A stretch of 57,226 bases of DNA, filler included, from Stramenopiles sp. TOSAG23-6 (Eukaryota), in NCBI GenBank assembly GCA_900128565.1. It is 27 parts of 27 records of this genome, joined end to end, with 100 filler letters (N's around TTAATTAATTAA, not from the genome) between each part and the next. Parts side by side here need not be neighbours in the genome. Positions count along the whole stretch, not along the records: positions 26,528 to 27,627 come from LT639724.1; 26 more parts are not named here. One strand, 5' to 3'. Shown here piece by piece: positions 1 through 57,226 of the stretch. The notes under the pieces are model-generated. The model made no database searches and was not told the origin of the DNA. It saw only the letters and a list, made by a program, of their open reading frames with translations. The position numbers were made by a program, and so were the translations under genes. Within the stretch, counting starts at the first letter, position 1, and each line of letters opens with the position of its first letter.

Positions 1-1
1 T

Positions 2-1112
2 TCTAGTACTTCAGAATTTACAATTATAAAAAAAGTGGGTACAGGAGGAAGTGGAAAATTACTCGGTAATCTTCCACAATTTGCATGCACAAATGGTGTC
101 GTAAAATTTAGTGAAAACTCTACTGACAAACAAATAAAATTTGATCTCGTTGGTTCAGATTATCAAATATCTATAGTGCCCAAAGATAACAAGATACTCG
201 GGGATACATCGTCTGTTTTTTCTGTCAGTGTTGGTGCTGCTGCTCAATTATCTATTGTTCAGGCTATGAGTACATGTCGGGGTGGTGAAGTTTGCGATCA
301 ACAGCCTATTATAAGAATAGTAGACGCTGGTGGAAATTCTCGTACAAATGACCCTACAGGTATTGCAAGTGGAACTGGATTTATTGATGCTGGTATCGGT
401 GGGTGTACGAATATTGTTGCTCTTAAGGCTGATAATTGCTAAATGTCAAGATGCTTGTTCAAAAAATGAAGGGTGCGTGAATATTTTATTTGGAGTATCC
501 GGCGGAGAAGCAAATAAGTGCTATCTCTTTCAAGATTATTGTGATTACGACGCGTCACAAACTAGTACACACTTATATACATATTTGACAATACGTGTTT
601 CTAAAGGTGGCGGTCCAGCAGCTGGGAAAATGACCACCTTACATTCTTCGGCAAGAGTAGTCAATTCAGTTGCAACATTTTCAGCTAGCGACAATGGTCT
701 TACAATGGATATCATTGGATCATATACAATACGATATACATGTAAATATTCAAAAGATATTACGTTGACTGTTGATCAACTAAATATGGAAGTTATTCTT
801 GGACCTGTTGCCACAATTGATGGTGTGTCTATTTCAGGATGTAAAGGCGGTGAAGTTTGTGAAACGCAGCCGACGCTTCAAGCAAAAGATCTCGGTGGAA
901 ATGTAGTGACAACATATAACAAATCTGTTGTACTCACAATGTCGGGCGCTGGAAGTTTATCCGGTACTACCACTAAAAACTTTTCATCCGGTACTGTTAC
1001 ATTTGCAGGTCTATCGTTCAACAAGGTTGGTGGTCATACACTCATTGCAAATACATCGCCGACGGGTGGGTGTGCAGGGGATGTATCAGCTACTAACTGT
1101 ACAAACTCATCA
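2..1112 (+). CDS. Fragment of a large extracellular protein with Ig/invasin-like repeats and a PAN/Apple-like Cys module; apparent frameshift near 430
   Basis: Repeated motif C-x-GGEVC-x-x-QP...D-x-GGN in both overlapping ORFs (35..442 and 330..1160); CQDAC..C pattern; open at both contig ends. Confidence 0.55.
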
Positions 1113-1212
1113 NNNNNNNNNNNNNNNNNNNNNNNNNNNNNNNNNNNNNNNNNNNNTTAATTAATTAANNNNNNNNNNNNNNNNNNNNNNNNNNNNNNNN
1201 NNNNNNNNNNNN

Positions 1213-2323
1213 CTCTTTGATATCAAGTCTGTGCTTCTTCAACGTTGTGAGAGGAAATGCAGCAGATGCACGTGTATGTGCTATGTTATATGACTCGACA
1301 GCATCTGCCTGTTCTGTTTCTGCTGCATTCAGAGAGTTTGCCGAAATTGGTCGTAAAGCTTTTTGATATGTTTGTCCATCCTTTAATTGGTATCTGCAAA
1401 ATTTATTGATTGCTTCTTCTTCCTCAGCGCCAACAATTTCAAGCTCTTCTTCAGTTGGCTCTATTTGCTCAAACCTTTCCACTTCATGGTCTTGAAGATA
1501 CTCACTACCTTTTCTAGCTGTAGAGCAGAAATTAGAGATCCTTCCCGAAGGAAATTTCGAAGTATCTAGCGCTACAGTTGCTGCGGCAACGCCATTTTGT
1601 AGGTACCAACGAATGTAGACTTCAAGATTGTGCAACTCTTTCTCATACCTTTTATAGCGCTTCTTTACCGAATCCGATGGTCGTGTATTCATCAATGCAG
1701 CCAAATAATCTTCCCAAGCAGTTGCATTTTCATCCAAGTATTTTAAAGAATTGACTGCTATTTTTAAGTTTTCACTTGAATTTTTCGGTATAGTAGGAGA
1801 GGTAGCAGGTTGACTGAGAATGGGGCGAGGCTTTTCAAACTTTCGTGGGACTTGTTTGTGCCGAGTGTTATTCTCGATTTCAACACTATCGAGTTTTGGT
1901 AGAGTTCTTTCGTCTTTTCTTGAATAGACTTGCTCTAGAAATGAATACCCTTTCCAACGAAGAGCACATGCTTTTAAAGCTAGCTGAGCTACACGGAGGC
2001 GGGTACCTTTGGGATCATTTGCCGTGCTTCCTTGGTATTTCCTAACAAAGTTCATTTCAAAGCTGCAACCACTCATCTCTTTTCTGTCTGTTGAAAGGAA
2101 ATCTTCTTGAAGAGAACCGAGATTTAGAGACTTTAGTGCTTCACTCGCAGCTTTCAAGAGAGTGTGCACGTTATGTAGAGCGGACTGATTTTCTGCTTCA
2201 GTTGAAATTTCTTTATTACCCAGATAATCATATACCGATAGGCGTTCATTTTGTAATATCTTAGAATTTGGATTTACTGCAGCAGCGAAATACTCTTTCA
2301 TTGCAGCGCAAAGTCCATCAGTG
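1213..2323 (-). CDS. Hypothetical protein fragment
   Basis: Uninterrupted ORF over 360 codons; no family recognised. Confidence 0.5.
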
Positions 2324-2423
2324 NNNNNNNNNNNNNNNNNNNNNNNNNNNNNNNNNNNNNNNNNNNNTTAATTAATTAANNNNNNNNNNNNNNNNNNNNN
2401 NNNNNNNNNNNNNNNNNNNNNNN

Positions 2424-3533
2424 TTCTTTTTCTCGTAAAAGTAGTTCGTTTTCTCTTTCTGACATTTCCTTCTCCTTTGCCTGAAAAGTTCGACTAAACT
2501 CAGAATCTTTTTCTTTGCCAAGTGCAGCAAGACGTCGTTTCATCTCATTTTTTTTCACAGATTCGATTTTACGCATTGCAGCTGCTCGGCGAATACGCTC
2601 AGCAGTTCGAAGTTTAATTGCATTACTTTCTAAAGTACGATGCCATTCTTCGTTCAATAGCTGTTTTTCAGTTTGAGCTCGCAATTCAGCTGATTTCATA
2701 TGATTTTCATACTCCTGACGATTAGCAGCAGCACGATCATTTGTTGCTTGGAGTAACCGTAATTGTTTTGTCATTGAAACCTTCGCTTTTTCATCAGCTG
2801 TAAGCATTTCCTCTTTTAATCGAGCAATTTCTGATTTATGCTCTGCTTCCACATTTGAAAGAAGTTTAAAAGTTTCATTTGCGTTTGTTTCTGCGTCATC
2901 AACCCGAGACTTTAAATCATTTTCGCGCATTTGCATATCAGCCTCAGCTTTTGCTAATTGAGTATTAAACGAATCTGTTTTCTCTTTGTCAAGTCTTGCC
3001 AAACGCTCATTCCAACTCTTCTTAATTGCATCATATGCCTCTTTTTTTTTCTGTGCACGGACTTCACGCATTTGCAAAGCAATTTCACGAGTAGCTGATT
3101 TAAATCCAATTGCTTTGCGGTTTTCCTTATCCTTCTCGGCGAGTTTATTTGACCACATGATATTGAGATTTTCTTGAAGTTCAATTTGTCTTTGTTCATA
3201 AATAAGTCGCTCTTGACTTTTGGCTTCTTCAATGCTCTCACGGAGTTGAATCGTAAATGATAATCGAAGAGCTTCTAATTCATCAGCAGCCGCTTTAGCC
3301 TTTTCAGCAACAATACGTTCATATCTTTCGCGCTCTTCACGCATTTTCACGTTTGTATTTAGAAGTTCTTGTTCCTTTGCCTTCATGCTTAACGTAGTAC
3401 GATGTTGCTTTTCTTGCAATATTTGTTGTTGGCGTCGAAGTTCAAGAACTTCAAGGGTACTCATATCCTTTTGTTTCTTCAATTTAGAGACGAACATATT
3501 TTGACTATTAGACGCTTCTCTTTCATGTAATGA
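2424..3533 (-). CDS. Long coiled-coil protein fragment
   Basis: E/K/R/Q/L-rich ORF spanning the contig. Confidence 0.65.
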
Positions 3534-3687
3534 NNNNNNNNNNNNNNNNNNNNNNNNNNNNNNNNNNNNNNNNNNNNTTAATTAATTAANNNNNNNNNNN
3601 NNNNNNNNNNNNNNNNNNNNNNNNNNNNNNNNNGTACGAAATTTTGTACCTAACGATTTTTTTTTGAAATATTTTTCCAAAATACAT

Positions 3688-4691
3688 GACATTCCTAGAA
3701 CTTTTCCAGAATTGGCTTTTTTTCATTCCGATGATTTTCCAGAAGCCGAAGCTTTGCAAAATGTGCTTGGAGCATGTATCTTTTATTTTTTTTTTAAACA
3801 AAAAAATCGAATTTATTTTTTTTTGTTTTTATAAAAATTTTGTACCTAACAAATTTTTTTAGTTTTTTTTGAAATATTTTTCCAAAATACATATGCCTGT
3901 TATAGACCGGATATCGGATATGTCCAAGGAATGTCATATTTAGCAGCAATGTTTCTATTATATATGTACGTTTTTACCATTCATTTCAAATTTTAACCCT
4001 ATTCGTATTATATTGTTACAACATTGTATTATTATTATTATTTTCTTTTTAAATTCACTACATATTTTTTTGACTTCAAATGTATTCAAAAAATACCTAA
4101 TCAAACAATCAAAATGGTTAAATATTTTCATACAATATATGGATTCTTATAGTGCATTTCAATGTATGATCAATCTTTTATCAGGTCCTTTCTATTTAGC
4201 TTTTTATCGTCTTGAAAAATGTTTGTTTCCATAACCCTAACCCTACATTCATTTTTATTTTATAGAAAATTTTGTACCTAACGAATTTTTACTAAAATTG
4301 TTTTTTATTCACAATACATGTAAAATGAAAAAGTATTTAAACGTTTATGAGAAACTACTTCAAATTGAGTTACCTCAATTAGAAAAACATTTTAAAACTA
4401 TTGGAATTACAAATGAAATGTATCTGTTAGAATGGGTGTATGTGTCTCAACCCTAACCCTAATTTTAAAAAAAAATCCGTAAAAAACATTTTGAACCTAA
4501 CAATTTTTTGTCAACCAAAAATTTATTTTTTTTCTCACAATACAGGCTAACATTATTTACAAAAGCTTTGCCTCTGACTGTGGCGTCTCGCGTTTGGGAT
4601 TCTTATTTATGTATGCAGGGTTCAGAAAGTGAATTATTTTTGTATAAAGTTTCGATTGGGATATGTAAAATTTTTAGAGATCAATTATTAT
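3688..4691 (+). CDS. TBC-domain Rab GTPase-activating protein, partial; exons 3688-3775, 3893-3965, 4141-4220, 4320-4437, 4546-4691
   Basis: Spliced product DIPRTFP...[30 protein letters not shown]...EWVLTLF...RVWD has the DxxR and YxQ TBC catalytic motifs; exon phases are consistent. Confidence 0.9.
3776..3892 (+). mobile_element. GT-AT intron, Introner-like family copy
   Basis: GCAT|GTATC...TGTACCTAAC...CCAAAATACAT|ATGCC; removal gives LGAYACYRP. Confidence 0.8.
3966..4140 (+). other. GT-AT intron (divergent)
   Basis: TATAT|GTACG...TACCTAAT...CAATATAT|GGAT; removal gives LLYMDSY. Confidence 0.8.
4221..4319 (+). mobile_element. GT-AT intron, Introner-like family copy
   Basis: AAAT|GTTTG...GTACCTAAC...CACAATACAT|GTAAA; restores frame; no AG after the branch site. 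Confidence 0.8.
4438..4545 (+). other. Canonical GT-AG intron of the same family
   Basis: GGGT|GTATG...ACCTAAC...CACAATACAG|GCTA; removal gives EWVLTLF. Confidence 0.85.
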
Positions 4692-4900
4692 GTATGTTTT
4701 ATTTTTTTTTTTAACAAAAAAATCGATTTTTTTTTTTATAAAANNNNNNNNNNNNNNNNNNNNNNNNNNNNNNNNNNNNNNNNNNNNTTAATTAATTAAN
4801 NNNNNNNNNNNNNNNNNNNNNNNNNNNNNNNNNNNNNNNNNNNTTCGTACGAAATTTTGTACCTAATGATTTTTTTTTGAAATATTTTTCCAAAATACAT

Positions 4901-5063
4901 CCTCGACATAGAACATGCAGAAGTTGGTAAAGAATTACAAGTCGAGATTAATGATTTTGGACAGAAAATAACTAGGGTTTCTTGCAGTATCAGTGATTTC
5001 CCGTTTCAAAGAGCAAAGTTGCAAAGAGCTCGTTCAAAAACCTCTTCTAATGTATCATCATAA
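4901..5063 (+). CDS. Last exon of a GcvT/aminomethyltransferase-family protein (tentative)
   Basis: LDIEHAEVGKELQVEI...FPF resembles the GcvT C-terminal barrel; follows an intron ending AATACAT. Confidence 0.5.
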
Positions 5064-5087
5064 TTCGTGGTGAATCGTACTATTCAA

Positions 5088-5161
5088 TTATTCCATATCT
5101 ATACTACGAAACGTTATGAATAATTATTCCATATCTATACTACGAAACGTTATGAATAATT
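5088..5161. repeat. 36-bp tandem duplication in 3' UTR
   Basis: TTATTCCATATCTATACTACGAAACGTTATGAATAA twice. Confidence 0.85.
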
Positions 5162-5291
5162 TTGTATAATAAGCAAAAGTGTGAAAAATGATTTTGTACA
5201 TTATTTTATTCAATTTTTTTTGTTAGTAAATTTTGTACCCCGAAAATAAAAAAAAATTTGAAATTGAAATATTTTGTTGACTTTTTTTTAA

Positions 5292-5894
5292 TTAAATCAT
5301 TTTTTGACTTTCTCTCCATGTGACGCTTTCAAGATAAATTTGTAGAATTCCTGCTGCTACAGCAAAACAAGCTAGCTCGCATCCTCCTTTGATAGAATCG
5401 TTTATTACAATAATAGCAACAAAAGATAACGTATTTTGGAAAAATATTTGAATAAGAAATCGTTAGGTACAAAATTTCGTACGAAAAACAAAATCGAATT
5501 TGAAAAAAAAAATAAAACATACACGGTAGAAAAAACTTCGCTTTTCCCCTACACCAAATCCGTGAAATTCCCCCACATTGATGTATTGTGAAAAAATATT
5601 TTTTTTTTTATTTCGTTAGGTACAAAATTTAGTACGAAAAAAAAATTAGATAAAAAATTGAAAAAAATAAAACATACATGTACTGTGAAAAAATATTCTT
5701 TTTTTTTTTCCGTAAAAAAAATCGTTAGGTACAAAAAATTTCATCGTAAAAAACATGAAAATTTTGAAATTGAAAAAGTACATATCCATAACATAATATT
5801 AGGTTTGGGAGACAAAGTAGAACAAATGTAAAGTTATAATTTTTCGATAATGCTTCAGTAAGAGAAACATCATGGAGTTTGTTTTGTTCCTTAA
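5292..5894 (-). CDS. 3' part of a multi-pass membrane protein; exons 5894-5782, 5580-5523, 5428-5292
   Basis: Splicing gives a continuous hydrophobic ORF ...LILCYGY|QCGGISRIW...FFLP|LSFVAIIV...ESQKMI*. Confidence 0.7.
5429..5522 (-). mobile_element. GT-GT intron, Introner-like family copy
   Basis: ACCGT|GTATG...TTCGTACGAAATTTTGTACCTAAC...CCAAAATACGT|TATC. Confidence 0.75.
5581..5781 (-). mobile_element. Two adjacent GT-AT family copies (5781-5678 and 5677-5581) with no exon between them
   Basis: Each has a donor, GTACCTAAC and a TACAT end; flanking exons are in frame only if both are removed. Confidence 0.75.
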
Positions 5895-6052
5895 ATATAT
5901 TTTGGAAAAATATTTCAAAAAAAAATCGTTAGGTACAAAATTTCGTACGAAANNNNNNNNNNNNNNNNNNNNNNNNNNNNNNNNNNNNNNNNNNNNTTAA
6001 TTAATTAANNNNNNNNNNNNNNNNNNNNNNNNNNNNNNNNNNNNNNNNNNNN

Positions 6053-6332
6053 TACATAGATGTAAGACTTCGAAGACGGCAAAACCAAGTAAAACTGATG
6101 TAAAACAACCAGCAAAACCAATGCCAGATTTTAGAAAAAAATACTCATGTGTACAAGTAAGACCCGACAGCCAGTACAGGACAGGTGCAGCGACAGCTGA
6201 ATTTGAGTTCAGTGCTTGTGGTGGAATAAACATGGAAAAACTCATTTCAACATTTCCAAGTTCTGTCGATACATGCTTGTACTGTAAAGAAAGTCCACCA
6301 CAATGCGAAACCCGAGAAGTTTGTGTCAACAT
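6053..6332 (-). CDS. ESD: S-formylglutathione hydrolase (esterase D), N-terminal fragment
   Basis: PVLYWLSGLTCT signature preceded by H-x-S-x-x-L...M-x-F. Confidence 0.85.
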
Positions 6333-6614
6333 TGTAGAAAGATAAATTTTTCAGAGATAGGTTTTGTTGTGGCTGTAGGCCTAATTTTTTAAAAATTGAA
6401 CTTGATGGTATGTTTGGGTTACTATAATATATTATCAGTAATATAAAAGTTTTGTACAAAATGTTATTTCTGTAAGTATTTTTGCTTGGTATTCATTAAA
6501 TATATACATAAAAGTTTAGAAAATATTCTCACTAGTACAAAAATACGTTGAACTACATTTCGGCATCAATCATACTCTGGTGGTTGATCATCGATGATCA
6601 GATGAGTATACAAA

Positions 6615-7160
6615 TTATTTTTCAACCTCTGGTTGTGCACGGGGTGAGTACGGTGGTGGTGGTTCAAATGTTCGGGATTGTTGTACAATCTCTCGTTCCA
6701 TACCTTCTTGTACGTATGGTGGGTCTTCTGTTGGGACATCAAGCTGATATACGGTCACTTGCTCACCTTCAGGTTCTACGTATGGTGGTGGCTCTCCTCG
6801 TGGGTCTGGTGGGTCTTCAACTGTGTGATCGACAATAGGATTTTCAAGTCGTTCTTGTACCTTTTCAATGATCTGACGCTTTAGAGCAAAGCCTGTTTCA
6901 AGGAGACCCTGGTCGTGTAACTTCCCAACGACAGAGGTAAATTCATCTGGATGATTATACAGTAAACAAAGAATTTCAAGTTTAGCATCTTCGTTCTCAT
7001 TTTTTTGAGATTGAGCATGTATATTTTCAATGTGAGTGCTTGGGTTTATTGGATTGGATATTCCAAGCTTACACAATTCAACTGATATATCACGGTGAAG
7101 CTCTGTCTCCCTTTCTATCTGATCCTGTACTTCAGAAAATATACAGTCGCCATGCTGAAA
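6615..7160 (-). CDS. C-terminal fragment of a hypothetical protein with PPxY-type motifs
   Basis: ORF open to the contig end; EPPPY, DPPY, PPPPY. Confidence 0.5.
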   Translation of the reverse strand, partial: FQHGDCIFSEVQDQIERETELHRDISVELCKLGISNPINPSTHIENIHAQSQKNENEDAKLEILCLLYNHPDEFTSVVGKLHDQGLLETGFALKRQIIEKVQERLENPIVDHTVEDPPDPRGEPPPYVEPEGEQVTVYQLDVPTEDPPYVQEGMEREIVQQSRTFEPPPPYSPRAQPEVEK

Positions 7161-7345
7161 GNNNNNNNNNNNNNNNNNNNNNNNNNNNNNNNNNNNNNNN
7201 NNNNNTTAATTAATTAANNNNNNNNNNNNNNNNNNNNNNNNNNNNNNNNNNNNNNNNNNNNAAAATATCGTTAGGTACAATTTTTTTTTTTTTTTTTTTT
7301 TTTTACGGAAAAAAAATATATTTTTTTTAAATTTTGAAAACGTAC

Positions 7346-8280
7346 AAAAAAGATGTTCTCATATACTGTTGTAATGCATTATGAATTCGTGCATCAAATA
7401 AACCTAATCCATTCGTCTCTATAATTTTATGTACTGATATATATAATGTGAAGTAATATAGATTTTGTAGAAAAAAAAAAAAAAGTTGTTAGAAAAAAAA
7501 AAAAATTGTAATTTTTTTTTGTTTAGGTACAAAATTTCATACAAAAAATTTTTTTTACAAAAATTTTTTTTACAAAATGTTTTTTTACAAAACATTGAAA
7601 TTTTGAAAATGTACATTTTGTGTTGGTGAATTGTTCACCTGCGTACGTAACATGACCCATAATTTAATATAATCAATATTGATAGGTATATCTTTCATTA
7701 TTTGTGCTTTTGTATCATTTGTATTATGTGTAAAATTTGTATTTTTTTGAGATGTTTTTTGTGTTTTATTTGGAACAAACATGATTTCTAGTAATTTTCT
7801 CATATCCATTTCTGTAATATTTGAAAATAAAAATTCATTTTTAACAATATCAATAAAATCAGTGCTACTTAAAAGTCCAATTCTTTCAACATCAATGGAT
7901 AAAAATCGATGTAATACATTTTGTAACCGTTGTATAATTGTTAGATTTCGTGTTTTTTTTACATTTTGATGATTTTTTGAATTTTGTTTGTCTTTTTTTT
8001 GATTGGATGATGACGTCATTGTTGTTGTTGTAGGTACTTTTACCGCTAAACGAACAAATAAAATTCTTTGTGCATTGATATCGATTTTTGTTCTTATCTC
8101 CCAAACATCGCAAATCATACCTAAAAAACGCCCAAAATCTTTTTTTGTACCATTTTTTCCTACTTGAAAAACATTTTTACTATTTTGTTCTCTCCATTCA
8201 AATAATTGTTGATTTTGAACCTTATTTCTAATAGATGGCATTTTGTAAATTCCTCTTTCGATATTTTCAAATAATTGTGG
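7346..8280 (-). CDS. Internal exons of a hypothetical protein, flanked and interrupted by family introns
   Basis: Exon starts after AATACAT at 8281; donor at ~7614; the next acceptor is ambiguous. Confidence 0.5.
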
Positions 8281-8469
8281 ATGTATTTTGGAAAAATATT
8301 TCAAAATTTTTTTTTTTTTTTGGTTAGTAAAAAAAAAAAAAAAAAATGTTAGGTACAAAATTTCGTACGNNNNNNNNNNNNNNNNNNNNNNNNNNNNNNN
8401 NNNNNNNNNNNNNTTAATTAATTAANNNNNNNNNNNNNNNNNNNNNNNNNNNNNNNNNNNNNNNNNNNN

Positions 8470-9484
8470 GCCCAGCTAGCTTACACAACATTAAAGCAAT
8501 CTCTGGTAATGGAACATCATCATTTATAACATACCCAAATTCACCAAATATCCAAGCCATAGTTTTTATCAGTTTGTCAGGCAAACCTTCTTTTTCAGTA
8601 AGCTCAATTAATGCATCGACAGCATCATAGCGCATTTCCTCATCTTCATCTTCATCGTCGTCAGAACTACTACTAAACCCTTGACGTTCTCTTGCTGTAA
8701 GCATTTGGTTTCGTGCTTTTGCTTGATATTTCTTTGCTAACGTACATAGATCCCGCACTATTTCATTATGACCAAGGCGAACCGCAATCATGTATTGTAC
8801 AATAATATTGTACAATTCGAAATGTGTCAAAAAAAAAAATTACCCATGATACCCATGAATCAATGAAATGTCGTACGTAACGAAATGACATGTAATGAAA
8901 ATGTACATTAATGGAGTATCATTTTCTTCATTTGTAAGATTCATATCAGTCTCATATTGTATTAAGTATTGGACAATTGTATAATTATTATGCAATGATG
9001 CTGTTGTGGCTGGTGTATCTGCACCACCTCCACTTGAACCAGCACCATGACTTTTCTTTGCTACGTTTGGATTGGCTCCATTTGATAATAAATACTGAGC
9101 AACATCACAAGATCCATTTTTTATAGGCAAATATGTCAAAAGAAGACCTATTTGTTAGGGATAAGAATCAAAATGCATATTTGAAATATAATATATAAAG
9201 AATACAAGATATACTTTTTTTTTTCAAAAGTAAAATTTTTTTTTTGATTTTTTTTGATTTTTTTTTGATTTTTTTTTGATTGATTTAAAAAAAAAATATA
9301 TATACGTGTAGTTTTAATAATGAAATCGTACATGTCGACAAGCATTCCATAAAGGTGTTGAGCCGTACTTGTTTTGTGTATTGATTAACAATGATTTTTT
9401 GAGTTTTCCATTACAGTGCTTTAAAATATGTTTGATGATTGACAGTTGATTATTAGATGCGGCATAATGAAGAATCGTATCACC
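8470..9484 (-). CDS. Ankyrin-repeat protein followed by an AP-4 epsilon adaptin-like segment, partial; exons 9484-9332, 9115-8907, 8789-8470
   Basis: GDTILHYAA, GSTPLWNACRH|GSCDVAQYLL, DTPLM|IAVRLGH ankyrin consensus; C-terminal LP...WIFGEFG...LCKLA. Confidence 0.8.
8790..8906 (-). other. GT-AT intron (divergent)
   Basis: TTAAT|GTACA...CAATACAT|GATT; removal gives ankyrin TPLMIAVRLG. Confidence 0.85.
9116..9331 (-). other. GT-AT intron (divergent, 216 nt)
   Basis: GACAT|GTACG...CCCTAAC...AAAAAT|GGA; removal gives ankyrin TPLWNACRHGSCD. Confidence 0.85.
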
Positions 9485-10068
9485 CTATAAAGAAAGACAT
9501 ATATAAAAAAAATGTTAGCCGTTAGGTATGAAATTTTGTAGCAAAAAAAAAAAAAATTCGAAATTAAAGTGGACAANNNNNNNNNNNNNNNNNNNNNNNN
9601 NNNNNNNNNNNNNNNNNNNNTTAATTAATTAANNNNNNNNNNNNNNNNNNNNNNNNNNNNNNNNNNNNNNNNNNNNAGTTACAATCTCCGCCGATGGAAA
9701 CTCACTTCCTGGTGAAGCAGATGAAATATGCATTGTATTATCCTTAGAATGTACTCCTTTTAATATATACAATCAGAGGATCCCAATAGTTTTACTATTT
9801 TCACCTTTTTTAGAATAAATCTCTCTTTCTCGAGAGAGAGTGTTTGTTTGTGCTTTGGTTTCCTTTGGTTTTGACCAGTTATACCAGTCGCAGTGGGTCA
9901 AAATGAATATTTTGATCATTGATTTCGTGTTTATCTTTTTTTTCGAAATTCGAATTCAATTATTGACCGCGACAAAGCCGACACAAACATCAAAATTTTC
10001 TTTTGAAGAAGAGATTTGAGATTGAGCAAAACACAAATATTGTATTGCATTGTCCTAAAATTCACCAG

Positions 10069-10782
10069 ATGGTTACTACCAATGCACTGAAAACTGCTTC
10101 ATCTATGGAAAACAATAGAGAAGTCATTCGTAAACCAAAGAAAGTAATTCATTACTATCGGAAACCTGGATTTACAGCCCCGCATAATGCTGCTACCCTC
10201 CGTCGTCTCCAGCGCAACGTGTCTTCAAGTATTTCCAGCATTGACACAGAATTTTGTTTCAATATCGAAATCACATCTGAACTTACTGTAAAAGAAGTCG
10301 GTATTTTGGAATGGATTCTACGTGAAACATATGAGCCAGATATGTTGGCAAAAACAACACATTTGGTATCAAAAAGTAGTTGTTCGTATACAATTGAGTT
10401 GGGTCCTCGATTGAATTTCTGCACAGCATATTCTAGTAACGCTGTATCAATCCTTCATGGGTGTGGAATCAAAAAAGTAACGCGACTGGAACGATCACGT
10501 AGATATCGTATTATTACAAAGTCTGGTACAATTTTAACTAATTCTGAGAAATCAAAAGTTGCTGCTGCTCTGCATGATCGCATGACGGAATGTATTTTTG
10601 AGAAAACTCTGACAAGTTTTGATAATGGGGTTTGTCCAAAGCCTACACAAACGATACCAATTATGTCCGAGGGGCGTGCTGCACTTGAAAAAATCAATGC
10701 TGAGTTGGGTCTTTCTTTTGATGAATGGGATTTAGAATTTTATACGAATCTTTTTGTGAAGGAATTAGCACGAAATCCAACA
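10069..10782 (+). CDS. PFAS: Phosphoribosylformylglycinamidine synthase, N-terminal fragment
   Basis: ELGPRLNF.TAYSSNAVSI, RLERSRRY, HDRMTE, LEKINAELGLSFDEWDL...RNPT motifs. Confidence 0.92.
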
Positions 10783-10895
10783 NNNNNNNNNNNNNNNNNN
10801 NNNNNNNNNNNNNNNNNNNNNNNNNNTTAATTAATTAANNNNNNNNNNNNNNNNNNNNNNNNNNNNNNNNNNNNNNNNNNNNAAAAAAAAATTTT

Positions 10896-10930
<35 letters not shown>

Positions 10931-11108
10931 CCGGTAAAAAAAAAAATCGAATATTTTTTTTTATAGTAAATTTTGTACCTAACAAACAATTTTAGATTTT
11001 TTTTTTTTGAAATTTTTTTCCAAAATATTTATTTCTTTTCATACGAAATGTTGTACCTAACAAACAAATTTAGATTTTTTTTTTTTGAAATATTTTTCCA
11101 AAATACAT

Positions 11109-11815
11109 GATCTACAAAGAACAATTGAACGTCATATTACAAATTAAAATATATGATATTTTGGATTCAACAAACTTTCCGTATGACAATCAAAACAATT
11201 CGATTACTATTGATCAACAATTGAGAAAACTTCAAGAGACGAATAGTTTGAATTCATCGTGGTCGAAAGTGGCTGTGTATCATGTATGTGAATGATTTTT
11301 TTTTTTTTTAAGTTTTTTTCATACGAAATTTTGTACCTAACAAATTTTTAAAAAGTTTTGAANTTTTTTTTTCACAATACATTTATTCGATTTAAGTACA
11401 AATGGGAACCAAACAATCGGTCTTGCAACTCTTGCCGAACCAAGTTATAATGGTTTGTGTACAAAAAGCAATGCCTCTATTACCCGGGTGGTAAAATCAA
11501 ATCCAAGTTGGGTGACTTTTGCCCATGAAATTGGACATAATCTTGGAGGTCGTCACGTATGTTTTTACTATTAGGGTTAGGGTTGTTTTATAATTTTTTT
11601 TTTTTTTTTTTTTGGTAAAAAAATTTTGTACCTAAGAAAAATATTTTTTTTTTGAAAATAAATATTTTTCCACAATTTATGTATGGGATATCGGGCCAGG
11701 GGAACAAGCTGGTATTGGTGGAATAATGGATTATGGAGATAAATTACAACTTGATTATTCATATCAATTTCACCCTTCGAATAAAAAATATGTCTGTGGA
11801 GTTTTGAAAAAAAGA
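11109..11815 (+). CDS. Reprolysin-like (M12B) zinc metallopeptidase, partial; exons 11109-11283, 11383-11556, 11681-~11815
   Basis: HEIGHNLGGRH zinc motif and GGIMDY Met-turn come into frame after intron removal. Confidence 0.85.
11284..11382 (+). mobile_element. GT-AT intron, Introner-like family copy
   Basis: TCAT|GTATG...TACGAAATTTTGTACCTAAC...CACAATACAT|TTA. Confidence 0.8.
11557..11680 (+). other. GT-AT intron containing TTAGGGTTAGGG
   Basis: CAC|GTATG...GTACCTAAG...CACAATTTAT|GTATGG; links the zinc motif to the Met-turn exon. Confidence 0.75.
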
Positions 11816-12865
11816 TTTTTTTTTTTTTTTTTTTTTTTTTTAGTAAATTTTTTACCTAAAAATTTTTTTTAAAAATTTTGAAAAATTTTTTAAAAAAAAA
11901 TTTTTTTTTTTTTTTTTTTTTTTTGTAGTAAATTTTGTTCCTAACAATTTTTTTAGAAAATTTTGAAATATTTTTCAAAAAATATGTNNNNNNNNNNNNN
12001 NNNNNNNNNNNNNNNNNNNNNNNNNNNNNNNTTAATTAATTAANNNNNNNNNNNNNNNNNNNNNNNNNNNNNNNNNNNNNNNNNNNNAAAAAAATATTTT
12101 TTTTTTTTTTTCGTAAAAAAAAACAATTCGTTAGGTATGAAATTTTCTTATAAAAAAAAATAGGTAAACAAATCAATTTTGAAAAAAAATATTTTTTTTT
12201 TTTCATAAAACAATTCGTTAGGTATGAAATTTTCTTATAAAAATAAATAGGTAAACAAATCAATTTTGAAAAAAAATATTTTTTTTTTTTTTTCGTAAAA
12301 AAAAACAATTCGTTAGGTATGAAATTTTCTTATAAAAAAAAATAGGTAAACAAATCAATTTTGAAAATGTACAAGATGTTTGATGTGAAATAGAAAGCTT
12401 TAACAATTCTTTCTGTGAGACTAAAACAAGAGAGTGTCCATGTAATTTTACAAAGATATTTTATATTCAATTTTTCTGTTAGGTACAAAATTTGGTACAA
12501 AAAAAAATAAATTCGAAATTGGTAAAAATTCAATTTTGAAAATGTACATTTGGACATTTTATGTTTTTTTGTAATTTCTGATTTTGACGTTTTTGTTCTA
12601 ATAATTTATTCTTACGATGAATTTCATCATTCCGGCGAATAAGACTAACAATATGCTCATTTTCCTTTTTGTCATTTATAATAGCTTCACTGCGGAATTC
12701 GCGAAGTTTTGAACTGAACTGTCAAAACATATTTCAAAAATTTGATTTTTTTTGTTAGGTACAAAATGTTGTATGTTTTGGGTTAGGGTTTTACAAAAAA
12801 ATGTAGGTAAAAAAAACGTACAGACCATTGATCCAATCCCCTTGTTCAAGGGTAGTACATACATC

Positions 12866-12965
12866 TGAGATGACATTCATTACATCATCATCAACATCTG
12901 AGATGACATTCATTATATCATCATCAACATCTGAGATGACATTCATTATATCATCATCAACATCA
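12866..12965 (-). repeat. 33-bp tandem repeat x3 (DVDDDIMNVIS) in an exon of an intron-rich hypothetical gene
   Basis: CATCTGAGATGACATTCATTAYATCATCATCAA repeated. Confidence 0.8.
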
Positions 12966-13136
12966 GGAATATTTGAATATTTTTTTTTACACGATTTGAA
13001 CAGTTGAATAAGTCCAGTTTTTGTTGTACAACGTATTGTGAAAAAATATTATACGTTCAATTCTTTATTAGGTACAAATTTTATTACAAAAAAAAAAAAA
13101 AAAAAAAATAGGAAAAAAATTTCCTAAAAAAAAAAA

Positions 13137-13175
<39 letters not shown>

Positions 13176-13320
13176 ATACAAATTATTGCCCCNNNNNNNN
13201 NNNNNNNNNNNNNNNNNNNNNNNNNNNNNNNNNNNNTTAATTAATTAANNNNNNNNNNNNNNNNNNNNNNNNNNNNNNNNNNNNNNNNNNNNATAAATTA
13301 GAAATTCATATAAAACATAC

Positions 13321-13884
13321 AAGCCACTGTTGATACACTTTTTGTTTTAAATCATTTGACTGCATACGCATAGCAATACGAGCTTGTGCAGGTATTGCCA
13401 TTGCTTCCATCATTTTATCAAAATCATCATTTGATACAGGTCCAGTAAAGGATTTCGCAGAAGAGGAACTTTTATGTTCCTCATCTTTGTTTTTACTTTT
13501 CAGCATTTGCTTTAGTATACCAAAANNNNNNNNNNGCTCATTTCCATCTTCAAGGGCAACAAGATCAAATGCACCTTTTTTTAAATTACTTTGTTCTACT
13601 CCCGATGACGTTGAAGGGTTGCGTATCGCTATTATATTTGAAATCGAGATTAGTCCGTGTTCTTTAAATTCTTCTTTGTTGTCAAAGTATGTAATCGCCC
13701 AACATTTTATAGTATTATGCCAATTGAGACGAACATATCGCTTCTGCCATTTCCATGCACGACTAAAAATTTCAGGTCGTTTCTTGCGTTTTAAAAACCA
13801 CCCACCCCATTTATTACTTGTTGTAAAAGTAGGTACAGATCTGCGCTTATTCCGAGGTTTTTTTTTTCCAATCGGAGGTGCCAC
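13321..13884 (-). CDS. PH-domain protein with a possible formin GTPase-binding-domain-like segment, 5' fragment
   Basis: GWFLKR...WQKRYVRL...YF PH pattern; FDKMMEAMAIP...; ends at a GTATGT donor. Confidence 0.55.
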
Positions 13885-14608
13885 TCATCAGGATTATATC
13901 AATATAATTGATGCCAGCGTCCGTAGAAATATAAGGTCCTAAAGAAGGAGGAGTGCTTCTATTTTTATTTGATATTTTATTGAGATTTGTGTCGACTCTC
14001 GACATTCGGGGATTCCTCGACATTTAAAACAAAAAACACGAAATCTGAATAAAAATTCCAATTTATTTATAAAATGTTGTGTGTTTTACATGAAACGTTT
14101 GCATACAGGAACAGCGTATTTAATCCAAATACCAGATGCAAAAGTTAACCCACTCAATTGACGATCTGATTTATTGAGTATAGTCCGAGTCACTTTTTGA
14201 GAAATATTTTTCTCGTGTTTTTCGTGTTTTTCTTGTTTTTCTTGTTTTTCTTCATCATTTCCCCAGAGGTAATTTCGTTCTTTTGATAGAGAGTCTCTAA
14301 GTTGTATATTTTCTGTAGCTAGGAACAATTGAGATTCAAAATCTTGTGAAACTGATCTACATCCAAAATTAGAGCTACCAATAATTGTGAACCATGGNNN
14401 NNNNNNNNNNNNNNNNNNNNNNNNNNNNNNNNNNNNNNNNNTTAATTAATTAANNNNNNNNNNNNNNNNNNNNNNNNNNNNNNNNNNNNNNNNNNNNCTT
14501 GAAGAAGCTTGTAATAATACTAACACGAAAGACTCTCGGTGTTGAAAGGATCTTTTCGTACAAGTAATAATTAATTGTGTTGACAAACAATTATTTTTCA
14601 TTTGCAAC

Positions 14609-15602
14609 ATGAAATCCTTTATTATAATCACTACACATCTTATAGCTTGTGTAGGCGCAACAGAGATTGGCTATTTGAGTTGCCACAGGCATTGCGAACA
14701 AGGTGTTTCTCTTTTCGATGACGCAATAATACGAGTTGATGAAGGAACAAGTGTAAAGAAATATCACCCCGACAGTGTCAAAAACATGACATGTTCCCCA
14801 GAGAGTTTTTATATGTGTATACATGCTGGAAAGACGCCACCTTCCGAAATCGTTCAGATAAAAATGCGCGTTCTGGATGTCCTGATTACGCCTTTTTGCA
14901 ACGAAGAAGAAATTAAGTATAATGACTTGAACAATCCAATCGGTTGTATGAAGCCTGGATTAAAAGTAGGTACTGCTGTAATTGTGGCTGATTCAAAACA
15001 CAAATGGGATGTCCGTAAGCAACTGCTCAAAGAAAATATATTACTTCCCGTATGTACGTATTCCTTACCACAACTTTTATACGTACTCTTTGGTTTTTTT
15101 TTTTGTTCATTTCANNNNNNNNNNNNNNNNNNNNNNNNNNNNNNNNNNNNNNNNNNNTTGAAATATTTTTCACTATACATGTATTTCATCTGATTTTGAT
15201 TCATGTATACGTCAAAATATTCATTGGGACCAAGTCCGTTGTACAAGTTCTGGAACAGTTTTAATAGAAATAATCACATATTTTTCATCTACCGGTCAAT
15301 CAGCTCGTCAAAAAATCTCATTTGAGTGCCAAATTGATTTTGAAAACTTCGGGACCTTGCGGGATATATCACATGTTATTTACGGTGGTTTTGTTTTTGC
15401 ATATGCATCATATTTTATTCTCAAAACATGTTCTGTATATAACACAAACAAACTAATAAAAAAAACAAGTATACAAGAAAATATAGAAAAATTATCGAAA
15501 ACATCGAAACCAATAGTAGAGCTAGGATTAGTGTTTAGAACATGTAACAATGCATTCGATTCATTCAATAGAAATCAGTTAGATAATGTGGCAGCAATAA
15601 TA
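14609..15602 (+). CDS. Secreted/membrane hypothetical protein, partial, with a GT-AT intron at 15054-15180 (gap inside)
   Basis: Signal-peptide-like start; PV-C-IS junction joins two open frames; hydrophobic segment later. Confidence 0.55.
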
Positions 15603-15702
15603 NNNNNNNNNNNNNNNNNNNNNNNNNNNNNNNNNNNNNNNNNNNNTTAATTAATTAANNNNNNNNNNNNNNNNNNNNNNNNNNNNNNNNNNNNNNNNNN
15701 NN

Positions 15703-16350
15703 CTTTTGTTGCTGCATTAGCTGCTCAGGCTGCTCAAATGTGTTTACTTTCTATACTAGATCTAAGTGAGATAAATAGTGAAAAGACAAATACTGAAAGT
15801 GTACAAATAAATACTATAAAAGCAAAAGGCGATAAAAATTCTACAAAACATCATACTATTATATTTCCGGTTTTGAGAGCAACAATTGGCTCTTGGGTAA
15901 GATGTTGTCGTGTTTTGGGTGACTCTCTTATTCAGCTACAGTTTTCTTCTTGTGGTGAAAATATTCTAAATGGGCAATCTGAGTTGGAATTGTTACTTGT
16001 ACAAAATTCAATTCTGTATAGAATACAATATAAAATTTCACAACTTGTTTGTATATATACACGTCCCTTTCTTGAAAGTATTTCAAAAAGAAAAAGTAAA
16101 CATAATACGATTGATCAACAATCGTGTGAATCAAATCAAATTTCAAATTCATATTATCATAGAGATATTTTGCTGCCTTCTTTAAACGACTGTAAAGAGG
16201 AATTAATAGTTGTTTTTCGAGGAAAGCCAAAAATTGAAAAAGAAATGATTGAAAGCATTACGGAATCAAATATGATTTTGAAGAGATGGGCTCCAGTTGA
16301 AGACTTTACTGGTGGTTTTGCTGGTAAATCTTGCATTTTGCGCTTTTGTC
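15703..16350 (+). CDS. Hypothetical protein fragment
   Basis: Open frame over 200 codons. Confidence 0.45.
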
Positions 16351-16545
16351 NNNNNNNNNNNNNNNNNNNNNNNNNNNNNNNNNNNNNNNNNNNNNNNNNN
16401 NNNNNNNNNNNNNNNNNNNNNNNNNNNNNNNNNNNNNAATACAAATAATAATAATAATGTTTAGGTACAAAATTTCGTTTAAAAAAAAGTTTTAAGATTT
16501 CAGTATGAATTCATAGATACTTATTTTGTCTGTTTATTTGTGTTT

Positions 16546-16736
16546 ATTTGTAATAACTTTGAACTGCATTAGTTATAATGAATGTTTCAATAAAGCCAGT
16601 GTTGTTCAAGTATATTTTAATGCTGTTAAAAACTTTTTGAATTATTAAGCTTAGATAGTATAAGCTCTTTAATATCAGTTCTATTCGCTACATCTAACGC
16701 TGTTTGATTGTTATCATTCTTCGCATTTAAATCAAC
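16546..16736 (-). CDS. Ankyrin-repeat exon fragment
   Basis: VDLNAKNDNNQTALDVA after a family-type acceptor ending GTATAT. Confidence 0.55.
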
Positions 16737-17458
16737 ATATACTGTTAAAAAATATTCAAAAAAGAATGAAATTTGTTAGGTACAAAATTGTCTATGAAAA
16801 AAAAAAGNNNNNNNNNNNNNNNNNNNNNNNNNNNNNNNNNNNNNNNNNNNNTTAATTAATTAANNNNNNNNNNNNNNNNNNNNNNNNNNNNNNNNNNNNN
16901 NNNNNNNTTCCCATTTCTGCTTCGTAACTGTTAATTTCGTAGTAGATATTAGGGATCGGTCGCGAATTGTTCGATAGAGGGTCAATTTACTCGTAAGACC
17001 TCGTCGAGTTTGCCGCCCGGCCCTGTTGTTGCCCAATTTGCAGTCTACAATTTCAGGAGATTTAAGAGATTTAAGTTCAAATAAAACACCTATTTCGGCT
17101 ATGTCCTCAGTACGACTAAGCACGACTCCGGAATTCACGACTCCGGAATTCACGACTCCGGAACCACTTGGCTGCAATACGAAATTGCGGAAATTTGTAA
17201 CGAAGTTGCCTACTTCATAGTCACTCTCATTGCCACTAATAACCCGCACTTTTACATTTCGATAATCGCCAGCTTTCGTATACATCTTCCCTTCAGGCGG
17301 TTTCGGCGCCCCCAGTATTTCCACAGCAGGTTTGGAAGAATTTGTCACACGTAAACAAACGTGTAAACAAAACAGAACAAGAAACACACGAGTCATGGTG
17401 TAGGACGTGACGTTGTACATGGCAAGCTTGCAGTTGCGTGTTGGGCGTGTTAATCGCT

Positions 17459-18010
17459 TTAAAAAAACTCTTCTCGTTTTGCAAAGACTTGAAGCGACTT
17501 GAAGTTTCGCGCCAAGTTTGTTTTGAGCAAATGCGCGCTCCTCCTCTGTTTGAAAAAAGTTAGCTCAAGAAATGCGCGCTCCTCGGCGCTCCTCTGTTGG
17601 GGCACACGCGCGCTAAAATTCCCCAAAATGTCCGATTTTCCCTCCACAGTTCGATCAACAACACCGTCATCGCGCACAAGATAAGACACAGATACGGATG
17701 CACTCGTTGTAATATATTTGACATTTGGCGGGGGATTCAATTGCGACTCAATTTTACCGGAGCCTGTGGTTCCGTCTACGCTTCCATCATCGCACACAAA
17801 GTAGTTTGCCCAGGTACTACTACCGTCATATTGATTACGTTGCTTTGCGTACTGCTGCGAAAATGAAATATATTTTTTTTCATCACTTTCAATAGTTCCT
17901 TCAATCTCACCGAATTTTACAGTGAAATCGATTTTATCATCGTCTCTGAGAAGATAGGTTGTATCGAGTCCTGCAGATACTGCAACATATTTACAACTTG
18001 GTGGTGGTTC
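17459..18010 (-). CDS. RCC1/BLIP-like beta-repeat protein fragment
   Basis: Repeated PPP..KY...SAG/SAS...YL.RDDG..D.T units. Confidence 0.5.
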   Translation of the reverse strand, partial: EPPPSCKYVAVSAGLDTTYLLRDDDKIDFTVKFGEIEGTIESDEKKYISFSQQYAKQRNQYDGSSTWANYFVCDDGSVDGTTGSGKIESQLNPPPNVKYITTSASVSVSYLVRDDGVVDRTVEGKSDILGNFSARVPQQRSAEERAFLELTFFKQRRSAHLLKTNLARNFKSLQVFAKREEFF

Positions 18011-18111
18011 CNNNNNNNNNNNNNNNNNNNNNNNNNNNNNNNNNNNNNNNNNNNNTTAATTAATTAANNNNNNNNNNNNNNNNNNNNNNNNNNNNNNNNN
18101 NNNNNNNNNNN

Positions 18112-19215
18112 TAAAATCAATGTCACAAACTCGAAAAGCAAAATTAAACATGATGCTTGGTATCTTACGTCATCACCTGACACATGTTGTAGTACGTGGT
18201 TGGAATTCGTGGAAGTATATGGTAAATATTGAAAAGGCAGCTGAAGAAAGAAAACGACATGCTTTAGCAATAGCTTGTAAACTTCTAATGTCAACACATA
18301 CTAGAGCTGTACACATAGGCTGGAATAAATGGGGAATTGTATGTCGTGAATTACAACATGCGGATGACGTTGCTAATTTACGAGGTAAAGCAAAAGGAAG
18401 CGATGCAGTCAACAGATTTAGACTTGCTGGAAAGAGTCTAAAATCAATGTCACAAACTCGAAAAGCTAAACTAAACATGATGCTTGGTATCTTACGTCAT
18501 CATCTTACGCATGTTATAGTACGTGGTTGGAATTCGTGGAAGTATATGGTAAATATTGCAAAAGCAGCGGAGGAAAGAAAACGACACGCTTTAGCAATAG
18601 CTTGTAAACTTCTAATGTCAACACATGCTAGAGCTGTACACATAGGCTGGAATAAATGGGGAATTGTATGCCGTGAATTACAACATGCGGATGACGTTGC
18701 TAATTTACGAGGTAAAGCAAAAGGAAGCGATGCAGTCAACAGATTTAGACTTGCTGGAAAGAGTCTAAAATCAATGTCACAAACTCGAAAAGCTAAACTA
18801 AACATGATGCTTGGTATCTTACGTCATCATCTTACGCATGTTATAGTACGTGGTTGGAATTCGTGGAAGTATATGGTAAATATTCAAAAGGCAGCTGAAG
18901 AAAGAAAACAACACGCTTTAGCTATAGCTTGTAAACTTCTAATGTCAACACATGCTAGAGCAGTTCACATAGGCTACAATAAATGGGGAATTGTATGTCG
19001 TGATTTGCAACATGCCGAAGAAGTTGCTAGTTTGCGAGGTAAAGCAAAAGGAAGTGATGCAGTCAATAGATTTAAACTTGCTGGAAAGAGTCTAAAATCA
19101 ATGTCACAGACTCGAAAAGCAAAATTAAACATGATGCTTGGTATCTTACGTCATCATCTTACACATGTTGTAGTACGTGGTTGGAATTCGTGGAAGTATA
19201 TGGTAAATATTGAAA
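18112..19215 (+). CDS. Tandem-repeat protein (327-bp/109-aa unit, more than 3 copies) with Sfi1-like W-x-x-W motifs
   Basis: Near-identical units starting at 18120, 18447, 18774, 19101; differences mostly synonymous. Confidence 0.75.
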
Positions 19216-19315
19216 NNNNNNNNNNNNNNNNNNNNNNNNNNNNNNNNNNNNNNNNNNNNTTAATTAATTAANNNNNNNNNNNNNNNNNNNNNNNNNNNNN
19301 NNNNNNNNNNNNNNN

Positions 19316-20324
19316 GGTGCAAAGCATAGAGTGCAAAATGCAAAACATCGAGCGAGTGACTTTGAACATAATATTGTTGATGGTGCAAAGCATGGTGTTA
19401 GTAATATCGAGCAAAGGGTTACTTCACTTAGTCATGATATTGGCAAAAATGTGAAACATGGATCATCTTCTTTTGCTCATAAATCTGGAATTGTCCTTGA
19501 AAATGCTGAGAAAAAAATGAATCTTGTTAAAACTGGTTTTAAAACTGGTTTAAACCATATGGTGTCTCATGTACTACCAAGTACTGAAAACATCAGAACG
19601 TTTACAAAAAGGAAACTTCGTGAGAGAATTGCTGAACGAAAACGCGTTGAGTTATTAGCTGCTGCAACGGAAAAGGCTGCATTAAAAAAAGCGAAACAAA
19701 GAAAAAAGGAAAAAGCTCGAAATACATTTTCACCATCAAGACGATCTAACCCTAACCCTAACCCTAAAAATCGTTCTCAGGATGATACGACCTCTAGTTC
19801 TCTTGATTTTTCAGATATTGCAGTTGTGAAAATGAGAATGGGTAAACAAAAAGACGAAGCACAAGAAAGATTACGTGTTTTAGAATCTGCACGAAATGTA
19901 TGTTTTATTTTTATTTTTTTAAATTTGATTTTTTGTATGAATTTTTTTTTTTTTTTTTGGTTTTTTATAAAAATTTTGTACCTAATAAATTTTTTTTTTC
20001 GTAAAAAAATTTTGAAATATTTTTCCAAAATAAATGGTCTTCTAGAAATGCAAGCTTTACGCAAAAGAGGTCATATATTTGACAGACAAGACACTCTTGA
20101 TCATGATGATGATGATGATGATGATGATGTGTCTTCTTTGTATACTATGTATGTTTTACTTTTTTTTTTTTACAAAAAAATCAATTGTTTTTTTCGTACG
20201 AAATTTTGTACCTAACGAATTTTTTTTTGAAATATTTTTCCAAAATTCATACAAAATTATGGTAAAACATTTGTAGAAACATTTCAATCTTTTGTAATGG
20301 CAGGTGAAAATTCATGTTTAGGAT
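19316..20324 (+). CDS. Hypothetical protein, partial; GT-AT introns at 19898-20035 and 20149-20250
   Basis: Junctions ARN|GLL and YT-I-QNYG keep the frame; third donor at 20325. Confidence 0.65.
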
Positions 20325-20518
20325 GTATGTTTTTATTTTTTTTTTACAAAAAAATCGAATTTATTTTTTCATACGAAATTTTGTACCTAACGATTTTTTT
20401 TTCAAATATTTTTCCAAANNNNNNNNNNNNNNNNNNNNNNNNNNNNNNNNNNNNNNNNNNNNTTAATTAATTAANNNNNNNNNNNNNNNNNNNNNNNNNN
20501 NNNNNNNNNNNNNNNNNN

Positions 20519-21620
20519 CCACGTTTCGGACTTTTTGTTTTTTCACTAGTTTCCTTTTTAGTATCATCATCCTCATCATTGTCATCATTTGAGATTGACT
20601 TTGAGGTTGCTGATTTCGTTTTAGGATTTGATGTATCAGTCGACTCATTTCCATCATTTTTAGCCTCAGTGTCATCTGCATCTTCGATTGGTGCTTTAAG
20701 TAGGAGTGGTGCTTTAAGTATGAGCTTCTTCAGAGAAAACAGATCTGCTTCGACTCTATGTAATTTACGCAAAAGATGACCACGTTTTTTATATACACTC
20801 ATGTAGTTAGCGGTATGTATTATACCAAAATTGATGTCAGCAACTTCGGGTTTATAGTGAGCATCGTATTCATAATGAGAAAGTTCATTAATATTTGGAC
20901 AGTTTAAAGTCGTTTCAAAATGATGCTTTAACATGTCAGAAAGTTGGAGAAGAGTTCTATGCGCTGGCACAGATGGTATGTAAACCGTATACCTAGATGC
21001 ACTCACAGAATGAATATTGTGATGTTTTTCCTCGATGCCTTCGCGTCTGCGAAGGTACGCAAATGCCAATACCAGAAACACACATTGCAGCAGAACGGAG
21101 GTTGTCAAATATGATGAATACTGACTTCGACTAATGTTATCTTTCGTAACTGAGTTATCATAACATTGGACCCGAACAAATATTTTTTGACCGTTATACT
21201 GATTATTGCATGAAGTCCCATTCGGTACAAAATCAGAAATCTTAACTTTTCGATCCGGAGCGTATTTAGTAACTTCTATTTGAAATTTAGCTTGTGTTTC
21301 ATCTGAAATTGTATATACCTTATTACTATTACTTAAATCAATTGTGCAAGATTCTTTCTCATAACATTCATTATACACTAGCATGGATATAGCTGTGTTT
21401 CCGCAACCATTATTTGCTGTAACTTCTAAATCAGAGAAGTCAGGATCTCCATTCAGTTTTTGTGTTTTTGAACAGCAGTCGGCTTTTAATGTAGGTTCGA
21501 GTCCCAAAAAGCAATATCTGTCTTTATTACCATTTTTCTCACATTTCGCGGGATGATAACTTTCATCTGGTTGATCTGGGCATTCGTGATCAGATATGTG
21601 AGGCAGTTGTTCAATTGGGC
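20519..21620 (-). CDS. Probable CSC1/OSCA/TMEM63-like membrane protein fragment with a Cys-rich extracellular part
   Basis: TM helix followed by SASRYTVYI and VADINFG, typical of protist TMEM63-like proteins. Confidence 0.5.
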
Positions 21621-21831
21621 NNNNNNNNNNNNNNNNNNNNNNNNNNNNNNNNNNNNNNNNNNNNTTAATTAATTAANNNNNNNNNNNNNNNNNNNNNNNN
21701 NNNNNNNNNNNNNNNNNNNNTAATTCATCACGGACAAATGATTCTAACATTTTTTTTTCAAATTCGTTTTTTTTTTTCGTACTTAATTTTGTACCTAACG
21801 TTTTTTATTTGATATTTTTTTAATAAAACAG

Positions 21832-22783
21832 GTCTGTTCGTTTGTGGGATGGTGCATCAGAGAAATGTCTTCGAATATTGCAACATCCTGATATACCATG
21901 TGTTGCTTGGCACCCTTCAAGGCCTTCATTTTGTCTGACAGGTTGTTGTGATTCAAAATTAAGAGTATGGGATTTAAGTCTTGATTTGCGTTCTTCTACT
22001 GAAAGTCGTGTAGGGTTAGGGTTAGGGTCTGAGAAGATTTGTGGTAGTGAAAATCCAAGAAAAGAATTATGTAAAGTTGTCGATTGGACATCAACACCAA
22101 GCCCTGTAACTGCAGTTACATATAGTTTAGATGGAGATATGGTTGTTGCAGGATTATTTAATGGTTTATGCATTTTTTTCACAACGAAAACGACGACAAA
22201 TCTTAATAGTGTTTGTTTTTCTTACATAACTTTTTTTTTTTTTTACCAAATTTGTTTTTCTACCGAATTTTGTACTTAACAATTGTTCTGGAAAAAAAAA
22301 ATATATATATTTTTACAATACATTTTAAAGGTAAAAGAACATCTATTGTACATAGAAATAGAAACTTACCTCCACGAATGCAGTTTCTTAGAAAAGTTGT
22401 TTGTCGTAATCGACATGGCGCGATGGCTCAAGGAAAAAAAGTGACTGGTATGGAATTCGATGATAGTGTATGTTTTTTTCATTCATCATGAATATTGTAG
22501 CTAGATTTTTTTTTTTAAATTCTATATATGTATACAGTTTCATTATGGATTTCAAATGTATGTATTTGTTTTGTATCACATTTCATATACTAAACAAGAA
22601 AAAAAAATTAAAATATTTTTTTGTTTACATGGAAATAGACTTTTGGTAACAACAAGCGACTCCCGAATGCGAATTATAAAAATCCAAAAACTACAAAATT
22701 CTTCAGGTAATTCAAATGATAATAGACTTAGTTTTATAATCAGTGATAAACTAAAAGGCCTTGAAAATAAAGATACTGGATAT
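21832..22783 (+). CDS. WDR44-like WD40 protein, partial; exons 21832-22210, 22324-22467, 22631-22783
   Basis: VRLWD, CVAWHP, DSKLRVWD, CRNRHG..GKKVTGMEF, RLLVTTSDSRMRI; introns end in CAT. Confidence 0.8.
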
Positions 22784-23261
22784 GTATGTTTTCAGGATCA
22801 ATTTTAAATTCATTTATTTTTTNNNNNNNNNNNNNNNNNNNNNNNNNNNNNNNNNNNNNNNNNNNNTTAATTAATTAANNNNNNNNNNNNNNNNNNNNNN
22901 NNNNNNNNNNNNNNNNNNNNNNATTTCAATTTCGAATTTATTTTTTTTTCTACGAAATGTTGTACCTAACGATTTTTTTCTAAAATATTTTTTCACAATA
23001 CATCAGTATCACTACCATCTCATAAAAGTAAAAATAGACGGAAACGAAGTAGGAAAACTCCTGCAATAAAACGAACAAAGTCTTGTTCTCTCGTACCTGT
23101 ATTAAATGATAGAAATAGTCAATATGGTAAAGAAATTGTCGGCAGGAAAGTTCGTATCTGTTTAAATGGTGGTTATAGTGTAGGGACAATCGCAAAGTAT
23201 GAGCAAGGTCGACGTTGTAATGTTTTAGTTGGTGTGATTTTACCTTTTCTAGGATCTTACT

Positions 23262-24024
23262 ATGATAGCTCCTCCATCTTCTACAAGCGATACCAACAAA
23301 GTTAAAGTACCATCTTTCGATTTCTCTGAAAATCAAGAAAATATTCCTCAACAATTTTCATTAAATGCATCAGTGACTTTGGAAAAGACTACAGCAGAAA
23401 AGAAGAAGAACAAAAAGAACAAAAAGACCAAAAAGACCAAAAAACGGCAAAATAATGAAAGTTCATCAAATCAAGATAGACTACTTTTAGATTCCAATAC
23501 AAATCAAAATTCTAACTCTAATATCAATATGACATCAAAAGTAAAAAAAGATGGATCTATTGTAACTAAAATAGTACACAATCATCCATTGAAAAGACGA
23601 AAAATTCATCCATTGGCAAAGTTTATTTTTATTTCTTCTGGTCTTAGTAAAAAGGAAAGAAAGAAGCTTTCAGAAATTGCAGATGCTTTAGGTGCTACTG
23701 TAGCAAGTATTTATAGTTCAGACGTAACACATGTCGTCACAAAAACAACAAATTCGAATAAAAGACTCTCCTCACGATTACTCCCAGGTAAAAGCAAAGG
23801 AAAGAGAGTTCCCATGAATGAATCTCCAATTTGTTTAGCAAAGAAACGTGATGAAGTGTATTTGTTAGGCATTCTCGGTCATAAAATGATTGTTTCTTTT
23901 TCGTGGGTTTTACAGTGTAAGAAGGAAGGTCGCATTATCTCAGGTGAATCATTTCTTGTTAATGGTGATGGACAGTGGAGGGGATGTTCAAGTCAAGAAT
24001 GGCGAAATATTGCAATTTCAAATG
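23262..24024 (+). CDS. BRCT-domain protein fragment
   Basis: SSGL...LGA...VTHVV...YLLGIL...IVSFSWV..C BRCT pattern. Confidence 0.75.
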
Positions 24025-24124
24025 NNNNNNNNNNNNNNNNNNNNNNNNNNNNNNNNNNNNNNNNNNNNTTAATTAATTAANNNNNNNNNNNNNNNNNNNN
24101 NNNNNNNNNNNNNNNNNNNNNNNN

Positions 24125-25226
24125 TTAATCTTTTTGATTTCAATCTTGGAGATGAGCGCCTCTTTCCCGGGGAAGACGACGAAGATTTCATTGTGGATGT
24201 TTTAGCTAACTCGGCATCCTTTTGACGATTTAAAAATTTCATTAACTCCGAATAGAGTCGATCAATGATAACATCAATACCATTCAAATCACGAAATTGT
24301 AAAATTGCATCACTACAAGATGTCAAAACAGTTTCGACTAGCAAGACGAACTGAGCTATTACATAATCAAAACCTGGATTATCTGGGGTTTTCATTTGTA
24401 GTATAGTAAACACATATGGTAATAGACCTAATTCAATAATAGACTCAGCACCAGCTTTAATATACACAACAGTCATTGACAAATTTAGCACAGCTTCAAC
24501 CCATTCCAAAACATCTTCGTTACGGACTCGTTTGCTCCATTGTTCCAGAGAACTATCTATTCCAGAGCTTTCACCGCCACTTCTACTACTTTTTAATCGA
24601 CGCTTGCCTTTATTCCGACGTTTACTCGTCGACCTCGAAGAACTTTTTCGTGTTGAGCTGGTTTCCTTCTTTGTACTATTACTTGCACAAACTACACCGG
24701 ATTCATTTGTTGAATCATTATTAGGGTCATTAACCATTTGTGTTGTCGCATGGACAAAAGCTAGTCCAAGTTGAAGACCTACAACAGAGTTGTCCCTGTT
24801 TGAAGACACGTCATTTTTACTGGTCGAAGTTGGTGATTGTCCTGAATCTTTTCGAAGAGATCGAATACGCGAGGAACTTCGAGTTCGTGGCCTAGTTTTT
24901 GTACCACGCGATTCTCGCTTGGAATCGTTATTTTTGCTACTTTTCGCATTTCGAAGACAGCACATTTTTAAGTGAGAAATAGAAGATCTAAGAAATAACG
25001 CTAATGCACCTTTAGAGGGATGGCGTTCTTTTGGTGCAAAACCGAGGATATTTAGTAAACCTGTTGACTTTGCAAGAGGTGCAAATTCACCAATCCCAGT
25101 GTCGCACCAAGATACCAAAGCTTCTAAACAATTTAAAGCAACAACTTTCAGTCGAAGAGGAATTTGAGCTTTGTCCACATCATCTTTACTTCTTTTGTGT
25201 GATTCTTTTTCCGAATATGTACTTGG
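24125..25226 (-). CDS. HUWE1/UPL1-like HECT E3 ligase, N-terminal armadillo-like region, fragment
   Basis: FRDLNGIDVIIDRL..E resembles the UPL1/HUWE1 DUF913 region. Confidence 0.55.
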
Positions 25227-25381
25227 NNNNNNNNNNNNNNNNNNNNNNNNNNNNNNNNNNNNNNNNNNNNTTAATTAATTAANNNNNNNNNNNNNNNNNN
25301 NNNNNNNNNNNNNNNNNNNNNNNNNNTTTCGTACCTAACAAATTTAAGTTTTTTTTTTTGAAATATTTTTCCAAAATACAT

Positions 25382-26390
25382 GGTACTTACAATGATAATG
25401 AGGTAACATTCTCTTCAAAAGATTTTGCAAGTCAAGACACCTTAATGTTTTGTAAAAACGATATTTCTAATGAGGATTGTCATTTATTTAAAACATCCCT
25501 TGATGTAATTGAAAACATTTTAAGTATGATGAATAAATACGAAGTTGGCTTGAGTGATGCCACTCTTGGTCATTTACTAAAACAAGCAACTACAAATTGC
25601 ATTGAAGATGTTGTTCATCAAAGAAAACACATTGAAGATGTTGTTCAACAAAGAAAACAATTGGGTATAAAAAGTAAGCGAAAATATAATAAGTATAGTG
25701 CGTTACATGGAGGTGCATCTCGTCATGTATGTTTTATTTTTTTTCAAATTCGATGTTTTTTTCTTACGAAATTTTGTACCTAACGGTTTTTTTTTGAAAT
25801 ATTTTTACAAACACATGGTTTGGCTCCAGAATATTCAGCGATAAGTTTTGCGCAAGGTCTGAAACTTTTAGATACAGTTGAATCATTTGTCCTTGTACGT
25901 TTTTAAGCCTAACCCTAATTTCAAAAATATTTTTTTTTCGTACGAAATTTTGTACCTAACAAATTTCAAATTTTGAAATATATTTTGACATTTCATGGAC
26001 CTGGTAAACCTCAACAATTTCTTCCTAGCCAAATTGCGTATTGGGCAAATCGTATTCAAAGATCTCGCAATGAAATCAACAATAAAATGAAAACAATTTC
26101 ATTACTTACAAAAAAAAAAAAAAAAATTGAAAATATTTCAGCAAAACCAAAAGATATTGTCAATTTAAAATTGCTTGACAATTTATTAAAGTCAAAAGAT
26201 ACGAAACCATTACATTTACATAAACCAAAAGATACGAAACCATTGCATGTACCATTACATTTCCATAAACCAAAAGACATTAAACCATTACATGGTCTTG
26301 ATCTTATTATAACTCGATCATTATCACTTTCACCTCGAACGAGAGAAATCATTCGTATGAGTAAAACACTACAAAAACCAAATAGTATAT
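25382..26390 (+). CDS. Hypothetical protein, partial; GT-AT introns at 25727-25816 and 25895-25996
   Basis: Exons of 345, 78 and 394 nt join in frame (SRH|GLA, FVL|GPG). Confidence 0.65.
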
Positions 26391-26527
26391 GTATGTTTTA
26401 TTTTTTTTTCAAATTCTTTTTTTTTTTNNNNNNNNNNNNNNNNNNNNNNNNNNNNNNNNNNNNNNNNNNNNTTAATTAATTAANNNNNNNNNNNNNNNNN
26501 NNNNNNNNNNNNNNNNNNNNNNNNNNN

Positions 26528-26620
26528 GTATGTTTTATTTTTTTTTCAAATTTGTTTTTTTTTCGTACGAAATTTTGTACCTAACGATTTTTTTTTGAAA
26601 TATATTTTTCCAAAATACAT
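26528..26620 (+). mobile_element. Consensus-like 93-nt copy of the intron/Introner element
   Basis: GTATGTTTTATTTTTTTTCAAATTT...TTTCGTACGAAATTTTGTACCTAACGATTTTTTTTTGAAATATATTTTTCCAAAATACAT. Confidence 0.85.
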
Positions 26621-27627
26621 CCAACCTTACAAATGAAACAACCAAAAATAAAAAATAACAAAACAGATAATACTATAGAAATTTCCCATAAAAACCAAAG
26701 CGAAGAAAATAGCACTGCAATACAAAATACGATTTCCCGTCTCAAAAATATGAGTCATGTTGAACAAATTGAGTTTGGAAAACAGTTTCGTTCCTTACTT
26801 GACGATAGAGAAACTTATTTACGCGACTTTTGGTCTGGAGCAATGGAAGCTGTTGCAAGAGCTTCAAAAGGTAAACGAGGTAAAAGAGGGAGAAAAACAT
26901 CATTTTTAGATGATGTGTATAGCAATTTATCGGGTTCTGCAAAACGTAGAAAACAGGACGTTGCTATTGATGGTGTGTGTGAATCTGATGGTCAATGGCG
27001 ATGTAACCGTTGTGAGAATAAATATGCTTCACGTGGTGGATTACGTGTTCACCTAAGTCGTGGTTGTGATGGTGGTAAATGGCGTTGTGAATGGTGCGGT
27101 TGTAAATCGGATGATACGAAAGGAAGGTCTTTAGGACCTGGTGGTAGAGATACACTTTGTTCTGTTTGCTCTAATAGATTTACATCGGGTTCTTTAGGAC
27201 CACCAACTCGCGACAAGAATGGATTCTATACATGTGAATTATGTTCACAGCAATTCAAATCAATGAGAGGCTTGGGCTCACATAGACGTGGATGTACTGG
27301 AGGTAAGTGGACTTGTGCATGGTGCAAATGTGATGAAAAAAAAGCACGAGGAAAGTCTCCTGGACCGGATGGTCAACGATCTCTATGCTCTGCTTGTGGT
27401 GTTCGTTTTCGTAATGGTAAAACTGCTCCGCCTCAATGTGATGTAGACGGTTATTTTGTCTGTCCCACTCCTGGTTGTGGAAAGAAATTTGCATCAATTG
27501 GTGGTCTAGGAGGCCATAAAAGATTTTGTATGCTTGTAAAGAAAAAAAAGGAAGTTAGGTTGATTGATGATATGTTACTCGATGTAGAAGAGAAAAAGTT
27601 GATGAAAGCAGATATGTTAGAAAAAAG
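26621..27627 (+). CDS. Zinc-finger protein with alternating C2HC-like and GATA-type fingers, partial
   Basis: C-x2-C...GP.G...LC..C twice; C-x2/4-C...F.S..GL..H...C three times. Confidence 0.8.
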
Positions 27628-27727
27628 NNNNNNNNNNNNNNNNNNNNNNNNNNNNNNNNNNNNNNNNNNNNTTAATTAATTAANNNNNNNNNNNNNNNNN
27701 NNNNNNNNNNNNNNNNNNNNNNNNNNN

Positions 27728-28743
27728 AAAAGAGAAGTGTCAAATATTAATGATACTGACAAAAGAGAAGTGTCAAATATTAATGAACCTGGCGTTGTTC
27801 ATGACACCATTGACGCAACACGAAATAATCTTCCAAAATCTACAGTATCTCATGATACCATTGATATGGACAGTAATGAAATGTGTCTTAATTTGACTGA
27901 TTGCGACAACAAAGTGATGTTTTTTAGTGAGCATGTTGCTTTAAAAAGAGGAATACCCAAAAGCGATATTCTTCATTTGCCTTGTGACTTTGTAGCGCAT
28001 CTACCTACACCACCACAGCACCAAAATATACAAAATGTACCAAATAAACAAAATAAGAGGCAGTCGTTTGCATTCTCGATGCTTCCTTCTCCACCACATA
28101 CAATGCCAGTATCTGAAAAAAATGCACGACAGAGAATTTCACTTTTGAGAGAAAATTCTCTACTATCAGGGAAACTTGAAAAGTTTGGAGCTCTAATATG
28201 GACACCCCGCGATGTTCGTATCACATCAACTCACTTGATTTACTCTGCGAAAAAACAGAAAAATGGAAATAGGAAAAAAGACTGTCAAATACCTCTCAGA
28301 TCAATTCTTTTTGTTGAAGAGAAAATGCGCTTTGGACGATTGACATTTCTTCTTCATCTAACATCTGGGACGAAAATATTCTTCCGTGTTCCAAAGATAT
28401 CATCAACAAAACAGGCTTTACTCAATTTTCGATGCTCCGCGACACATGCCCAAGTAGATCGCCGTATACCAATTAAAGATGTTTTCGGAAGTACAAAAGA
28501 TTTTTCAACTAATGATGATGAAAACGATTCTGTATTAGAGTGTTGTGCGAAATGGCGAGCTGCATTTTCAACAATAATTAATCGAGCCAAAAGATTGCCA
28601 CTAAAATTTGATAACATATTTATGGAAAGTATTACTCAATCAAAAAAAGTTTGGAGAAATCGGTTTACTGTATTAACAGGCACTCCATCTCCACGTATTG
28701 TATATTATTATAATGATTTGGATAGAAAAAGTTTTGCGAGTAG
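27728..28743 (+). CDS. PH-domain protein fragment
   Basis: GKLEKFG..W..R...LIY, then WRNRFTVL...YY; ends at a GTACGT donor. Confidence 0.6.
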
Positions 28744-29301
28744 TACGTTTTCATTATGANTTNCGANTTNATTTTTTTTTCGTACGAAATTTTGTACCTA
28801 ACAAATTTCGAATTTAATTTTTTTTACNNNNNNNNNNNNNNNNNNNNNNNNNNNNNNNNNNNNNNNNNNNNTTAATTAATTAANNNNNNNNNNNNNNNNN
28901 NNNNNNNNNNNNNNNNNNNNNNNNNNNCTCCTGTTGCCTCTGTGTTGGATCTCGCACTGGAAAGGATGTCCCAGAACAATTCGATGGTAGAGAGATGAAT
29001 GAGCAAAGGGTCAAATATCTTCACTAAAAAAAATTATCAAATATATTTTAATATATATATTGATAGATGACATTATTGGAAGTTTGAATTTTTAAATAAT
29101 AATTTAAGCATACAGTAGGAAAAAATGTCCTCAAACTTTTATTTTATAGAAATAAAACTGTTGTCTTTGAATTATTGTACGCCCTAACCCTAACAAAATT
29201 GAAAATTCACTTTGAGTTTAGTTTGAGTTTGAGGTTCTTCGCGAGTCAAAATTCATTTTCGTAATTGTTCTACTACGACGGAGTTCCTCAAAAATTTCAC
29301 C

Positions 29302-30237
29302 ATGGCATCTTCAGTCGATGCCTTCGCGGAGGCAACTGCCGCTGGTATAGGTGGAATATTCAGCTCCACAATTCTCTTTCCAATGGAAACCATAAAGAAT
29401 CTGATGGCTGCGAGCAGTAAAGGAAAGAAAGGTGATGTTCCAAAAGATAGTGTTTCTCCATCAATGACTAATACGGCGTTAACTGTGTATAAGAAATACG
29501 GATTACAAGGTTTCTACCGTGGTGCCGAGTTTAGCGCATTGGGTAGTTGTACAGAAAAGTTTATTTATTTCTATGCGTATAATTTTTTGCAAAAGATATC
29601 TCTCCAAGTCGCTGGAACCCCTAGCGGTGAGTTGAATGTACCTACTGCTCTTGCAATTGGAGCTCTCGCGGAATGGTTCCATTTACCAGTAACTTTACCT
29701 TTGGAAACCTTACTTGTACAGGTAATGAAAGAAAAGAATAGTCGTAATCCATTTCAAATATTTCGTGATACAGTCAAAAAAAATGGTATTTGGGTTTATT
29801 TTAAAGCTTTGCCTGCTTTTGTTGTGCTCTGTTTAAAACCAGCGATACAGTACACAATTTATAATCGTTTGAAATTAGTGTTATTACAGAGAAAGCGTGG
29901 TGCAGCTCGTACCCTCTCATCGGCACAAGCATTCTGTCTTGGAGCCATTGCCCGTTGTATTGCTACAGTTATAACATTTCCATACAACCGTGCTAAATTT
30001 ATAAAACAAGGAAATCCATCTGAGAAAAGTGGACTTTCAGAAATTTTAGTAAAGTTATTTAATAGTGATGGGATATATGGCCTTTACACTGGTCTATATG
30101 CAGATCTTATACGTGGTGTACTGTCATCCGCATTGATGTTAATGTGCAAAGAAAAAATACAAGAATTGATTAAAGCCTTCTTGTTACCGAATAAAACAGT
30201 GGCGCATCATATTGGTACAATTTCAGCAACACAATAG
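29302..30237 (+). CDS. Mitochondrial carrier family (SLC25) protein, peroxisomal adenine-nucleotide-carrier-like
   Basis: Three carrier repeats (FPMETIK, LPLETL, FPYNRAK), GFYRG, PAIQYTIY. Confidence 0.88.
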   Translation: MASSVDAFAEATAAGIGGIFSSTILFPMETIKNLMAASSKGKKGDVPKDSVSPSMTNTALTVYKKYGLQGFYRGAEFSALGSCTEKFIYFYAYNFLQKISLQVAGTPSGELNVPTALAIGALAEWFHLPVTLPLETLLVQVMKEKNSRNPFQIFRDTVKKNGIWVYFKALPAFVVLCLKPAIQYTIYNRLKLVLLQRKRGAARTLSSAQAFCLGAIARCIATVITFPYNRAKFIKQGNPSEKSGLSEILVKLFNSDGIYGLYTGLYADLIRGVLSSALMLMCKEKIQELIKAFLLPNKTVAHHIGTISATQ

Positions 30238-30422
30238 TGACAAGAATAATTATGTGAATAATAAAAATTATGTGAATTATATTAGTTTAGCATTATAGAC
30301 AGTATAGTAATACAAATAAAGTAGATGTGAAAGTGCCTTTTTTTACTCGTTTATAGTGTTTATAGAACCCTAACCCTAATAAAGTAGATGTGAAAGTACC
30401 TTTTTTTACTCGTTCATAGTGT

Positions 30423-32290
30423 TTATAGAGTTAAGAATTCATCACCAGTGTTCCTACTAGGAAGATGTGTGGTATATTTCTGATTAATACGAGGTTGGCG
30501 CATACTAGTACCACATCGTCTTAATAATTCAAAATAGTGTTCCCTATCGATAGAAATATTTTCATCATTAAATTCACTATCACTCAACATCGGTGCATAA
30601 CTACGACTTTGCTCAGTGCTTTGCGAGACATCGTCACTAATTTTGGTCTCTTTTTGAAAGTTAGAGTCAGGGTTATTGTTGATCTCAGACTCTATTGGAT
30701 ACTCCATTTGATCTAATTGTCGCCTCATTGAGCGTCTATTTTGACCACGACGTCTAATATCCGGATCTAATTTGGAAGTGGTTTCATTAGAAGTTTTACT
30801 AGAAAATCTCAATGCTGGAGGAAATTGTGGTGCTTTTAATTTTGTTGGTGGTATAATGACATTTCTCGATTTGTATCTTAATTCTAATTCATGCCTTTGT
30901 TTTGAAAATGAAACTTGTCCTTCGACAGGTCGAATATGTATTGTGAAAAATTTTAAAATAAAAAAAAACATTAGACACACAATTTCGTATCAAAACAAAA
31001 ATAGGTAAAAAATTCGTGTTGAACACATACATACTTGAGGCGTGCTTGCTTCCTAGCCTTCATATTTTCAAAGTTTTCGTGTTTAGCAAGATACTTATTC
31101 TTTTCTATCCAACGGGCTCTTGCATTACGTAGTTGATTTCCTGCTTTTGAATTACCAATCCCTAAACTATCTATTTCTATTTTAGACACGAAATCGTCAT
31201 CCATTGTTTTCTGGATCTTCTGTTTCGTTTTCTCTTTCTGGTATCTTTGCGATTTCCCTTTTTTTCTATTTCTGTTATGATACAAATATGCGTGTTTACC
31301 CATTTTCTTTTTACCTCTACCTCTATTAGATGTCTTTGACTTCACATTTGAACCTTTTCGAATCCTGACTTCTTTCAATGATGTTTTTAGAGTAGATGTC
31401 ACAGGATGCTGAGACCCAAGACGCTCAAGTGCAATTGCAATACCTCTTTGATATGCAGCAGTTGCTTCAAAATAGCGTCTTAAATGCTCCAATGACGCCC
31501 CTTCATTATGGCAAGCAATACACAATACGGCAACACGCCCACGAACAGCTTCAATCTCAGATAATTCTGCATCTACCCCAGTTGTTTTATCATCATAATC
31601 ATATGCCGAAACTTCTTTTTGTAACAGTTGTACAGCCTGACGAGCATGAATTACAGCCTCGCTATGATGTCCCAAAAGAGATAAAATTGCACACATATTT
31701 AAGTGTGTATCTCCAGGGGATAGAGGATTATTGATTGAGCTTTCAATTTTTTCTGCCATTGAAAGATATTCCAAAGCTCTCTCCAAGAAGTAATTTGGAG
31801 TACTCATTTGATGCTTCCTCTGACGAAAATGTTTCATTTTTTTAGTTGTTGCTATGTTACTTTCATGATTGTATCGAGATCGAAGTAAACAGGCAAAATT
31901 ATTATATGTTACAGCAAGTTGTCTTTCATTGTGTGTGTGAAATATTTCAGCCTTTTCAAGGAAACCAAAAGCCTGGTCAAATAAACGAATACTAGCACAG
32001 CCACTTTCTATATCATTTTGACAACTTATACCCAGTTCATTGCACAACTTTCCTGCTTTCGTACAAGCGTCGCGGAATTCTTGACTATCAGAGCCAAAGA
32101 TTCTTTTGAGTATAATCACTTCATTTTCTCGACAGACTAATGAGCCTTCTTTGTCGCCAGATGCAATACAAAGCTTAGCATTATTTCTAACTTCTAAAAG
32201 TTGAGCCATGGCTTCATTCTTTTCTGAATTATTCGAGTCGCTGTCATTGGCTATCTCATCAAGTTTTCCATCTCCACTCTGTTCGCTCAT
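30423..32290 (-). CDS. TPR-repeat protein; exons 32290-31031 and 30935-30423, GT-AT intron at 31030-30936
   Basis: TYNNFAC, THLNMCAILS, IACHNEG TPR motifs; RLKY|IRPV junction joins the two ORFs exactly. Confidence 0.8.
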
Positions 32291-32454
32291 TCTTACAAGT
32301 AGATTTTTTATTCTTTTATGTCAGATACATCATGTATTTGATCGTCATTGAGCACTTTATAGTACATGTTAGGTACGTATATTTCACGTTTTCAGAAACT
32401 TATGCAGTTTCTGAAAAAAAAGTGAAAATCTCCGACGCGTAACTCCCGTTATAT

Positions 32455-32473
32455 GGTTAGGGTTAGGGTTTAG
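32455..32473. promoter_or_regulatory. Telobox-like (TTAGGG)n tract in a divergent promoter
   Basis: GGTTAGGGTTAGGGTTTAG between the TPR and Ubc12-like starts; similar tracts at 29182 and 43181. Confidence 0.4.
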
Positions 32474-32700
32474 TATGTCGTCGTGGCCGAAGCCGAGAGA
32501 ACAGTACCATCATCTGCAATATTGTAGTTTATTTGGCGTTTATTTACGATGGAACAGTAACTTTCATTCAAGTCGTTTAACATTGTACTAGAATACTAAA
32601 TACTCGTATTGTATTTATTAAAGGCGTAAAATGATCTGAATAAACGGTTGTGTCTGCTTTTTCTGCAAACTAAGAAACTTCATCACATACAACTCCTCCG

Positions 32701-33639
32701 ATGCAACATTCAAAAAAAGACAGAGACAAGCAGTTTCGTGGTGGTTCAGATTCGTTGCAATCTGCGTTCCCAGTGACGTTCATTAAAAGAGGAAAGAAAA
32801 GTAGATCAGTGAATAATTTTTCCCGTAACATCTCAGAACTTCGAATAAAAAAGGACCTCGAAGAGCTTTCGTTTCGGAGACCGCAGTGTGAGTTTTGTCG
32901 TACCCGAGTGTTACTGCCTAAAGGGAAGGCTGATCTCCTAGAACTGAAGCTCATCGTTAGTCCAACTAGAGGTCCATACAAGGGTGGTCATTTTGACTTT
33001 GAGCTAAGCATTCCTCCAATGTATCCATATAAAGCACCAAAAGTCACTTGCTTGACGAAAGTCTACCACCCGAATATTTGCATTTCTTCTGGGGAAGTTT
33101 CATTATCGATTATTGGCAACGACTGGCGACCAGTTTTATCTGTAAGCTCTGTTCTGACCGCTTTACAATTATTATTTATCGAACCTAATCCAGATGCACC
33201 ACGTAATTTAGAAGCTTCCTATCTTTTTAACACTGATAGAATTGAATTTAATGAACGAGTTCGATATTCATTATTAGGCGGAACAGAATTTCAAGGTCAT
33301 TCCCTCCCTGATCATCGAATGAGACTTCCTTGTGAAGTTGTTGACAATATTAGAAGATACCCATCTAAACAAGAAGATGATTCTATGAGCAAGAGAATTC
33401 CCAAGCGGACTTTAAGTCCGGAATTATACCACGAGATTGAAGAACATTCTGCGGAAAATTGTTCGCCATTAGCTACGTCTTCCATTCAATCTTTTAGTGG
33501 TTGTAGTGGAAAATCTATGCACCATAGAAATTATATTCGTAGTGATACTAATTCTGGAAAACGCCTTAGAAAAACAATCAATTTATTATCGGATCAACTA
33601 GCATCAGCGTCAATGCACTTTTCATCCCACGGTACATAA
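32701..33639 (+). CDS. Ubc12-like (NEDD8 E2) UBC-fold protein lacking the canonical catalytic Cys
   Basis: ELRIKKDL, P..G.YKGG.F.F, YPYKAPKV.CLTKVYHPNI, DWRPVL, EPNPDAP.N. Confidence 0.85.
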   Translation: MQHSKKDRDKQFRGGSDSLQSAFPVTFIKRGKKSRSVNNFSRNISELRIKKDLEELSFRRPQCEFCRTRVLLPKGKADLLELKLIVSPTRGPYKGGHFDFELSIPPMYPYKAPKVTCLTKVYHPNICISSGEVSLSIIGNDWRPVLSVSSVLTALQLLFIEPNPDAPRNLEASYLFNTDRIEFNERVRYSLLGGTEFQGHSLPDHRMRLPCEVVDNIRRYPSKQEDDSMSKRIPKRTLSPELYHEIEEHSAENCSPLATSSIQSFSGCSGKSMHHRNYIRSDTNSGKRLRKTINLLSDQLASASMHFSSHGT

Positions 33640-33949
33640 TTGTATATAATTTTATGATGGCAATATCCAGCTGTGTGGAAAAAGACATTTTTATGATTTA
33701 ATCTAAACATAATTCTAAGTATACATAATATCAATAAATACTAGCTAGAAGTAAAGTAAAGATCAATTCTTATATTTTTTTATAATAGTAGTTATCTTCA
33801 TCGTCTAATTTAAAATGAAACGACTTTTTTATGTAGTAAATATCAAAAAATAAATGTGCACTAAAGTCTCAAGTACAAAATTACGCGTAAAAGTTTTCCT
33901 ACGATAATAAAAAGACTTTGCTCTCGAAGGAAACTAATTTGGAATTTGA

Positions 33950-36340
33950 CTATTTTTTGATATCGGAAACTTCATCACCTTTATCATCACCTTGCGCTTC
34001 TAAATTTTTTTGAAAAACATAGACTGCGTAAACATGCTTACCATAATTCGAGTTCCTCAATTCTTTCTTTTTCTTTTCAATTAAGTCCCTCAATAGACTC
34101 AAATGTTTTCCTTTTGCTACTTGTAACATTTTCTTAACAACAAAATTGCCAAATCTATTTACCATCAAAGATTCTATACGAAATTTAGAATCCTCTTGAA
34201 TTAATAATTCCTCAAACATCAAATTTCTCCGTTCTGGAGAAGAATATTCTAGACATCTTTCAACAATATTAGATCCCGCTTTATGCTGTGAGAACTGAAA
34301 TAAAAACCCTTGTAATCGTTCTGCAACATTGCTTATCGCCTCTTGATCTCCAGAGCGACATACGAATTGGACTACGTAATTTCCGAAACTATTTTTCACA
34401 AGTCCAGTACAATCCCTCAAAATATACGACATGAGATCTGATGCTTCTGGCATTTTAGCACAAAACTTTTGTATACGTTGTATTACTCTACACCCATAAT
34501 GATGTTTTGCAATTACATTGAAGTTTTTCATACAAATACTAACTATTTCTCCCTTATTTGGTGCTGAGGAATATTCCAAGATCTTTTGTATCACATGATT
34601 TCCATGTTCATCAATTACAAGAGCCATTACCTGTTCTTTTAATTCTTCTATAATTTCAGTTTGTACGTTGGGTTTGAAATAAACTATTGCTTGTTGGACT
34701 ACACGACATCCATATTTATGCAATGAATACGAAAAATATTTTCCTTTTAATTGTTGTGATAATCTATCTAATTGTGAACTGTTGCCTACTTCGAAAAACA
34801 TTTGTACTAGATAATTACCAAAAATGTCATGAGTATATAAATGAAGATCTTCTATTATTTCGAGAAATATTTGTTCCTTTTCCTCTTCTGTAGCTATTTC
34901 TATTGCAGCATTCCTAACATGTTTACCACCAAGATGTCCACCTAATTTATCTTGAAGAAATCTGCAACAAATGGAGTCACGTGCAAATACTTTCAAATCG
35001 CCCAACAATTGAGATATTTGAATCAAGTATGGGGCTATCTCAAGAGAGCGTCTCAGTTTTGCTTGCTGTACTGTAAAAGTGACTATAGGGTTAGGTTTAC
35101 GATTTCTATTTACTGCATTCTTTTTCTTGTCCAATGTATTACCAGTTGATCGCTGCTGAGGGGCATTTCTATCTCTTCCTTTTGAGTAATTTTGTTTTGT
35201 TACAAAATCCATACCTAACGAATTTCTTTGTCCCTGGGGAGTATGCTGACGAGTGTTTGGTGACCAATTTCTATACTGATTATTATCTGTTGGATTTGGG
35301 AATGTTTCCCCATGAGATCTAGAATACATTACATGAGGATTTTGATTATATGTATGATCTGCTTTGTTTTTATGTGCGAAAGACTCTGAATCTTCCAGTA
35401 CAGAAGGATCATACATTCTTTCATCATAAAATACTGTGCTATATTTATTTCCATAATATGCCGGTGACGTCATCATCGGATTGCCGTGGTATATTGGAGG
35501 CATTGGTGGCATTTCATATCCTACATTTATTCTAGGTTGTTCAGGTGGTACACCCTCGTGTGAATTTTTATCACTAGATTGTGTCTGGGTTTTTTCCTCA
35601 GTTTTGGAGCCATTGTGAAAAACATTTTCAGCAGTCGATTCGTCCTCATTATTTTCTGATTTTTGTTCTGACTGAGTCCACTCCAATGNATCCTGCGGGA
35701 ATTGTGGAGGTGCTTCCATATATAAATATGGACCATACATACCATAATTCGGCATGAACTCCATCGCGAAGTTTTGTTGTCCTCCCCCAGGTCCATAGTA
35801 AACTCCTTCTGGAGGTNTGTAGAAGGCTGATGTCTTCCAGAGGACTTCATCATCAANAGTTTCATTTTCATTTGCTACTTTATTGGTATCTTCATCCTGA
35901 GTTTCATTGGTACTTGTTTCATTGTTTTGCGAATGCTCTTTATTGCTATTTTTGTGATTTNGAGCACTTGTTCTCTTTTCAATATCAGGTTGAACTGCTT
36001 CAGTAGACTTTTCTTTCACAACTTCATTATTATTAACTATAGTATCTAACTTACCCTCAGACTTCAAAGCTGTAGCACAAAATCGGTCTATGACTGAAGT
36101 AGAAACATCACTAGTAATAGAATCTGAAGTTTGCTGTTGATCTAGAGTACCTTCGTTTTCGTGACTAAATGTATCATTATGAATGGGAGATACGTTTCTT
36201 TTTCCAGTATCTACAGTTTCAACATTCAACGATTTCTTTCCATCAGCCGNTTTTGGATTAAAACAAGTAGGAGAGGTTGTCTCAATTTCAGACTTGCTTG
36301 TTTGTGTCTCTTTTTTTNCAGCTCTCCCAATATTTGACAT
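33950..36340 (-). CDS. Pumilio/PUF RNA-binding protein
   Basis: Eight PUF repeats (CRFLQ, NYLVQ, CRVVQ, NHVIQ, CRVIQ, NYVVQ, SNIVE, NFVVK) and YGKHV. Confidence 0.93.
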   Translation of the reverse strand: MSNIGRAXKKETQTSKSEIETTSPTCFNPKXADGKKSLNVETVDTGKRNVSPIHNDTFSHENEGTLDQQQTSDSITSDVSTSVIDRFCATALKSEGKLDTIVNNNEVVKEKSTEAVQPDIEKRTSAXNHKNSNKEHSQNNETSTNETQDEDTNKVANENETXDDEVLWKTSAFYXPPEGVYYGPGGGQQNFAMEFMPNYGMYGPYLYMEAPPQFPQDXLEWTQSEQKSENNEDESTAENVFHNGSKTEEKTQTQSSDKNSHEGVPPEQPRINVGYEMPPMPPIYHGNPMMTSPAYYGNKYSTVFYDERMYDPSVLEDSESFAHKNKADHTYNQNPHVMYSRSHGETFPNPTDNNQYRNWSPNTRQHTPQGQRNSLGMDFVTKQNYSKGRDRNAPQQRSTGNTLDKKKNAVNRNRKPNPIVTFTVQQAKLRRSLEIAPYLIQISQLLGDLKVFARDSICCRFLQDKLGGHLGGKHVRNAAIEIATEEEKEQIFLEIIEDLHLYTHDIFGNYLVQMFFEVGNSSQLDRLSQQLKGKYFSYSLHKYGCRVVQQAIVYFKPNVQTEIIEELKEQVMALVIDEHGNHVIQKILEYSSAPNKGEIVSICMKNFNVIAKHHYGCRVIQRIQKFCAKMPEASDLMSYILRDCTGLVKNSFGNYVVQFVCRSGDQEAISNVAERLQGFLFQFSQHKAGSNIVERCLEYSSPERRNLMFEELLIQEDSKFRIESLMVNRFGNFVVKKMLQVAKGKHLSLLRDLIEKKKKELRNSNYGKHVYAVYVFQKNLEAQGDDKGDEVSDIKK

Positions 36341-36760
36341 TGTCTCAATCNGAATATTTCCGTCTATTTGCTTCTAATAGTCATTCGAAATCTTGGAGAT
36401 CTGGTTCGGTAGTGTTCAGAAATACAAATATATTGCAAGTTGCAACGGCCGAAGCCGTTTATCGAAAAAGGTACACAACAACACGATCAACGAAAGACAG
36501 GTTTGTTATGTAGTCCTATTTTTTTCATACGAAATTTTGTACCTAATGAACAAAAGCTTTTCTTTTTTTCAGAAAGTTCTTTTCCGTTTCAATATCTTGA
36601 TTTTTTTTTTCATACAAATTTTTGTACCTAAACAAAAAAAANCTCGGAAGAGGAATAAGATTCTCACTCGCTTCTGCTTCCACAGTCGACACTCCTATCT
36701 TCTGTACAGCTGATAATTCTAAATCGTATTGTATTTTGAGTGTATAGCGAATAATTCATC

Positions 36761-38131
36761 ATGGGAGGAGTACTTTCCCTCGGTGGCTCAGCTGCATCGA
36801 TAGCAACAACAGCCTCATGTTGTATGTGTAGCTCTGCAATGGCTGGGTGCAATCAAGCTGGAAAGGCTTCAAAAAAGGCGTCAGCCATCATCTATGTTTT
36901 GTTAGTGTTTCTCTCCGCCATATTAGGTTTGATAATGAAAACATGGGGAGCAAATTTAGTAATTCATTTACCTGGAGCGAAATGGGGTTGTACTGATGAT
37001 TGGTGTCATGGTAATGAAAGTGTATATAGGGTTTCATTTGGTGTAGTCATCTTCTTCGGTATCTGTATGATTGTGGCTCCGGTGTGTGACGCTTTTCACT
37101 CAGGTATGTGGGGAGTTAAATGTATTCTGTTACCTGCAACAATATTTGCTGCNTACATGATCCCTGCTCCGTTTTATTATCAATATGAAGAGGTATCACG
37201 CGTCGCATCTTCTCTTTTTTTACTTTTACAGGTACTTATTCTCATTGAATTTGCNTATGACAGTCACGAATGGCTCGTCACAAAAGCAGATGACGCGGAT
37301 GAAGGTCAAGAACCTGGAATGTGTAGTAACGGTTATCGTGTATTGTACATTTCATTGTGTGTTTTATTTACACTTGGATCNGTAATTTCATGCTGCTTCA
37401 TGTATCATTATTTTAGCTGTGGTGCAGGACCTGCTTCCGTCTCTGTCACNTTACTAGGAGTGATTATTTTTTCAATTGTGTCCGTGTCTGAATGGGGACG
37501 TGGCTTATTAGTTGGATCCGTAGTTTCTGCATATATTACTTGGCTTGAGTTTAGTGCTATGACAAGTATGCCTCAAGAATGTAATCCGTTTTTGAAAAAG
37601 GATGGTGATGAAGACGCGACATCTGTATGGCTAGGTCTTATCATTGCGTCACTCTCTGTCGGATATGCAGGGTATTCTGCAGCGACGGGTGTACACGACG
37701 CTCTTTCTTTAGCACCTGATGCAGAACAGAACAATAGTGTATCAAATGTTGAAGATGGCACTAGTGGTGATAATGACAGAGTATATCAATTATTAGCTGA
37801 GGGAAAAACGGATGAAAGTGAAACAACTGCACAGATACAACGCGAACGAAACCTCAACAACAACGGCACCGAGGAACAGACATCTGAAGAAAAAGATTCG
37901 TCTGCTGCTAGCTCAGTCGCTGTATTTCATTTTGTAATGGTTTGTTGTGGGTTTTATATGGCGATGGTGTTAACAAATTGGGCAGATACTCCAGACAAGG
38001 CTACACCAAGTAGTGAAAATGGAACAAGTAGTTCATCCATGTGGGTAAAGCTCCTTTCACAGTATGCCACTATGGCTTTATACATGTGGAGTATATTTGC
38101 TCCATTGATTATGACTGACAGGGAATTTTAA
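36761..38131 (+). CDS. SERINC: Serine incorporator (Serinc/TMS1) family protein
   Basis: MG start, VYRVSF, FHSGMWGVK, FHF....FYMAMVLTNW, MWVK, AP....DREF C-terminus. Confidence 0.93.
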   Translation: MGGVLSLGGSAASIATTASCCMCSSAMAGCNQAGKASKKASAIIYVLLVFLSAILGLIMKTWGANLVIHLPGAKWGCTDDWCHGNESVYRVSFGVVIFFGICMIVAPVCDAFHSGMWGVKCILLPATIFAXYMIPAPFYYQYEEVSRVASSLFLLLQVLILIEFXYDSHEWLVTKADDADEGQEPGMCSNGYRVLYISLCVLFTLGXVISCCFMYHYFSCGAGPASVSVXLLGVIIFSIVSVSEWGRGLLVGSVVSAYITWLEFSAMTSMPQECNPFLKKDGDEDATSVWLGLIIASLSVGYAGYSAATGVHDALSLAPDAEQNNSVSNVEDGTSGDNDRVYQLLAEGKTDESETTAQIQRERNLNNNGTEEQTSEEKDSSAASSVAVFHFVMVCCGFYMAMVLTNWADTPDKATPSSENGTSSSSMWVKLLSQYATMALYMWSIFAPLIMTDREF

Positions 38132-38454
38132 AAATTATTTTTTTTGTACCATGTATTTGTATGAAATGTAAAAAAATAAACAAAAAAATAAACAAAAAAA
38201 TAAAAAATAAAAATTTATGTTTTTTTTGTGTAAAATCCTAGTAAGACTACATCAAGTTTCAAGTTGAACTGCACTTTCTTTAAAAGTCTCGTTCAAGGCN
38301 NNNNNNNNNNNNNNNNNNNNNNNNNNNNNNNNNNNNNNNNNNNTTAATTAATTAANNNNNNNNNNNNNNNNNNNNNNNNNNNNNNNNNNNNNNNNNNNNT
38401 TTGTACCTAACAAATTTTAGTTTTTTTTTTTTGAAATATTTTTCCAAAATACAT

Positions 38455-38788
38455 TGATAGCATTGATTGTGGTGTAATTAATGGTAAAGAGACATCCGAA
38501 TCCATTGAATATGAATCTTGCTTATTGAACAATTATGATAATGATAATAATAATAGGGCAATTGATGATAATAATCTACAAAATCCGCATTTCACTACAA
38601 AATTAGAAAAACCCAAACTTCGTTTAAGATTACCAACGAGTGCTTTGCCAAAACATTTACAAAAACGAAATAATGAGACCTCTCTTACAAATGAATTAAA
38701 ATCTACAGAATCAAAAAAAAAAAAGAGAGGTACAACAAGGAGTAGACTAAACCAAAAACTTACAAAACGTTTCAAAAAAAAATGGTAA
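38455..38788 (+). CDS. Last exon of a hypothetical protein
   Basis: Open frame starting right after a family acceptor (AATACAT at 38454). Confidence 0.5.
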
Positions 38789-38874
38789 TGAAAACAATGT
38801 CATATAGATAGGTACCGTACTACATATTAGCCTATATAATGGGATATAAATTTTATATTTGAAATTTTATATAA

Positions 38875-39579
38875 TTATCTGTTTGTTTTTCGTATAGAAG
38901 TATTGTATCGATTGTATAGTGTATAACCAAATATACAAAATGAACTAATGAAACTAACACATGTAAATACATAAATCATTTCACGAAAACTGCCATTTAG
39001 TTCTATACCATTTTCTGTATTCTTATTTGAGTTTCGTATTCGTCTCAAATGTCGCCTTTGTTTTTTTTCAAGGTTTTTTATTTCTTTAGATAACTCTACA
39101 TACCCAGAGTCGTAAGCATGCATTTCCGCAGTTTTACCAACATCATCTACTGTATTACAAAGAGCACCACGACGAATCAATAACTTGACAGCTGCATGTT
39201 GACCATGTAGGGAAGCAAATGCCAATGGACAAAGGCCTAGACGGCCTGGGGAATTCACATTGCAACCAGAAGAACAAAGAATTCTAATTCCTTTCAAATT
39301 TCCGGTACGAGACACTGACATTAAGGGCGTCAATCCAGTAGTTTTAGAAACATTATTCAACATTAATGTAGGACATTCAGCACAAAGTTCAGCCAAAAGA
39401 CTGTTGGAACTGGTGTCGGCAGCTCTACAAAGAGCTGCAAATGTAAGTTGGTCGTTTTTCTTTGGGTCATCCGATAGCAGTTCTACAGTACCAGCACTAC
39501 CAATAGAATAGCCAGGAGTATCTGCATCTATTATAGTGACAGGACGACCTACTCTTCTCATATAATTTCTTCTTCTCAT
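38875..39579 (-). CDS. Ankyrin-repeat protein with a C-terminal TM helix
   Basis: GLTPLM, GLCPLAFAS..GQ, GKTA repeats; hydrophobic tail. Confidence 0.85.
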   Translation of the reverse strand: MRRRNYMRRVGRPVTIIDADTPGYSIGSAGTVELLSDDPKKNDQLTFAALCRAADTSSNSLLAELCAECPTLMLNNVSKTTGLTPLMSVSRTGNLKGIRILCSSGCNVNSPGRLGLCPLAFASLHGQHAAVKLLIRRGALCNTVDDVGKTAEMHAYDSGYVELSKEIKNLEKKQRRHLRRIRNSNKNTENGIELNGSFREMIYVFTCVSFISSFCIFGYTLYNRYNTSIRKTNR

Positions 39580-39889
39580 CTCTTTCTACGTAGCATCATG
39601 CAGCATCTGGTATAGTAAAAATCTTTGATAATACAAAAACACGTCCGACACCGAGGTCCTGTCGTCTAACTAATACTATCTTGTAAAAACCTTGACTGAC
39701 CTGACTGACTTGACTTCGACTTCGCTCTAAAAAAAAACAGTTTTTCGTGACTTTCAAGGCATCGCGAAGGAGGAACTTTTTCTTCAGTCTCACCTTGAGG
39801 AATCTCACTACAGGTGTAAAAATAAAAATGAATTCATGCTACTACCTTACTAAACTTTAAAGATAGACTGTTCTCAAAGTTATTAGAAA

Positions 39890-41416
39890 ATGGCAACATT
39901 TTGGAAGTCTTATGAAAAGCATTGGTGTAAATATTGCAAGACATGGATGCCTGGTAACAAGAGTTCTATTATAAATCATGAGAAAGGAAAAAGGCACAAA
40001 GAGGCTGTGTTGAATCATCGCATGCAGTCTCGGAAGAAGAATGCTGAGAAACTCGCGAAAAAAAAAGCTGCTGATAAGATGATAAGAGATCTAAATCGTG
40101 CAGCGGAGGCGCAAATGGATAAAGACATGTCAGGTGGACTATTGAATAATCGTAGTGGTTTTGCGCGGCCTTCCTCAGAACGTCAGCAACACGATACTCG
40201 TCCGGAACAAAAGACTCAGGGCAAAGCACCCAAGAAAAAGGAAAAGCCGAAACAGAGTGTCCCGGGTCCATATTGGCCTCGCCCAAAAGCTCCTCCCAAA
40301 GAAGAGCGTGATCTCGAAACATATCCTCCAACTGACAATCGTTTCAAAGGTCACTTTATGGTCCATGGAGTCACTTATCTTAGTTCTGCTGTTTTTGAAA
40401 GAAAATTGTGCATTGGGGTCGAGGTAGAAGTATGGGATCCAAGTAGTAGCATTTGGAGAATTGGAATAATAAATGGTGTTAAGTTAGTCAATAGTAATGA
40501 AAAAAATAGTGTAACTCCAGCCATCATTAGGAGATACAGAGTGAATACGTCGATACAAGATCATGATATTTGTGATGATGAGTTATCCAGTGACCCTAAC
40601 CCTATTTGTGATGATCAGTTAAAAAAGTTATCCACTGAAAATGTTTATATATTCACTGCCATTGAAGGATTGCGTCTAGTCCCTCCTGGACCTCCAAGTT
40701 TAAGTTTTCATGTACAATCAAATATAGATCACAAAGAAAGTTATATGAAAAAAGAAGGTAATGAGATTCACTCAGATAATGAGATTGACTCAGATAATAG
40801 TAAAAGCAATAGTAAAAAACGACGAAAAAAATCTCGTTGGGGGCAGAATAACCCTATCCCTAATAACCCAAGTAAGAATAAAGTTGAGTTGAATGAAGAG
40901 GATAATAATAAAGAAAGTATTGCTACTGAGAAGACTAACGCTAGTATGTCTGAAATTTTTGGTTTTGGAAATTGGGAAGTTATGAAGAAAATACCAAAAA
41001 AGACAGACAAAATAAAACCCACAAAAGAAATTCATAAATATGCTTTTGCGAATGAAGCAGAGGCAAAAGCATATTATAAACATCAAAAACAAACTGCTAA
41101 AGGATACGATTTTGAAGGTGACAATCCAGATGATCATGAAGGAGTTGTTGATGCATTATCAGCAGCGAATCCACATGTATGTTTTATTTTTTTCAATTTT
41201 TTGTCTAAATTTTTTTCGTACGAAATTTTGTACCTAACAAATTTTAGGTTTTTTTTTTCAAAATATTTTTCCAAAATACATGGTGGTGCGTATCGAGGTG
41301 TTCAAATTTGTGATAAAGCTCAAACGAGAGCAGAAATGATGACAACAAAGCAAGACGATGGAACAAAAGTTAAATTTAAAAAGAAGCGGAAGAAAAAACG
41401 AAAAAAAATGGGTTAA
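39890..41416 (+). CDS. WBP4/FBP21-like U1-type zinc-finger spliceosomal protein; GT-AT intron at 41177-41281
   Basis: M..FWKS..KHWCKYCKTW...HEKGKRHK and basic FKKKRKK tail; spliced NPH|GGAYRG. Confidence 0.8.
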   Translation: MATFWKSYEKHWCKYCKTWMPGNKSSIINHEKGKRHKEAVLNHRMQSRKKNAEKLAKKKAADKMIRDLNRAAEAQMDKDMSGGLLNNRSGFARPSSERQQHDTRPEQKTQGKAPKKKEKPKQSVPGPYWPRPKAPPKEERDLETYPPTDNRFKGHFMVHGVTYLSSAVFERKLCIGVEVEVWDPSSSIWRIGIINGVKLVNSNEKNSVTPAIIRRYRVNTSIQDHDICDDELSSDPNPICDDQLKKLSTENVYIFTAIEGLRLVPPGPPSLSFHVQSNIDHKESYMKKEGNEIHSDNEIDSDNSKSNSKKRRKKSRWGQNNPIPNNPSKNKVELNEEDNNKESIATEKTNASMSEIFGFGNWEVMKKIPKKTDKIKPTKEIHKYAFANEAEAKAYYKHQKQTAKGYDFEGDNPDDHEGVVDALSAANPHVCFIFFNFLSKFFSYEILYLTNFRFFFSKYFSKIHGGAYRGVQICDKAQTRAEMMTTKQDDGTKVKFKKKRKKKRKKMG

Positions 41417-41481
41417 ATTATTAAAAATTGGTTAAAAATATTATATTAAAAACTCAAAAAACTATATATGCTCAAGATACA

Positions 41482-43040
41482 TTATTTATTGTACATGTTT
41501 TTAGTATCCATTACTATCCCATCCATATCATCCACAGATGCTGGCATGTAAGACACTCCAGCAAGAGGTACCCAACATCCTTGTTCTATACTATACTTAG
41601 GATCGCCCAAACTCTGTAAATGCTTAGGGTTAGGGTCATTTTCAAGTTTAGGATCGCCAAACTCCTGGTGTTGCTTTGGGTTATTTTGAAGTCGAATTGC
41701 TAAAATCCGAAATAGCAAACTTGGGCTATGAACATTTTCACTATCATGTACTTCAATATGAATATGAGGTTCTGGTGCGAAACCGACATCTCCAGAAAGA
41801 CATAGAATTTCACCAGATTTTACCAAATCACCCATTTTAAATTTAATAGAGCCTTTTTTAATGTGGATGTAGAGTGAAGAAATATTTTGAAAAAAATGAT
41901 TTTTTTTGTTAGGTATTATTCTACAGTAGGGTTTAGGGTTCATTTCGAATTTTTCAGATTTTCAATGACAAAAAAAAAACATTATTATGTCAATAAAAAC
42001 AATAAGTGGATTAGGGTTGGGGTTAAAGTGGATAACATACACATAATCTACAACCACAGATGTGGTACAATTTCGTTTTGATTCATCTGGAACAGGTATC
42101 GGCATACCATCCTTATTTAGAAACACTTGAAGTGAAATAGAATTCCAATTACACAAATTAGAACAATGAATGCCAGTCACTTCATTTCGATGGGCTATAT
42201 CAGTGATGATACCATCACCAATGGCAGTCACGGGGGTGTCAATATCACACCGAAGGTCAAACGCATGTATAGTGAAAACAATTAGAAATCAAAAAATTGT
42301 TAGGTGAAAAAAAAACTATACAATACAAATACAACAGAGTTGAAAATAATCCTCTCAGATATTTGAAAAACACAATGAATTTGAAATGTATGATGGAAAC
42401 GTACATGAAATGACTCAGGGAAAAAATGGGTAAGTCTACCCCCATTGCCTTGGGTACAGAGAAAAGGACCAGTACCACCTAAAGGAAAATTCTGAAAAAA
42501 AGGAATGACTTTTTGTTTTTCCCCTTCTNTATCAGGATGTTGAATAAGGGGAAACGCGAGTTTTGAAGTCTCCATTTTTGACCATATTGTACGGGCAACG
42601 TCAAAACGGGTTTTCGGTGGTATGATCAGTATAAATGTAATACAGTCCACAATATATGTACCTTTGACACTTGTTCTATGTAAATCTGAAGTCTTACCTA
42701 TTTCCAATTTCTTCTTATTCCCATCAAGAAAAGTAAGTGTATTCACTACTGTAGCAGAGGCATTATCACTTGATTCGTCACATTGACCTGGTGTTACAGA
42801 CACATATACTACTTGTTCTACATCTGCCACATTTGAAACTGATAAAATATGACTACCGTGTGAAATATCTACAGTGTCGTCAATCAAAAAGGCCATTTCT
42901 ATCTTATCATATTCTTCCTCATCACAATGCTCTTCACTCCAACTTATCACTTGTTCATCAACAGCAGAAACGCCAACTAACCACGGCGTTTTTGAATCAG
43001 CAATATGACAACCAGGACAACCACAACACAAGCAATTCAT
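41482..43040 (-). CDS. M23-family zinc metallopeptidase; exons 43040-42405, 42264-42041, 41866-41482; GT-AT introns at 42404-42265 and 42040-41867
   Basis: TQG...TH...H|AFD, TPV.A..DG, Y-V-HI, GD.V..G, SG..G...PHIH motifs restored by splicing. Confidence 0.88.
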
Positions 43041-43342
43041 TGGACAATAACTCCACACAAGTGCTGGTGGTAATTCTAAGTTTCTTTCTTTATATAGTGT
43101 ACCTGTTTACACCACTGACTCGCTACTATCATCAGATTCTGATGTCTAAAAAAATAGATTCAGCTAAAAAATACTACTATTTAGGGTTAGGGTAGTATAT
43201 TGGTATTTCACTATTGTATATTACACGATACCATACTCGTGGATATCGTGAACACAAGGCGATTTCCGGTGTATTAATATTTCCCACCTTGGGTTGTCTC
43301 CTTGTTGAATTTTTCATTCACTTTGTAGAAAAGAGAGTCTTA

Positions 43343-44785
43343 ATGGTTCCGTTTGTCGCTGTAATTATATCACTTCTTGCAACCACTGGCCAAGCAGAGA
43401 ATTTTAATTGCGAGAAAAAAGACTGGGAAGATTGTCAGAAGGTAGAAGATTCTTGTGACCTTTATTGCCGTGATATTTTAGGCAAATCTCTTTTGAATTG
43501 TGAATCATGCCGATCCGATGAAAACCAGATAGAATGTCTACTTGCTTGTGCGCCAGAGACTTTATATGATGATAGAGCAAAAGATATGTTTGAGTGTCAT
43601 ATGAAGCAGTGCTTAGATATTGTTCCTGGGTCTTCTCCTATTGATGCGTTGGGTATGCGGTCCCTGGTTAATATTGGTGGTATTAAGAATTCTGCTTTAT
43701 TGCATTGCAATGATCTTGTTAAAACTTGTATACAAGAAAAACAATGCAAATCACTGTTGCAATTATCCATGGGATGCCAAAATGAGATTGATGTTCAACA
43801 GTGTTTCGAAAACAACTTTACGGACGGTATTGGTCAGCGCCTTGTAAAGTGTATGACGGAATTTAACTCCTTTGAATTTCTCCAAAATGAACCTGAGCCT
43901 GAAATATTAAATACGTCACATGTTGACGCAACACAATTTGCTGAAAGTATTTCTAAGATGAGTGGCTGTAAGGAGTCTTGTTCTTTATGGAACTGTGGAT
44001 CAGAAGTTAATAAATGCATAAATGATCCTCAGTGTATTGTCACCCTAAAGTGTGTGGAGTCTTGTAGTTCTTCTGATGACGAAAATGCGATTGAATGCAC
44101 GAAAGAGTGTTTTGAAAAGGTTCCTATTGGAATTCAAAACGAGTTAATGACATGCTTGACACATCACGAGTGTCTACCAACTATTTATAGTTTATCTGGT
44201 TTGTATGAAGATTTATCTGCAGTATCATCTGAAGTATCTTCCTCCGTGAAATCGTTTGTAGACGCAGTTTCTTCTATTTTTAATACTTCTAGCATGTGTG
44301 GCTTGTTTCAATGCGGCTCTTCTTTTCATGAATGCGAGACGGACGAGAAATGTGGGAGAAATATCGAATGCATTAGATCATCTAGGGGTGCTTCTAGAAA
44401 TGCATGTGTGACATCATTAGATGAAAAACACTTATCATTGCTTAATTGTTTACAAGAAAGTCGTTGTGATTCCATAAAAACAGTCGCTGTACATCGGGAT
44501 CATCAGGGTAACACTTATATGAATATACCAAGTGTAATTCGTGTTCGTGGATATTCGCATCCATTTTCATTAGTCCAAAAAGAGATGATGGGTGTGCGTA
44601 GTAAAAGAGGATATAATGAAGCTACTGTTTACGATTCACCAAGTGAAAATGATTCATTATCTGAAGTTGATATTCACGGTGAAGTACCGACAGCTTTGCT
44701 AATGGATCAAAGACGAACATGGAAGTTTTCAGTACTTCCACCTGAACCAGTAGTGACAGGGTTTGAAACTAAGAAAAATGTTTGA
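43343..44785 (+). CDS. Secreted cysteine-rich repeat protein
   Basis: Signal-peptide-like start; repeated C...C..E...C..D..C...C units. Confidence 0.75.
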   Translation: MVPFVAVIISLLATTGQAENFNCEKKDWEDCQKVEDSCDLYCRDILGKSLLNCESCRSDENQIECLLACAPETLYDDRAKDMFECHMKQCLDIVPGSSPIDALGMRSLVNIGGIKNSALLHCNDLVKTCIQEKQCKSLLQLSMGCQNEIDVQQCFENNFTDGIGQRLVKCMTEFNSFEFLQNEPEPEILNTSHVDATQFAESISKMSGCKESCSLWNCGSEVNKCINDPQCIVTLKCVESCSSSDDENAIECTKECFEKVPIGIQNELMTCLTHHECLPTIYSLSGLYEDLSAVSSEVSSSVKSFVDAVSSIFNTSSMCGLFQCGSSFHECETDEKCGRNIECIRSSRGASRNACVTSLDEKHLSLLNCLQESRCDSIKTVAVHRDHQGNTYMNIPSVIRVRGYSHPFSLVQKEMMGVRSKRGYNEATVYDSPSENDSLSEVDIHGEVPTALLMDQRRTWKFSVLPPEPVVTGFETKKNV

Positions 44786-45014
44786 AAATGGCTACATTTG
44801 AACATATTGAAGATAAGATTTTATTCTTCATGATTAAATTACACTTATCAGTATGGTGTGTGCAGCAACTAAATGTGCACACAGTGTCAATCAATGAGGT
44901 AAAGTAATACTCCTATGTATATTAAGTTGTTTATGTAACATAATTATAATAAAAGGTTGTATACGTATTCAAAAGTTTATTTATAATATATTNACATATA
45001 GTCAGATAAATACT

Positions 45015-46550
45015 TTAACGAAAACGTCGCATTCGTTGCAAGTAAGCAAAATACAATGCTCCTGTAAAAACCCCAATCGCAGCGACTACTAAAATTTTCT
45101 TGGTTGTTGTTGTGTGATTACTTGAAGTGAAATCTATGTCTAATTCATCCAACCCATGGTTCTCTTCGTATTCAACAATTTTCTTTGAGGCCCTAGCAAG
45201 TGGTGACATAAGTACTGGTTCAGGTGGAGTATTTGCTAAATTATCTTCACTGCGAACATTACTGTTTGAAGACCCAACAAGAGATGACATGGTTATTGTT
45301 TCTGGTCTAGCATTAAGTGAAGAGTCTTTACTCTCACTCTCCACATCAGACGCTGCAGATATTGCTAATGGTTTGGTTAATAATGATTGGTTAAGTTCCT
45401 TCAGATTAGGGTTAGGAATTCTGTACACAGGCCAAGGAGGTAGTAGTGTACTTTGTCTGAAACTCAATTCAGATTTCACTTTTGCCATGTATAAAAGCCA
45501 CAACCAAAGTTCAGGAGCTGAATAAACATTTTTTCCCCAATTTCGTTTTGATGCACGTTTTGACGTAGAAATATCTGTTTTTCGTGGGCTTGTAGGATGT
45601 CTTTCGCGTAATGTACTTTGAGTGTGAACTACATTTTCGTTCCCAAGTTTTCTCAAGGACTCCGCGAGGAGCAAACTTTTTTTACATTCAAAAGTATGAT
45701 CAATTTCTAAAAACCAAAAGGGGACATTCTTTGCCTTCTCTGCCCAGCAGCAATTTCCTTCTCCACCAAGTACAATAGCTGCAGTCCATTTTGAACTGTT
45801 TTGAATAGTTGTGTTTTCATCTTGTTTTGTTTTTTCTTTTTTATTTGTTTCTTCTCTAACTACAACTTGCCACGCACCTTTACCTCCAAGTTTATCAAAC
45901 CCCGAAATAAATACGGCATTTCGGTCGACTTTTTCAGTATCTAAAATATGATCGCGCAATTCGTGTATTGCGAAGCAGACAGCTGGCATATCCCATGTTG
46001 TTCGTCGCATGAGTAATGGAGCAATAATTATAAAAGGCATTCCATTTAGGATTTCCCCTTTTCGAAGCAATGATGGCAAAACTCCTTTTTTGATTAAGTT
46101 TGAGAAATTATGATCTATATGTAATCCGTGGAGGTAAAACAGGACGGGCCATGTTTTATTTTCATGTGTAGTATATCCAGGTGGAGTAAAAATGGCATAC
46201 TTGACACGCTGATTTTTCGACCGGGAGTCGATTTTGGTCGAAAACCACCTGTCTTCAAGGGTGCTACCACCAGCACTCCAGCTCACTGGGAACTCAAGAT
46301 CATCTCCTGTATAACCAGCACAGTTCATATGTTCTATTGGGCTGAAATCGTTCCAACCAGGTGGAGGTTCTTTTGAAGAAATGTCTATATTTCCACTTAC
46401 TGATTTTTTATTTTTTGTGTTGATTGTTAGTGCAGATTTGAGTCTTTTTCCTAGTCCTTTAATTTTGAGCTTTTCACGTTCCAAGAATTTCTTTTTCTCC
46501 ACAACTGTCGATTGTGTCTTCTCATCTACAGTATTATTATTCACCTGCAT
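45015..46550 (-). CDS. Alpha/beta-hydrolase-fold protein (esterase/peptidase-like) with a C-terminal TM anchor
   Basis: Y.IFTPPGY....WPVLFYLHG, PFIIIAP, VDRNAVFISG, VPFW. Confidence 0.75.
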   Translation of the reverse strand: MQVNNNTVDEKTQSTVVEKKKFLEREKLKIKGLGKRLKSALTINTKNKKSVSGNIDISSKEPPPGWNDFSPIEHMNCAGYTGDDLEFPVSWSAGGSTLEDRWFSTKIDSRSKNQRVKYAIFTPPGYTTHENKTWPVLFYLHGLHIDHNFSNLIKKGVLPSLLRKGEILNGMPFIIIAPLLMRRTTWDMPAVCFAIHELRDHILDTEKVDRNAVFISGFDKLGGKGAWQVVVREETNKKEKTKQDENTTIQNSSKWTAAIVLGGEGNCCWAEKAKNVPFWFLEIDHTFECKKSLLLAESLRKLGNENVVHTQSTLRERHPTSPRKTDISTSKRASKRNWGKNVYSAPELWLWLLYMAKVKSELSFRQSTLLPPWPVYRIPNPNLKELNQSLLTKPLAISAASDVESESKDSSLNARPETITMSSLVGSSNSNVRSEDNLANTPPEPVLMSPLARASKKIVEYEENHGLDELDIDFTSSNHTTTTKKILVVAAIGVFTGALYFAYLQRMRRFR

Positions 46551-46816
46551 AGTACTTGCGATTTCAATACTCAATATATGTGCAGAGAGAACTTCTGGTC
46601 CCAGAGGAAACAAAAACGGATACGATAGGTACGTACGTTTTTTTTATTTTTATGAAACTGTTTGTTCGAAAATGAACGTTACAAATCGAAATAATACTTA
46701 GTAAGCTACAAACTGAAATCTAAATCATTATTACATTAACATTGACTGTTCTGTGAGTAATATCTACTTTATAAATTAGAACAAATAACCTGAGGCAAAG
46801 CATAGAAGAATATAAA

Positions 46817-47530
46817 ATGTCCGAATCGGCAAAGAAAACAGTTTTGGAAGTGTTTGGTGGCGCAACTGAAGTTCCCGAAGTTTCAAATAGGAGTAATTCA
46901 TCTGGCACTTCCTCTAGCTCAAGTAGTGCTAAGTCTACAGCTCGTTCTACAGCTCGTTCTACAGCTCGTTCTACAGCTCGTTCTACAGCTCGTTCTACAA
47001 GTCGATCCACTGGTCGATCTACAAAAAAAAGTCAAAACAGCAAATCTTCAAAATCAGTACGTACAAATAGGTCAAATAGGTCTAGTAATACAAGTCGATC
47101 AAGTCGATCAAGTACTACTGGAAGATCAACTCTCAGTAGTTTGTCTTCTTTATCGAGCACAGATCGTTCTGATATAAGTACAGACCGTAGCACACTAACC
47201 ACAGGAAGTTCAACTTGGAGAACTGGAAAGACTGGTAGATCTATTTCAACGACACAGCNAACGGATTTAACCACAAGTATAAATCTTTTACAGCAGCGAA
47301 AGGCAGATATTGAGGAGAAGTTACGTCAAGTAGACAAACAACTATTGGAGTCTTTGCCACAAAAAAAACCTTACAAAGCAAATCGTCCATTTGCAAATTA
47401 TCCTACTACATACCGGATGGAAGAGCATTTGAGTGCTTTAAGTAACAGAAGTGTTCAATCAGAAGGAAAACAAAATAGCACAGCCAGGCGAAAAGGAATT
47501 GAAAGTTTAGAAAAAACAAGGCCTTGGTGA
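46817..47530 (+). CDS. Ser/Thr/Arg-rich low-complexity protein with a 12-bp (STAR) tandem repeat and short coiled coil
   Basis: TCTACAGCTCGT x5 at ~46934-46999. Confidence 0.65.
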   Translation: MSESAKKTVLEVFGGATEVPEVSNRSNSSGTSSSSSSAKSTARSTARSTARSTARSTARSTSRSTGRSTKKSQNSKSSKSVRTNRSNRSSNTSRSSRSSTTGRSTLSSLSSLSSTDRSDISTDRSTLTTGSSTWRTGKTGRSISTTQXTDLTTSINLLQQRKADIEEKLRQVDKQLLESLPQKKPYKANRPFANYPTTYRMEEHLSALSNRSVQSEGKQNSTARRKGIESLEKTRPW

Positions 47531-47867
47531 CAACTCAAAAAAAATAGTAGTAGATATTTTACGGAATTTGATATGAAAAATAGAATAGTATGTATGAATA
47601 AGTAATCGAATATACATCAATAAACACAAACATGTTTTTTTTTAATCCAATATACTATATATTTATTCAGAATTAGAAGTATATACATATACTTTTTTTT
47701 TTTTTTTTTTTTTTACCAAAAGTTTTACCTAAAATTTTTTTTTTTTTAATATTTTTTCACAATACTTNNNNNNNNNNNNNNNNNNNNNNNNNNNNNNNNN
47801 NNNNNNNNNNNTTAATTAATTAANNNNNNNNNNNNNNNNNNNNNNNNNNNNNNNNNNNNNNNNNNNN

Positions 47868-48039
47868 CTGCCCCGGCAACACTGGCAACAAGGTCACCGT
47901 TTTCAACATATGTACCGTGACCACGAAGCAAGCCTTCATGTGCAGTTACACATTCACCTGGAACAACCACAATCTCATTAGTTGTTCCCGGCGAATGAGA
48001 TAGAGATATATTATCTCGTAAAATGTGCACGGTAGTCAT
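47868..48039 (-). CDS. RRP4: Exosome complex component RRP4, 5' fragment
   Basis: VVPGE......LRGHGTY.....LVASVAG. Confidence 0.88.
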
Positions 48040-48321
48040 GCTTGTGCTTCCGCTCTCTTCATGGAATGAGTCGATCGATAACGAGGTGTTTTCTCAGATG
48101 AATGGCTCGTGATTTTTCCACGTGTGCGCTGAATATATATATGTTCGAGTTACCCGGTCACCGCATCGAATCAAATTCGTGCGTTACAGACCGTTAAACT
48201 ATTCGTAATGCAATTAAATTCGTAATATACACTCAATAAATTTATTTTCTAGTACTACGGTACTCTAGTTGTAGCCGACTGAGCTACGCATATAGCAGTA
48301 AATGACTTAAAAAAGAAAAGC

Positions 48322-51314
48322 ATGTCTCTATGGAAATCTGAAATTAGTGAGAAAAAAATATCGGAAAGTAAAGATACCTTAAAGCTGCGGTGTTCAAAGT
48401 GTGAATTTCCAGCGGTAAAAGGTTGCCGAAATTGTGGTTTATATGGATTACTTTATTGTTCAGCCTGTCTGTCAGACCATTCTACACATCCTCGATTTAG
48501 TACTCATAAACCATGTACAATAATAGAGTTGAATACATATAATAAAGCGCAAAAGGAGTGGGCTGATAAATATAGGAAACGGCAAAAACAGAAAGTACTA
48601 GAAGAATCTGAGAAAAGAGACATTATAAAGAAAAAACAGTTGCAACTATCAAGGACACAACATAGACGCCGTGTTCAGACTTCAGAAATCTCTCATCATT
48701 TCAAAAATTCAACACATAGTACTTCAAAAATAGTTATCTTTAAGTTTGCTTCAGGATCTCGCTATGAAGGTGAAATACTTGATAAAGCTCTTTCTGGTGG
48801 GCAAAACACACCAAATGGATACGGTGAGCTATTTGCCTCAGAAACTTCGCATCCACCAGGTCATCTACAATACGAAGGAATGTGGCGTCAAGGTTTACGT
48901 TGGGGTAAAGGGACACGTTTTTGGCCTGATGGAGGTAGATGGGAAGGTAGTTATAAACAAGATCAAATGCATGGATCCGGTAGATATTATAAGTTTACGA
49001 AGGGTGATCCAGTTCCTATAGTTGATTGGTGGTACTATAGATATAATAGAAGAGTTGCCACTTGGCAAGACCTTGTATGTGGAACCCGTATAAGTGTAGT
49101 GGGCAGGAAAGGTTTACCACCCAGATGTGCTACTCTCGTAGCTCGTGATAGTACTAAACATCACCACAGAGTAAAGTATGATAATGGAGTTTATGCTGCT
49201 TGGCATGACCTTGGATCCCTAAATTTTACAGTAATTCATGATCAACCATTAGTAGATATGCCAGAAAATATGAAAATGATTCCTCATAAAAAAAATACTC
49301 CTTTAAGAGAAATATCTCGTATTGATAGGTTTAATGATATAATCTCTTCTCTGGGGAGTAAATCATCACTAAGAAGTAATATTGTTAAGGATATCGCACA
49401 ACGCAAAAGTCACATACAAAATGCATTAAAAATGATTAAAAAGGTTGGTGCTCGAAAACAGAAGAAACTTCGAGAATCCATTGACATGCATAATACTGCT
49501 ATACATAAACTACAAAAAAGTTTAAATAAGTTATTGAAAGATGTTTCCATGAGCTATGGTATTACCGATACATGTCTCAGACACCCATCTATATCATCTG
49601 AGTGGCCGCTTAACACAGATAATGCACAATGGGGTCACTTGAGAGAAGCGCCATTCATGCAAAGTAATAATCTCTCTGCACCTTCGAAGTCTTCATTTAT
49701 ATTCAAATCTCGGCGTAGTATTGAAGAAGATCTAAGGCTTGCCGAATTAATGTCTCCGAATAGTGGAGAAAATTCTCGACCAGAAACAGCACAGGAAAAA
49801 CTTGTAAAACATCATCAAGCTAGAATGTCGAATATAGCGAAATTATCTGAAAGGAAATTACGTGCAAATACATCTCACAAAAGAAGGATGCAGATGAAGA
49901 GTCTGGAAGAAAGATGTAGAAAATCATCAAAACGAAATCTACCTAATTTAACTCCTCTCACACTTAAACTATTAAAACGAGCTGATCCTGCAACTGGTGG
50001 TGTTATAAGAGACGCACTTCGTAAAATTGGTGATCCTCGACTAGAATATTTTGAAAATGATGATAGGAAAAAGGTTCATTGCGATGATAATTGTCAGGAT
50101 CTATATGACGGCGAGGATCAATATCTAGACGGCGAGGATGCTCATGATTACGGCGAGGATGAATATGATGAACTCAGTGATGGTGAGGATACATATGATG
50201 ATGGTGAAGATAAATATGATGATGGTGAAGATGATGCTCATGATAGCGGGATTATTAAAAAGAATAGTTTGTCAAACCAAGTTAATGACTATGACCATAA
50301 TATGAAGAATAACATTGAAAAAAGTAAAGTAACAAATGATATTCAGATTAGTAGAGATAGTTTTACTGTACAAAAACCTGTAAATAAGGGACAGGAAGAA
50401 GTAAAAGCACCGAAATGGATTACTAAGAATAAAGCTACGACTAACCCCATCTTAGGCAATAATAAGGTAAAAATGTTTTTTCCTAATAATGACAGTACGC
50501 CAAAGATGAGTGAAGCTTTGGTTAGCGGTGCGAATAATAATGTAGAGAAGGTAATACTAAGTAAAAGTGATAAAACTACAACTAATCCAAGAAAAAGTTT
50601 AATCGAAGCTTCCAATAGTAAAAGTGATAAAACTACAACTAATCCAAGCAAAAGTTTAATCGAAGCTTCCAATAGTACCGATGCTCGTAAGATTTCAGAG
50701 CTCATTATTCATAATAAAAACATGGATAATAAGAATCCTGTTAGAGTTGATAATAAAATTAGGAAATCGTCAACCTTTGGAAGTGGAATCCGCACACTTC
50801 ATTACTACAAGTCTAAATGGAGGTTACAACCTCATTTTGGACTAAAAACGCCTTTATTGAAACTTCCAAATAAGGCGCATACATTAGTAAAGGATATTCT
50901 AAATGTAACAAGTACTCGAATAGCAGTTATGGCAGGGGGGGGGGGGCAACTAAAAATCAAAAAAGCGTTGTGGGTAGTTCAATATATGGAAAACAGACAA
51001 AAGATCGAGTTAAATGTTCATCACTTGTGGATGGTGATGCATTTAGATCATTTAGACATCTACGTAGATTTCATAGCAGGCGTATAAGAGGTCTAAAGAA
51101 TGCATTAGATGTTGCGAATGAAATAAAAGTAGATGTGGAATATAAAGAAGAAAATGACACTGAAGAAATTTCATTTGAGGGAGAAAAAAATACAGCAAAG
51201 CAAAAAATTAAGTATCAAGACGATGGAACTGAAATAAGTTGTCAAAATATTACAGTTAGTACTCCAAGAAAACGCATTGTTCAAACTATTAGAGACGCTT
51301 TTGAAAAGTGGTAA
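48322..51314 (+). CDS. B-box zinc finger plus MORN-repeat protein; probable frameshift at a G12 run (50935-50946)
   Basis: C..C...C..C...YC..C...H....H; YEGMWRQGLRWGKG, WEGSYKQDQMHGSG. Confidence 0.75.
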
Positions 51315-51354
51315 TTTCCACAAAATTAAGTTTTTTAATAAATAAATTATTGTT

Positions 51355-52845
51355 TCATAATTCTAAATGTTTTTTCGTAAGACTCTGCAATTTCTTCATG
51401 AAATATAAATGTAAAGTCTTAAATAGTCGTTTTTGTTGTACACGAAACAAAATTGCTGTTCGTTGATTATCCGAAACTTCCACCACTTCCTTCAAAATGT
51501 TTTGAAGTAAAGTTTCATCGGTGCTTTCATCATTTACATATGAAGAGTTAATTTTCACATCTAGTAAATTTGTGATCATCTGTAAAGCATCGACGTTGTT
51601 TTTGGTGCTATATTCACCTTTAAAAATTTTACTTTGCCCTGAACTATCGTTCAGTAATTGTAAAGCAGTTTCAACAGGTAATTTCATTAATCGAGCATGT
51701 ACTGTGATTTTTTTTTACGGAAAATAAATCGTTAGGTATAAAATTTGGTACGAAAAAAAAATAAATTTGAAATTCAAAAAAATAAAACAAACATGAGACT
51801 CAATGGATTGTACTTCTCTATCCAAATTATTCAATTTGCCATCCATGAATTTTTTTAATTCCAAAGATTGAATAATTAATCTAGGCATAATCCTCATTTG
51901 GCGAAATATTGGGAACAATGACTTGTCTGGCATTGGCATCTCCAGCTCTATCGTATCATACGAATTATCTTCAAGTACAAAACCATGGTATAAAAGATTA
52001 TGTTGGTTTGAAGAACCATAGTTTTCAAAAAGCTGGTCACCACTCTTCACAGACCAAATTGACTTCGTTATTGTTTCTGTTTTCCCGTTTGTATTTGTTA
52101 TTTTTTCTGTCCTGTGTACTTTCGTGGGGTGATTTTTGTTATTGACCATATCAAGCATAGGTAAAAAACTACGGTGGCGACCATTAATCCAAATTGTTCT
52201 AGAATCGACAAGTGCATTGAGCCACAAATAAATGTCATAATTCCAACTATTTCTTGGCTTTTCTCCAAACAAATGTGAATTTTCGGCAATAATATTATTT
52301 AATTGATTCCATTCATTTTTTGTCTTCTGCTTGTACTCTTTAGATAACTTATCCACATCTGTTCCTCGAAGCTCCTTTAGTTCATCTTCGTCCCAAAATA
52401 TAGGTATGTTAAAACTTGCAGGGAGTGTGTCAATATATGGTTTCCAGAACGATGGATCAGAATCAGGTCGATTTAATTCATAATACATAAAAAACATCAG
52501 AATGTGTGCAACGTCTAGCTTGTATTTCTGCTGTAACTCACGGAAGTCTTCACCGACGTCAGAGGCATAGATTGAATCTTCGTTGATTATTAGATGCCAA
52601 GGAAGGCGCAGATAGTCTTCACCTATAGCAATATCGAATCGAGCTCGTGTACCCATGCGAAAACCTGGGATTTCAGCCAGTTCAATTTTACACCACTCCT
52701 TCCCATTATTTGAGTCAATCCAATCGTTGAAATTCTTGGCAAGGGACGATGGAGTTCCTGAACCAACGTACGTCGTTGCAATCAAGCCAATAGCCGTAAC
52801 AGAAGGCGAAAGTAACAGAAACAATACATAAACAAGCAAATACAT
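51355..52845 (-). CDS. SET-domain protein-lysine methyltransferase (Rubisco LSMT/SETD3-like); exons 52845-51793 and 51696-51355, GT-AT intron at 51792-51697
   Basis: SFWKPYIDTLP, PIFW...EL..L.GT, SR, PMLDMVN, GDQLFENYG...LL.HGF. Confidence 0.88.
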
Positions 52846-53101
52846 TATTTAGTTTAAAGATGAACAGCGAAGTGATATTAAATTACCCTAATTTAATTGA
52901 AAGAAAGTTACCTTCAATCGAACAATTATTATTCCGAATCTAAATCTCAAATAAATCTATCCGCGAACTCCGCGAATCTTGAAAACCTGAAAAAATGGGA
53001 GAAAACGAAAAATAGAAAATTTGAAAATTAACATCAGATTATTTATTCTCAAAAATCCATTTTATTGTGAGTAAAAATAAATAAATATAGCTCATAATAA
53101 A

Positions 53102-54640
53102 ATGGACGAAGGCCTTCCTTTGGAACTTGTTGATTTTTTGAATGAAGCATGGACTCCGTTTCACGCAGTCGCACGTGTTGCTCGTGAGTTGCGTAACGCA
53201 GGCTTTGTCGAGTTGGATGAAAGAAAAGACTGGTCCCAGGATATCAAGAAAGGAGGCAGATACTTCTTCACACGGAATCACTCTTCACTTGTTTCTTTTG
53301 CAGTAGGTTCAAAATTCGAACCAGGAAATGGTTTTATAACTATTGGAACTCACACAGATAGCCCGTGTCCTAAATTAAAACCTGTTAGCAAACTAAATAA
53401 AAGTAAGCACTTAATGCTTGGTGTGCAATGTTACGGTGGAGGTCTCTGGACTACTTGGTTTGATCGTGATCTTACCATTGCTGGTCGCGTAGTTGTTCGC
53501 CGGCCTGGTGGTAATTTTTCTCACGAGCTTGTGAAGGTATCTAGACCAATTTGTCGGATTCCAATGCTTGCGGTGCATTTAGCCCGAGGAACAGGTACTG
53601 ATTTTAAGTTAAACACAGAAACAGATTTTGCACCTGTACTTGCCACCGAACTCAAGACTGCACTTGACAACGCAGATGGTGATTTCTCTGAGTCAAAGGG
53701 GGGAAGTTTGACACATCATCATTTACTTTTAAAACTAATAGGAGATGAGCTAAAGTGTAATGTCAACGATATAGCTGATTTCGAACTTCAATTGTGCGAT
53801 ACTCAACCCTCTGTCATTGGTGGGGCTCTGAAGGAATTTATATTCAGTGGTCGCTTAGATAATTTAGCATCATGCTTTATGGCAATGCGCTCTCTTGTTG
53901 ACAGCACTAGTGATATGGACCTTGTAAATGAAACTTCTGTAAGAATGATTTGTATGTTCGATAACGAAGAGGTAGGTAGTTCTAGTGCTCACGGTGCATG
54001 TGCTCCTATAATTATGGATACAATTCGTCGAGTCACCGGTGTTTTTTCGCAGGAAACTGGGGTCAATGAGCGAGCCGTACAATCATCATTCCTTATTAGT
54101 TGTGATATGGCTCATGCGGTGCATCCTAATTATTCATCAAAACATGAGTCAAATCATACGCCTCAGTTTCATAGAGGAATGGTCATAAAATACAATGCAA
54201 ATCAAAGATATGCGACCACAGCTGTAACGGCATTTCTGTTTAAAGAGCTAGGTGCCATGGCTGAAGGAGGGGGTTGCCCAGTTCAAGAATTTGTCGTGAG
54301 AAATGATTGTGCCTGTGGAAGCACTATTGGGCCAATCATATCTGGTAGAACAGGACTGCGCACTGTAGACGTTGGAGCGCCGCAGGTCTGTTTTGATTCA
54401 AATTATCATTTTAAATTTTTTTCTTCTACTTTGACAAATTCATTCTCACAAAAAAAAAAACGTATATATATTCACACAAAGAAGTGGTCAATGCATAGTT
54501 GTAGAGAAGTAATGGGCACAGGTGATGTCATTCATGGTGTTCGCCATTTCCGGTCATGTTTTAAAAATTTCTCACTTCTCAACAAAAAAATTCAAGTAGA
54601 TGCAATACCTGGGATTTCATTCTGTCAGCCTTTACCATAA
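53102..54640 (+). CDS. DNPEP: Aspartyl aminopeptidase (M18); canonical GT-AG intron at 54386-54484
   Basis: TPFHAV, HTDSP, WFDRDL, RLDNL, FDNEEVGS, DMAHAVHPNY, GSTIGP, GAPQ|WSMHS. Confidence 0.95.
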   Translation: MDEGLPLELVDFLNEAWTPFHAVARVARELRNAGFVELDERKDWSQDIKKGGRYFFTRNHSSLVSFAVGSKFEPGNGFITIGTHTDSPCPKLKPVSKLNKSKHLMLGVQCYGGGLWTTWFDRDLTIAGRVVVRRPGGNFSHELVKVSRPICRIPMLAVHLARGTGTDFKLNTETDFAPVLATELKTALDNADGDFSESKGGSLTHHHLLLKLIGDELKCNVNDIADFELQLCDTQPSVIGGALKEFIFSGRLDNLASCFMAMRSLVDSTSDMDLVNETSVRMICMFDNEEVGSSSAHGACAPIIMDTIRRVTGVFSQETGVNERAVQSSFLISCDMAHAVHPNYSSKHESNHTPQFHRGMVIKYNANQRYATTAVTAFLFKELGAMAEGGGCPVQEFVVRNDCACGSTIGPIISGRTGLRTVDVGAPQVCFDSNYHFKFFSSTLTNSFSQKKKRIYIHTKKWSMHSCREVMGTGDVIHGVRHFRSCFKNFSLLNKKIQVDAIPGISFCQPLP

Positions 54641-54768
54641 TCATACATAGTATAAGCTCTTGTAGAATAATTATATGACTTAATGAGTATTCGCGCACCA
54701 GAATTAGAATCAAAAGAGAATACCTACATACCTACATGTGTTTTTGTAAATATTGTTGAAATAAAAAT

Positions 54769-57226
54769 TTATTTTTTCTGACTTCTAGGCAATAAACATT
54801 CGCGAAGAAATTCCTCACATACCTTATTTTGTTTCTGTTCAAAATTTACACTTCTTTTAAATTGTTCAGTTGTACTCTCTATATTGTTTAAATCGAAATT
54901 GGTAGGAAATTCTAGGCCTACATTTTTTTGCTTGTGAAGTTCATATTCTAGTTGCTCTTGTTCGTTACGTTCAATATCTATTTTTCTGAGCAAGTTTGTA
55001 TTAGTATCCTTAGTCTTCTTAGAGCAATTTACACGTGATCTCTTTGATACATGGTAGTCTGATTCTATTTCATTCGCATACACATTAAAATCTGGTGTAC
55101 GACATTGTGTTGTGTCATCTTCCTTCCTGCGGCGTTTATCCCGTGTCGAGGAGAGAGAAATATCTGTATCCGTAGTATGATCCTTACTTTTGGAATATTG
55201 CGTACCACGTTTTACAAGTCTTGTAGTAGCAACAGTCTTCATACGTTTTGTTGGAGGTGACGACAAGTCACCTTTTCTATTTTTCAGTAATTGAAAAGGT
55301 GTTGACATTATATTAGCCCGACTCAAGTTTTCATTCGCTGGGTAACTATTACTTCTTAAAGTAGTACATACATTATTATACATTTTTGGAAGGGCAATAG
55401 CAGCATCATCCATGCTTAGATTACGTGTACTGTATGAAATAATCTCAGTTATGGACTCCTTATTTTTCATCCAATAAACTAACGAGTTTTCTTCAATATA
55501 GCTCTGAGATATCCTTGTGATAACCAACTCTTCCAAAATAATACCCATAATGTACCTCCATGATATGAAGGATGATTCATCCTCTGTACTAAGAATAATA
55601 CGGGTGATAGATTGTCGTACTGGATGTAATCGCCGCTTAACTTCATCAGCAGTAGATTCAGTGTTCATATTGTCACATTGCCATAAGCTATCTACATACA
55701 TACCAATACGCTTCGTCTCTGATTCTAGTACACGATGTCGCAAATTAATCTGATCAATAGAAGCGTCATCAGTATTTAAGCTAACAATATGATGATGTTG
55801 AAATTGCTGTTGTTGTGGAGGTTTGGGTAACATCAATCGTTCAATACTGCGTGCGATATTATGCAATCTTTCACTTGAATTCCAATCTTCAGGCGGAAAA
55901 TTATTTCGATGTGAGTTTCGATTACTTCGTGTATTGTTAAATTCAGGTATCGGCCAAGATGTTTGCCGTAGATTCTCATCGGTTAGTCTTCGTATAAGTT
56001 GTTCTAATATTGCATTGTATAGTCTCACCCACCCACAAAGTGAAAGAATGCATGAACAGTCCTTAGAAACAAAATGAGTAGCTGTTGCAGCTGTAAACGA
56101 AGAATCTCCAGTGGCAAGAAGTTCATCAACGTAACATCCAATGAGATCACTGAAAGACTTGTATGATAGTTGAGGCTTAGATCGCGCATGTGATGCCATA
56201 ACTTTTAAAGCATCGCCAAGCGACTCAGAGCACAGTGAAGGTAAAACGTTATACCCATATCTATAAACACTATCGTTGCTCGTATTGTTGTTCCACAAAC
56301 TATTCACATTTGTATTAATAGAACTTGCGAATCCTCTACGCTGCAATGAGCATACGTGATGCGTTGCAATGCGTGTACCATCTTCATTCGCTGGATGTAC
56401 TGATAAATATGTATGTAGTGCTTGTGATAGTTTAGATAGGTCTGCTCCATACCGGTCGTTCAAAACTTCACTATTTTCATGGACCACGCATAAAACTAAG
56501 GATGATCTAGAACCATCACTAAGAGATGAAATAACAGATGATAATTGTTCTGATCTTAATCTTCCCCATGCAACGGCTAAGTCCTCCATATGTTGAACTA
56601 CCAAAAGAAGAAATATTCCATGAGTAGACTCTAGTGACTTGCTCAATTGAGAATCAATATCTGCGCGCAAGCAGCATACACCAAGGTCGACTATGCTAGA
56701 GCTATTAGAAGCATTTATATTGCAAACATAATCATCATTAGGTACCAAAACACGAGTTCTATACAATGACAACGTTTCACGTGAAATATTTTGAACGATG
56801 CCGTTTTGCGCTAACTTTGCTGAAATCCAACGCGTCACCCACAATTTTGTACATTCGTCAATATTTTGGTTCTCCAAAATGTTTTTTGGGATAACATAAA
56901 CACATTTCCAAAGAAATTCAAAATTTTCATTACAATTTGTAGACGAATTGGTGCTAAAACAATTATTAAATGATTGATTAGCTACTGAATTAATACTAGC
57001 ACCACACTTATTTGAATGTTGCAAATGTCGACGCAATAAGGGAGCCGCAATAAGCTTTGGTAAGCGTAAAGGTGACCATAGATCATTTTTATGACTACTC
57101 AGTGTATTCGATAAATAATGCAAATTATTCATAAATTTGTGACCATGTTGTAACGTTCCAATGCTTGATGTTTTGCGTGATATTGTCACTAGTGAAGATA
57201 CATCTGCATGTCGAAGACCTGAGTAA
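54769..57226 (-). CDS. SAC3/GANP (MCM3AP)-like protein, C-terminal region, 5'-truncated
   Basis: FLWKCVYV...WISAKL and SWPIPEF...DWNS....L.LP resemble the GANP C-terminal domain (from memory). Confidence 0.55.
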   Translation of the reverse strand, partial: YSGLRHADVSSLVTISRKTSSIGTLQHGHKFMNNLHYLSNTLSSHKNDLWSPLRLPKLIAAPLLRRHLQHSNKCGASINSVANQSFNNCFSTNSSTNCNENFEFLWKCVYVIPKNILENQNIDECTKLWVTRWISAKLAQNGIVQNISRETLSLYRTRVLVPNDDYVCNINASNSSSIVDLGVCCLRADIDSQLSKSLESTHGIFLLLVVQHMEDLAVAWGRLRSEQLSSVISSLSDGSRSSLVLCVVHENSEVLNDRYGADLSKLSQALHTYLSVHPANEDGTRIATHHVCSLQRRGFASSINTNVNSLWNNNTSNDSVYRYGYNVLPSLCSESLGDALKVMASHARSKPQLSYKSFSDLIGCYVDELLATGDSSFTAATATHFVSKDCSCILSLCGWVRLYNAILEQLIRRLTDENLRQTSWPIPEFNNTRSNRNSHRNNFPPEDWNSSERLHNIARSIERLMLPKPPQQQQFQHHHIVSLNTDDASIDQINLRHRVLESETKRIGMYVDSLWQCDNMNTESTADEVKRRLHPVRQSITRIILSTEDESSFISWRYIMGIILEELVITRISQSYIEENSLVYWMKNKESITEIISYSTRNLSMDDAAIALPKMYNNVCTTLRSNSYPANENLSRANIMSTPFQLLKNRKGDLSSPPTKRMKTVATTRLVKRGTQYSKSKDHTTDTDISLSSTRDKRRRKEDDTTQCRTPDFNVYANEIESDYHVSKRSRVNCSKKTKDTNTNLLRKIDIERNEQEQLEYELHKQKNVGLEFPTNFDLNNIESTTEQFKRSVNFEQKQNKVCEEFLRECLLPRSQKK

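Follow-up and report, generated by a model that had tools for sequence, protein, structure and literature searches.

Probable introns that begin with GT and mostly end in AT, many of them copies of one introner-like repeat

By restoring reading frames we placed 25 complete introns between positions 3776 and 54484 of a 57-kb window (the whole stretch of DNA analysed, 57,226 nt). All 25 begin with GT; 21 terminate in AT, three in AG (4438-4545, 12714-12821 and 54386-54484) and one in GT (5429-5522). An earlier note, made from the sequence alone, had claimed such a GT-AT majority, which is borne out: its counts of 21 AT ends and one GT end stand, while its total of 24 introns with two AG ends becomes 25 with three. 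Most of them belong to one introner-like repeat family of ~95-120 nt. The host is probably an AT-rich eukaryote, perhaps a marine stramenopile of the MAST-3 group to judge by how the nearest named protein is labelled, in which the segments are real introns removed from RNA, and we favour, with some confidence, a U2-type-like splicing whose acceptor is CAT, or in fewer introns CAG, and lies 33-50 nt past a CCTAAC branch motif. If true, this is an unusual splicing rule, in which the GT start is kept and an AT end stands in place of AG; we found no report of a GT-AT-dominated splicing system in the literature. The introns are listed below, with exon bases in lower case and cuts marked by a slash.

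Intron A, 3776..3892, plus strand: 117 nt, cat/GTATCT..ATACAT/atg; TBC gene; full-length repeat copy; restores LGA-Y-ACY; next exon is TBC profile 81-103
Intron B, 3966..4140, plus strand: 175 nt, tat/GTACGT..ATATAT/gga; TBC gene; frame FLLY-M-DSY; repeat profile silent at E<0.06
Intron C, 4221..4319, plus strand: 99 nt, aat/GTTTGT..ATACAT/gta; TBC gene; exon after is TBC profile 134-170
Intron D, 4438..4545, plus strand: 108 nt, ggt/GTATGT..ATACAG/gct; 3' end of the repeat family, with AG; flanking exons are TBC profile 134-170 and 172-216
Intron F, 5678..5781, minus strand: 104 nt, tat/GTACTT..GTACAT; adjoins intron G with zero exon between
Introns F and G, 5581..5781, minus strand: 201 nt that jointly restore the frame; 49 and 83 open codons
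Intron G, 5581..5677, minus strand: 97 nt, GTATGT..ATACAT/caa; full-length repeat copy
Intron H, 5429..5522, minus strand: 94 nt, cgt/GTATGT..ATACGT/tat; the sole GT-GT intron; CGT ends both the exon and the intron
Intron ank2, 8790..8906, minus strand: 117 nt, aat/GTACAT..ATACAT/gat; ankyrin gene, TPL-M-IAV
Intron ank1, 9116..9331, minus strand: 216 nt, cat/GTACGA..AAAAAT/gga; ankyrin gene, ACRH/GSCD
Intron K, 11284..11382, plus strand: 99 nt, cat/GTATGT..ATACAT/tta
Intron L, 11557..11680, plus strand: 124 nt, cac/GTATGT..ATTTAT/gta; reprolysin-like protease, after HEIGHNLGGRH; exon end not T
Intron N, 12440..12547, minus strand: 108 nt, aat/GTACAT..TTACAT/gga
Intron M, 12714..12821, minus strand: 108 nt, tct/GTACGT..GTTCAG/ttc; AG type, skipping another AG 5 nt upstream
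Intron R, 19898..20035, plus strand: 138 nt, aaat/GTATGT..ATAAAT/ggt
Intron S, 20149..20250, plus strand: 102 nt, tat/GTATGT..ATTCAT/aca; top-scoring repeat copy
Intron V, 22211..22323, plus strand: 113 nt, agt/GTTTGT..ATACAT/ttt; exon end GT makes AT-AC impossible
Intron W, 22468..22630, plus strand: 163 nt, agt/GTATGT..TTACAT/gga; DDS/GNRLL; not detected as a repeat copy
Intron X, 25727..25816, plus strand: 90 nt, cat/GTATGT..ACACAT/ggt
Intron Y, 25895..25996, plus strand: 102 nt, ctt/GTACGT..TTTCAT/gga; exon end TT makes AT-AC impossible
Intron AA, 30936..31030, minus strand: 95 nt, tat/GTATGT..ATACAT/att; TPR gene; 430 and 170 open codons
Intron AC, 41177..41281, plus strand: 105 nt, acat/GTATGT..ATACAT/ggt; full-length copy; in frame, no stop
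Intron M23-2, 41867..42040, minus strand: 174 nt, tgt/GTATGT..CTACAT/cca; M23 peptidase gene; next exon is Peptidase_M23 profile 54-92
Intron M23-1, 42265..42404, minus strand: 140 nt, cat/GTACGT..ATACAT/gcg; FH/AFD
Intron AE, 51697..51792, minus strand: 96 nt, cat/GTTTGT..CACAGTACAT/gct; AT type, seen removed from poly(A) RNA
Intron AF, 54386..54484, plus strand: 99 nt, cag/GTCTGT..AAGAAG/tgg; ordinary GT-AG, M18 aminopeptidase gene

For the frame tests the abutting introns F and G (5581-5781) were treated as one unit, which gives 24 units. With the consensus boundaries, each of the 24 is flanked on either side by 25 or more open codons; when the acceptor was moved by -2, -1, +1 or +2, a long frame was found in 5, 7, 4 and 6 of the 24, respectively. 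Retention leads to an in-frame stop in 20 units, and the lengths of 17 units are divisible by 3, a feature for which the favoured reading does not account. Conserved motifs had been put forward as anchors of the junctions, and for the TBC gene this holds against the Pfam profile PF00566: three of its five exons have a match of their own (profile positions 81-103, 134-170 and 172-216), which makes the intervening junctions consistent to about one residue. The ankyrin and M23 anchors are by-eye matches to consensus motifs. Elsewhere, the exon upstream of intron L matches Reprolysin_5 up to profile position 157, and intron ank1 passes over an AAATAG located 32 nt from its end, where cutting would lead to a stop.

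The 5' splice consensus of the 25 introns is GTATGTTTT and the 3' consensus is ACAATACAT. G at +5, a U2-type mark, is present in 21 of the donors, while positions +3/+4 are varied (AT, AC, TT, CT). A branch motif of the CTAAY/TTAAC/CTGAC/ATAAC type was found by regular expression in 21 introns, followed by T-rich tails, and lies 33-50 nt from the intron end in 20 of them and 17 nt in one, in keeping with the CTAAC-type branch site at that distance proposed earlier. In the remaining four introns the branch motifs are looser ones, chosen by eye. Donor and branch motif resemble those of canonical U2-type introns; the terminal AG is found in just three of 25, and one AT end is matched by a joint in RNA. 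In 7 of the 19 AT- or GT-ending introns that carry the motif, AGs downstream of it are passed over before the used end is reached. We counted the 3' word AAATACAT 19 times where 6.95 would be expected, and none of 100 shuffles reached 19. Another 11 repeat 3' ends, for which no donor could be placed, end in AT (9), GT (1) and TT (1); the TT end is an internal duplicate (11030) followed by 25 open codons, and the other ten are followed by at least 36.

The repeat family was delineated by nhmmer, which gave 45 matches to one ~95-nt repeat at E<0.06 (36 at E<1e-3) in the 57 kb; the median identity of eight seed copies is 79%. The repeat brings along a donor of its own, a palindrome of 12 nt, a branch motif and an ACAT end. 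Its copies are spread over many genes (TBC, zf-U1, TPR and others), all placeable copies are in sense orientation, and both tandem and nested copies are present. Similar introns thus occupy unrelated positions in one genome, as introners do. Five AT-ending introns have no match to the repeat profile at E<0.06 (3966-4140, 8790-8906, 9116-9331, 22468-22630 and 42265-42404), so the AT end is not a quirk of one repeat. Intron D ends in CACAATACAG where its relatives have CACAATACAT, so members of a single family differ in having T or G as the last base. The window consists of short contigs strung together, often broken inside the repeat, and 38 of the 45 matches fall in 26.6 kb of 1.1-kb contigs. 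Since these contigs are enriched for the repeat, the description of the system as GT-AT dominated holds for the introns placed and may be overstated genome-wide.

We then compared the introns with contigs of RNA and DNA runs, which come from different samples. One contig (193 nt, depth 5.9) of the poly(A) metatranscriptome run X7 skips exactly the 96 nt of intron AE, with 31 nt on its short side; the joint, 51696-51791, can slide by 4, and a CAG 5 nt upstream, at which a cut would throw the reading frame off, is left unused. An X7 contig also skips the 99-nt GT-AG intron AF, 2.6 kb from AE. By contrast, contigs of the seawater DNA run X2 extend into the AE repeat from either flank, DNA contig record 7 covers AF without a break, and no DNA joint at AE or AF was found in the X2 contigs; since rare variants are lost from contigs, a minor excised DNA form could have escaped them. 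The absence of AE from poly(A) RNA, together with the lack of a DNA joint, argues that the segment is excised from RNA, on the evidence of one AT-type intron in one contig, which an insertion-free allele would match exactly. In RNA runs X5 and X8 no joints were found, and the summed depth on the repeat was 1042 and 1617, respectively, versus 0-5 on exons, pointing to much unspliced RNA or DNA in these libraries. The earlier note would have been contradicted by transcripts that retain the segments or use nearby AGs, or by their excision from DNA. As to the former, the skipped AE with its unused CAG supports the note, and X5 and X8, without joints and with high repeat depth, do not; as to the latter, the segments are present in the X2 contigs. 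Precise removal from DNA, the mark of ciliate-type IESs, is thus not seen there, and the joints occur in the poly(A) RNA run.

In the reading that we favour, the signals are of U2-type appearance: a donor GT(A/T)(T/C)GT, an (A)CCTAAC branch motif with a T-rich stretch behind it and, 33-50 nt on, an acceptor that is (A/T)CA and then T in most introns or G in a minority, YAG having in effect mostly become YAT. The cutting agent would presumably be the major spliceosome, the cut would fall at GT...AT and not in a slid register, and the second-step machinery of this lineage may accept U at the last intron position. A spliceosome with changed 3' splice-site recognition had been suggested before; the U2-type donor GTNNGT, the branch motif and the RNA-level removal at AE agree with it, and the part played by the spliceosome is a putative one. 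A search of the window against Rfam gave no match.

The consensus (C)AT/G is common to both junctions, which allows the cut to slide. In 16 of 25 cases the upstream exon has AT as its last two bases, and therefore neither sequence nor RNA fixes the cut position; a leftward slide of at least 1 nt is possible in 22 introns. Register 0 gives GT-AT in 21, GT-AG in 3 and GT-GT in 1. A cut 2 nt to the left (/ATGTATG...ATAC/AT) would instead imply AT-AC chemistry, with first and last bases co-changing (A with C). Rare U2-dependent AT-AC introns exist, the exon ends in AT and the 4-nt slide of the joint at AE permit this register, and it yields AT-AC in 12 introns. We nevertheless regard it as very unlikely: seven introns rule out register -2, which the other 18 allow, its other termini are mixed (AT-AA in two, then AT-AT, AT-TC, GT-AC and AG-GA), the conserved GTNNGT would be displaced from the donor position set by the three AG-type introns, and introns of one family would need two cutting modes. 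For introns L, V, W, Y and M23-2, AT-AC is precluded by the exon ends AC, GT, GT, TT and GT, respectively. GT-AT is the sole register that fits all introns.

The introns might also be removed not by the ordinary spliceosome but by a route that reads paired or repeated ends, as proposed for nonconventional introns of euglenids and hemistasiids and for the introner elements of Amoebophrya. The terminal ACAT and the donor junction AT/GT are reverse complements of each other, short direct repeats (mean 3.16 nt) span both junctions, the mean end duplex is -3.4 kcal/mol versus -1.9 for shuffles, and Amoebophrya introners are described with 3-5-nt direct repeats and border inverted repeats (excerpt of PMC7789003). 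We consider such a route unlikely, however, since the GTAT...ATAC ends pair weakly (an inverted terminal repeat of ~4-8 nt, a helix of just 4-6 AU-rich pairs, z above -1 in 11 of 25), most of the direct repeat stems from shared consensus (2.71 nt expected from permuted pairs, with the observed mean reached by 183 of 10,000 permutations), and nearly all introns combine a strong donor of U2 type with a branch motif at fixed distance, whereas euglenozoan nonconventional introns are described as devoid of U1 complementarity (excerpt of PMC12621601). Highly improbable is an IES-like excision of DNA in an expressed nucleus, or an RNA contig from an insertion-free allele, with genomic copies that are never spliced. 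The repeat looks mobile from its tandem and nested copies, making presence/absence alleles likely, the RNA and DNA samples differ, and the preponderance of unit lengths divisible by 3 would fit; against this, X2 DNA contigs enter AE from both sides and run through AF, the stops that follow retention would disrupt conserved genes (TBC, ankyrin, M23 and M18, for example), and run X7 splices the GT-AG intron nearby as well. Finally, that these are U12-type introns of the minor spliceosome, expanded by a repeat family, is hardly credible. The U12 branch motif lies roughly 10-26 nt from the 3' end, whereas here the distance is 33-50 nt in 20 of 21; the U12 donor RTATCCTT and even a GTATCC start are found in 0 of 25, G takes the place of the C needed at +5 in 21, and +3/+4 vary. 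In its favour, one copy with a GTATCT donor starts GTATCTTTT, CCTAAC is one base off CCTT[G/A]AC, and GT-AT is a known rare U12 boundary that makes up 17% of 1,014 non-canonical U12-type introns in Physarum (both from an excerpt of bioRxiv 10.1101/2020.10.12.336362).

Among known systems, the introners of Micromonas, Aureococcus, Chrysochromulina, dinoflagellates and others resemble the present family in being near-identical short introns at unrelated sites of one genome, with their own donor, sense orientation in genes and short repeats overlapping the junctions. In some introner families the element supplies the 5' site, and the target-site duplication provides the 3' one (excerpt of bioRxiv 10.1101/2022.06.06.494994). 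The boundaries of the families described in the excerpted sources are GY-AG, whereas most copies here end in AT. As possible marks of transposition the copies show a small locus-specific direct-repeat excess (183/10,000), which would make a target-site duplication a tentative one, and the short inverted terminal repeat. Amoebophrya shares a non-canonical majority, repeated intron families and few-nt border direct repeats that make the cut ambiguous; according to the excerpt of PMC7789003 it has no clear dinucleotide signature and forms 8-20-nt inverted-repeat hairpins, in contrast to the clear GT-AT signature, U2-type donor with branch motif and weak end pairing found here. The nonconventional introns of euglenids and hemistasiid diplonemids likewise form a majority with complementary ends (excerpt of PMC12621601), but there the donor is described as not complementary to U1 and the end helices as stable, unlike the GTATGT donor consensus and the weak duplexes of this genome. 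The rare GT-AT U12-type introns of Physarum, animals and plants have the same terminal dinucleotides, yet they make up a fraction of a percent of introns and carry RTATCCTT donors, and here neither donor nor branch distance is U12-like. Fritillaria-type tunicates also offer a spliceosomal system, one whose canonical terminal dinucleotides have been replaced genome-wide, and their mostly non-GT/AG introns have been linked to divergent U2AF and snRNA modification (abstract of PMC13326754). Those termini are different ones, in another kingdom; in the present introns the donor is canonical and the last base alone differs.

The earlier note had described introns that start with GT and end mostly in AT, and this description is right almost to the count. 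We placed 25 complete introns (24 in that note), all of them beginning with GT; 21 end in AT, three in AG and one in GT. Unrestricted pairing of donors and acceptors gives 32,306 combinations, and tests anchored on the consensus were used instead. Donors follow the consensus GTATGTTTT, G standing at +5 in 21 of 25 introns, and the 3′ intron consensus is ACAATACAT, with C at position -3 in 20 of 25. Upstream exons end in T at 23 of the 25 introns and in AT at 16, and the downstream exon begins with G at 15. The introns named individually are the following.

3776-3892 (+), intron A
3966-4140 (+), intron B
4438-4545 (+), intron D, AG-type
5429-5522 (-), intron H
5581-5677 (-), intron G
5678-5781 (-), intron F
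8790-8906 (-), intron ank2
9116-9331 (-), intron ank1
11284-11382 (+), intron K
11557-11680 (+), intron L
19898-20035 (+), intron R
22211-22323 (+), intron V
22468-22630 (+), intron W
25895-25996 (+), intron Y
30936-31030 (-), intron AA
41177-41281 (+), intron AC
41867-42040 (-), intron M23-2
42265-42404 (-), intron M23-1
51697-51792 (-), intron AE, AT-type, 96 nt
54386-54484 (+), intron AF, GT-AG, 99 nt, in the M18 aminopeptidase gene

With the abutting introns F and G (5581-5781) counted as one unit, the consensus boundaries give 25 or more open codons before and after the intron in 24 of 24 units. When the acceptor is shifted by -2, -1, +1 or +2 nt, open frames are kept in 5, 7, 4 and 6 of the 24 units, respectively, and 20 of the 24 would bring in an in-frame stop if retained. 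A CTAAY/TTAAC-type branch motif is found in 21 of the 25 introns, in 20 of them 33-50 nt from the intron end; the remaining four have only looser branch-like motifs, judged by eye. For the TBC exons, the Pfam PF00566 matches fall at profile positions 81-103, 134-170 and 172-216; the spliced product has 29 residues to fill the 30 profile positions between 103 and 134. Searched singly, two of the five TBC exons had no PF00566 match. At the ankyrin junctions (TPLWNACRH/GSCDVAQYLLSNGANPN and TPL-M-IAVRLGHNEIV), the repeat is as long as in the ankyrin consensus. Protein searches for near-identical spliced products returned no candidate for the middle exon (48 aa) between introns V and W, and just one protein, 37% identical, for the 430-aa exon before intron AA. 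Lengths divisible by 3 occur in 17 of 24 units (16 of 25 single introns), and 16 of 25 introns lie in phase 0 after NAT codons.

The consensus (C)AT/G (slash, junction) is common to both junctions, so that the cut can slide while the mRNA stays unchanged. A leftward slide of at least 1 nt is possible in 22 of 25 introns and of at least 2 nt in 18. All 25 introns start with GT at register 0 and end in AT, AG or GT; at register -1 the pair is TG-CA in 17 of 22, and at register -2 it is AT-AC in 12 of the 18 slidable introns, with five other pairs among the rest. Exons preceding the AT-ending introns L, V, W, Y and M23-2 end in AC, GT, GT, TT and GT, respectively, which makes AT-AC impossible for these five. 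In addition, the three AG-type introns fix the donor GTNNGT for this organism. GT...AT is thus the most economical reading of the cut register, given the uniform GT at register 0, the five incompatible exon ends and the donor of the AG-type introns. The AG-type intron D ends CACAATACAG, and its repeat relatives end CACAATACAT. The same five exon ends (three GT, one TT and one AC) led us to reject the idea that the AT end is merely a target-site duplication. The direct repeat at the junctions averages 3.16 nt versus 2.71 nt in permuted pairs, with 183 of 10,000 permutations reaching the observed value. It is mostly consensus, and the small excess is due to a few loci, namely cgt/ACGT (H), ag/AG (AF), aaat/AAAT (R) and atatat/ATATAT (B); target-site duplication at the introns is possible.

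The introns at 3634-4900 are near copies of one another. A profile built from eight full copies, whose median identity is 79%, gave 45 matches in the whole window at E<0.06, of which 36 reach E<1e-3; 38 of the 45 are on the short contigs (26.6 kb) and seven on the large ones (28.1 kb). The repeat unit runs from GTATGTTTTATTTTTT through a variable stretch to TTTCGTACGAAA, a perfect 12-nt palindrome directly preceding the branch motif, and then through TTTTGTACCTAAC and a T-rich stretch to GAAATATTTTTCCAAAATACAT. All copies that can be placed in genes lie in sense orientation. Introns F and G (-) are abutting copies with no intervening exon, and removing both (201 nt) restores the frame; at 10936-11108 (+) and 12120-12349 (-) a single intron holds two or three tandem copies of the repeat's inner part. 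This repeat family resembles the introners of the literature. Eleven further repeat 3′ ends, for which no donor could be placed, end in AT (nine), GT (one) and TT (one, an internal duplicate). AT ends are not limited to the repeat family: introns B, W, ank1, ank2 and M23-1 end in AT though undetected by the repeat profile at E<0.06. A scan of JGI metagenome contigs with a 22-nt core of the repeat gave no matches. Two short motifs recur at the following positions.

4844, 5476, 5942, 20193, 25937, 26562, 28779 and 41215, palindrome core TTCGTACGAA (8 sites)
4233, 4449, 11571, 19748, 22011, 29182, 30366, 32457, 41624 and 43181, telomere-like runs

The ten telomere-like runs, (CCCTAA)2 or its complement, include several in the 5′ part of introns and two inside open frames, where they are translated as NPNPNP and GLGLG. 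The same telomere-like repeat, permuted, gives the branch motif CCTAAC. The 27 contigs are joined by linkers of the form N44-TTAATTAATTAA-N44 (for example, 3534-3633 and 38300-38399). They comprise 24 pieces of 1,100-1,112 bp, slowly declining in length, and then three of about 9.37 kb, with a G+C content of 23-44% per piece; adjacent pieces are not necessarily neighbours in the genome, and the 57,226 bases of the window are not a single chromosome stretch. Twelve of the 52 internal contig ends fall within a repeat copy, which explains the fragmented assembly and also means that short contigs over-sample the family. Several contigs begin or end exactly at the palindrome.

We then turn to reads. 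In an index search, matches came from DNA runs and, in small shares, from six RNA runs; contig alignment covered the third large contig in three RNA runs (X5, X7 and X8) and one seawater DNA run (X2), and thereby two introns, AE and AF. One contig of X7, a poly(A) run, spans the AE junction (193 nt, depth 5.9, short side 31 nt, no mismatches) and omits 96 nt at 51696-51791 (slide 4 nt), exactly intron AE, which reads GAGTCTCAT/GTTTGT...CACAGTACAT/GCTCG on the minus strand. A CAG 5 nt before the end of AE is bypassed; splicing there would take out 91 nt and disrupt the frame. In another X7 contig the 99-nt GT-AG intron AF is skipped. The earlier note had named excision at the DNA level as an alternative. 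One X2 contig is continuous through AF and two enter the AE repeat, one from each side, and no DNA joint at AE or AF is listed among the X2 contigs. Removal of an AT-type intron at the RNA level is therefore supported, by one contig for one intron; alternatively, the X7 sample may carry an allele without the AE insertion. Contigs of X5 and X8, whose coverage of the third large contig is patchy, include none that bridge an intron. Summed contig depth on the repeat at 51612-51923 is 1042 in X5, 1617 in X8, 4520 in X2 and 6.2 in X7, and below 10 on the flanking exons; the very high values in X5 and X8 indicate much unspliced RNA or family DNA in those libraries. The repeat family is very abundant, and its ratio in X5 and X8 is close to that in DNA.

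How the acceptor is chosen can be approached from the intron ends. A 'first AG' rule was rejected, because AGs between the branch motif and the used end are bypassed: they occur in 7 of 19 AT- or GT-ending introns with a motif, and in introns A, F, K, AC and AE they lie at least 10 nt beyond the branch A. Read as its reverse complement, the end ACAT equals the donor junction AT/GT. Predicted pairing of the intron ends averages -3.4 versus -1.9 kcal/mol in shuffles, with z above -1 in 11 of 25 introns. Considering this weak pairing, the motif distance of 33-50 nt, the C at -3 and the bypassed AGs, we favour a spliceosome that would accept CAU besides CAG at a set distance from the branch over a structure-guided route. 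An Rfam search of the window gave no matches.

Translated with the standard code, long frames in the window give eukaryotic proteins, namely PUF, Serinc, M18 aminopeptidase, MORN, TPR and a zf-U1 protein. At 53081-54640, the M18 gene is near-identical, except for gaps, to a EukProt coding sequence labelled GSMAST32, and from this label we infer a MAST-3 marine stramenopile. In the nearest public M18 model (P0002, 408 aa), three stretches are missing where the window frame is open and conserved, although the true GT-AG intron is removed correctly; public gene models of this organism seem unreliable. Published MAST-3 assemblies have a low gene count, 2,694-3,289 in about 20 Mb (PMC5778133, Table 1), to which introns of this type might contribute. 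Starting from a 64%-identical M18 relative, 19 loci were retrieved, all at most 54% identical, and none carries the repeat.

Several known systems, as given in the cited portions of their sources, differ from this one. Introners that carry a donor and borrow the acceptor from the duplication have GY-AG ends in the described families (bioRxiv 10.1101/2022.06.06.494994), whereas the family here ends mostly in AT. In Amoebophrya, where more than 60% of introns are non-canonical, these have direct and inverted border repeats and no dinucleotide signature (PMC7789003), unlike the GT-AT signature here. In euglenids and hemistasiid diplonemids, there are introns whose ends pair and which lack U1-type donors (PMC12621601), whereas end pairing here is weak. 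Some tunicates have 95% non-GT/AG introns (PMC13326754). GT-AT is a rare U12-type boundary, seen in 17% of 1,014 non-canonical U12 introns in Physarum (bioRxiv 10.1101/2020.10.12.336362); here, in contrast, GTATCC donors number 0 of 25 and the branch distance is long. Our search of the literature, main texts only, on non-canonical, GT-AT and MAST-3/stramenopile introns and on introners found no GT-AT majority described. The main texts of the MAST papers PMC8163842 and PMC12614181 do not contain the word 'intron', and that of PMC5778133 uses it in gene-prediction methods only; none of the three gives intron termini.

What appears new is an introner-like family whose acceptor is AT, set in a U2-type frame that looks canonical. 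The changed 3′ splice-site recognition proposed in the earlier note is partly supported, through the apparent removal of AE at the RNA level in X7, but the dominance of GT-AT may be overstated, since short contigs over-sample the repeat. The broader reading, to which we give an even chance, is that in a marine stramenopile lineage the 3′ rule of the major spliceosome shifted from AG to AT (U for G at the last position) with the G-start donor kept, and that a burst of ACAT-ended introners then filled the genes. A genome with GT-AT in the majority would be the first of its kind, and a natural experiment on acceptor reading in the second catalytic step. Few signals of eukaryotic gene expression are as constant as the acceptor AG, and structural work has its G pairing with the donor G in that step. 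A lineage that mostly uses AT, its donor and branch site remaining normal, would show the extent to which this G-G contact can change and would point to which parts of the machinery co-evolved, such as U2AF35, Prp8, Slu7 and Prp18. Introner expansion would here be linked to a non-AG acceptor; surveys starting from GY-AG annotations would miss such families, and most genes of these organisms will be broken up by gene finders requiring AG.

Two further loci deserve mention. The MORN frame (934 codons) stops at 51084, and a second frame is open at 50874-51311 (locus 50871-51084); an RNA contig (record 13, 50871-51064) and a DNA contig (record 4, 50818-50970) each align there with two gaps, for which a small assembly indel or strain difference seems more likely than an intron. 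Finally, the contig at 18112-19215 holds a tandem duplication (18176-18823, minus strand) with two near-identical 107-codon frames about 327 nt apart.

Follow-up and report, generated by a model that had tools for sequence, protein, structure and literature searches.

Organization of the e1-e2 locus

The gene fragment considered here lies on the minus strand of a contig of 1109 nt (4844-5952) and is interrupted by short repeated elements, two of which, e1 and e2, follow each other directly. The contig is part of the window, the whole stretch of 57,226 nucleotides that was analysed. The window is not a single locus; 27 contigs are chained in it by linkers of the form N44-TTAATTAATTAA-N44, three of them measuring about 9.4 kb and the other 24 about 1.1 kb. 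The G+C content of the window is 24-39% per 2-kb bin, the ORFs are long and intron-poor, the genes are closely spaced and the genetic code is the standard one. In transcript order the features of the gene fragment are as follows, with slashes here and below marking the borders of an element or a joint.

5895-5952, minus strand: e0, the 3' part of a family copy, truncated by the contig end and ending ...CCAAAATATAT; profile match 5953-5897
5782-5894, minus strand: exon A, 113 nt, open frame, ending ...TGTTATGGATAT (..CYGY)
5678-5781, minus strand: e1, complete copy, 104 nt, GTACTT...GTACCTAAC box (5722-5736)...CACAGTACAT
5677-5678, minus strand: e1/e2 junction, a zero-length exon or candidate recursive site, where ..ACAT meets GTATGT..; bridged by DNA contig X1 record 6
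5581-5677, minus strand: e2, complete copy, 97 nt, GTATGT...GTACCTAAC box (5613-5627)...CACAATACAT
5523-5580, minus strand: exon B, 58 nt, in frame as QCGGISRIWCRGKAKFFLP; covered by polyA-RNA contig X6 record 17
5429-5522, minus strand: e3, complete copy, 94 nt, GTATGT...CCAAAATACGT, with upstream flank CCGT; no trace in the RNA contig
5292-5428, minus strand: exon C to the stop codon (..LSFVAIIVINDSIKGGCELACFAVAAGILQIYLESVTWRESQKMI, stop at 5294-5292), open frame; present in DNA and RNA contigs

The abutting pair is real in the sequence. The minus strand reads GGATAT/GTACTT...GTACCTAAC...CACAGTACAT/GTATGT...GTACCTAAC...CACAATACAT/CAATGT, with the box stretch TTTTGTACCTAACGA common to e1 and e2, and the two units together measure 201 nt with zero bases between them. 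The preliminary description had reported two complete elements back to back, and the strings are present at these coordinates with both units complete members of the family described below. A 3' splice site and a 5' splice site are juxtaposed at 5678/5677 (..CACAGTACAT/GTATGTTTT), the arrangement that defines a zero-length exon.

The same description held that the frame demands removal of all 201 nt, and this agrees with the sequence: exons A, B and C form a single ORF only when e1, e2 and e3 are all removed. The frame is then FKEQ...LILCYGY/QCGGISRIWCRGKAKFFLP/LSFVAII...QKMI followed by the stop, with FFLP/LSFVAII as the joint protein at e3. It was likewise right that ending e1 at CAG, which would leave a micro-exon of 5 nt, shifts the frame; the version with the TACAT micro-exon runs into stops soon after exon B.

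A Pfam search with exons A and C found no family, and homologous-protein searches with exon C in the 'longer' and 'near' length ranges found none. HMMER against 1.84 billion representatives gave four weak matches, and the two that were inspected, a repetitive protein and a long repeat protein, are not relatives. With neither a Pfam family nor a homologue for the gene, the joint between exons A and B stands without a check by protein alignment.

The repeat family

The elements belong to a family that is abundant in the window. A 15-mer around the CCTAAC box has 41 matches at two mismatches or fewer, compared with 0.19 expected from shuffles. The aligned set consists of the 19 copies that have both ends inside one contig, and a profile made from these complete copies has 46 matches at E<=0.01 in 57 kb, corresponding to 6.4% of the non-N bases. 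The consensus of the alignment is GTATGTTTTATTTTTTTT..(T-rich)..TAC.AAATTTTGTACCTAACAAATTTT..TTTTT.AAATATTTTTTCACAATACAT, and G1, T2, T6 and the ACCTAA core are invariant among the 19. A member thus has a GTATGT-like start, an invariant TTTTGTACCTAAC-like box and an end of the form ...ATAC plus AT. The members are about 90-175 nt long, the longer ones being 149 and 174 nt. Two additional, diverged members were found by eye, TAT/GTATGT...ACAT/ at 31029-30937 and CAT/GTACGT...ACAT/ at about 42397-42264.

Profile matches are denser in the small contigs (1.32 per kb) than in the large ones (0.28 per kb). Thirteen of the 52 contig ends fall within a family copy, which is expected since a high-copy repeat breaks assembly. 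In the seawater metagenome X3 the contigs of other copies stop matching at 5581 (17 loose ends), and the repeat unit therefore includes the terminal AT.

Similar introns at non-homologous positions in unrelated genes, one of the features by which introners are recognized, are found here in 46 matches and 19 complete copies. The unrelated host genes include an M23 peptidase and a zf-U1 protein (Pfam, both below cut-off), one that we take to be a TBC-motif gene and one that presumably carries an HExxH metalloprotease motif. All copies are sense-oriented relative to the flanking ORFs.

Outside the window, the 17-nt core was found at 64 loci in metagenome_contigs and six in viral_contigs. When five whole elements were compared with these loci by blastn, only 17-23 nt at the seed aligned among the matches listed. 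These core matches are treated as chance, and the family would then be absent from both sets among the matches listed. Rfam found no family at gathering score anywhere in the window.

The nearest labelled protein, the database protein P0002 (source label beginning GSMAST3), points to marine stramenopile group 3 (MAST-3) as the host lineage. P0002 is 100% identical to the M18 aminopeptidase gene of the window across the aligned stretches, and the M18 family of this gene is confirmed by the Protein Atlas. P0002, the only labelled CDS seen for the genome, does not have segments that are present in the genomic ORF and in the homologue P0003. The M18 gene also contains an intron outside the family, 99 nt long (54386-54484) and of plain GT...AG type, whose joint GAPQ/WSMHS is confirmed by a homologue at 69% identity. 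Together with the AT ends of the family this intron means that the organism uses both kinds of 3' end.

3' ends and cut positions

The terminal dinucleotide at the 3' end of the removed stretch is AT in 15 of the 19 complete copies, GT in two and AG in two. A non-AG end is thus found in 17 of the 19, a departure from the canonical borders of described introner families and from AG as the almost universal end of introns. The preliminary description had passed over the AT and GT ends, which are the more unusual point.

When each copy is excised, the initial G and the final base included, the frame is open on both sides in all 16 testable single copies, with 28-150 open codons to the left and 29-143 to the right. 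The elements e1 and e2 were judged only as a pair and the copy c13075 has four upstream codons; both cases are outside the 16. The length is divisible by three in 13 of the 19 copies (p=0.0019 against one third), and for these 13 the frame test shows neither exact boundary nor removal; 11 of them would bring in an in-frame stop if retained. A length that is not a multiple of three gives the frame test real power, and the four tests of this kind (e3, c11628, c22272 and the e1+e2 pair) all fit exactly these lengths. The 3' end of c12762 was shifted by 1 nt after the alignment showed ..TCAG, its first placement having failed the frame test. In the gene of TBC type the joint is located inside a conserved motif of 18 residues and nothing is gained or lost.

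The two AG-ended members, c4493 and c12762, match the AT members position by position in the alignment, so that the 3' cut of the family would lie at the place usually taken by AG, with T replacing G. The flank and the end of the element are often repeats of each other, which permits two placements of the cut, GT..AT and, shifted upstream by 2 nt, AT..AC. The GT..AT cut is preferred on the pattern of the aligned copies, because G1 and T2 are invariant, because the first bases of the shifted cut would be AC, CT or TT in four of the 19 copies, and because the two members with plain GT-AG borders are in the unshifted register. In c41916 at 41867-42040, c22272 at 22211-22323, c25952 at 25895-25996 and c13075 at 13031-13179, where flank and end are unequal, the two cut models differ by V/I, S/N, L/H or by no residue, at unconserved positions. 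The flank repeat of e3, CGT/CGT, allows four equal placements of the cut: GT-GT, TG-CG, GT-AC and CG-TA.

Cuts 2 nt upstream (AT...AC, and GT...AC for e3) would make the units AT-AC-type introns, possibly with minor-spliceosome-like handling. Such cuts give the same mRNA in 12 of the 19 copies and a uniform 3' end, ..TAC, and the tolerance of U12-type splicing for non-AG ends also counts for them. They would, however, in addition to giving the irregular first bases mentioned above, place the invariant GT and the GTATGT consensus inside the intron, and Rfam finds nothing in the window. In U12-type introns the 5' motif is RTATCCTT and the branch box, TCCTTAAC, lies at a distance of 10-26 nt from the 3' end. 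The family differs from this class on each count, having the 5' consensus GTATGTTTT and a branch-like box, GTACCTAAC, at 36-47 nt from the end. The AT-AC cut is decidedly improbable on this evidence, and GT..AT is used in the following.

RNA and DNA contigs

The runs that match the stretch are three small DNA runs (one coded organism), seawater metagenomes and metatranscriptomes. RNA and DNA runs were compared as assembled contigs only, and the depths given over element cores are sums across contigs, not copy numbers.

Removal of a family member from mRNA is seen directly in e3. Record 17 of the polyA metatranscriptome X6, a contig of 215 nt with one mismatch, has 5278-5428 joined directly to 5523-5582; it is without exactly e3, and there are no letters between 5523 and 5428. 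The absence of e3 from a polyA-RNA contig together with the restored frames is thus the evidence for removal at the level of RNA, and the direct case is e3 alone.

The same contig bears on the tandem by the point where its match ends. The match stops at 5582, 2 nt (AT) past exon B, and four unplaced letters remain; the AT at this position is the end common to e2 and exon A. Both e1 and e2 end in the five bases TACAT, and the match would continue to at least 5585 if e2 were retained, if e1 were retained without e2, or if a TACAT micro-exon were used. The stop at 5582 fits ..GGATAT/CAATGT, the product of joint removal of e1 and e2, with which it is consistent without amounting to proof. The lack of RNA cover over exon A in X6 and X9 is uninformative.

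In the DNA the units are retained. Two contigs, X1 record 2 (5132-5483) and X3 record 10 (5132-5442), extend from exon C into e3. A third, X1 record 6, 306 nt at 5616-5923 with no mismatch and a depth of 16, runs from e2 through the junction into e1, exon A and e0, and reaches 62 nt on one side of the junction and 246 nt on the other. Taken together, e3 and the e1/e2 junction are present in DNA contigs at 16-20x, which is the exon depth.

If the units were instead excised from DNA, in the manner of the internal eliminated sequences of ciliates, the RNA contig would mirror a processed genome. Precise removal, units that are short, AT-rich and placed within coding sequence, and a short direct repeat at their two ends would all be expected from such a process. 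The units are, however, present in the DNA contigs at exon depth, and among the DNA contigs listed the joined form occurs in none. The genetic code is the standard one, with long ORFs, the ends are GT..AT and not TA, the spliceosomal signals (GTATGT, the CTAAC box and the T tract) are in place, and all copies have the sense orientation. Excision from DNA can be given almost no credence against these observations.

The tandem could also be an artefact of assembly or of single-cell whole-genome amplification, with only one unit in the genome. The contigs of about 1.1 kb often break inside the repeat (13 of 52 ends), and the tandem is bridged by X1 alone, a run that may be the data from which the window itself was assembled and is therefore not independent support. 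In X3, which is an independent metagenome, exon A is without depth and no contig crosses the junction. Against this, the junction is bridged by the contig of a second assembler (62 plus 246 nt) at a depth of 16, equal to that of the exons, and with no mismatch; e1 is divergent and largely unique; and the layout is an orderly AT-AT-AT with two complete units. The tandem is probably genuine, an artefact being highly improbable.

Border repeats and origin of the tandem

The dinucleotide that precedes the element is AT in 11 of the 19 copies, GT in four, TT in two, AC in one and CT in one, with a background of 0.097 for AT. The flank equals the last bases of the element over 2 nt in 12 of 19 copies (9.1 in shuffles, p=0.03) and over 3 nt in 8 of 19 (4.5 in shuffles, p=0.007), where one of the 19 pairs is not independent because the flank of e2 is the end of e1. 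In e3 (CCGT/...ACGT/) and c19978 (AAAT/...AAAT/) flank and end depart from the consensus together. A direct repeat of 2-3 nt at the element borders is therefore likely, judging from these matches. The terminal AT is kept in four of the eight copies with a non-AT flank, so that it may be a splice signal and not a copy of the target. Selection probably acts as well on the AT end, usually CAT, for its role as a splice signal, and the two effects are inseparable in the present data. Possible signs of transposition are the match between flank and end, which is modestly above shuffles, and a terminal complementarity of 4 bp (GTAT/ATAC), the full extent of any terminal inverted repeat; a search for an empty site or an insertion polymorphism found none.

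The identity between e1 and e2 is 71%. The best match of e1 is e2 (0.71, the next being 0.68), and e2 is nearer to five other copies: c41230 (0.79, 35 kb away), e3 and c20208 (both 0.75), and c51739 and c11333 (both 0.74). Tandem Repeats Finder made no call on the pair. The identity of 71%, the nearer relatives of e2 elsewhere and the absence of a call by Tandem Repeats Finder together favour two insertions over a recent local duplication. The simplest account, as far as the sequences can tell, would be that the units inserted independently, either both at one AT or the second at the AT adjoining the first copy.

A local duplication of one resident intron, by unequal exchange or slippage, would explain why e2 is the closest relative of e1 among the 19, and internal tandem duplications of family sequence do occur in the window, at 12119-12349 and 10953-11107. 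These copy inner parts without ends, whereas the e1-e2 pair consists of complete units bounded by AT; the two units are also 29% divergent, without a tandem-repeat call, and e2 is closer to the five copies named above (0.79-0.74 against 0.71). Local duplication is for these reasons considered improbable as the origin of the pair, although an old event of this kind may have produced it.

With two insertions as the preferred origin, the proposal in the preliminary description that a second copy inserted at the AT left by the first, as evidence of mobility and AT targeting, can be upheld in part. The layout AT-[e1]-AT-[e2]-AT and the AT flank in 11 of 19 copies agree with it; the empty site or polymorphism that would bear on it directly was not found. 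If 19 complete copies were scattered at random over 55 kb, the probability of an exact abutment in the same orientation would by a rough estimate be of the order of 0.003, and the pair thus suggests either a preference of the elements for their own borders or strong clustering.

Removal of the pair from the message

The reading that we prefer, to which we give a probability of roughly two in three, is that the 201 nt comprise two distinct members of a high-copy family of short, transposon-like spliceosomal introns of introner type with non-AG 3' ends, and that both are removed from the mRNA. Each member would bring with it a U2-type 5' splice site, GTATGT, then a small hairpin, a branch-site-like box (TTTTGTACCTAAC), a T-rich tract and, before the terminal AT, a conserved 3' box (CCAAAATAC or CACAATAC). 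Everything from the opening G to the closing T would be absent from the message, with AT, sometimes GT and rarely AG as the 3' end. A second copy would have landed at the AT beside an earlier one, giving the layout described above with no exon between the units, and both e1 and e2 would be cut out of the mRNA. We infer the spliceosomal chemistry, the exact cuts within the 2-3-nt repeat, the two independent insertions and the order of removal.

Three routes would lead to the same product. In the first, e1 would be removed first, rebuilding AT/GTATGT as the 5' site of e2; in the second, e2 would go first, leaving the normal end of e1 against exon B; in the third, a single cut would run from the 5' site of e1 to the end of e2. 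Since all three give the same mRNA, two-step removal and a single intron of 201 nt are not told apart by it.

The third route corresponds to a composite intron of 201 nt, in which the 5' site of e1 is used together with the branch box and 3' end of e2, the inner signals are passive and there is no recursive step. The frame and the end of the RNA contig fit it equally well, the product being the same, and with members of 149 and 174 nt in the family a length of 201 nt is not far outside the range. Intermediates of the kind that the recursive site suggested in the preliminary description would produce were not seen among the assembled RNA contigs. The composite intron would rely solely on the 5' end of e1, GTACTT, which is the most deviant of the 19 and the only one without G, C or A at +5 followed by T, and this makes it less attractive. 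It also leaves aside that both units keep every conserved signal, including the GTATGT of e2 and the CACAGTACAT end of e1, and that each tandem unit is in the usual flank context of the family (CAT upstream, the commonest, 6 of 19; G downstream, 10 of 19). We regard the composite intron as rather unlikely and retain two separately complete introns as the description of the pair.

Comparison with known intron families

Introners or introner-like elements are known from Micromonas, Aureococcus, fungi, dinoflagellates and others (PMC12130899; bioRxiv 10.1101/2022.06.06.494994). The present family shares with them the many near-identical short introns in sense orientation, the positions in unrelated genes, the possession of its own splice signals, the short direct repeat at the borders and the occurrence in an aquatic protist. 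It is unlike them in that 17 of the 19 copies have a non-AG end and in that no transposase, clear terminal inverted repeat or insertion polymorphism is shown here. The curation in a published introner survey accepts AG and AC as 3' ends and drops families with unfamiliar sites without transcript support, by which a GT-AT family could be missed.

In the larvaceans Fritillaria borealis and F. pellucida, 3' AT is the commonest intron end (44% and 34%), a YAY triplet is frequent before the 5' site and nearly always makes up the final three bases of the intron, and introner transposons with weak splice sites are named as one possible source of splice-site divergence (PMC13326754). The present family resembles these introns in that 14 of 19 copies end in CAT or TAT and 9 of 19 have CAT, TAT or CAC before the element. 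The main classes of Fritillaria start with AG (AG/AC and AG/AT), in contrast to the constant GT and the GTATGT consensus found here; the host there is an animal, a larvacean tunicate, and here a protist, and here a single proliferating family is involved. In detail, the AT-ended and YAY-flanked introns of Fritillaria are the closest analogue.

Introner elements and non-canonical introns in Amoebophrya (PMC7789003) and the nonconventional introns of euglenids and diplonemids (PMC12621601, PMC6221363) were also compared. Repeated introns, a marine protist host, borders other than GT-AG and direct repeats that overlap the boundaries (3-5 nt there) are common to these systems and the present one. 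Unlike the present family, these introns use inverted repeats of 8-20 nt or extensive pairing of the ends, and their terminal dinucleotides are not fixed. In the present family the 5' GT never varies, folding is no better than in shuffles for six units and for a tandem of 221 nt (z +0.55 to -1.81), and a possible end helix has only 4-5 bp (GUAU/AUAC or GUAC/GUAC). For the family, a structure-guided mode of removal finds no support.

The junction itself may be compared with recursive splicing. Long introns of Drosophila carry recursive splice sites, that is, zero-length exons. These sites, and the stwintrons of fungi (PMC8469720, PMC12403724), have in common with the tandem that a 3' site abuts a 5' site and that removal of one unit would regenerate a usable site. 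Drosophila ratchet points are found in very long introns, whereas the tandem consists of two whole introns of mobile type of about 100 nt; unlike in stwintrons, neither unit interrupts the signals of the other.

The literature search found no work linking introners with marine stramenopiles (subscription journals lay outside the search) and nothing relevant on GT-AT introns in a marine context. The papers searched on single-cell genomes of stramenopiles had nothing on splice sites, and one on marine stramenopiles had nothing on repeats either. A 2026 preprint on protist single-cell genomes gives intron proportions only.

Implications

Of the two results, the non-AG family is the more interesting; the abutting pair follows neatly from the behaviour of the family but is a minor point. 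A wider interpretation, offered tentatively and at somewhat less than even odds, is that the major spliceosome of a marine stramenopile lineage routinely accepts a non-AG 3' site (CAT/, also CGT/) supplied by a proliferating intron-generating element, perhaps through the 2-3-nt target duplication of the element. If so, the 3' splice site of thousands of introns would be whatever the transposon had duplicated, and the cut would be set by the conserved ..ATAC box of the element rather than by AG. The pair would be a natural zero-length exon in which each unit of about 100 nt is recognized as a self-contained intron, and the elements would seed more insertions at their own borders.

For genomes of this kind there are practical consequences. 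Gene finders that assume GT-AG will mis-model the genes, and single-cell and metagenome assemblies will break at such repeats, as at 13 of 52 contig ends here.

For the biology of the lineage, the finding would, if true, mean that a protist lineage, independent of the tunicate Fritillaria, has a mobile intron family that has spread with AT 3' ends. It would provide a second system in which to test how 3' splice sites are recognized and how this recognition co-evolves with mobile introns. Within this system the abutting pair would be a compact natural substrate for asking whether short introns act as autonomous units and whether the elements have a preference for insertion at their own borders.

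Duplicated and partial copies

The complete pair of back-to-back introns (5781-5678 and 5677-5581, minus strand) is unlike two internal duplications elsewhere in the window, the units of which are inner parts of the element and lack a GT or ..ACAT end of their own.

Duplicated inner parts of the family element
12119-12349, minus strand: internal tandem duplication, three units of about 80-95 nt
10953-11107, plus strand: internal tandem duplication, two units of about 80-95 nt

The 1109-nt contig bearing the pair also ends in part of a copy on the other strand, followed by coding-looking sequence, and its total is therefore five copies or part-copies.

Part-copy at the contig end
4843-4899, plus strand: 3' part of a family copy, ..ATACAT|CCTCGAC..

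Between the two convergent genes of this contig there is a perfect 36-nt tandem duplication (5086-5161; 2.1 copies, 100% match). Two partial family matches were also found at 36512-36639 (plus strand), a short way upstream of the gene for Serinc, whose ORF starts at 36755; they may lie within a 5' untranslated intron.

Because the window consists of 27 individual contigs, 24 of about 1.1 kb ordered by descending length and three of about 9.4 kb, joined by linkers of the form N44-TTAATTAATTAA-N44 (for example 4744-4843 and 5953-6052), adjacent contigs are not neighbours in the genome.

Length, phase and internal motifs

The length is a multiple of three in 13 of the 19 complete family copies (p=0.0019 against one third), and 11 of the 19 are in phase 0. 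Two of the 13 (c19978 and c41230) have no in-frame stop, and their retention would thus insert 46 or 35 residues without breaking the protein.

The branch-like box, CCTAAC, is a substring of (CCCTAA)n. A small conserved palindrome, GTACGAAATTTTGTAC, is located immediately 5' of the box and overlaps it; the predicted folds give it a stem of 6 bp and a loop of 4 nt. Several family introns carry telomere-like repeats of about two units towards their 5' end, and such repeats also occur at a small number of other sites.

Motifs in and around the family introns
5460-5490, 5613-5640, 41220-41240 and most family copies: palindrome GTACGAAATTTTGTAC
4230-4250, 4450-4470, 11575-11590, 12775-12790, 25905-25920, 41930-42030, also the 32376 and 41568 regions: telomere-like CCCTAA/TTAGGG repeats

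Other genes in the window

53081-54640, plus strand: M18 aspartyl aminopeptidase gene
43196-44785, plus strand: cysteine-rich ORF, 529 aa

The M18 gene has a single intron, an ordinary GT-AG one of 99 nt (54386-54484). Several segments of the genomic ORF that are present in the homologue P0003 are skipped by P0002, the labelled database CDS (408 aa), and the P0002 gene model therefore looks over-spliced. The cysteine-rich ORF matches the violaxanthin de-epoxidase lipocalin domain weakly, at a score below the cut-off (E=5e-5); such a domain, if real, would be unexpected for a heterotroph.

What the first reader, a model, noticed from the sequence alone, without database searches (positions are those of the whole stretch)
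26528..26620. The introns are copies of one high-copy ~90-120 nt element (Introner-like)
Seen: unrelated genes share GTATGTTTTATTTTTTT...TTTCGTACGAAATTTTGTACCTAAC...TTTTGAAATATTTTTCCAAAATACAT almost verbatim (e.g. 3776, 5429, 20149, 25727, 26528, 41177), always sense to the host gene. The ends form a short imperfect inverted repeat (GTAT...ATAC). Contigs start or stop inside the core at 3634, 4844, 5952, 8369, 25327 and 38400, as expected for a young high-copy repeat that breaks assembly. Known: Introners in Micromonas and Aureococcus are non-autonomous DNA transposons in which the target-site duplication supplies one splice site. Inference: this is a new Introner family that carries its own donor and branch site.
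Basis: partly seen in the sequence, partly recalled or inferred. Interest (0 to 1): 0.85.

Follow-up and report, generated by a model that had tools for sequence, protein, structure and literature searches.

The report
Mobile intron family ending in AT
A short AT-rich element has copied itself into many unrelated genes of an uncultured marine protist, where it is cut out of the RNA as an intron that ends in AT instead of the usual AG.

Summary
The window is 27 short contigs joined by linkers. It holds 42 matches (E<=0.01) to one 90-149 nt element: GTATGTTTTATTTT, a 25-nt core (near-palindrome GTACGAAATTTTGTAC plus CTAAC), a T run, then GAAATATTTTTCCAAAATACAT.

Copies sit in unrelated genes, in the sense orientation. 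Removing exactly GT...AT joins the flanking reading frames in 13 of 16 complete copies. A polyA metatranscriptome contig skips exactly the 96 nt of copy 51697-51792, while a DNA metagenome keeps them. An orthologue aligns straight across that junction. So these are true introns.

The register that fits most copies is GT-AT. A few diverged copies have G at the same last position.

The upstream exon usually ends in the same two letters as the intron (13 of 18, P about 0.003). This looks like a 2-nt target duplication that supplies the acceptor. Subfamilies with shared diagnostic variants, 3' halves up to 98% alike and contigs breaking inside the element point to a mobile origin.

Not shown: presence/absence polymorphism, a transposase partner, which spliceosome acts, or the branch point. 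I file it as a new variant of Introner-like elements, not found in print in my searches.

The parts
26528..26620 (+). Focal copy (93 nt, type A). Its 5' flank is missing because the contig starts here. Downstream is an open frame encoding a GATA/C2H2 zinc-finger protein.
51697..51792 (-). Copy in a SET/Rubisco-LSMT-like gene. It is the one copy with RNA evidence: 96 nt are skipped, and CATG is repeated at both edges.
41177..41281 (+). Complete copy (105 nt, phase 0) in a U1-type zinc-finger gene, flanked CAT/CAT.
25727..25816 (+). Complete copy (90 nt, phase 0).
25895..25996 (+). Complete copy with a CCCTAA-like insert. It ends TTCAT; the exon ends CTT. This rules out the AT-AC register for this copy.
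19898..20035 (+). Complete copy (138 nt, phase 0), flanked AAT/AAT.
20149..20250 (+). Complete copy (102 nt, phase 2). It ends TTCAT, which rules out the AT-AC register for this copy.
20325..20418 (+). Copy cut at its 3' end by the contig end.
11284..11382 (+). Complete copy (phase 0) in a reprolysin-like metalloprotease gene.
11557..11680 (+). Complete copy (124 nt, phase 0) in the same gene. The exon ends AC and the intron ends AT, so there is no repeat.
5429..5781 (-). Three copies in a row: 5678-5781 and 5581-5677 abut with no exon between them, followed by a 58-nt exon and 5429-5522 (flanked CGT/CGT).
3776..3892 (+). Complete copy (117 nt, phase 1). Its donor is GTATCT.
4221..4319 (+). 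Complete copy (99 nt, phase 1) with a CCCTAACCC insert.
22211..22323 (+). Complete copy (113 nt, phase 0) in a WD40 gene. The exon ends GT and the intron ends AT.
30936..31030 (-). Diverged complete copy (95 nt, phase 0) in a TPR gene. It joins frames of more than 300 and 170 codons.
13031..13179 (-). Copy ending ACGT, with no open frame upstream.
12714..12821 (-). Family member that ends TTCAG at the position where 25895-25996 has TTCAT. It is a canonical GT-AG intron and is in frame.
36501..36572 (+). Short, diverged family member with GT-AG ends, flanked CAG/CAG.
3634..3687 (+). 3' half at a contig start. Similar cut copies lie at 4844-4900 (+), 5895-5952 (-), 8281-8369 (-), 16737-16807 (-), 22923-23003 (+), 25327-25381 (+) and 38400-38454 (+). 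Cut 5' parts lie at 4692-4743 (+) and 26391-26427 (+).
10952..11108 (+). Two tandem 78-nt partial units (core to 3' end). Further arrays lie at 11802-11982 (+) and 12088-12513 (-).
54386..54484 (+). Ordinary GT-AG intron of the M18 aminopeptidase gene, used as a comparison. It is spliced in the same RNA run.

Best explanation
This is a family of intron-generating, non-autonomous mobile elements (Introner-like) in an AT-rich marine eukaryote.

Anatomy. Each copy brings:
- a donor (GTATGT);
- a 16-nt near-palindrome followed by a branch-site-like CTAAC;
- a T run;
- a conserved 3' block.

Excision. It runs from the G of GTATGT to the last T of (C)AT, so the transcript regains the uninterrupted coding sequence. 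The acceptor dinucleotide is AT in most copies. It is GT in two copies and AG in a few diverged ones.

Source of the acceptor. The acceptor usually repeats the last two letters of the upstream exon. The simplest reading is a 2-nt target duplication whose downstream copy serves as the acceptor.

Shown: repetition, precise in-frame excision, splicing of one copy in polyA RNA, and subfamily structure.
Inferred: DNA-level transposition, the GT-AT register, and use of CTAAC as the branch point.
For: Repetition far above chance:
- Core: 20 matches against 0 expected.
- Profile: 42 matches.

Precise excision:
- The GT...xAT cut gives the best joined frame in 13 of 16 complete copies (chance 1/3, P 1e-4). 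Of these, 10 are in phase 0.

RNA evidence:
- PolyA run X7 has a contig that skips 96 nt, 51696-51791 with 4 letters of slack. This is copy 51697-51792. The shorter side has 31 letters.
- The same run splices the M18 intron as GT-AG.
- DNA run X2 keeps both introns.

Orthologue check:
- P0124 aligns from residue 1 of the downstream exon.
- By eye in the alignment, it reads SIFTQ|AR against SIESH|AR.

Register:
- AT-AC is impossible for 7 of 16 copies that do not end in AG. GT-AT fits 14 of those 16.
- Three family members have CAG where relatives have CAT at the same place.

Duplication:
- The exon end equals the intron end in 13 of 18 copies. The shuffle mean is 8.9 (P 0.003).

Mobile origin:
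- Shared diagnostic variants define types A to D, and 5' and 3' halves occur in mosaic combinations.
- 3' halves at contig ends are 95-98% alike.
- 9 of 52 contig ends lie inside copies.
- About 100 small contigs of X2 pile on the element, with summed depth 395 against about 8. This is a hint only.
Against: - The RNA evidence is one contig at one locus, with 31 letters on its shorter side.
- The cut position is ambiguous over 5 places. GT..AT, AT..AC, TG..CA, CA..TA and TT..TG all fit.
- The duplication test weakens to 12 of 16 (P 0.058) without the two AG copies. At the third position, matches are 9 of 15 against 7.6 expected.
- The inverted repeat is only 4 nt, and folding is no better than shuffles (z from -1.8 to +1.2 in six copies).
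- No transposase was found in 30 open frames scanned of the 45 of 130 aa or more.
- No empty site was seen: X2 has the copy at the one locus laid.
- Whole copies are only 49-87% alike, and conservation is block-wise. Selection on each copy's signals would also give this pattern.
- 3 of 16 copies gave no clear frame result.
Confidence: 0.7

Rival explanations
1. The same mobile family, but removed by a minor-type (U12-like) spliceosome or in the AT-AC register. The conserved 3' block (TTTTTCCAAAAT / TTTTCACAAT / TTTTGACAT, 7-9 nt from the end) would be the real branch site.
For: - GT-AT is a documented productive pair for U12-type introns and is rare in U2-type ones (PMC1557818, passages).
- GTATGTTTT matches 7 of 9 positions of GTATCCTTT, by my own comparison.
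- Blastocystis, another heterotrophic stramenopile, has hundreds of minor introns. They are mostly AT-AC, and half are in phase 0 (PMC10639083, passages). Here 10 of 13 are in phase 0.
- 9 of 16 copies that do not end in AG allow AT-AC.
Against: - GTATGT is also the plain U2-type donor of many protists and fungi (recalled).
- Position +5 is G, not C.
- CCTAAC lies about 35 nt from the end, far for a U12 branch site.
- The 3' block does not pair with a canonical U12 sequence (my own pairing from a recalled sequence).
- AT-AC is impossible in 7 of 16 copies.
- No genome was at hand to look for the minor snRNAs, and Rfam found nothing in the window.
Confidence: 0.2
2. The family spreads through RNA, by reverse splicing followed by reverse transcription and recombination, as proposed for fungal Introner-like elements. 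It is not a DNA transposon.
For: - All copies with coding flanks are in the sense orientation.
- The inverted repeat is minimal.
- No transposase was seen.
- The strong exon-end preference for T (17 of 18) and CAT could be a proto-splice site.
Against: - Exon-end and intron-end dinucleotides vary together (AT/AT, GT/GT, AG/AG; P 0.003). Reverse splicing does not predict this.
- Partial tandem arrays and abutting copies exist.
- A sense-only pattern is also expected from selection in a gene-dense genome.
Confidence: 0.15
3. The copies are not mobile. They are ordinary, vertically inherited introns that look alike because this organism needs long, strict splice signals.
For: - Conservation is strongest in three blocks: donor, core and 3' end.
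- Two earlier findings in this scan showed such a case in Ostreococcus.
Against: - Homology runs through the spacers. It defines subfamilies with shared indels and mosaic halves.
- The 16-nt palindrome is no known splice signal.
- 3' halves are up to 98% identical.
- Tandem and abutting copies exist.
- Contigs break in the element.
- The M18 intron of the same genome is spliced without these blocks.
- A distant orthologue on a 19.7-kb contig is one open frame with no interruption at the site.
Confidence: 0.07
4. Artefact: the repeat comes from amplification or assembly chimeras, and the RNA joint comes from template switching at the CATG repeat.
For: - The contigs are short and many end in the element.
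- The joint has a 4-nt repeat.
Against: - An independent seawater DNA run (X2, about 99% alike) carries the same copy in place.
- Frames are kept in 13 of 16 copies.
- The orthologue alignment agrees.
- A 4-nt repeat is short for template switching.
Confidence: 0.02

Closest known systems
Introners that carry the donor and take the acceptor from the target duplication (the Chrysochromulina type in Gozashti et al. 2022, PMC9860276, Fig. 2 legend; passages seen)
   Same: - Many similar short copies at unrelated gene positions.
- Each has its own 5' splice site.
- The last intron letters repeat the exon end.
- Excision restores the coding sequence.
   Different: - The duplication is about 2 nt rather than 4.
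- The acceptor is AT rather than AG.
- The published surveys rely on annotated GY-AG introns. They discard families with unfamiliar sites that lack RNA support (PMC12130899, passage).
Micromonas and Aureococcus introner elements (as summarised in PMC11282704 and PMC7789003; passages seen)
   Same: - Small non-autonomous elements in marine picoeukaryotes.
- Short target duplication and terminal inverted repeats.
- Sense-oriented copies in genes.
   Different: - Those have a 3-nt duplication, clear inverted repeats and canonical splice motifs.
- Here the inverted repeat is 4 nt and the 3' end is non-canonical.
Amoebophrya non-canonical introner elements (PMC7789003; passages seen)
   Same: - Repeated introns without GT-AG.
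- Direct repeats overlap the exon/intron borders.
- No transposase inside.
   Different: - Those have 8-20 nt inverted repeats that form hairpins, 3-5 nt direct repeats and no fixed end dinucleotides.
- Here the ends are uniform (GT-AT), the donor and branch site look classical, and no hairpin is supported.
Fritillaria borealis and Euglena non-canonical introns (PMC11282704, passages; the listings of PMC13326754 and PMC12501133 only)
   Same: - Likely MITE-derived introns.
- They are removed precisely despite non-GT-AG ends.
   Different: - Fritillaria uses AG-AC and AG-AT.
- Euglena relies on pairing of positions +4 to +6 with -8 to -6.
- Neither keeps a GTATGT donor.
Non-canonical U12-type introns (GT-AT class) and the Physarum expansion (PMC1557818; preprint 10.1101/2020.10.12.336362; passages seen)
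   Same: - The GT-AT terminal pair.
- A T-rich donor extension.
- Many recent introns.
   Different: - There is no CC at donor positions +5 and +6.
- The branch-like site is far from the end.
- No link to a repeat family has been reported for Physarum in the passages I saw.

Membership tests
Introner / introner element | Many sequence-similar copies at unrelated intron positions in one genome | tested here: met
   42 profile matches in 55 kb, in at least 12 different genes.
Introner / introner element | Copies are removed from the transcript as introns | tested here: met
   There is one RNA joint. Frames agree in 13 of 16 copies. An orthologue aligns across one junction. RNA evidence exists for one copy only.
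Introner / introner element | Signs of transposition: target duplication and/or terminal inverted repeats | tested here: inconclusive
   A 2-nt repeat is seen in 13 of 18 copies (P 0.003), or 12 of 16 (P 0.058) without the AG copies. The inverted repeat is only GTAT/ATAC.
Introner / introner element | Recent gain: empty sites in relatives or polymorphism | tested here: inconclusive
   A distant orthologue (P0128, 44% identical, on a 19.7-kb contig) is uninterrupted. The one locus laid is occupied in DNA run X2. No close relative was available.
Introner / introner element | Canonical GY-AG ends (as in all surveyed families) | tested here: not met
   16 of 18 complete copies end in AT or GT.
U12-type (minor) intron | Donor [AG]TATCCTT | tested here: not met
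   The consensus is GTATGTTTT. One copy has GTATCTTTT.
U12-type (minor) intron | Branch motif TTCCTTRAC close to the 3' end | tested here: inconclusive
   CCTAAC lies about 35 nt from the end. T-rich CA motifs lie 7-9 nt from the end.
U12-type (minor) intron | Minor snRNAs and proteins in the genome | not testable with these tools
   No genome is held. There were no Rfam hits in the window.
Amoebophrya-type non-canonical introner | 8-20 nt inverted repeat that forms a hairpin joining the ends | tested here: not met
   The terminal stem is 4 bp and appears in 2 of 6 minimum-energy folds. The z-scores are not significant.
MITE | An autonomous partner with the same ends | tested here: inconclusive
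   None was found among 30 open frames of this 57-kb window. The rest of the genome was not seen.

The most novel reading that the evidence does not exclude
A transposon here manufactures introns whose acceptor is whatever 2-nt target copy it creates, mostly AT. The host removes them either with a minor-type (U12-like) spliceosome or with a major spliceosome that has stopped requiring G at the last intron position. If so, a mobile element would have driven the mass origin of GT-AT introns. That is the kind of process suspected, but never tied to a repeat family, for the Physarum expansion of U12-type introns.
Probability: 0.2. Interest if true: 0.85.

Novelty: new variant of a known kind. Interest (0 to 1): 0.68.

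Why it matters
Introners are the best-supported source of bursts of intron gain. The known families were found through annotated GT/GC-AG introns.

A family with a classical donor but an AT acceptor shows two things:
- Such surveys, and gene predictors, can miss whole intron populations. The source's own gene models of this organism run into copies or drop exons.
- It gives a natural test of how the last intron nucleotide is chosen. Related copies differ only in T or G at that place.

It also extends intron-generating elements to heterotrophic marine flagellates known only from single cells and metagenomes.

Tried and rejected
- Whole genome: none is held.
- JGI metagenome contigs: an exact 20-mer of the core gave 0 hits.
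- Viral contigs: a 16-mer gave 28 loci. All matched only around the seed 16-mer (best E 0.003), so I take them as chance.
- Read-through peptide of a copy against 1.84 billion protein representatives: 0 hits.
- Word search with the same region: one hit, a source gene model that runs into a copy. The plan to test the duplication on hundreds of copies therefore failed.
I laid one contig instead. Parts of it without RNA cover say nothing.
- Earlier findings by place and by sequence: nothing.
- Rfam: nothing.
- RNA folding: no supported structure.
- Pfam continuity across the metalloprotease junction is only roughly consistent: profile positions 14-57, then 75-122.
- The WD40 and TPR junctions lie in variable regions and are of no use.
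- The M18 intron looks by eye like a decayed copy, but the profile does not find it, so I do not count it.
- A weak antisense match at 35185-35227 inside an open PUF frame is taken as chance.
- Print search: searches, and term look-ups in PMC5778133, PMC8163842 and PMC12614181, found no description of this family. Supplementary tables, such as the family list of PMC9860276, could not be seen and might hold it.

Full report
WHAT THE WINDOW IS

The 57,226 bases are 27 contigs or scaffolds joined by 26 linkers (44 N, TTAATTAATTAA, 44 N). Twenty-four are about 1.1 kb and three are about 9.4 kb. GC content is 24-39%. No whole genome is held.

One gene, an M18 aspartyl aminopeptidase, matches a coding-sequence model that its source names GSMAST32.ASY1.ANO1.2271.1. 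The model is identical in the blocks it keeps. I read that label as a marine stramenopile (recalled) and did not trace the record further. The runs that hold the DNA are seawater metagenomes and metatranscriptomes.

THE OBSERVATION

- The 25-nt core TTTCGTACGAAATTTTGTACCTAAC occurs 20 times at up to 3 mismatches (7 exact). It occurs 0 times in 100 shuffles.
- The 5' 17-mer occurs 14 times, against 0.12 expected.
- A profile built from nine copies finds 42 matches at E<=0.01. They cover 5% of the non-N bases.
- The focal copy, 26528-26620, starts exactly at a contig start.
- Whole copies are 90-149 nt long and 49-87% alike, median 67% (17 copies).
- The 3' halves reach 93-98% in 12 of 253 pairs. 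The best pairs are the halves that sit at contig ends.
- Nine of 52 contig ends lie inside a match, against 2.6 expected (P 0.001). By eye, several more ends lie in 5' parts that the profile does not reach. Complete copies inside contigs are therefore probably the more diverged ones.

ARE THEY INTRONS?

Frames.
- In 16 complete copies that do not end in AG, I removed exactly the stretch from the G of GTATGT to the T of the terminal xAT.
- I compared the joined open frame with removals one or two bases longer.
- The exact cut wins in 13 of 16 (P 1e-4).
- The three without a clear result are two members of a tandem trio with very short exons and one copy with no upstream frame.
- Ten of the 13 are in phase 0.

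Orientation.
- The sense frame is the longer one beside 22 of 25 3' ends and 13 of 18 5' ends.

RNA.
- On contig 47868-57226, a contig of polyA run X7 skips 96 nt, 51696-51791 with four letters of slack. This is copy 51697-51792.
- The same run skips 54386-54484, the GT-AG intron of the M18 gene.
- DNA run X2 keeps both introns, and its contigs break inside the element.

Orthologues.
- Orthologues of the host SET/LSMT-like protein align straight across the junction.
- P0124 aligns from residue 1 of the downstream exon.
- By eye in the alignment, it reads SIFTQ|AR against SIESH|AR.

THE ENDS

The element does not end in AG. At the RNA-supported copy, CATG stands at both edges. The cut can therefore be GT..AT, AT..AC, TG..CA, CA..TA or TT..TG.

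Across copies:
- GT-AT fits 14 of 16. The two others read GT-GT.
- AT-AC fits 9 of 16.
- Family members 12714-12821, 36501-36572 and the copy ending at 21831 have CAG where their relatives have CAT. The first is in frame as a GT-AG intron.

I therefore take the last intron letter to be that T or G position.

The upstream exon ends in T in 17 of 18 copies. It ends in the same dinucleotide as the intron in 13 of 18: AT/AT eleven times, GT/GT once and AG/AG once. The shuffle mean is 8.9 (P 0.003). Without the two AG copies it is 12 of 16 (P 0.058). The third position shows no excess. This is suggestive of a 2-nt target duplication, not proof.

OTHER ANATOMY

- The core holds a 16-nt near-palindrome (GTACGAAA/TTTTGTAC) just before CTAAC.
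- The ends pair only as GUAU/AUAC. Six copies fold no better than shuffles.
- The 3' halves fall into types:
  - A: CGATTTTTTTTTGAAATATTTTTCCAAAATACAT
  - B: CAAATTTTAGG...
  - C: ...TTCACAATACAT
  - D: ...GACATTTCAT, with a CCCTAA-like insert
- 5' halves combine with different 3' types. For example, 41177 and 5677 share a 5' half.
- Two copies abut with no exon between them. Partial units form short tandem arrays.
- No transposase domain was found in 30 open frames scanned of the 45 of 130 aa or more.

EXPLANATION

I commit to an Introner-like mobile element. It brings its own donor and branch-like site. Its acceptor is the downstream copy of a 2-nt target duplication, mostly AT, which the host spliceosome accepts.

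The main alternative concerns the machinery. GT-AT is a known productive pair for U12-type introns (PMC1557818; Physarum preprint). A heterotrophic stramenopile, Blastocystis, has many young-looking minor introns (PMC10639083). But the donor lacks the U12 CC, and the minor snRNAs could not be sought.

Spread through RNA, strict splice signals without mobility, and artefact are less likely, for the reasons given under the rivals.

COMPARISON AND NOVELTY

The family works like the published Introners that take one splice site from the duplication (PMC9860276). It fails their canonical-ends feature.

It resembles the non-canonical repeated introns of Amoebophrya (PMC7789003). Unlike those, it lacks hairpin repeats and has uniform ends.

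Searches, and look-ups in three papers on uncultured marine stramenopiles, found no description. Supplements were closed.

I rate it a new variant of a known kind.

Noticed in passing
4221-4319, 25895-25996, 12714-12821 (-), 11557-11680: Some copies carry a telomere-like (CCCTAA)2 stretch near the 5' end. In 11557-11680 it is in the opposite sense (TTAGGGTTAGGG).
   Followed up: no
18112-19212: A 327-nt unit is repeated 3.4 times at 94% identity, all within one open frame (18114-19214). This is a repeat protein without a clear Pfam family.
   Followed up: partly
53102-54640 and protein P0121: The source's gene models mishandle this genome's introns. The M18 model (P0002) drops conserved segments of a continuous frame. 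A MEC-17 acetyltransferase model (P0121) ends by reading into an element copy (DEY|VCFIFF...).
   Followed up: partly
protein P0131 (orthologue on an 11.6-kb contig), alignment A1 columns 75-101: It has a 27-residue insert starting MFCLTLIS after EFPG. This looks like a read-through intron that begins GTATGTTT in another species. If so, related introns may exist outside this organism.
   Followed up: no
25327-25339: The contig starts with a core variant that lacks the 12 nt between the two GTAC half-sites (TTTCGTAC|CTAAC). This is a deletion across the palindrome or an assembly jump.
   Followed up: no
5581-5781 (-): Two complete copies abut head to tail with no exon between them. The 3' AT of the first is the 5' flank of the second, as if the element had inserted at the end of an earlier copy.
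   Followed up: partly
whole window: The record is a chain of contigs sorted by falling length and joined by six-frame stop linkers. Neighbouring contigs are therefore not neighbours in the genome.
   Followed up: yes
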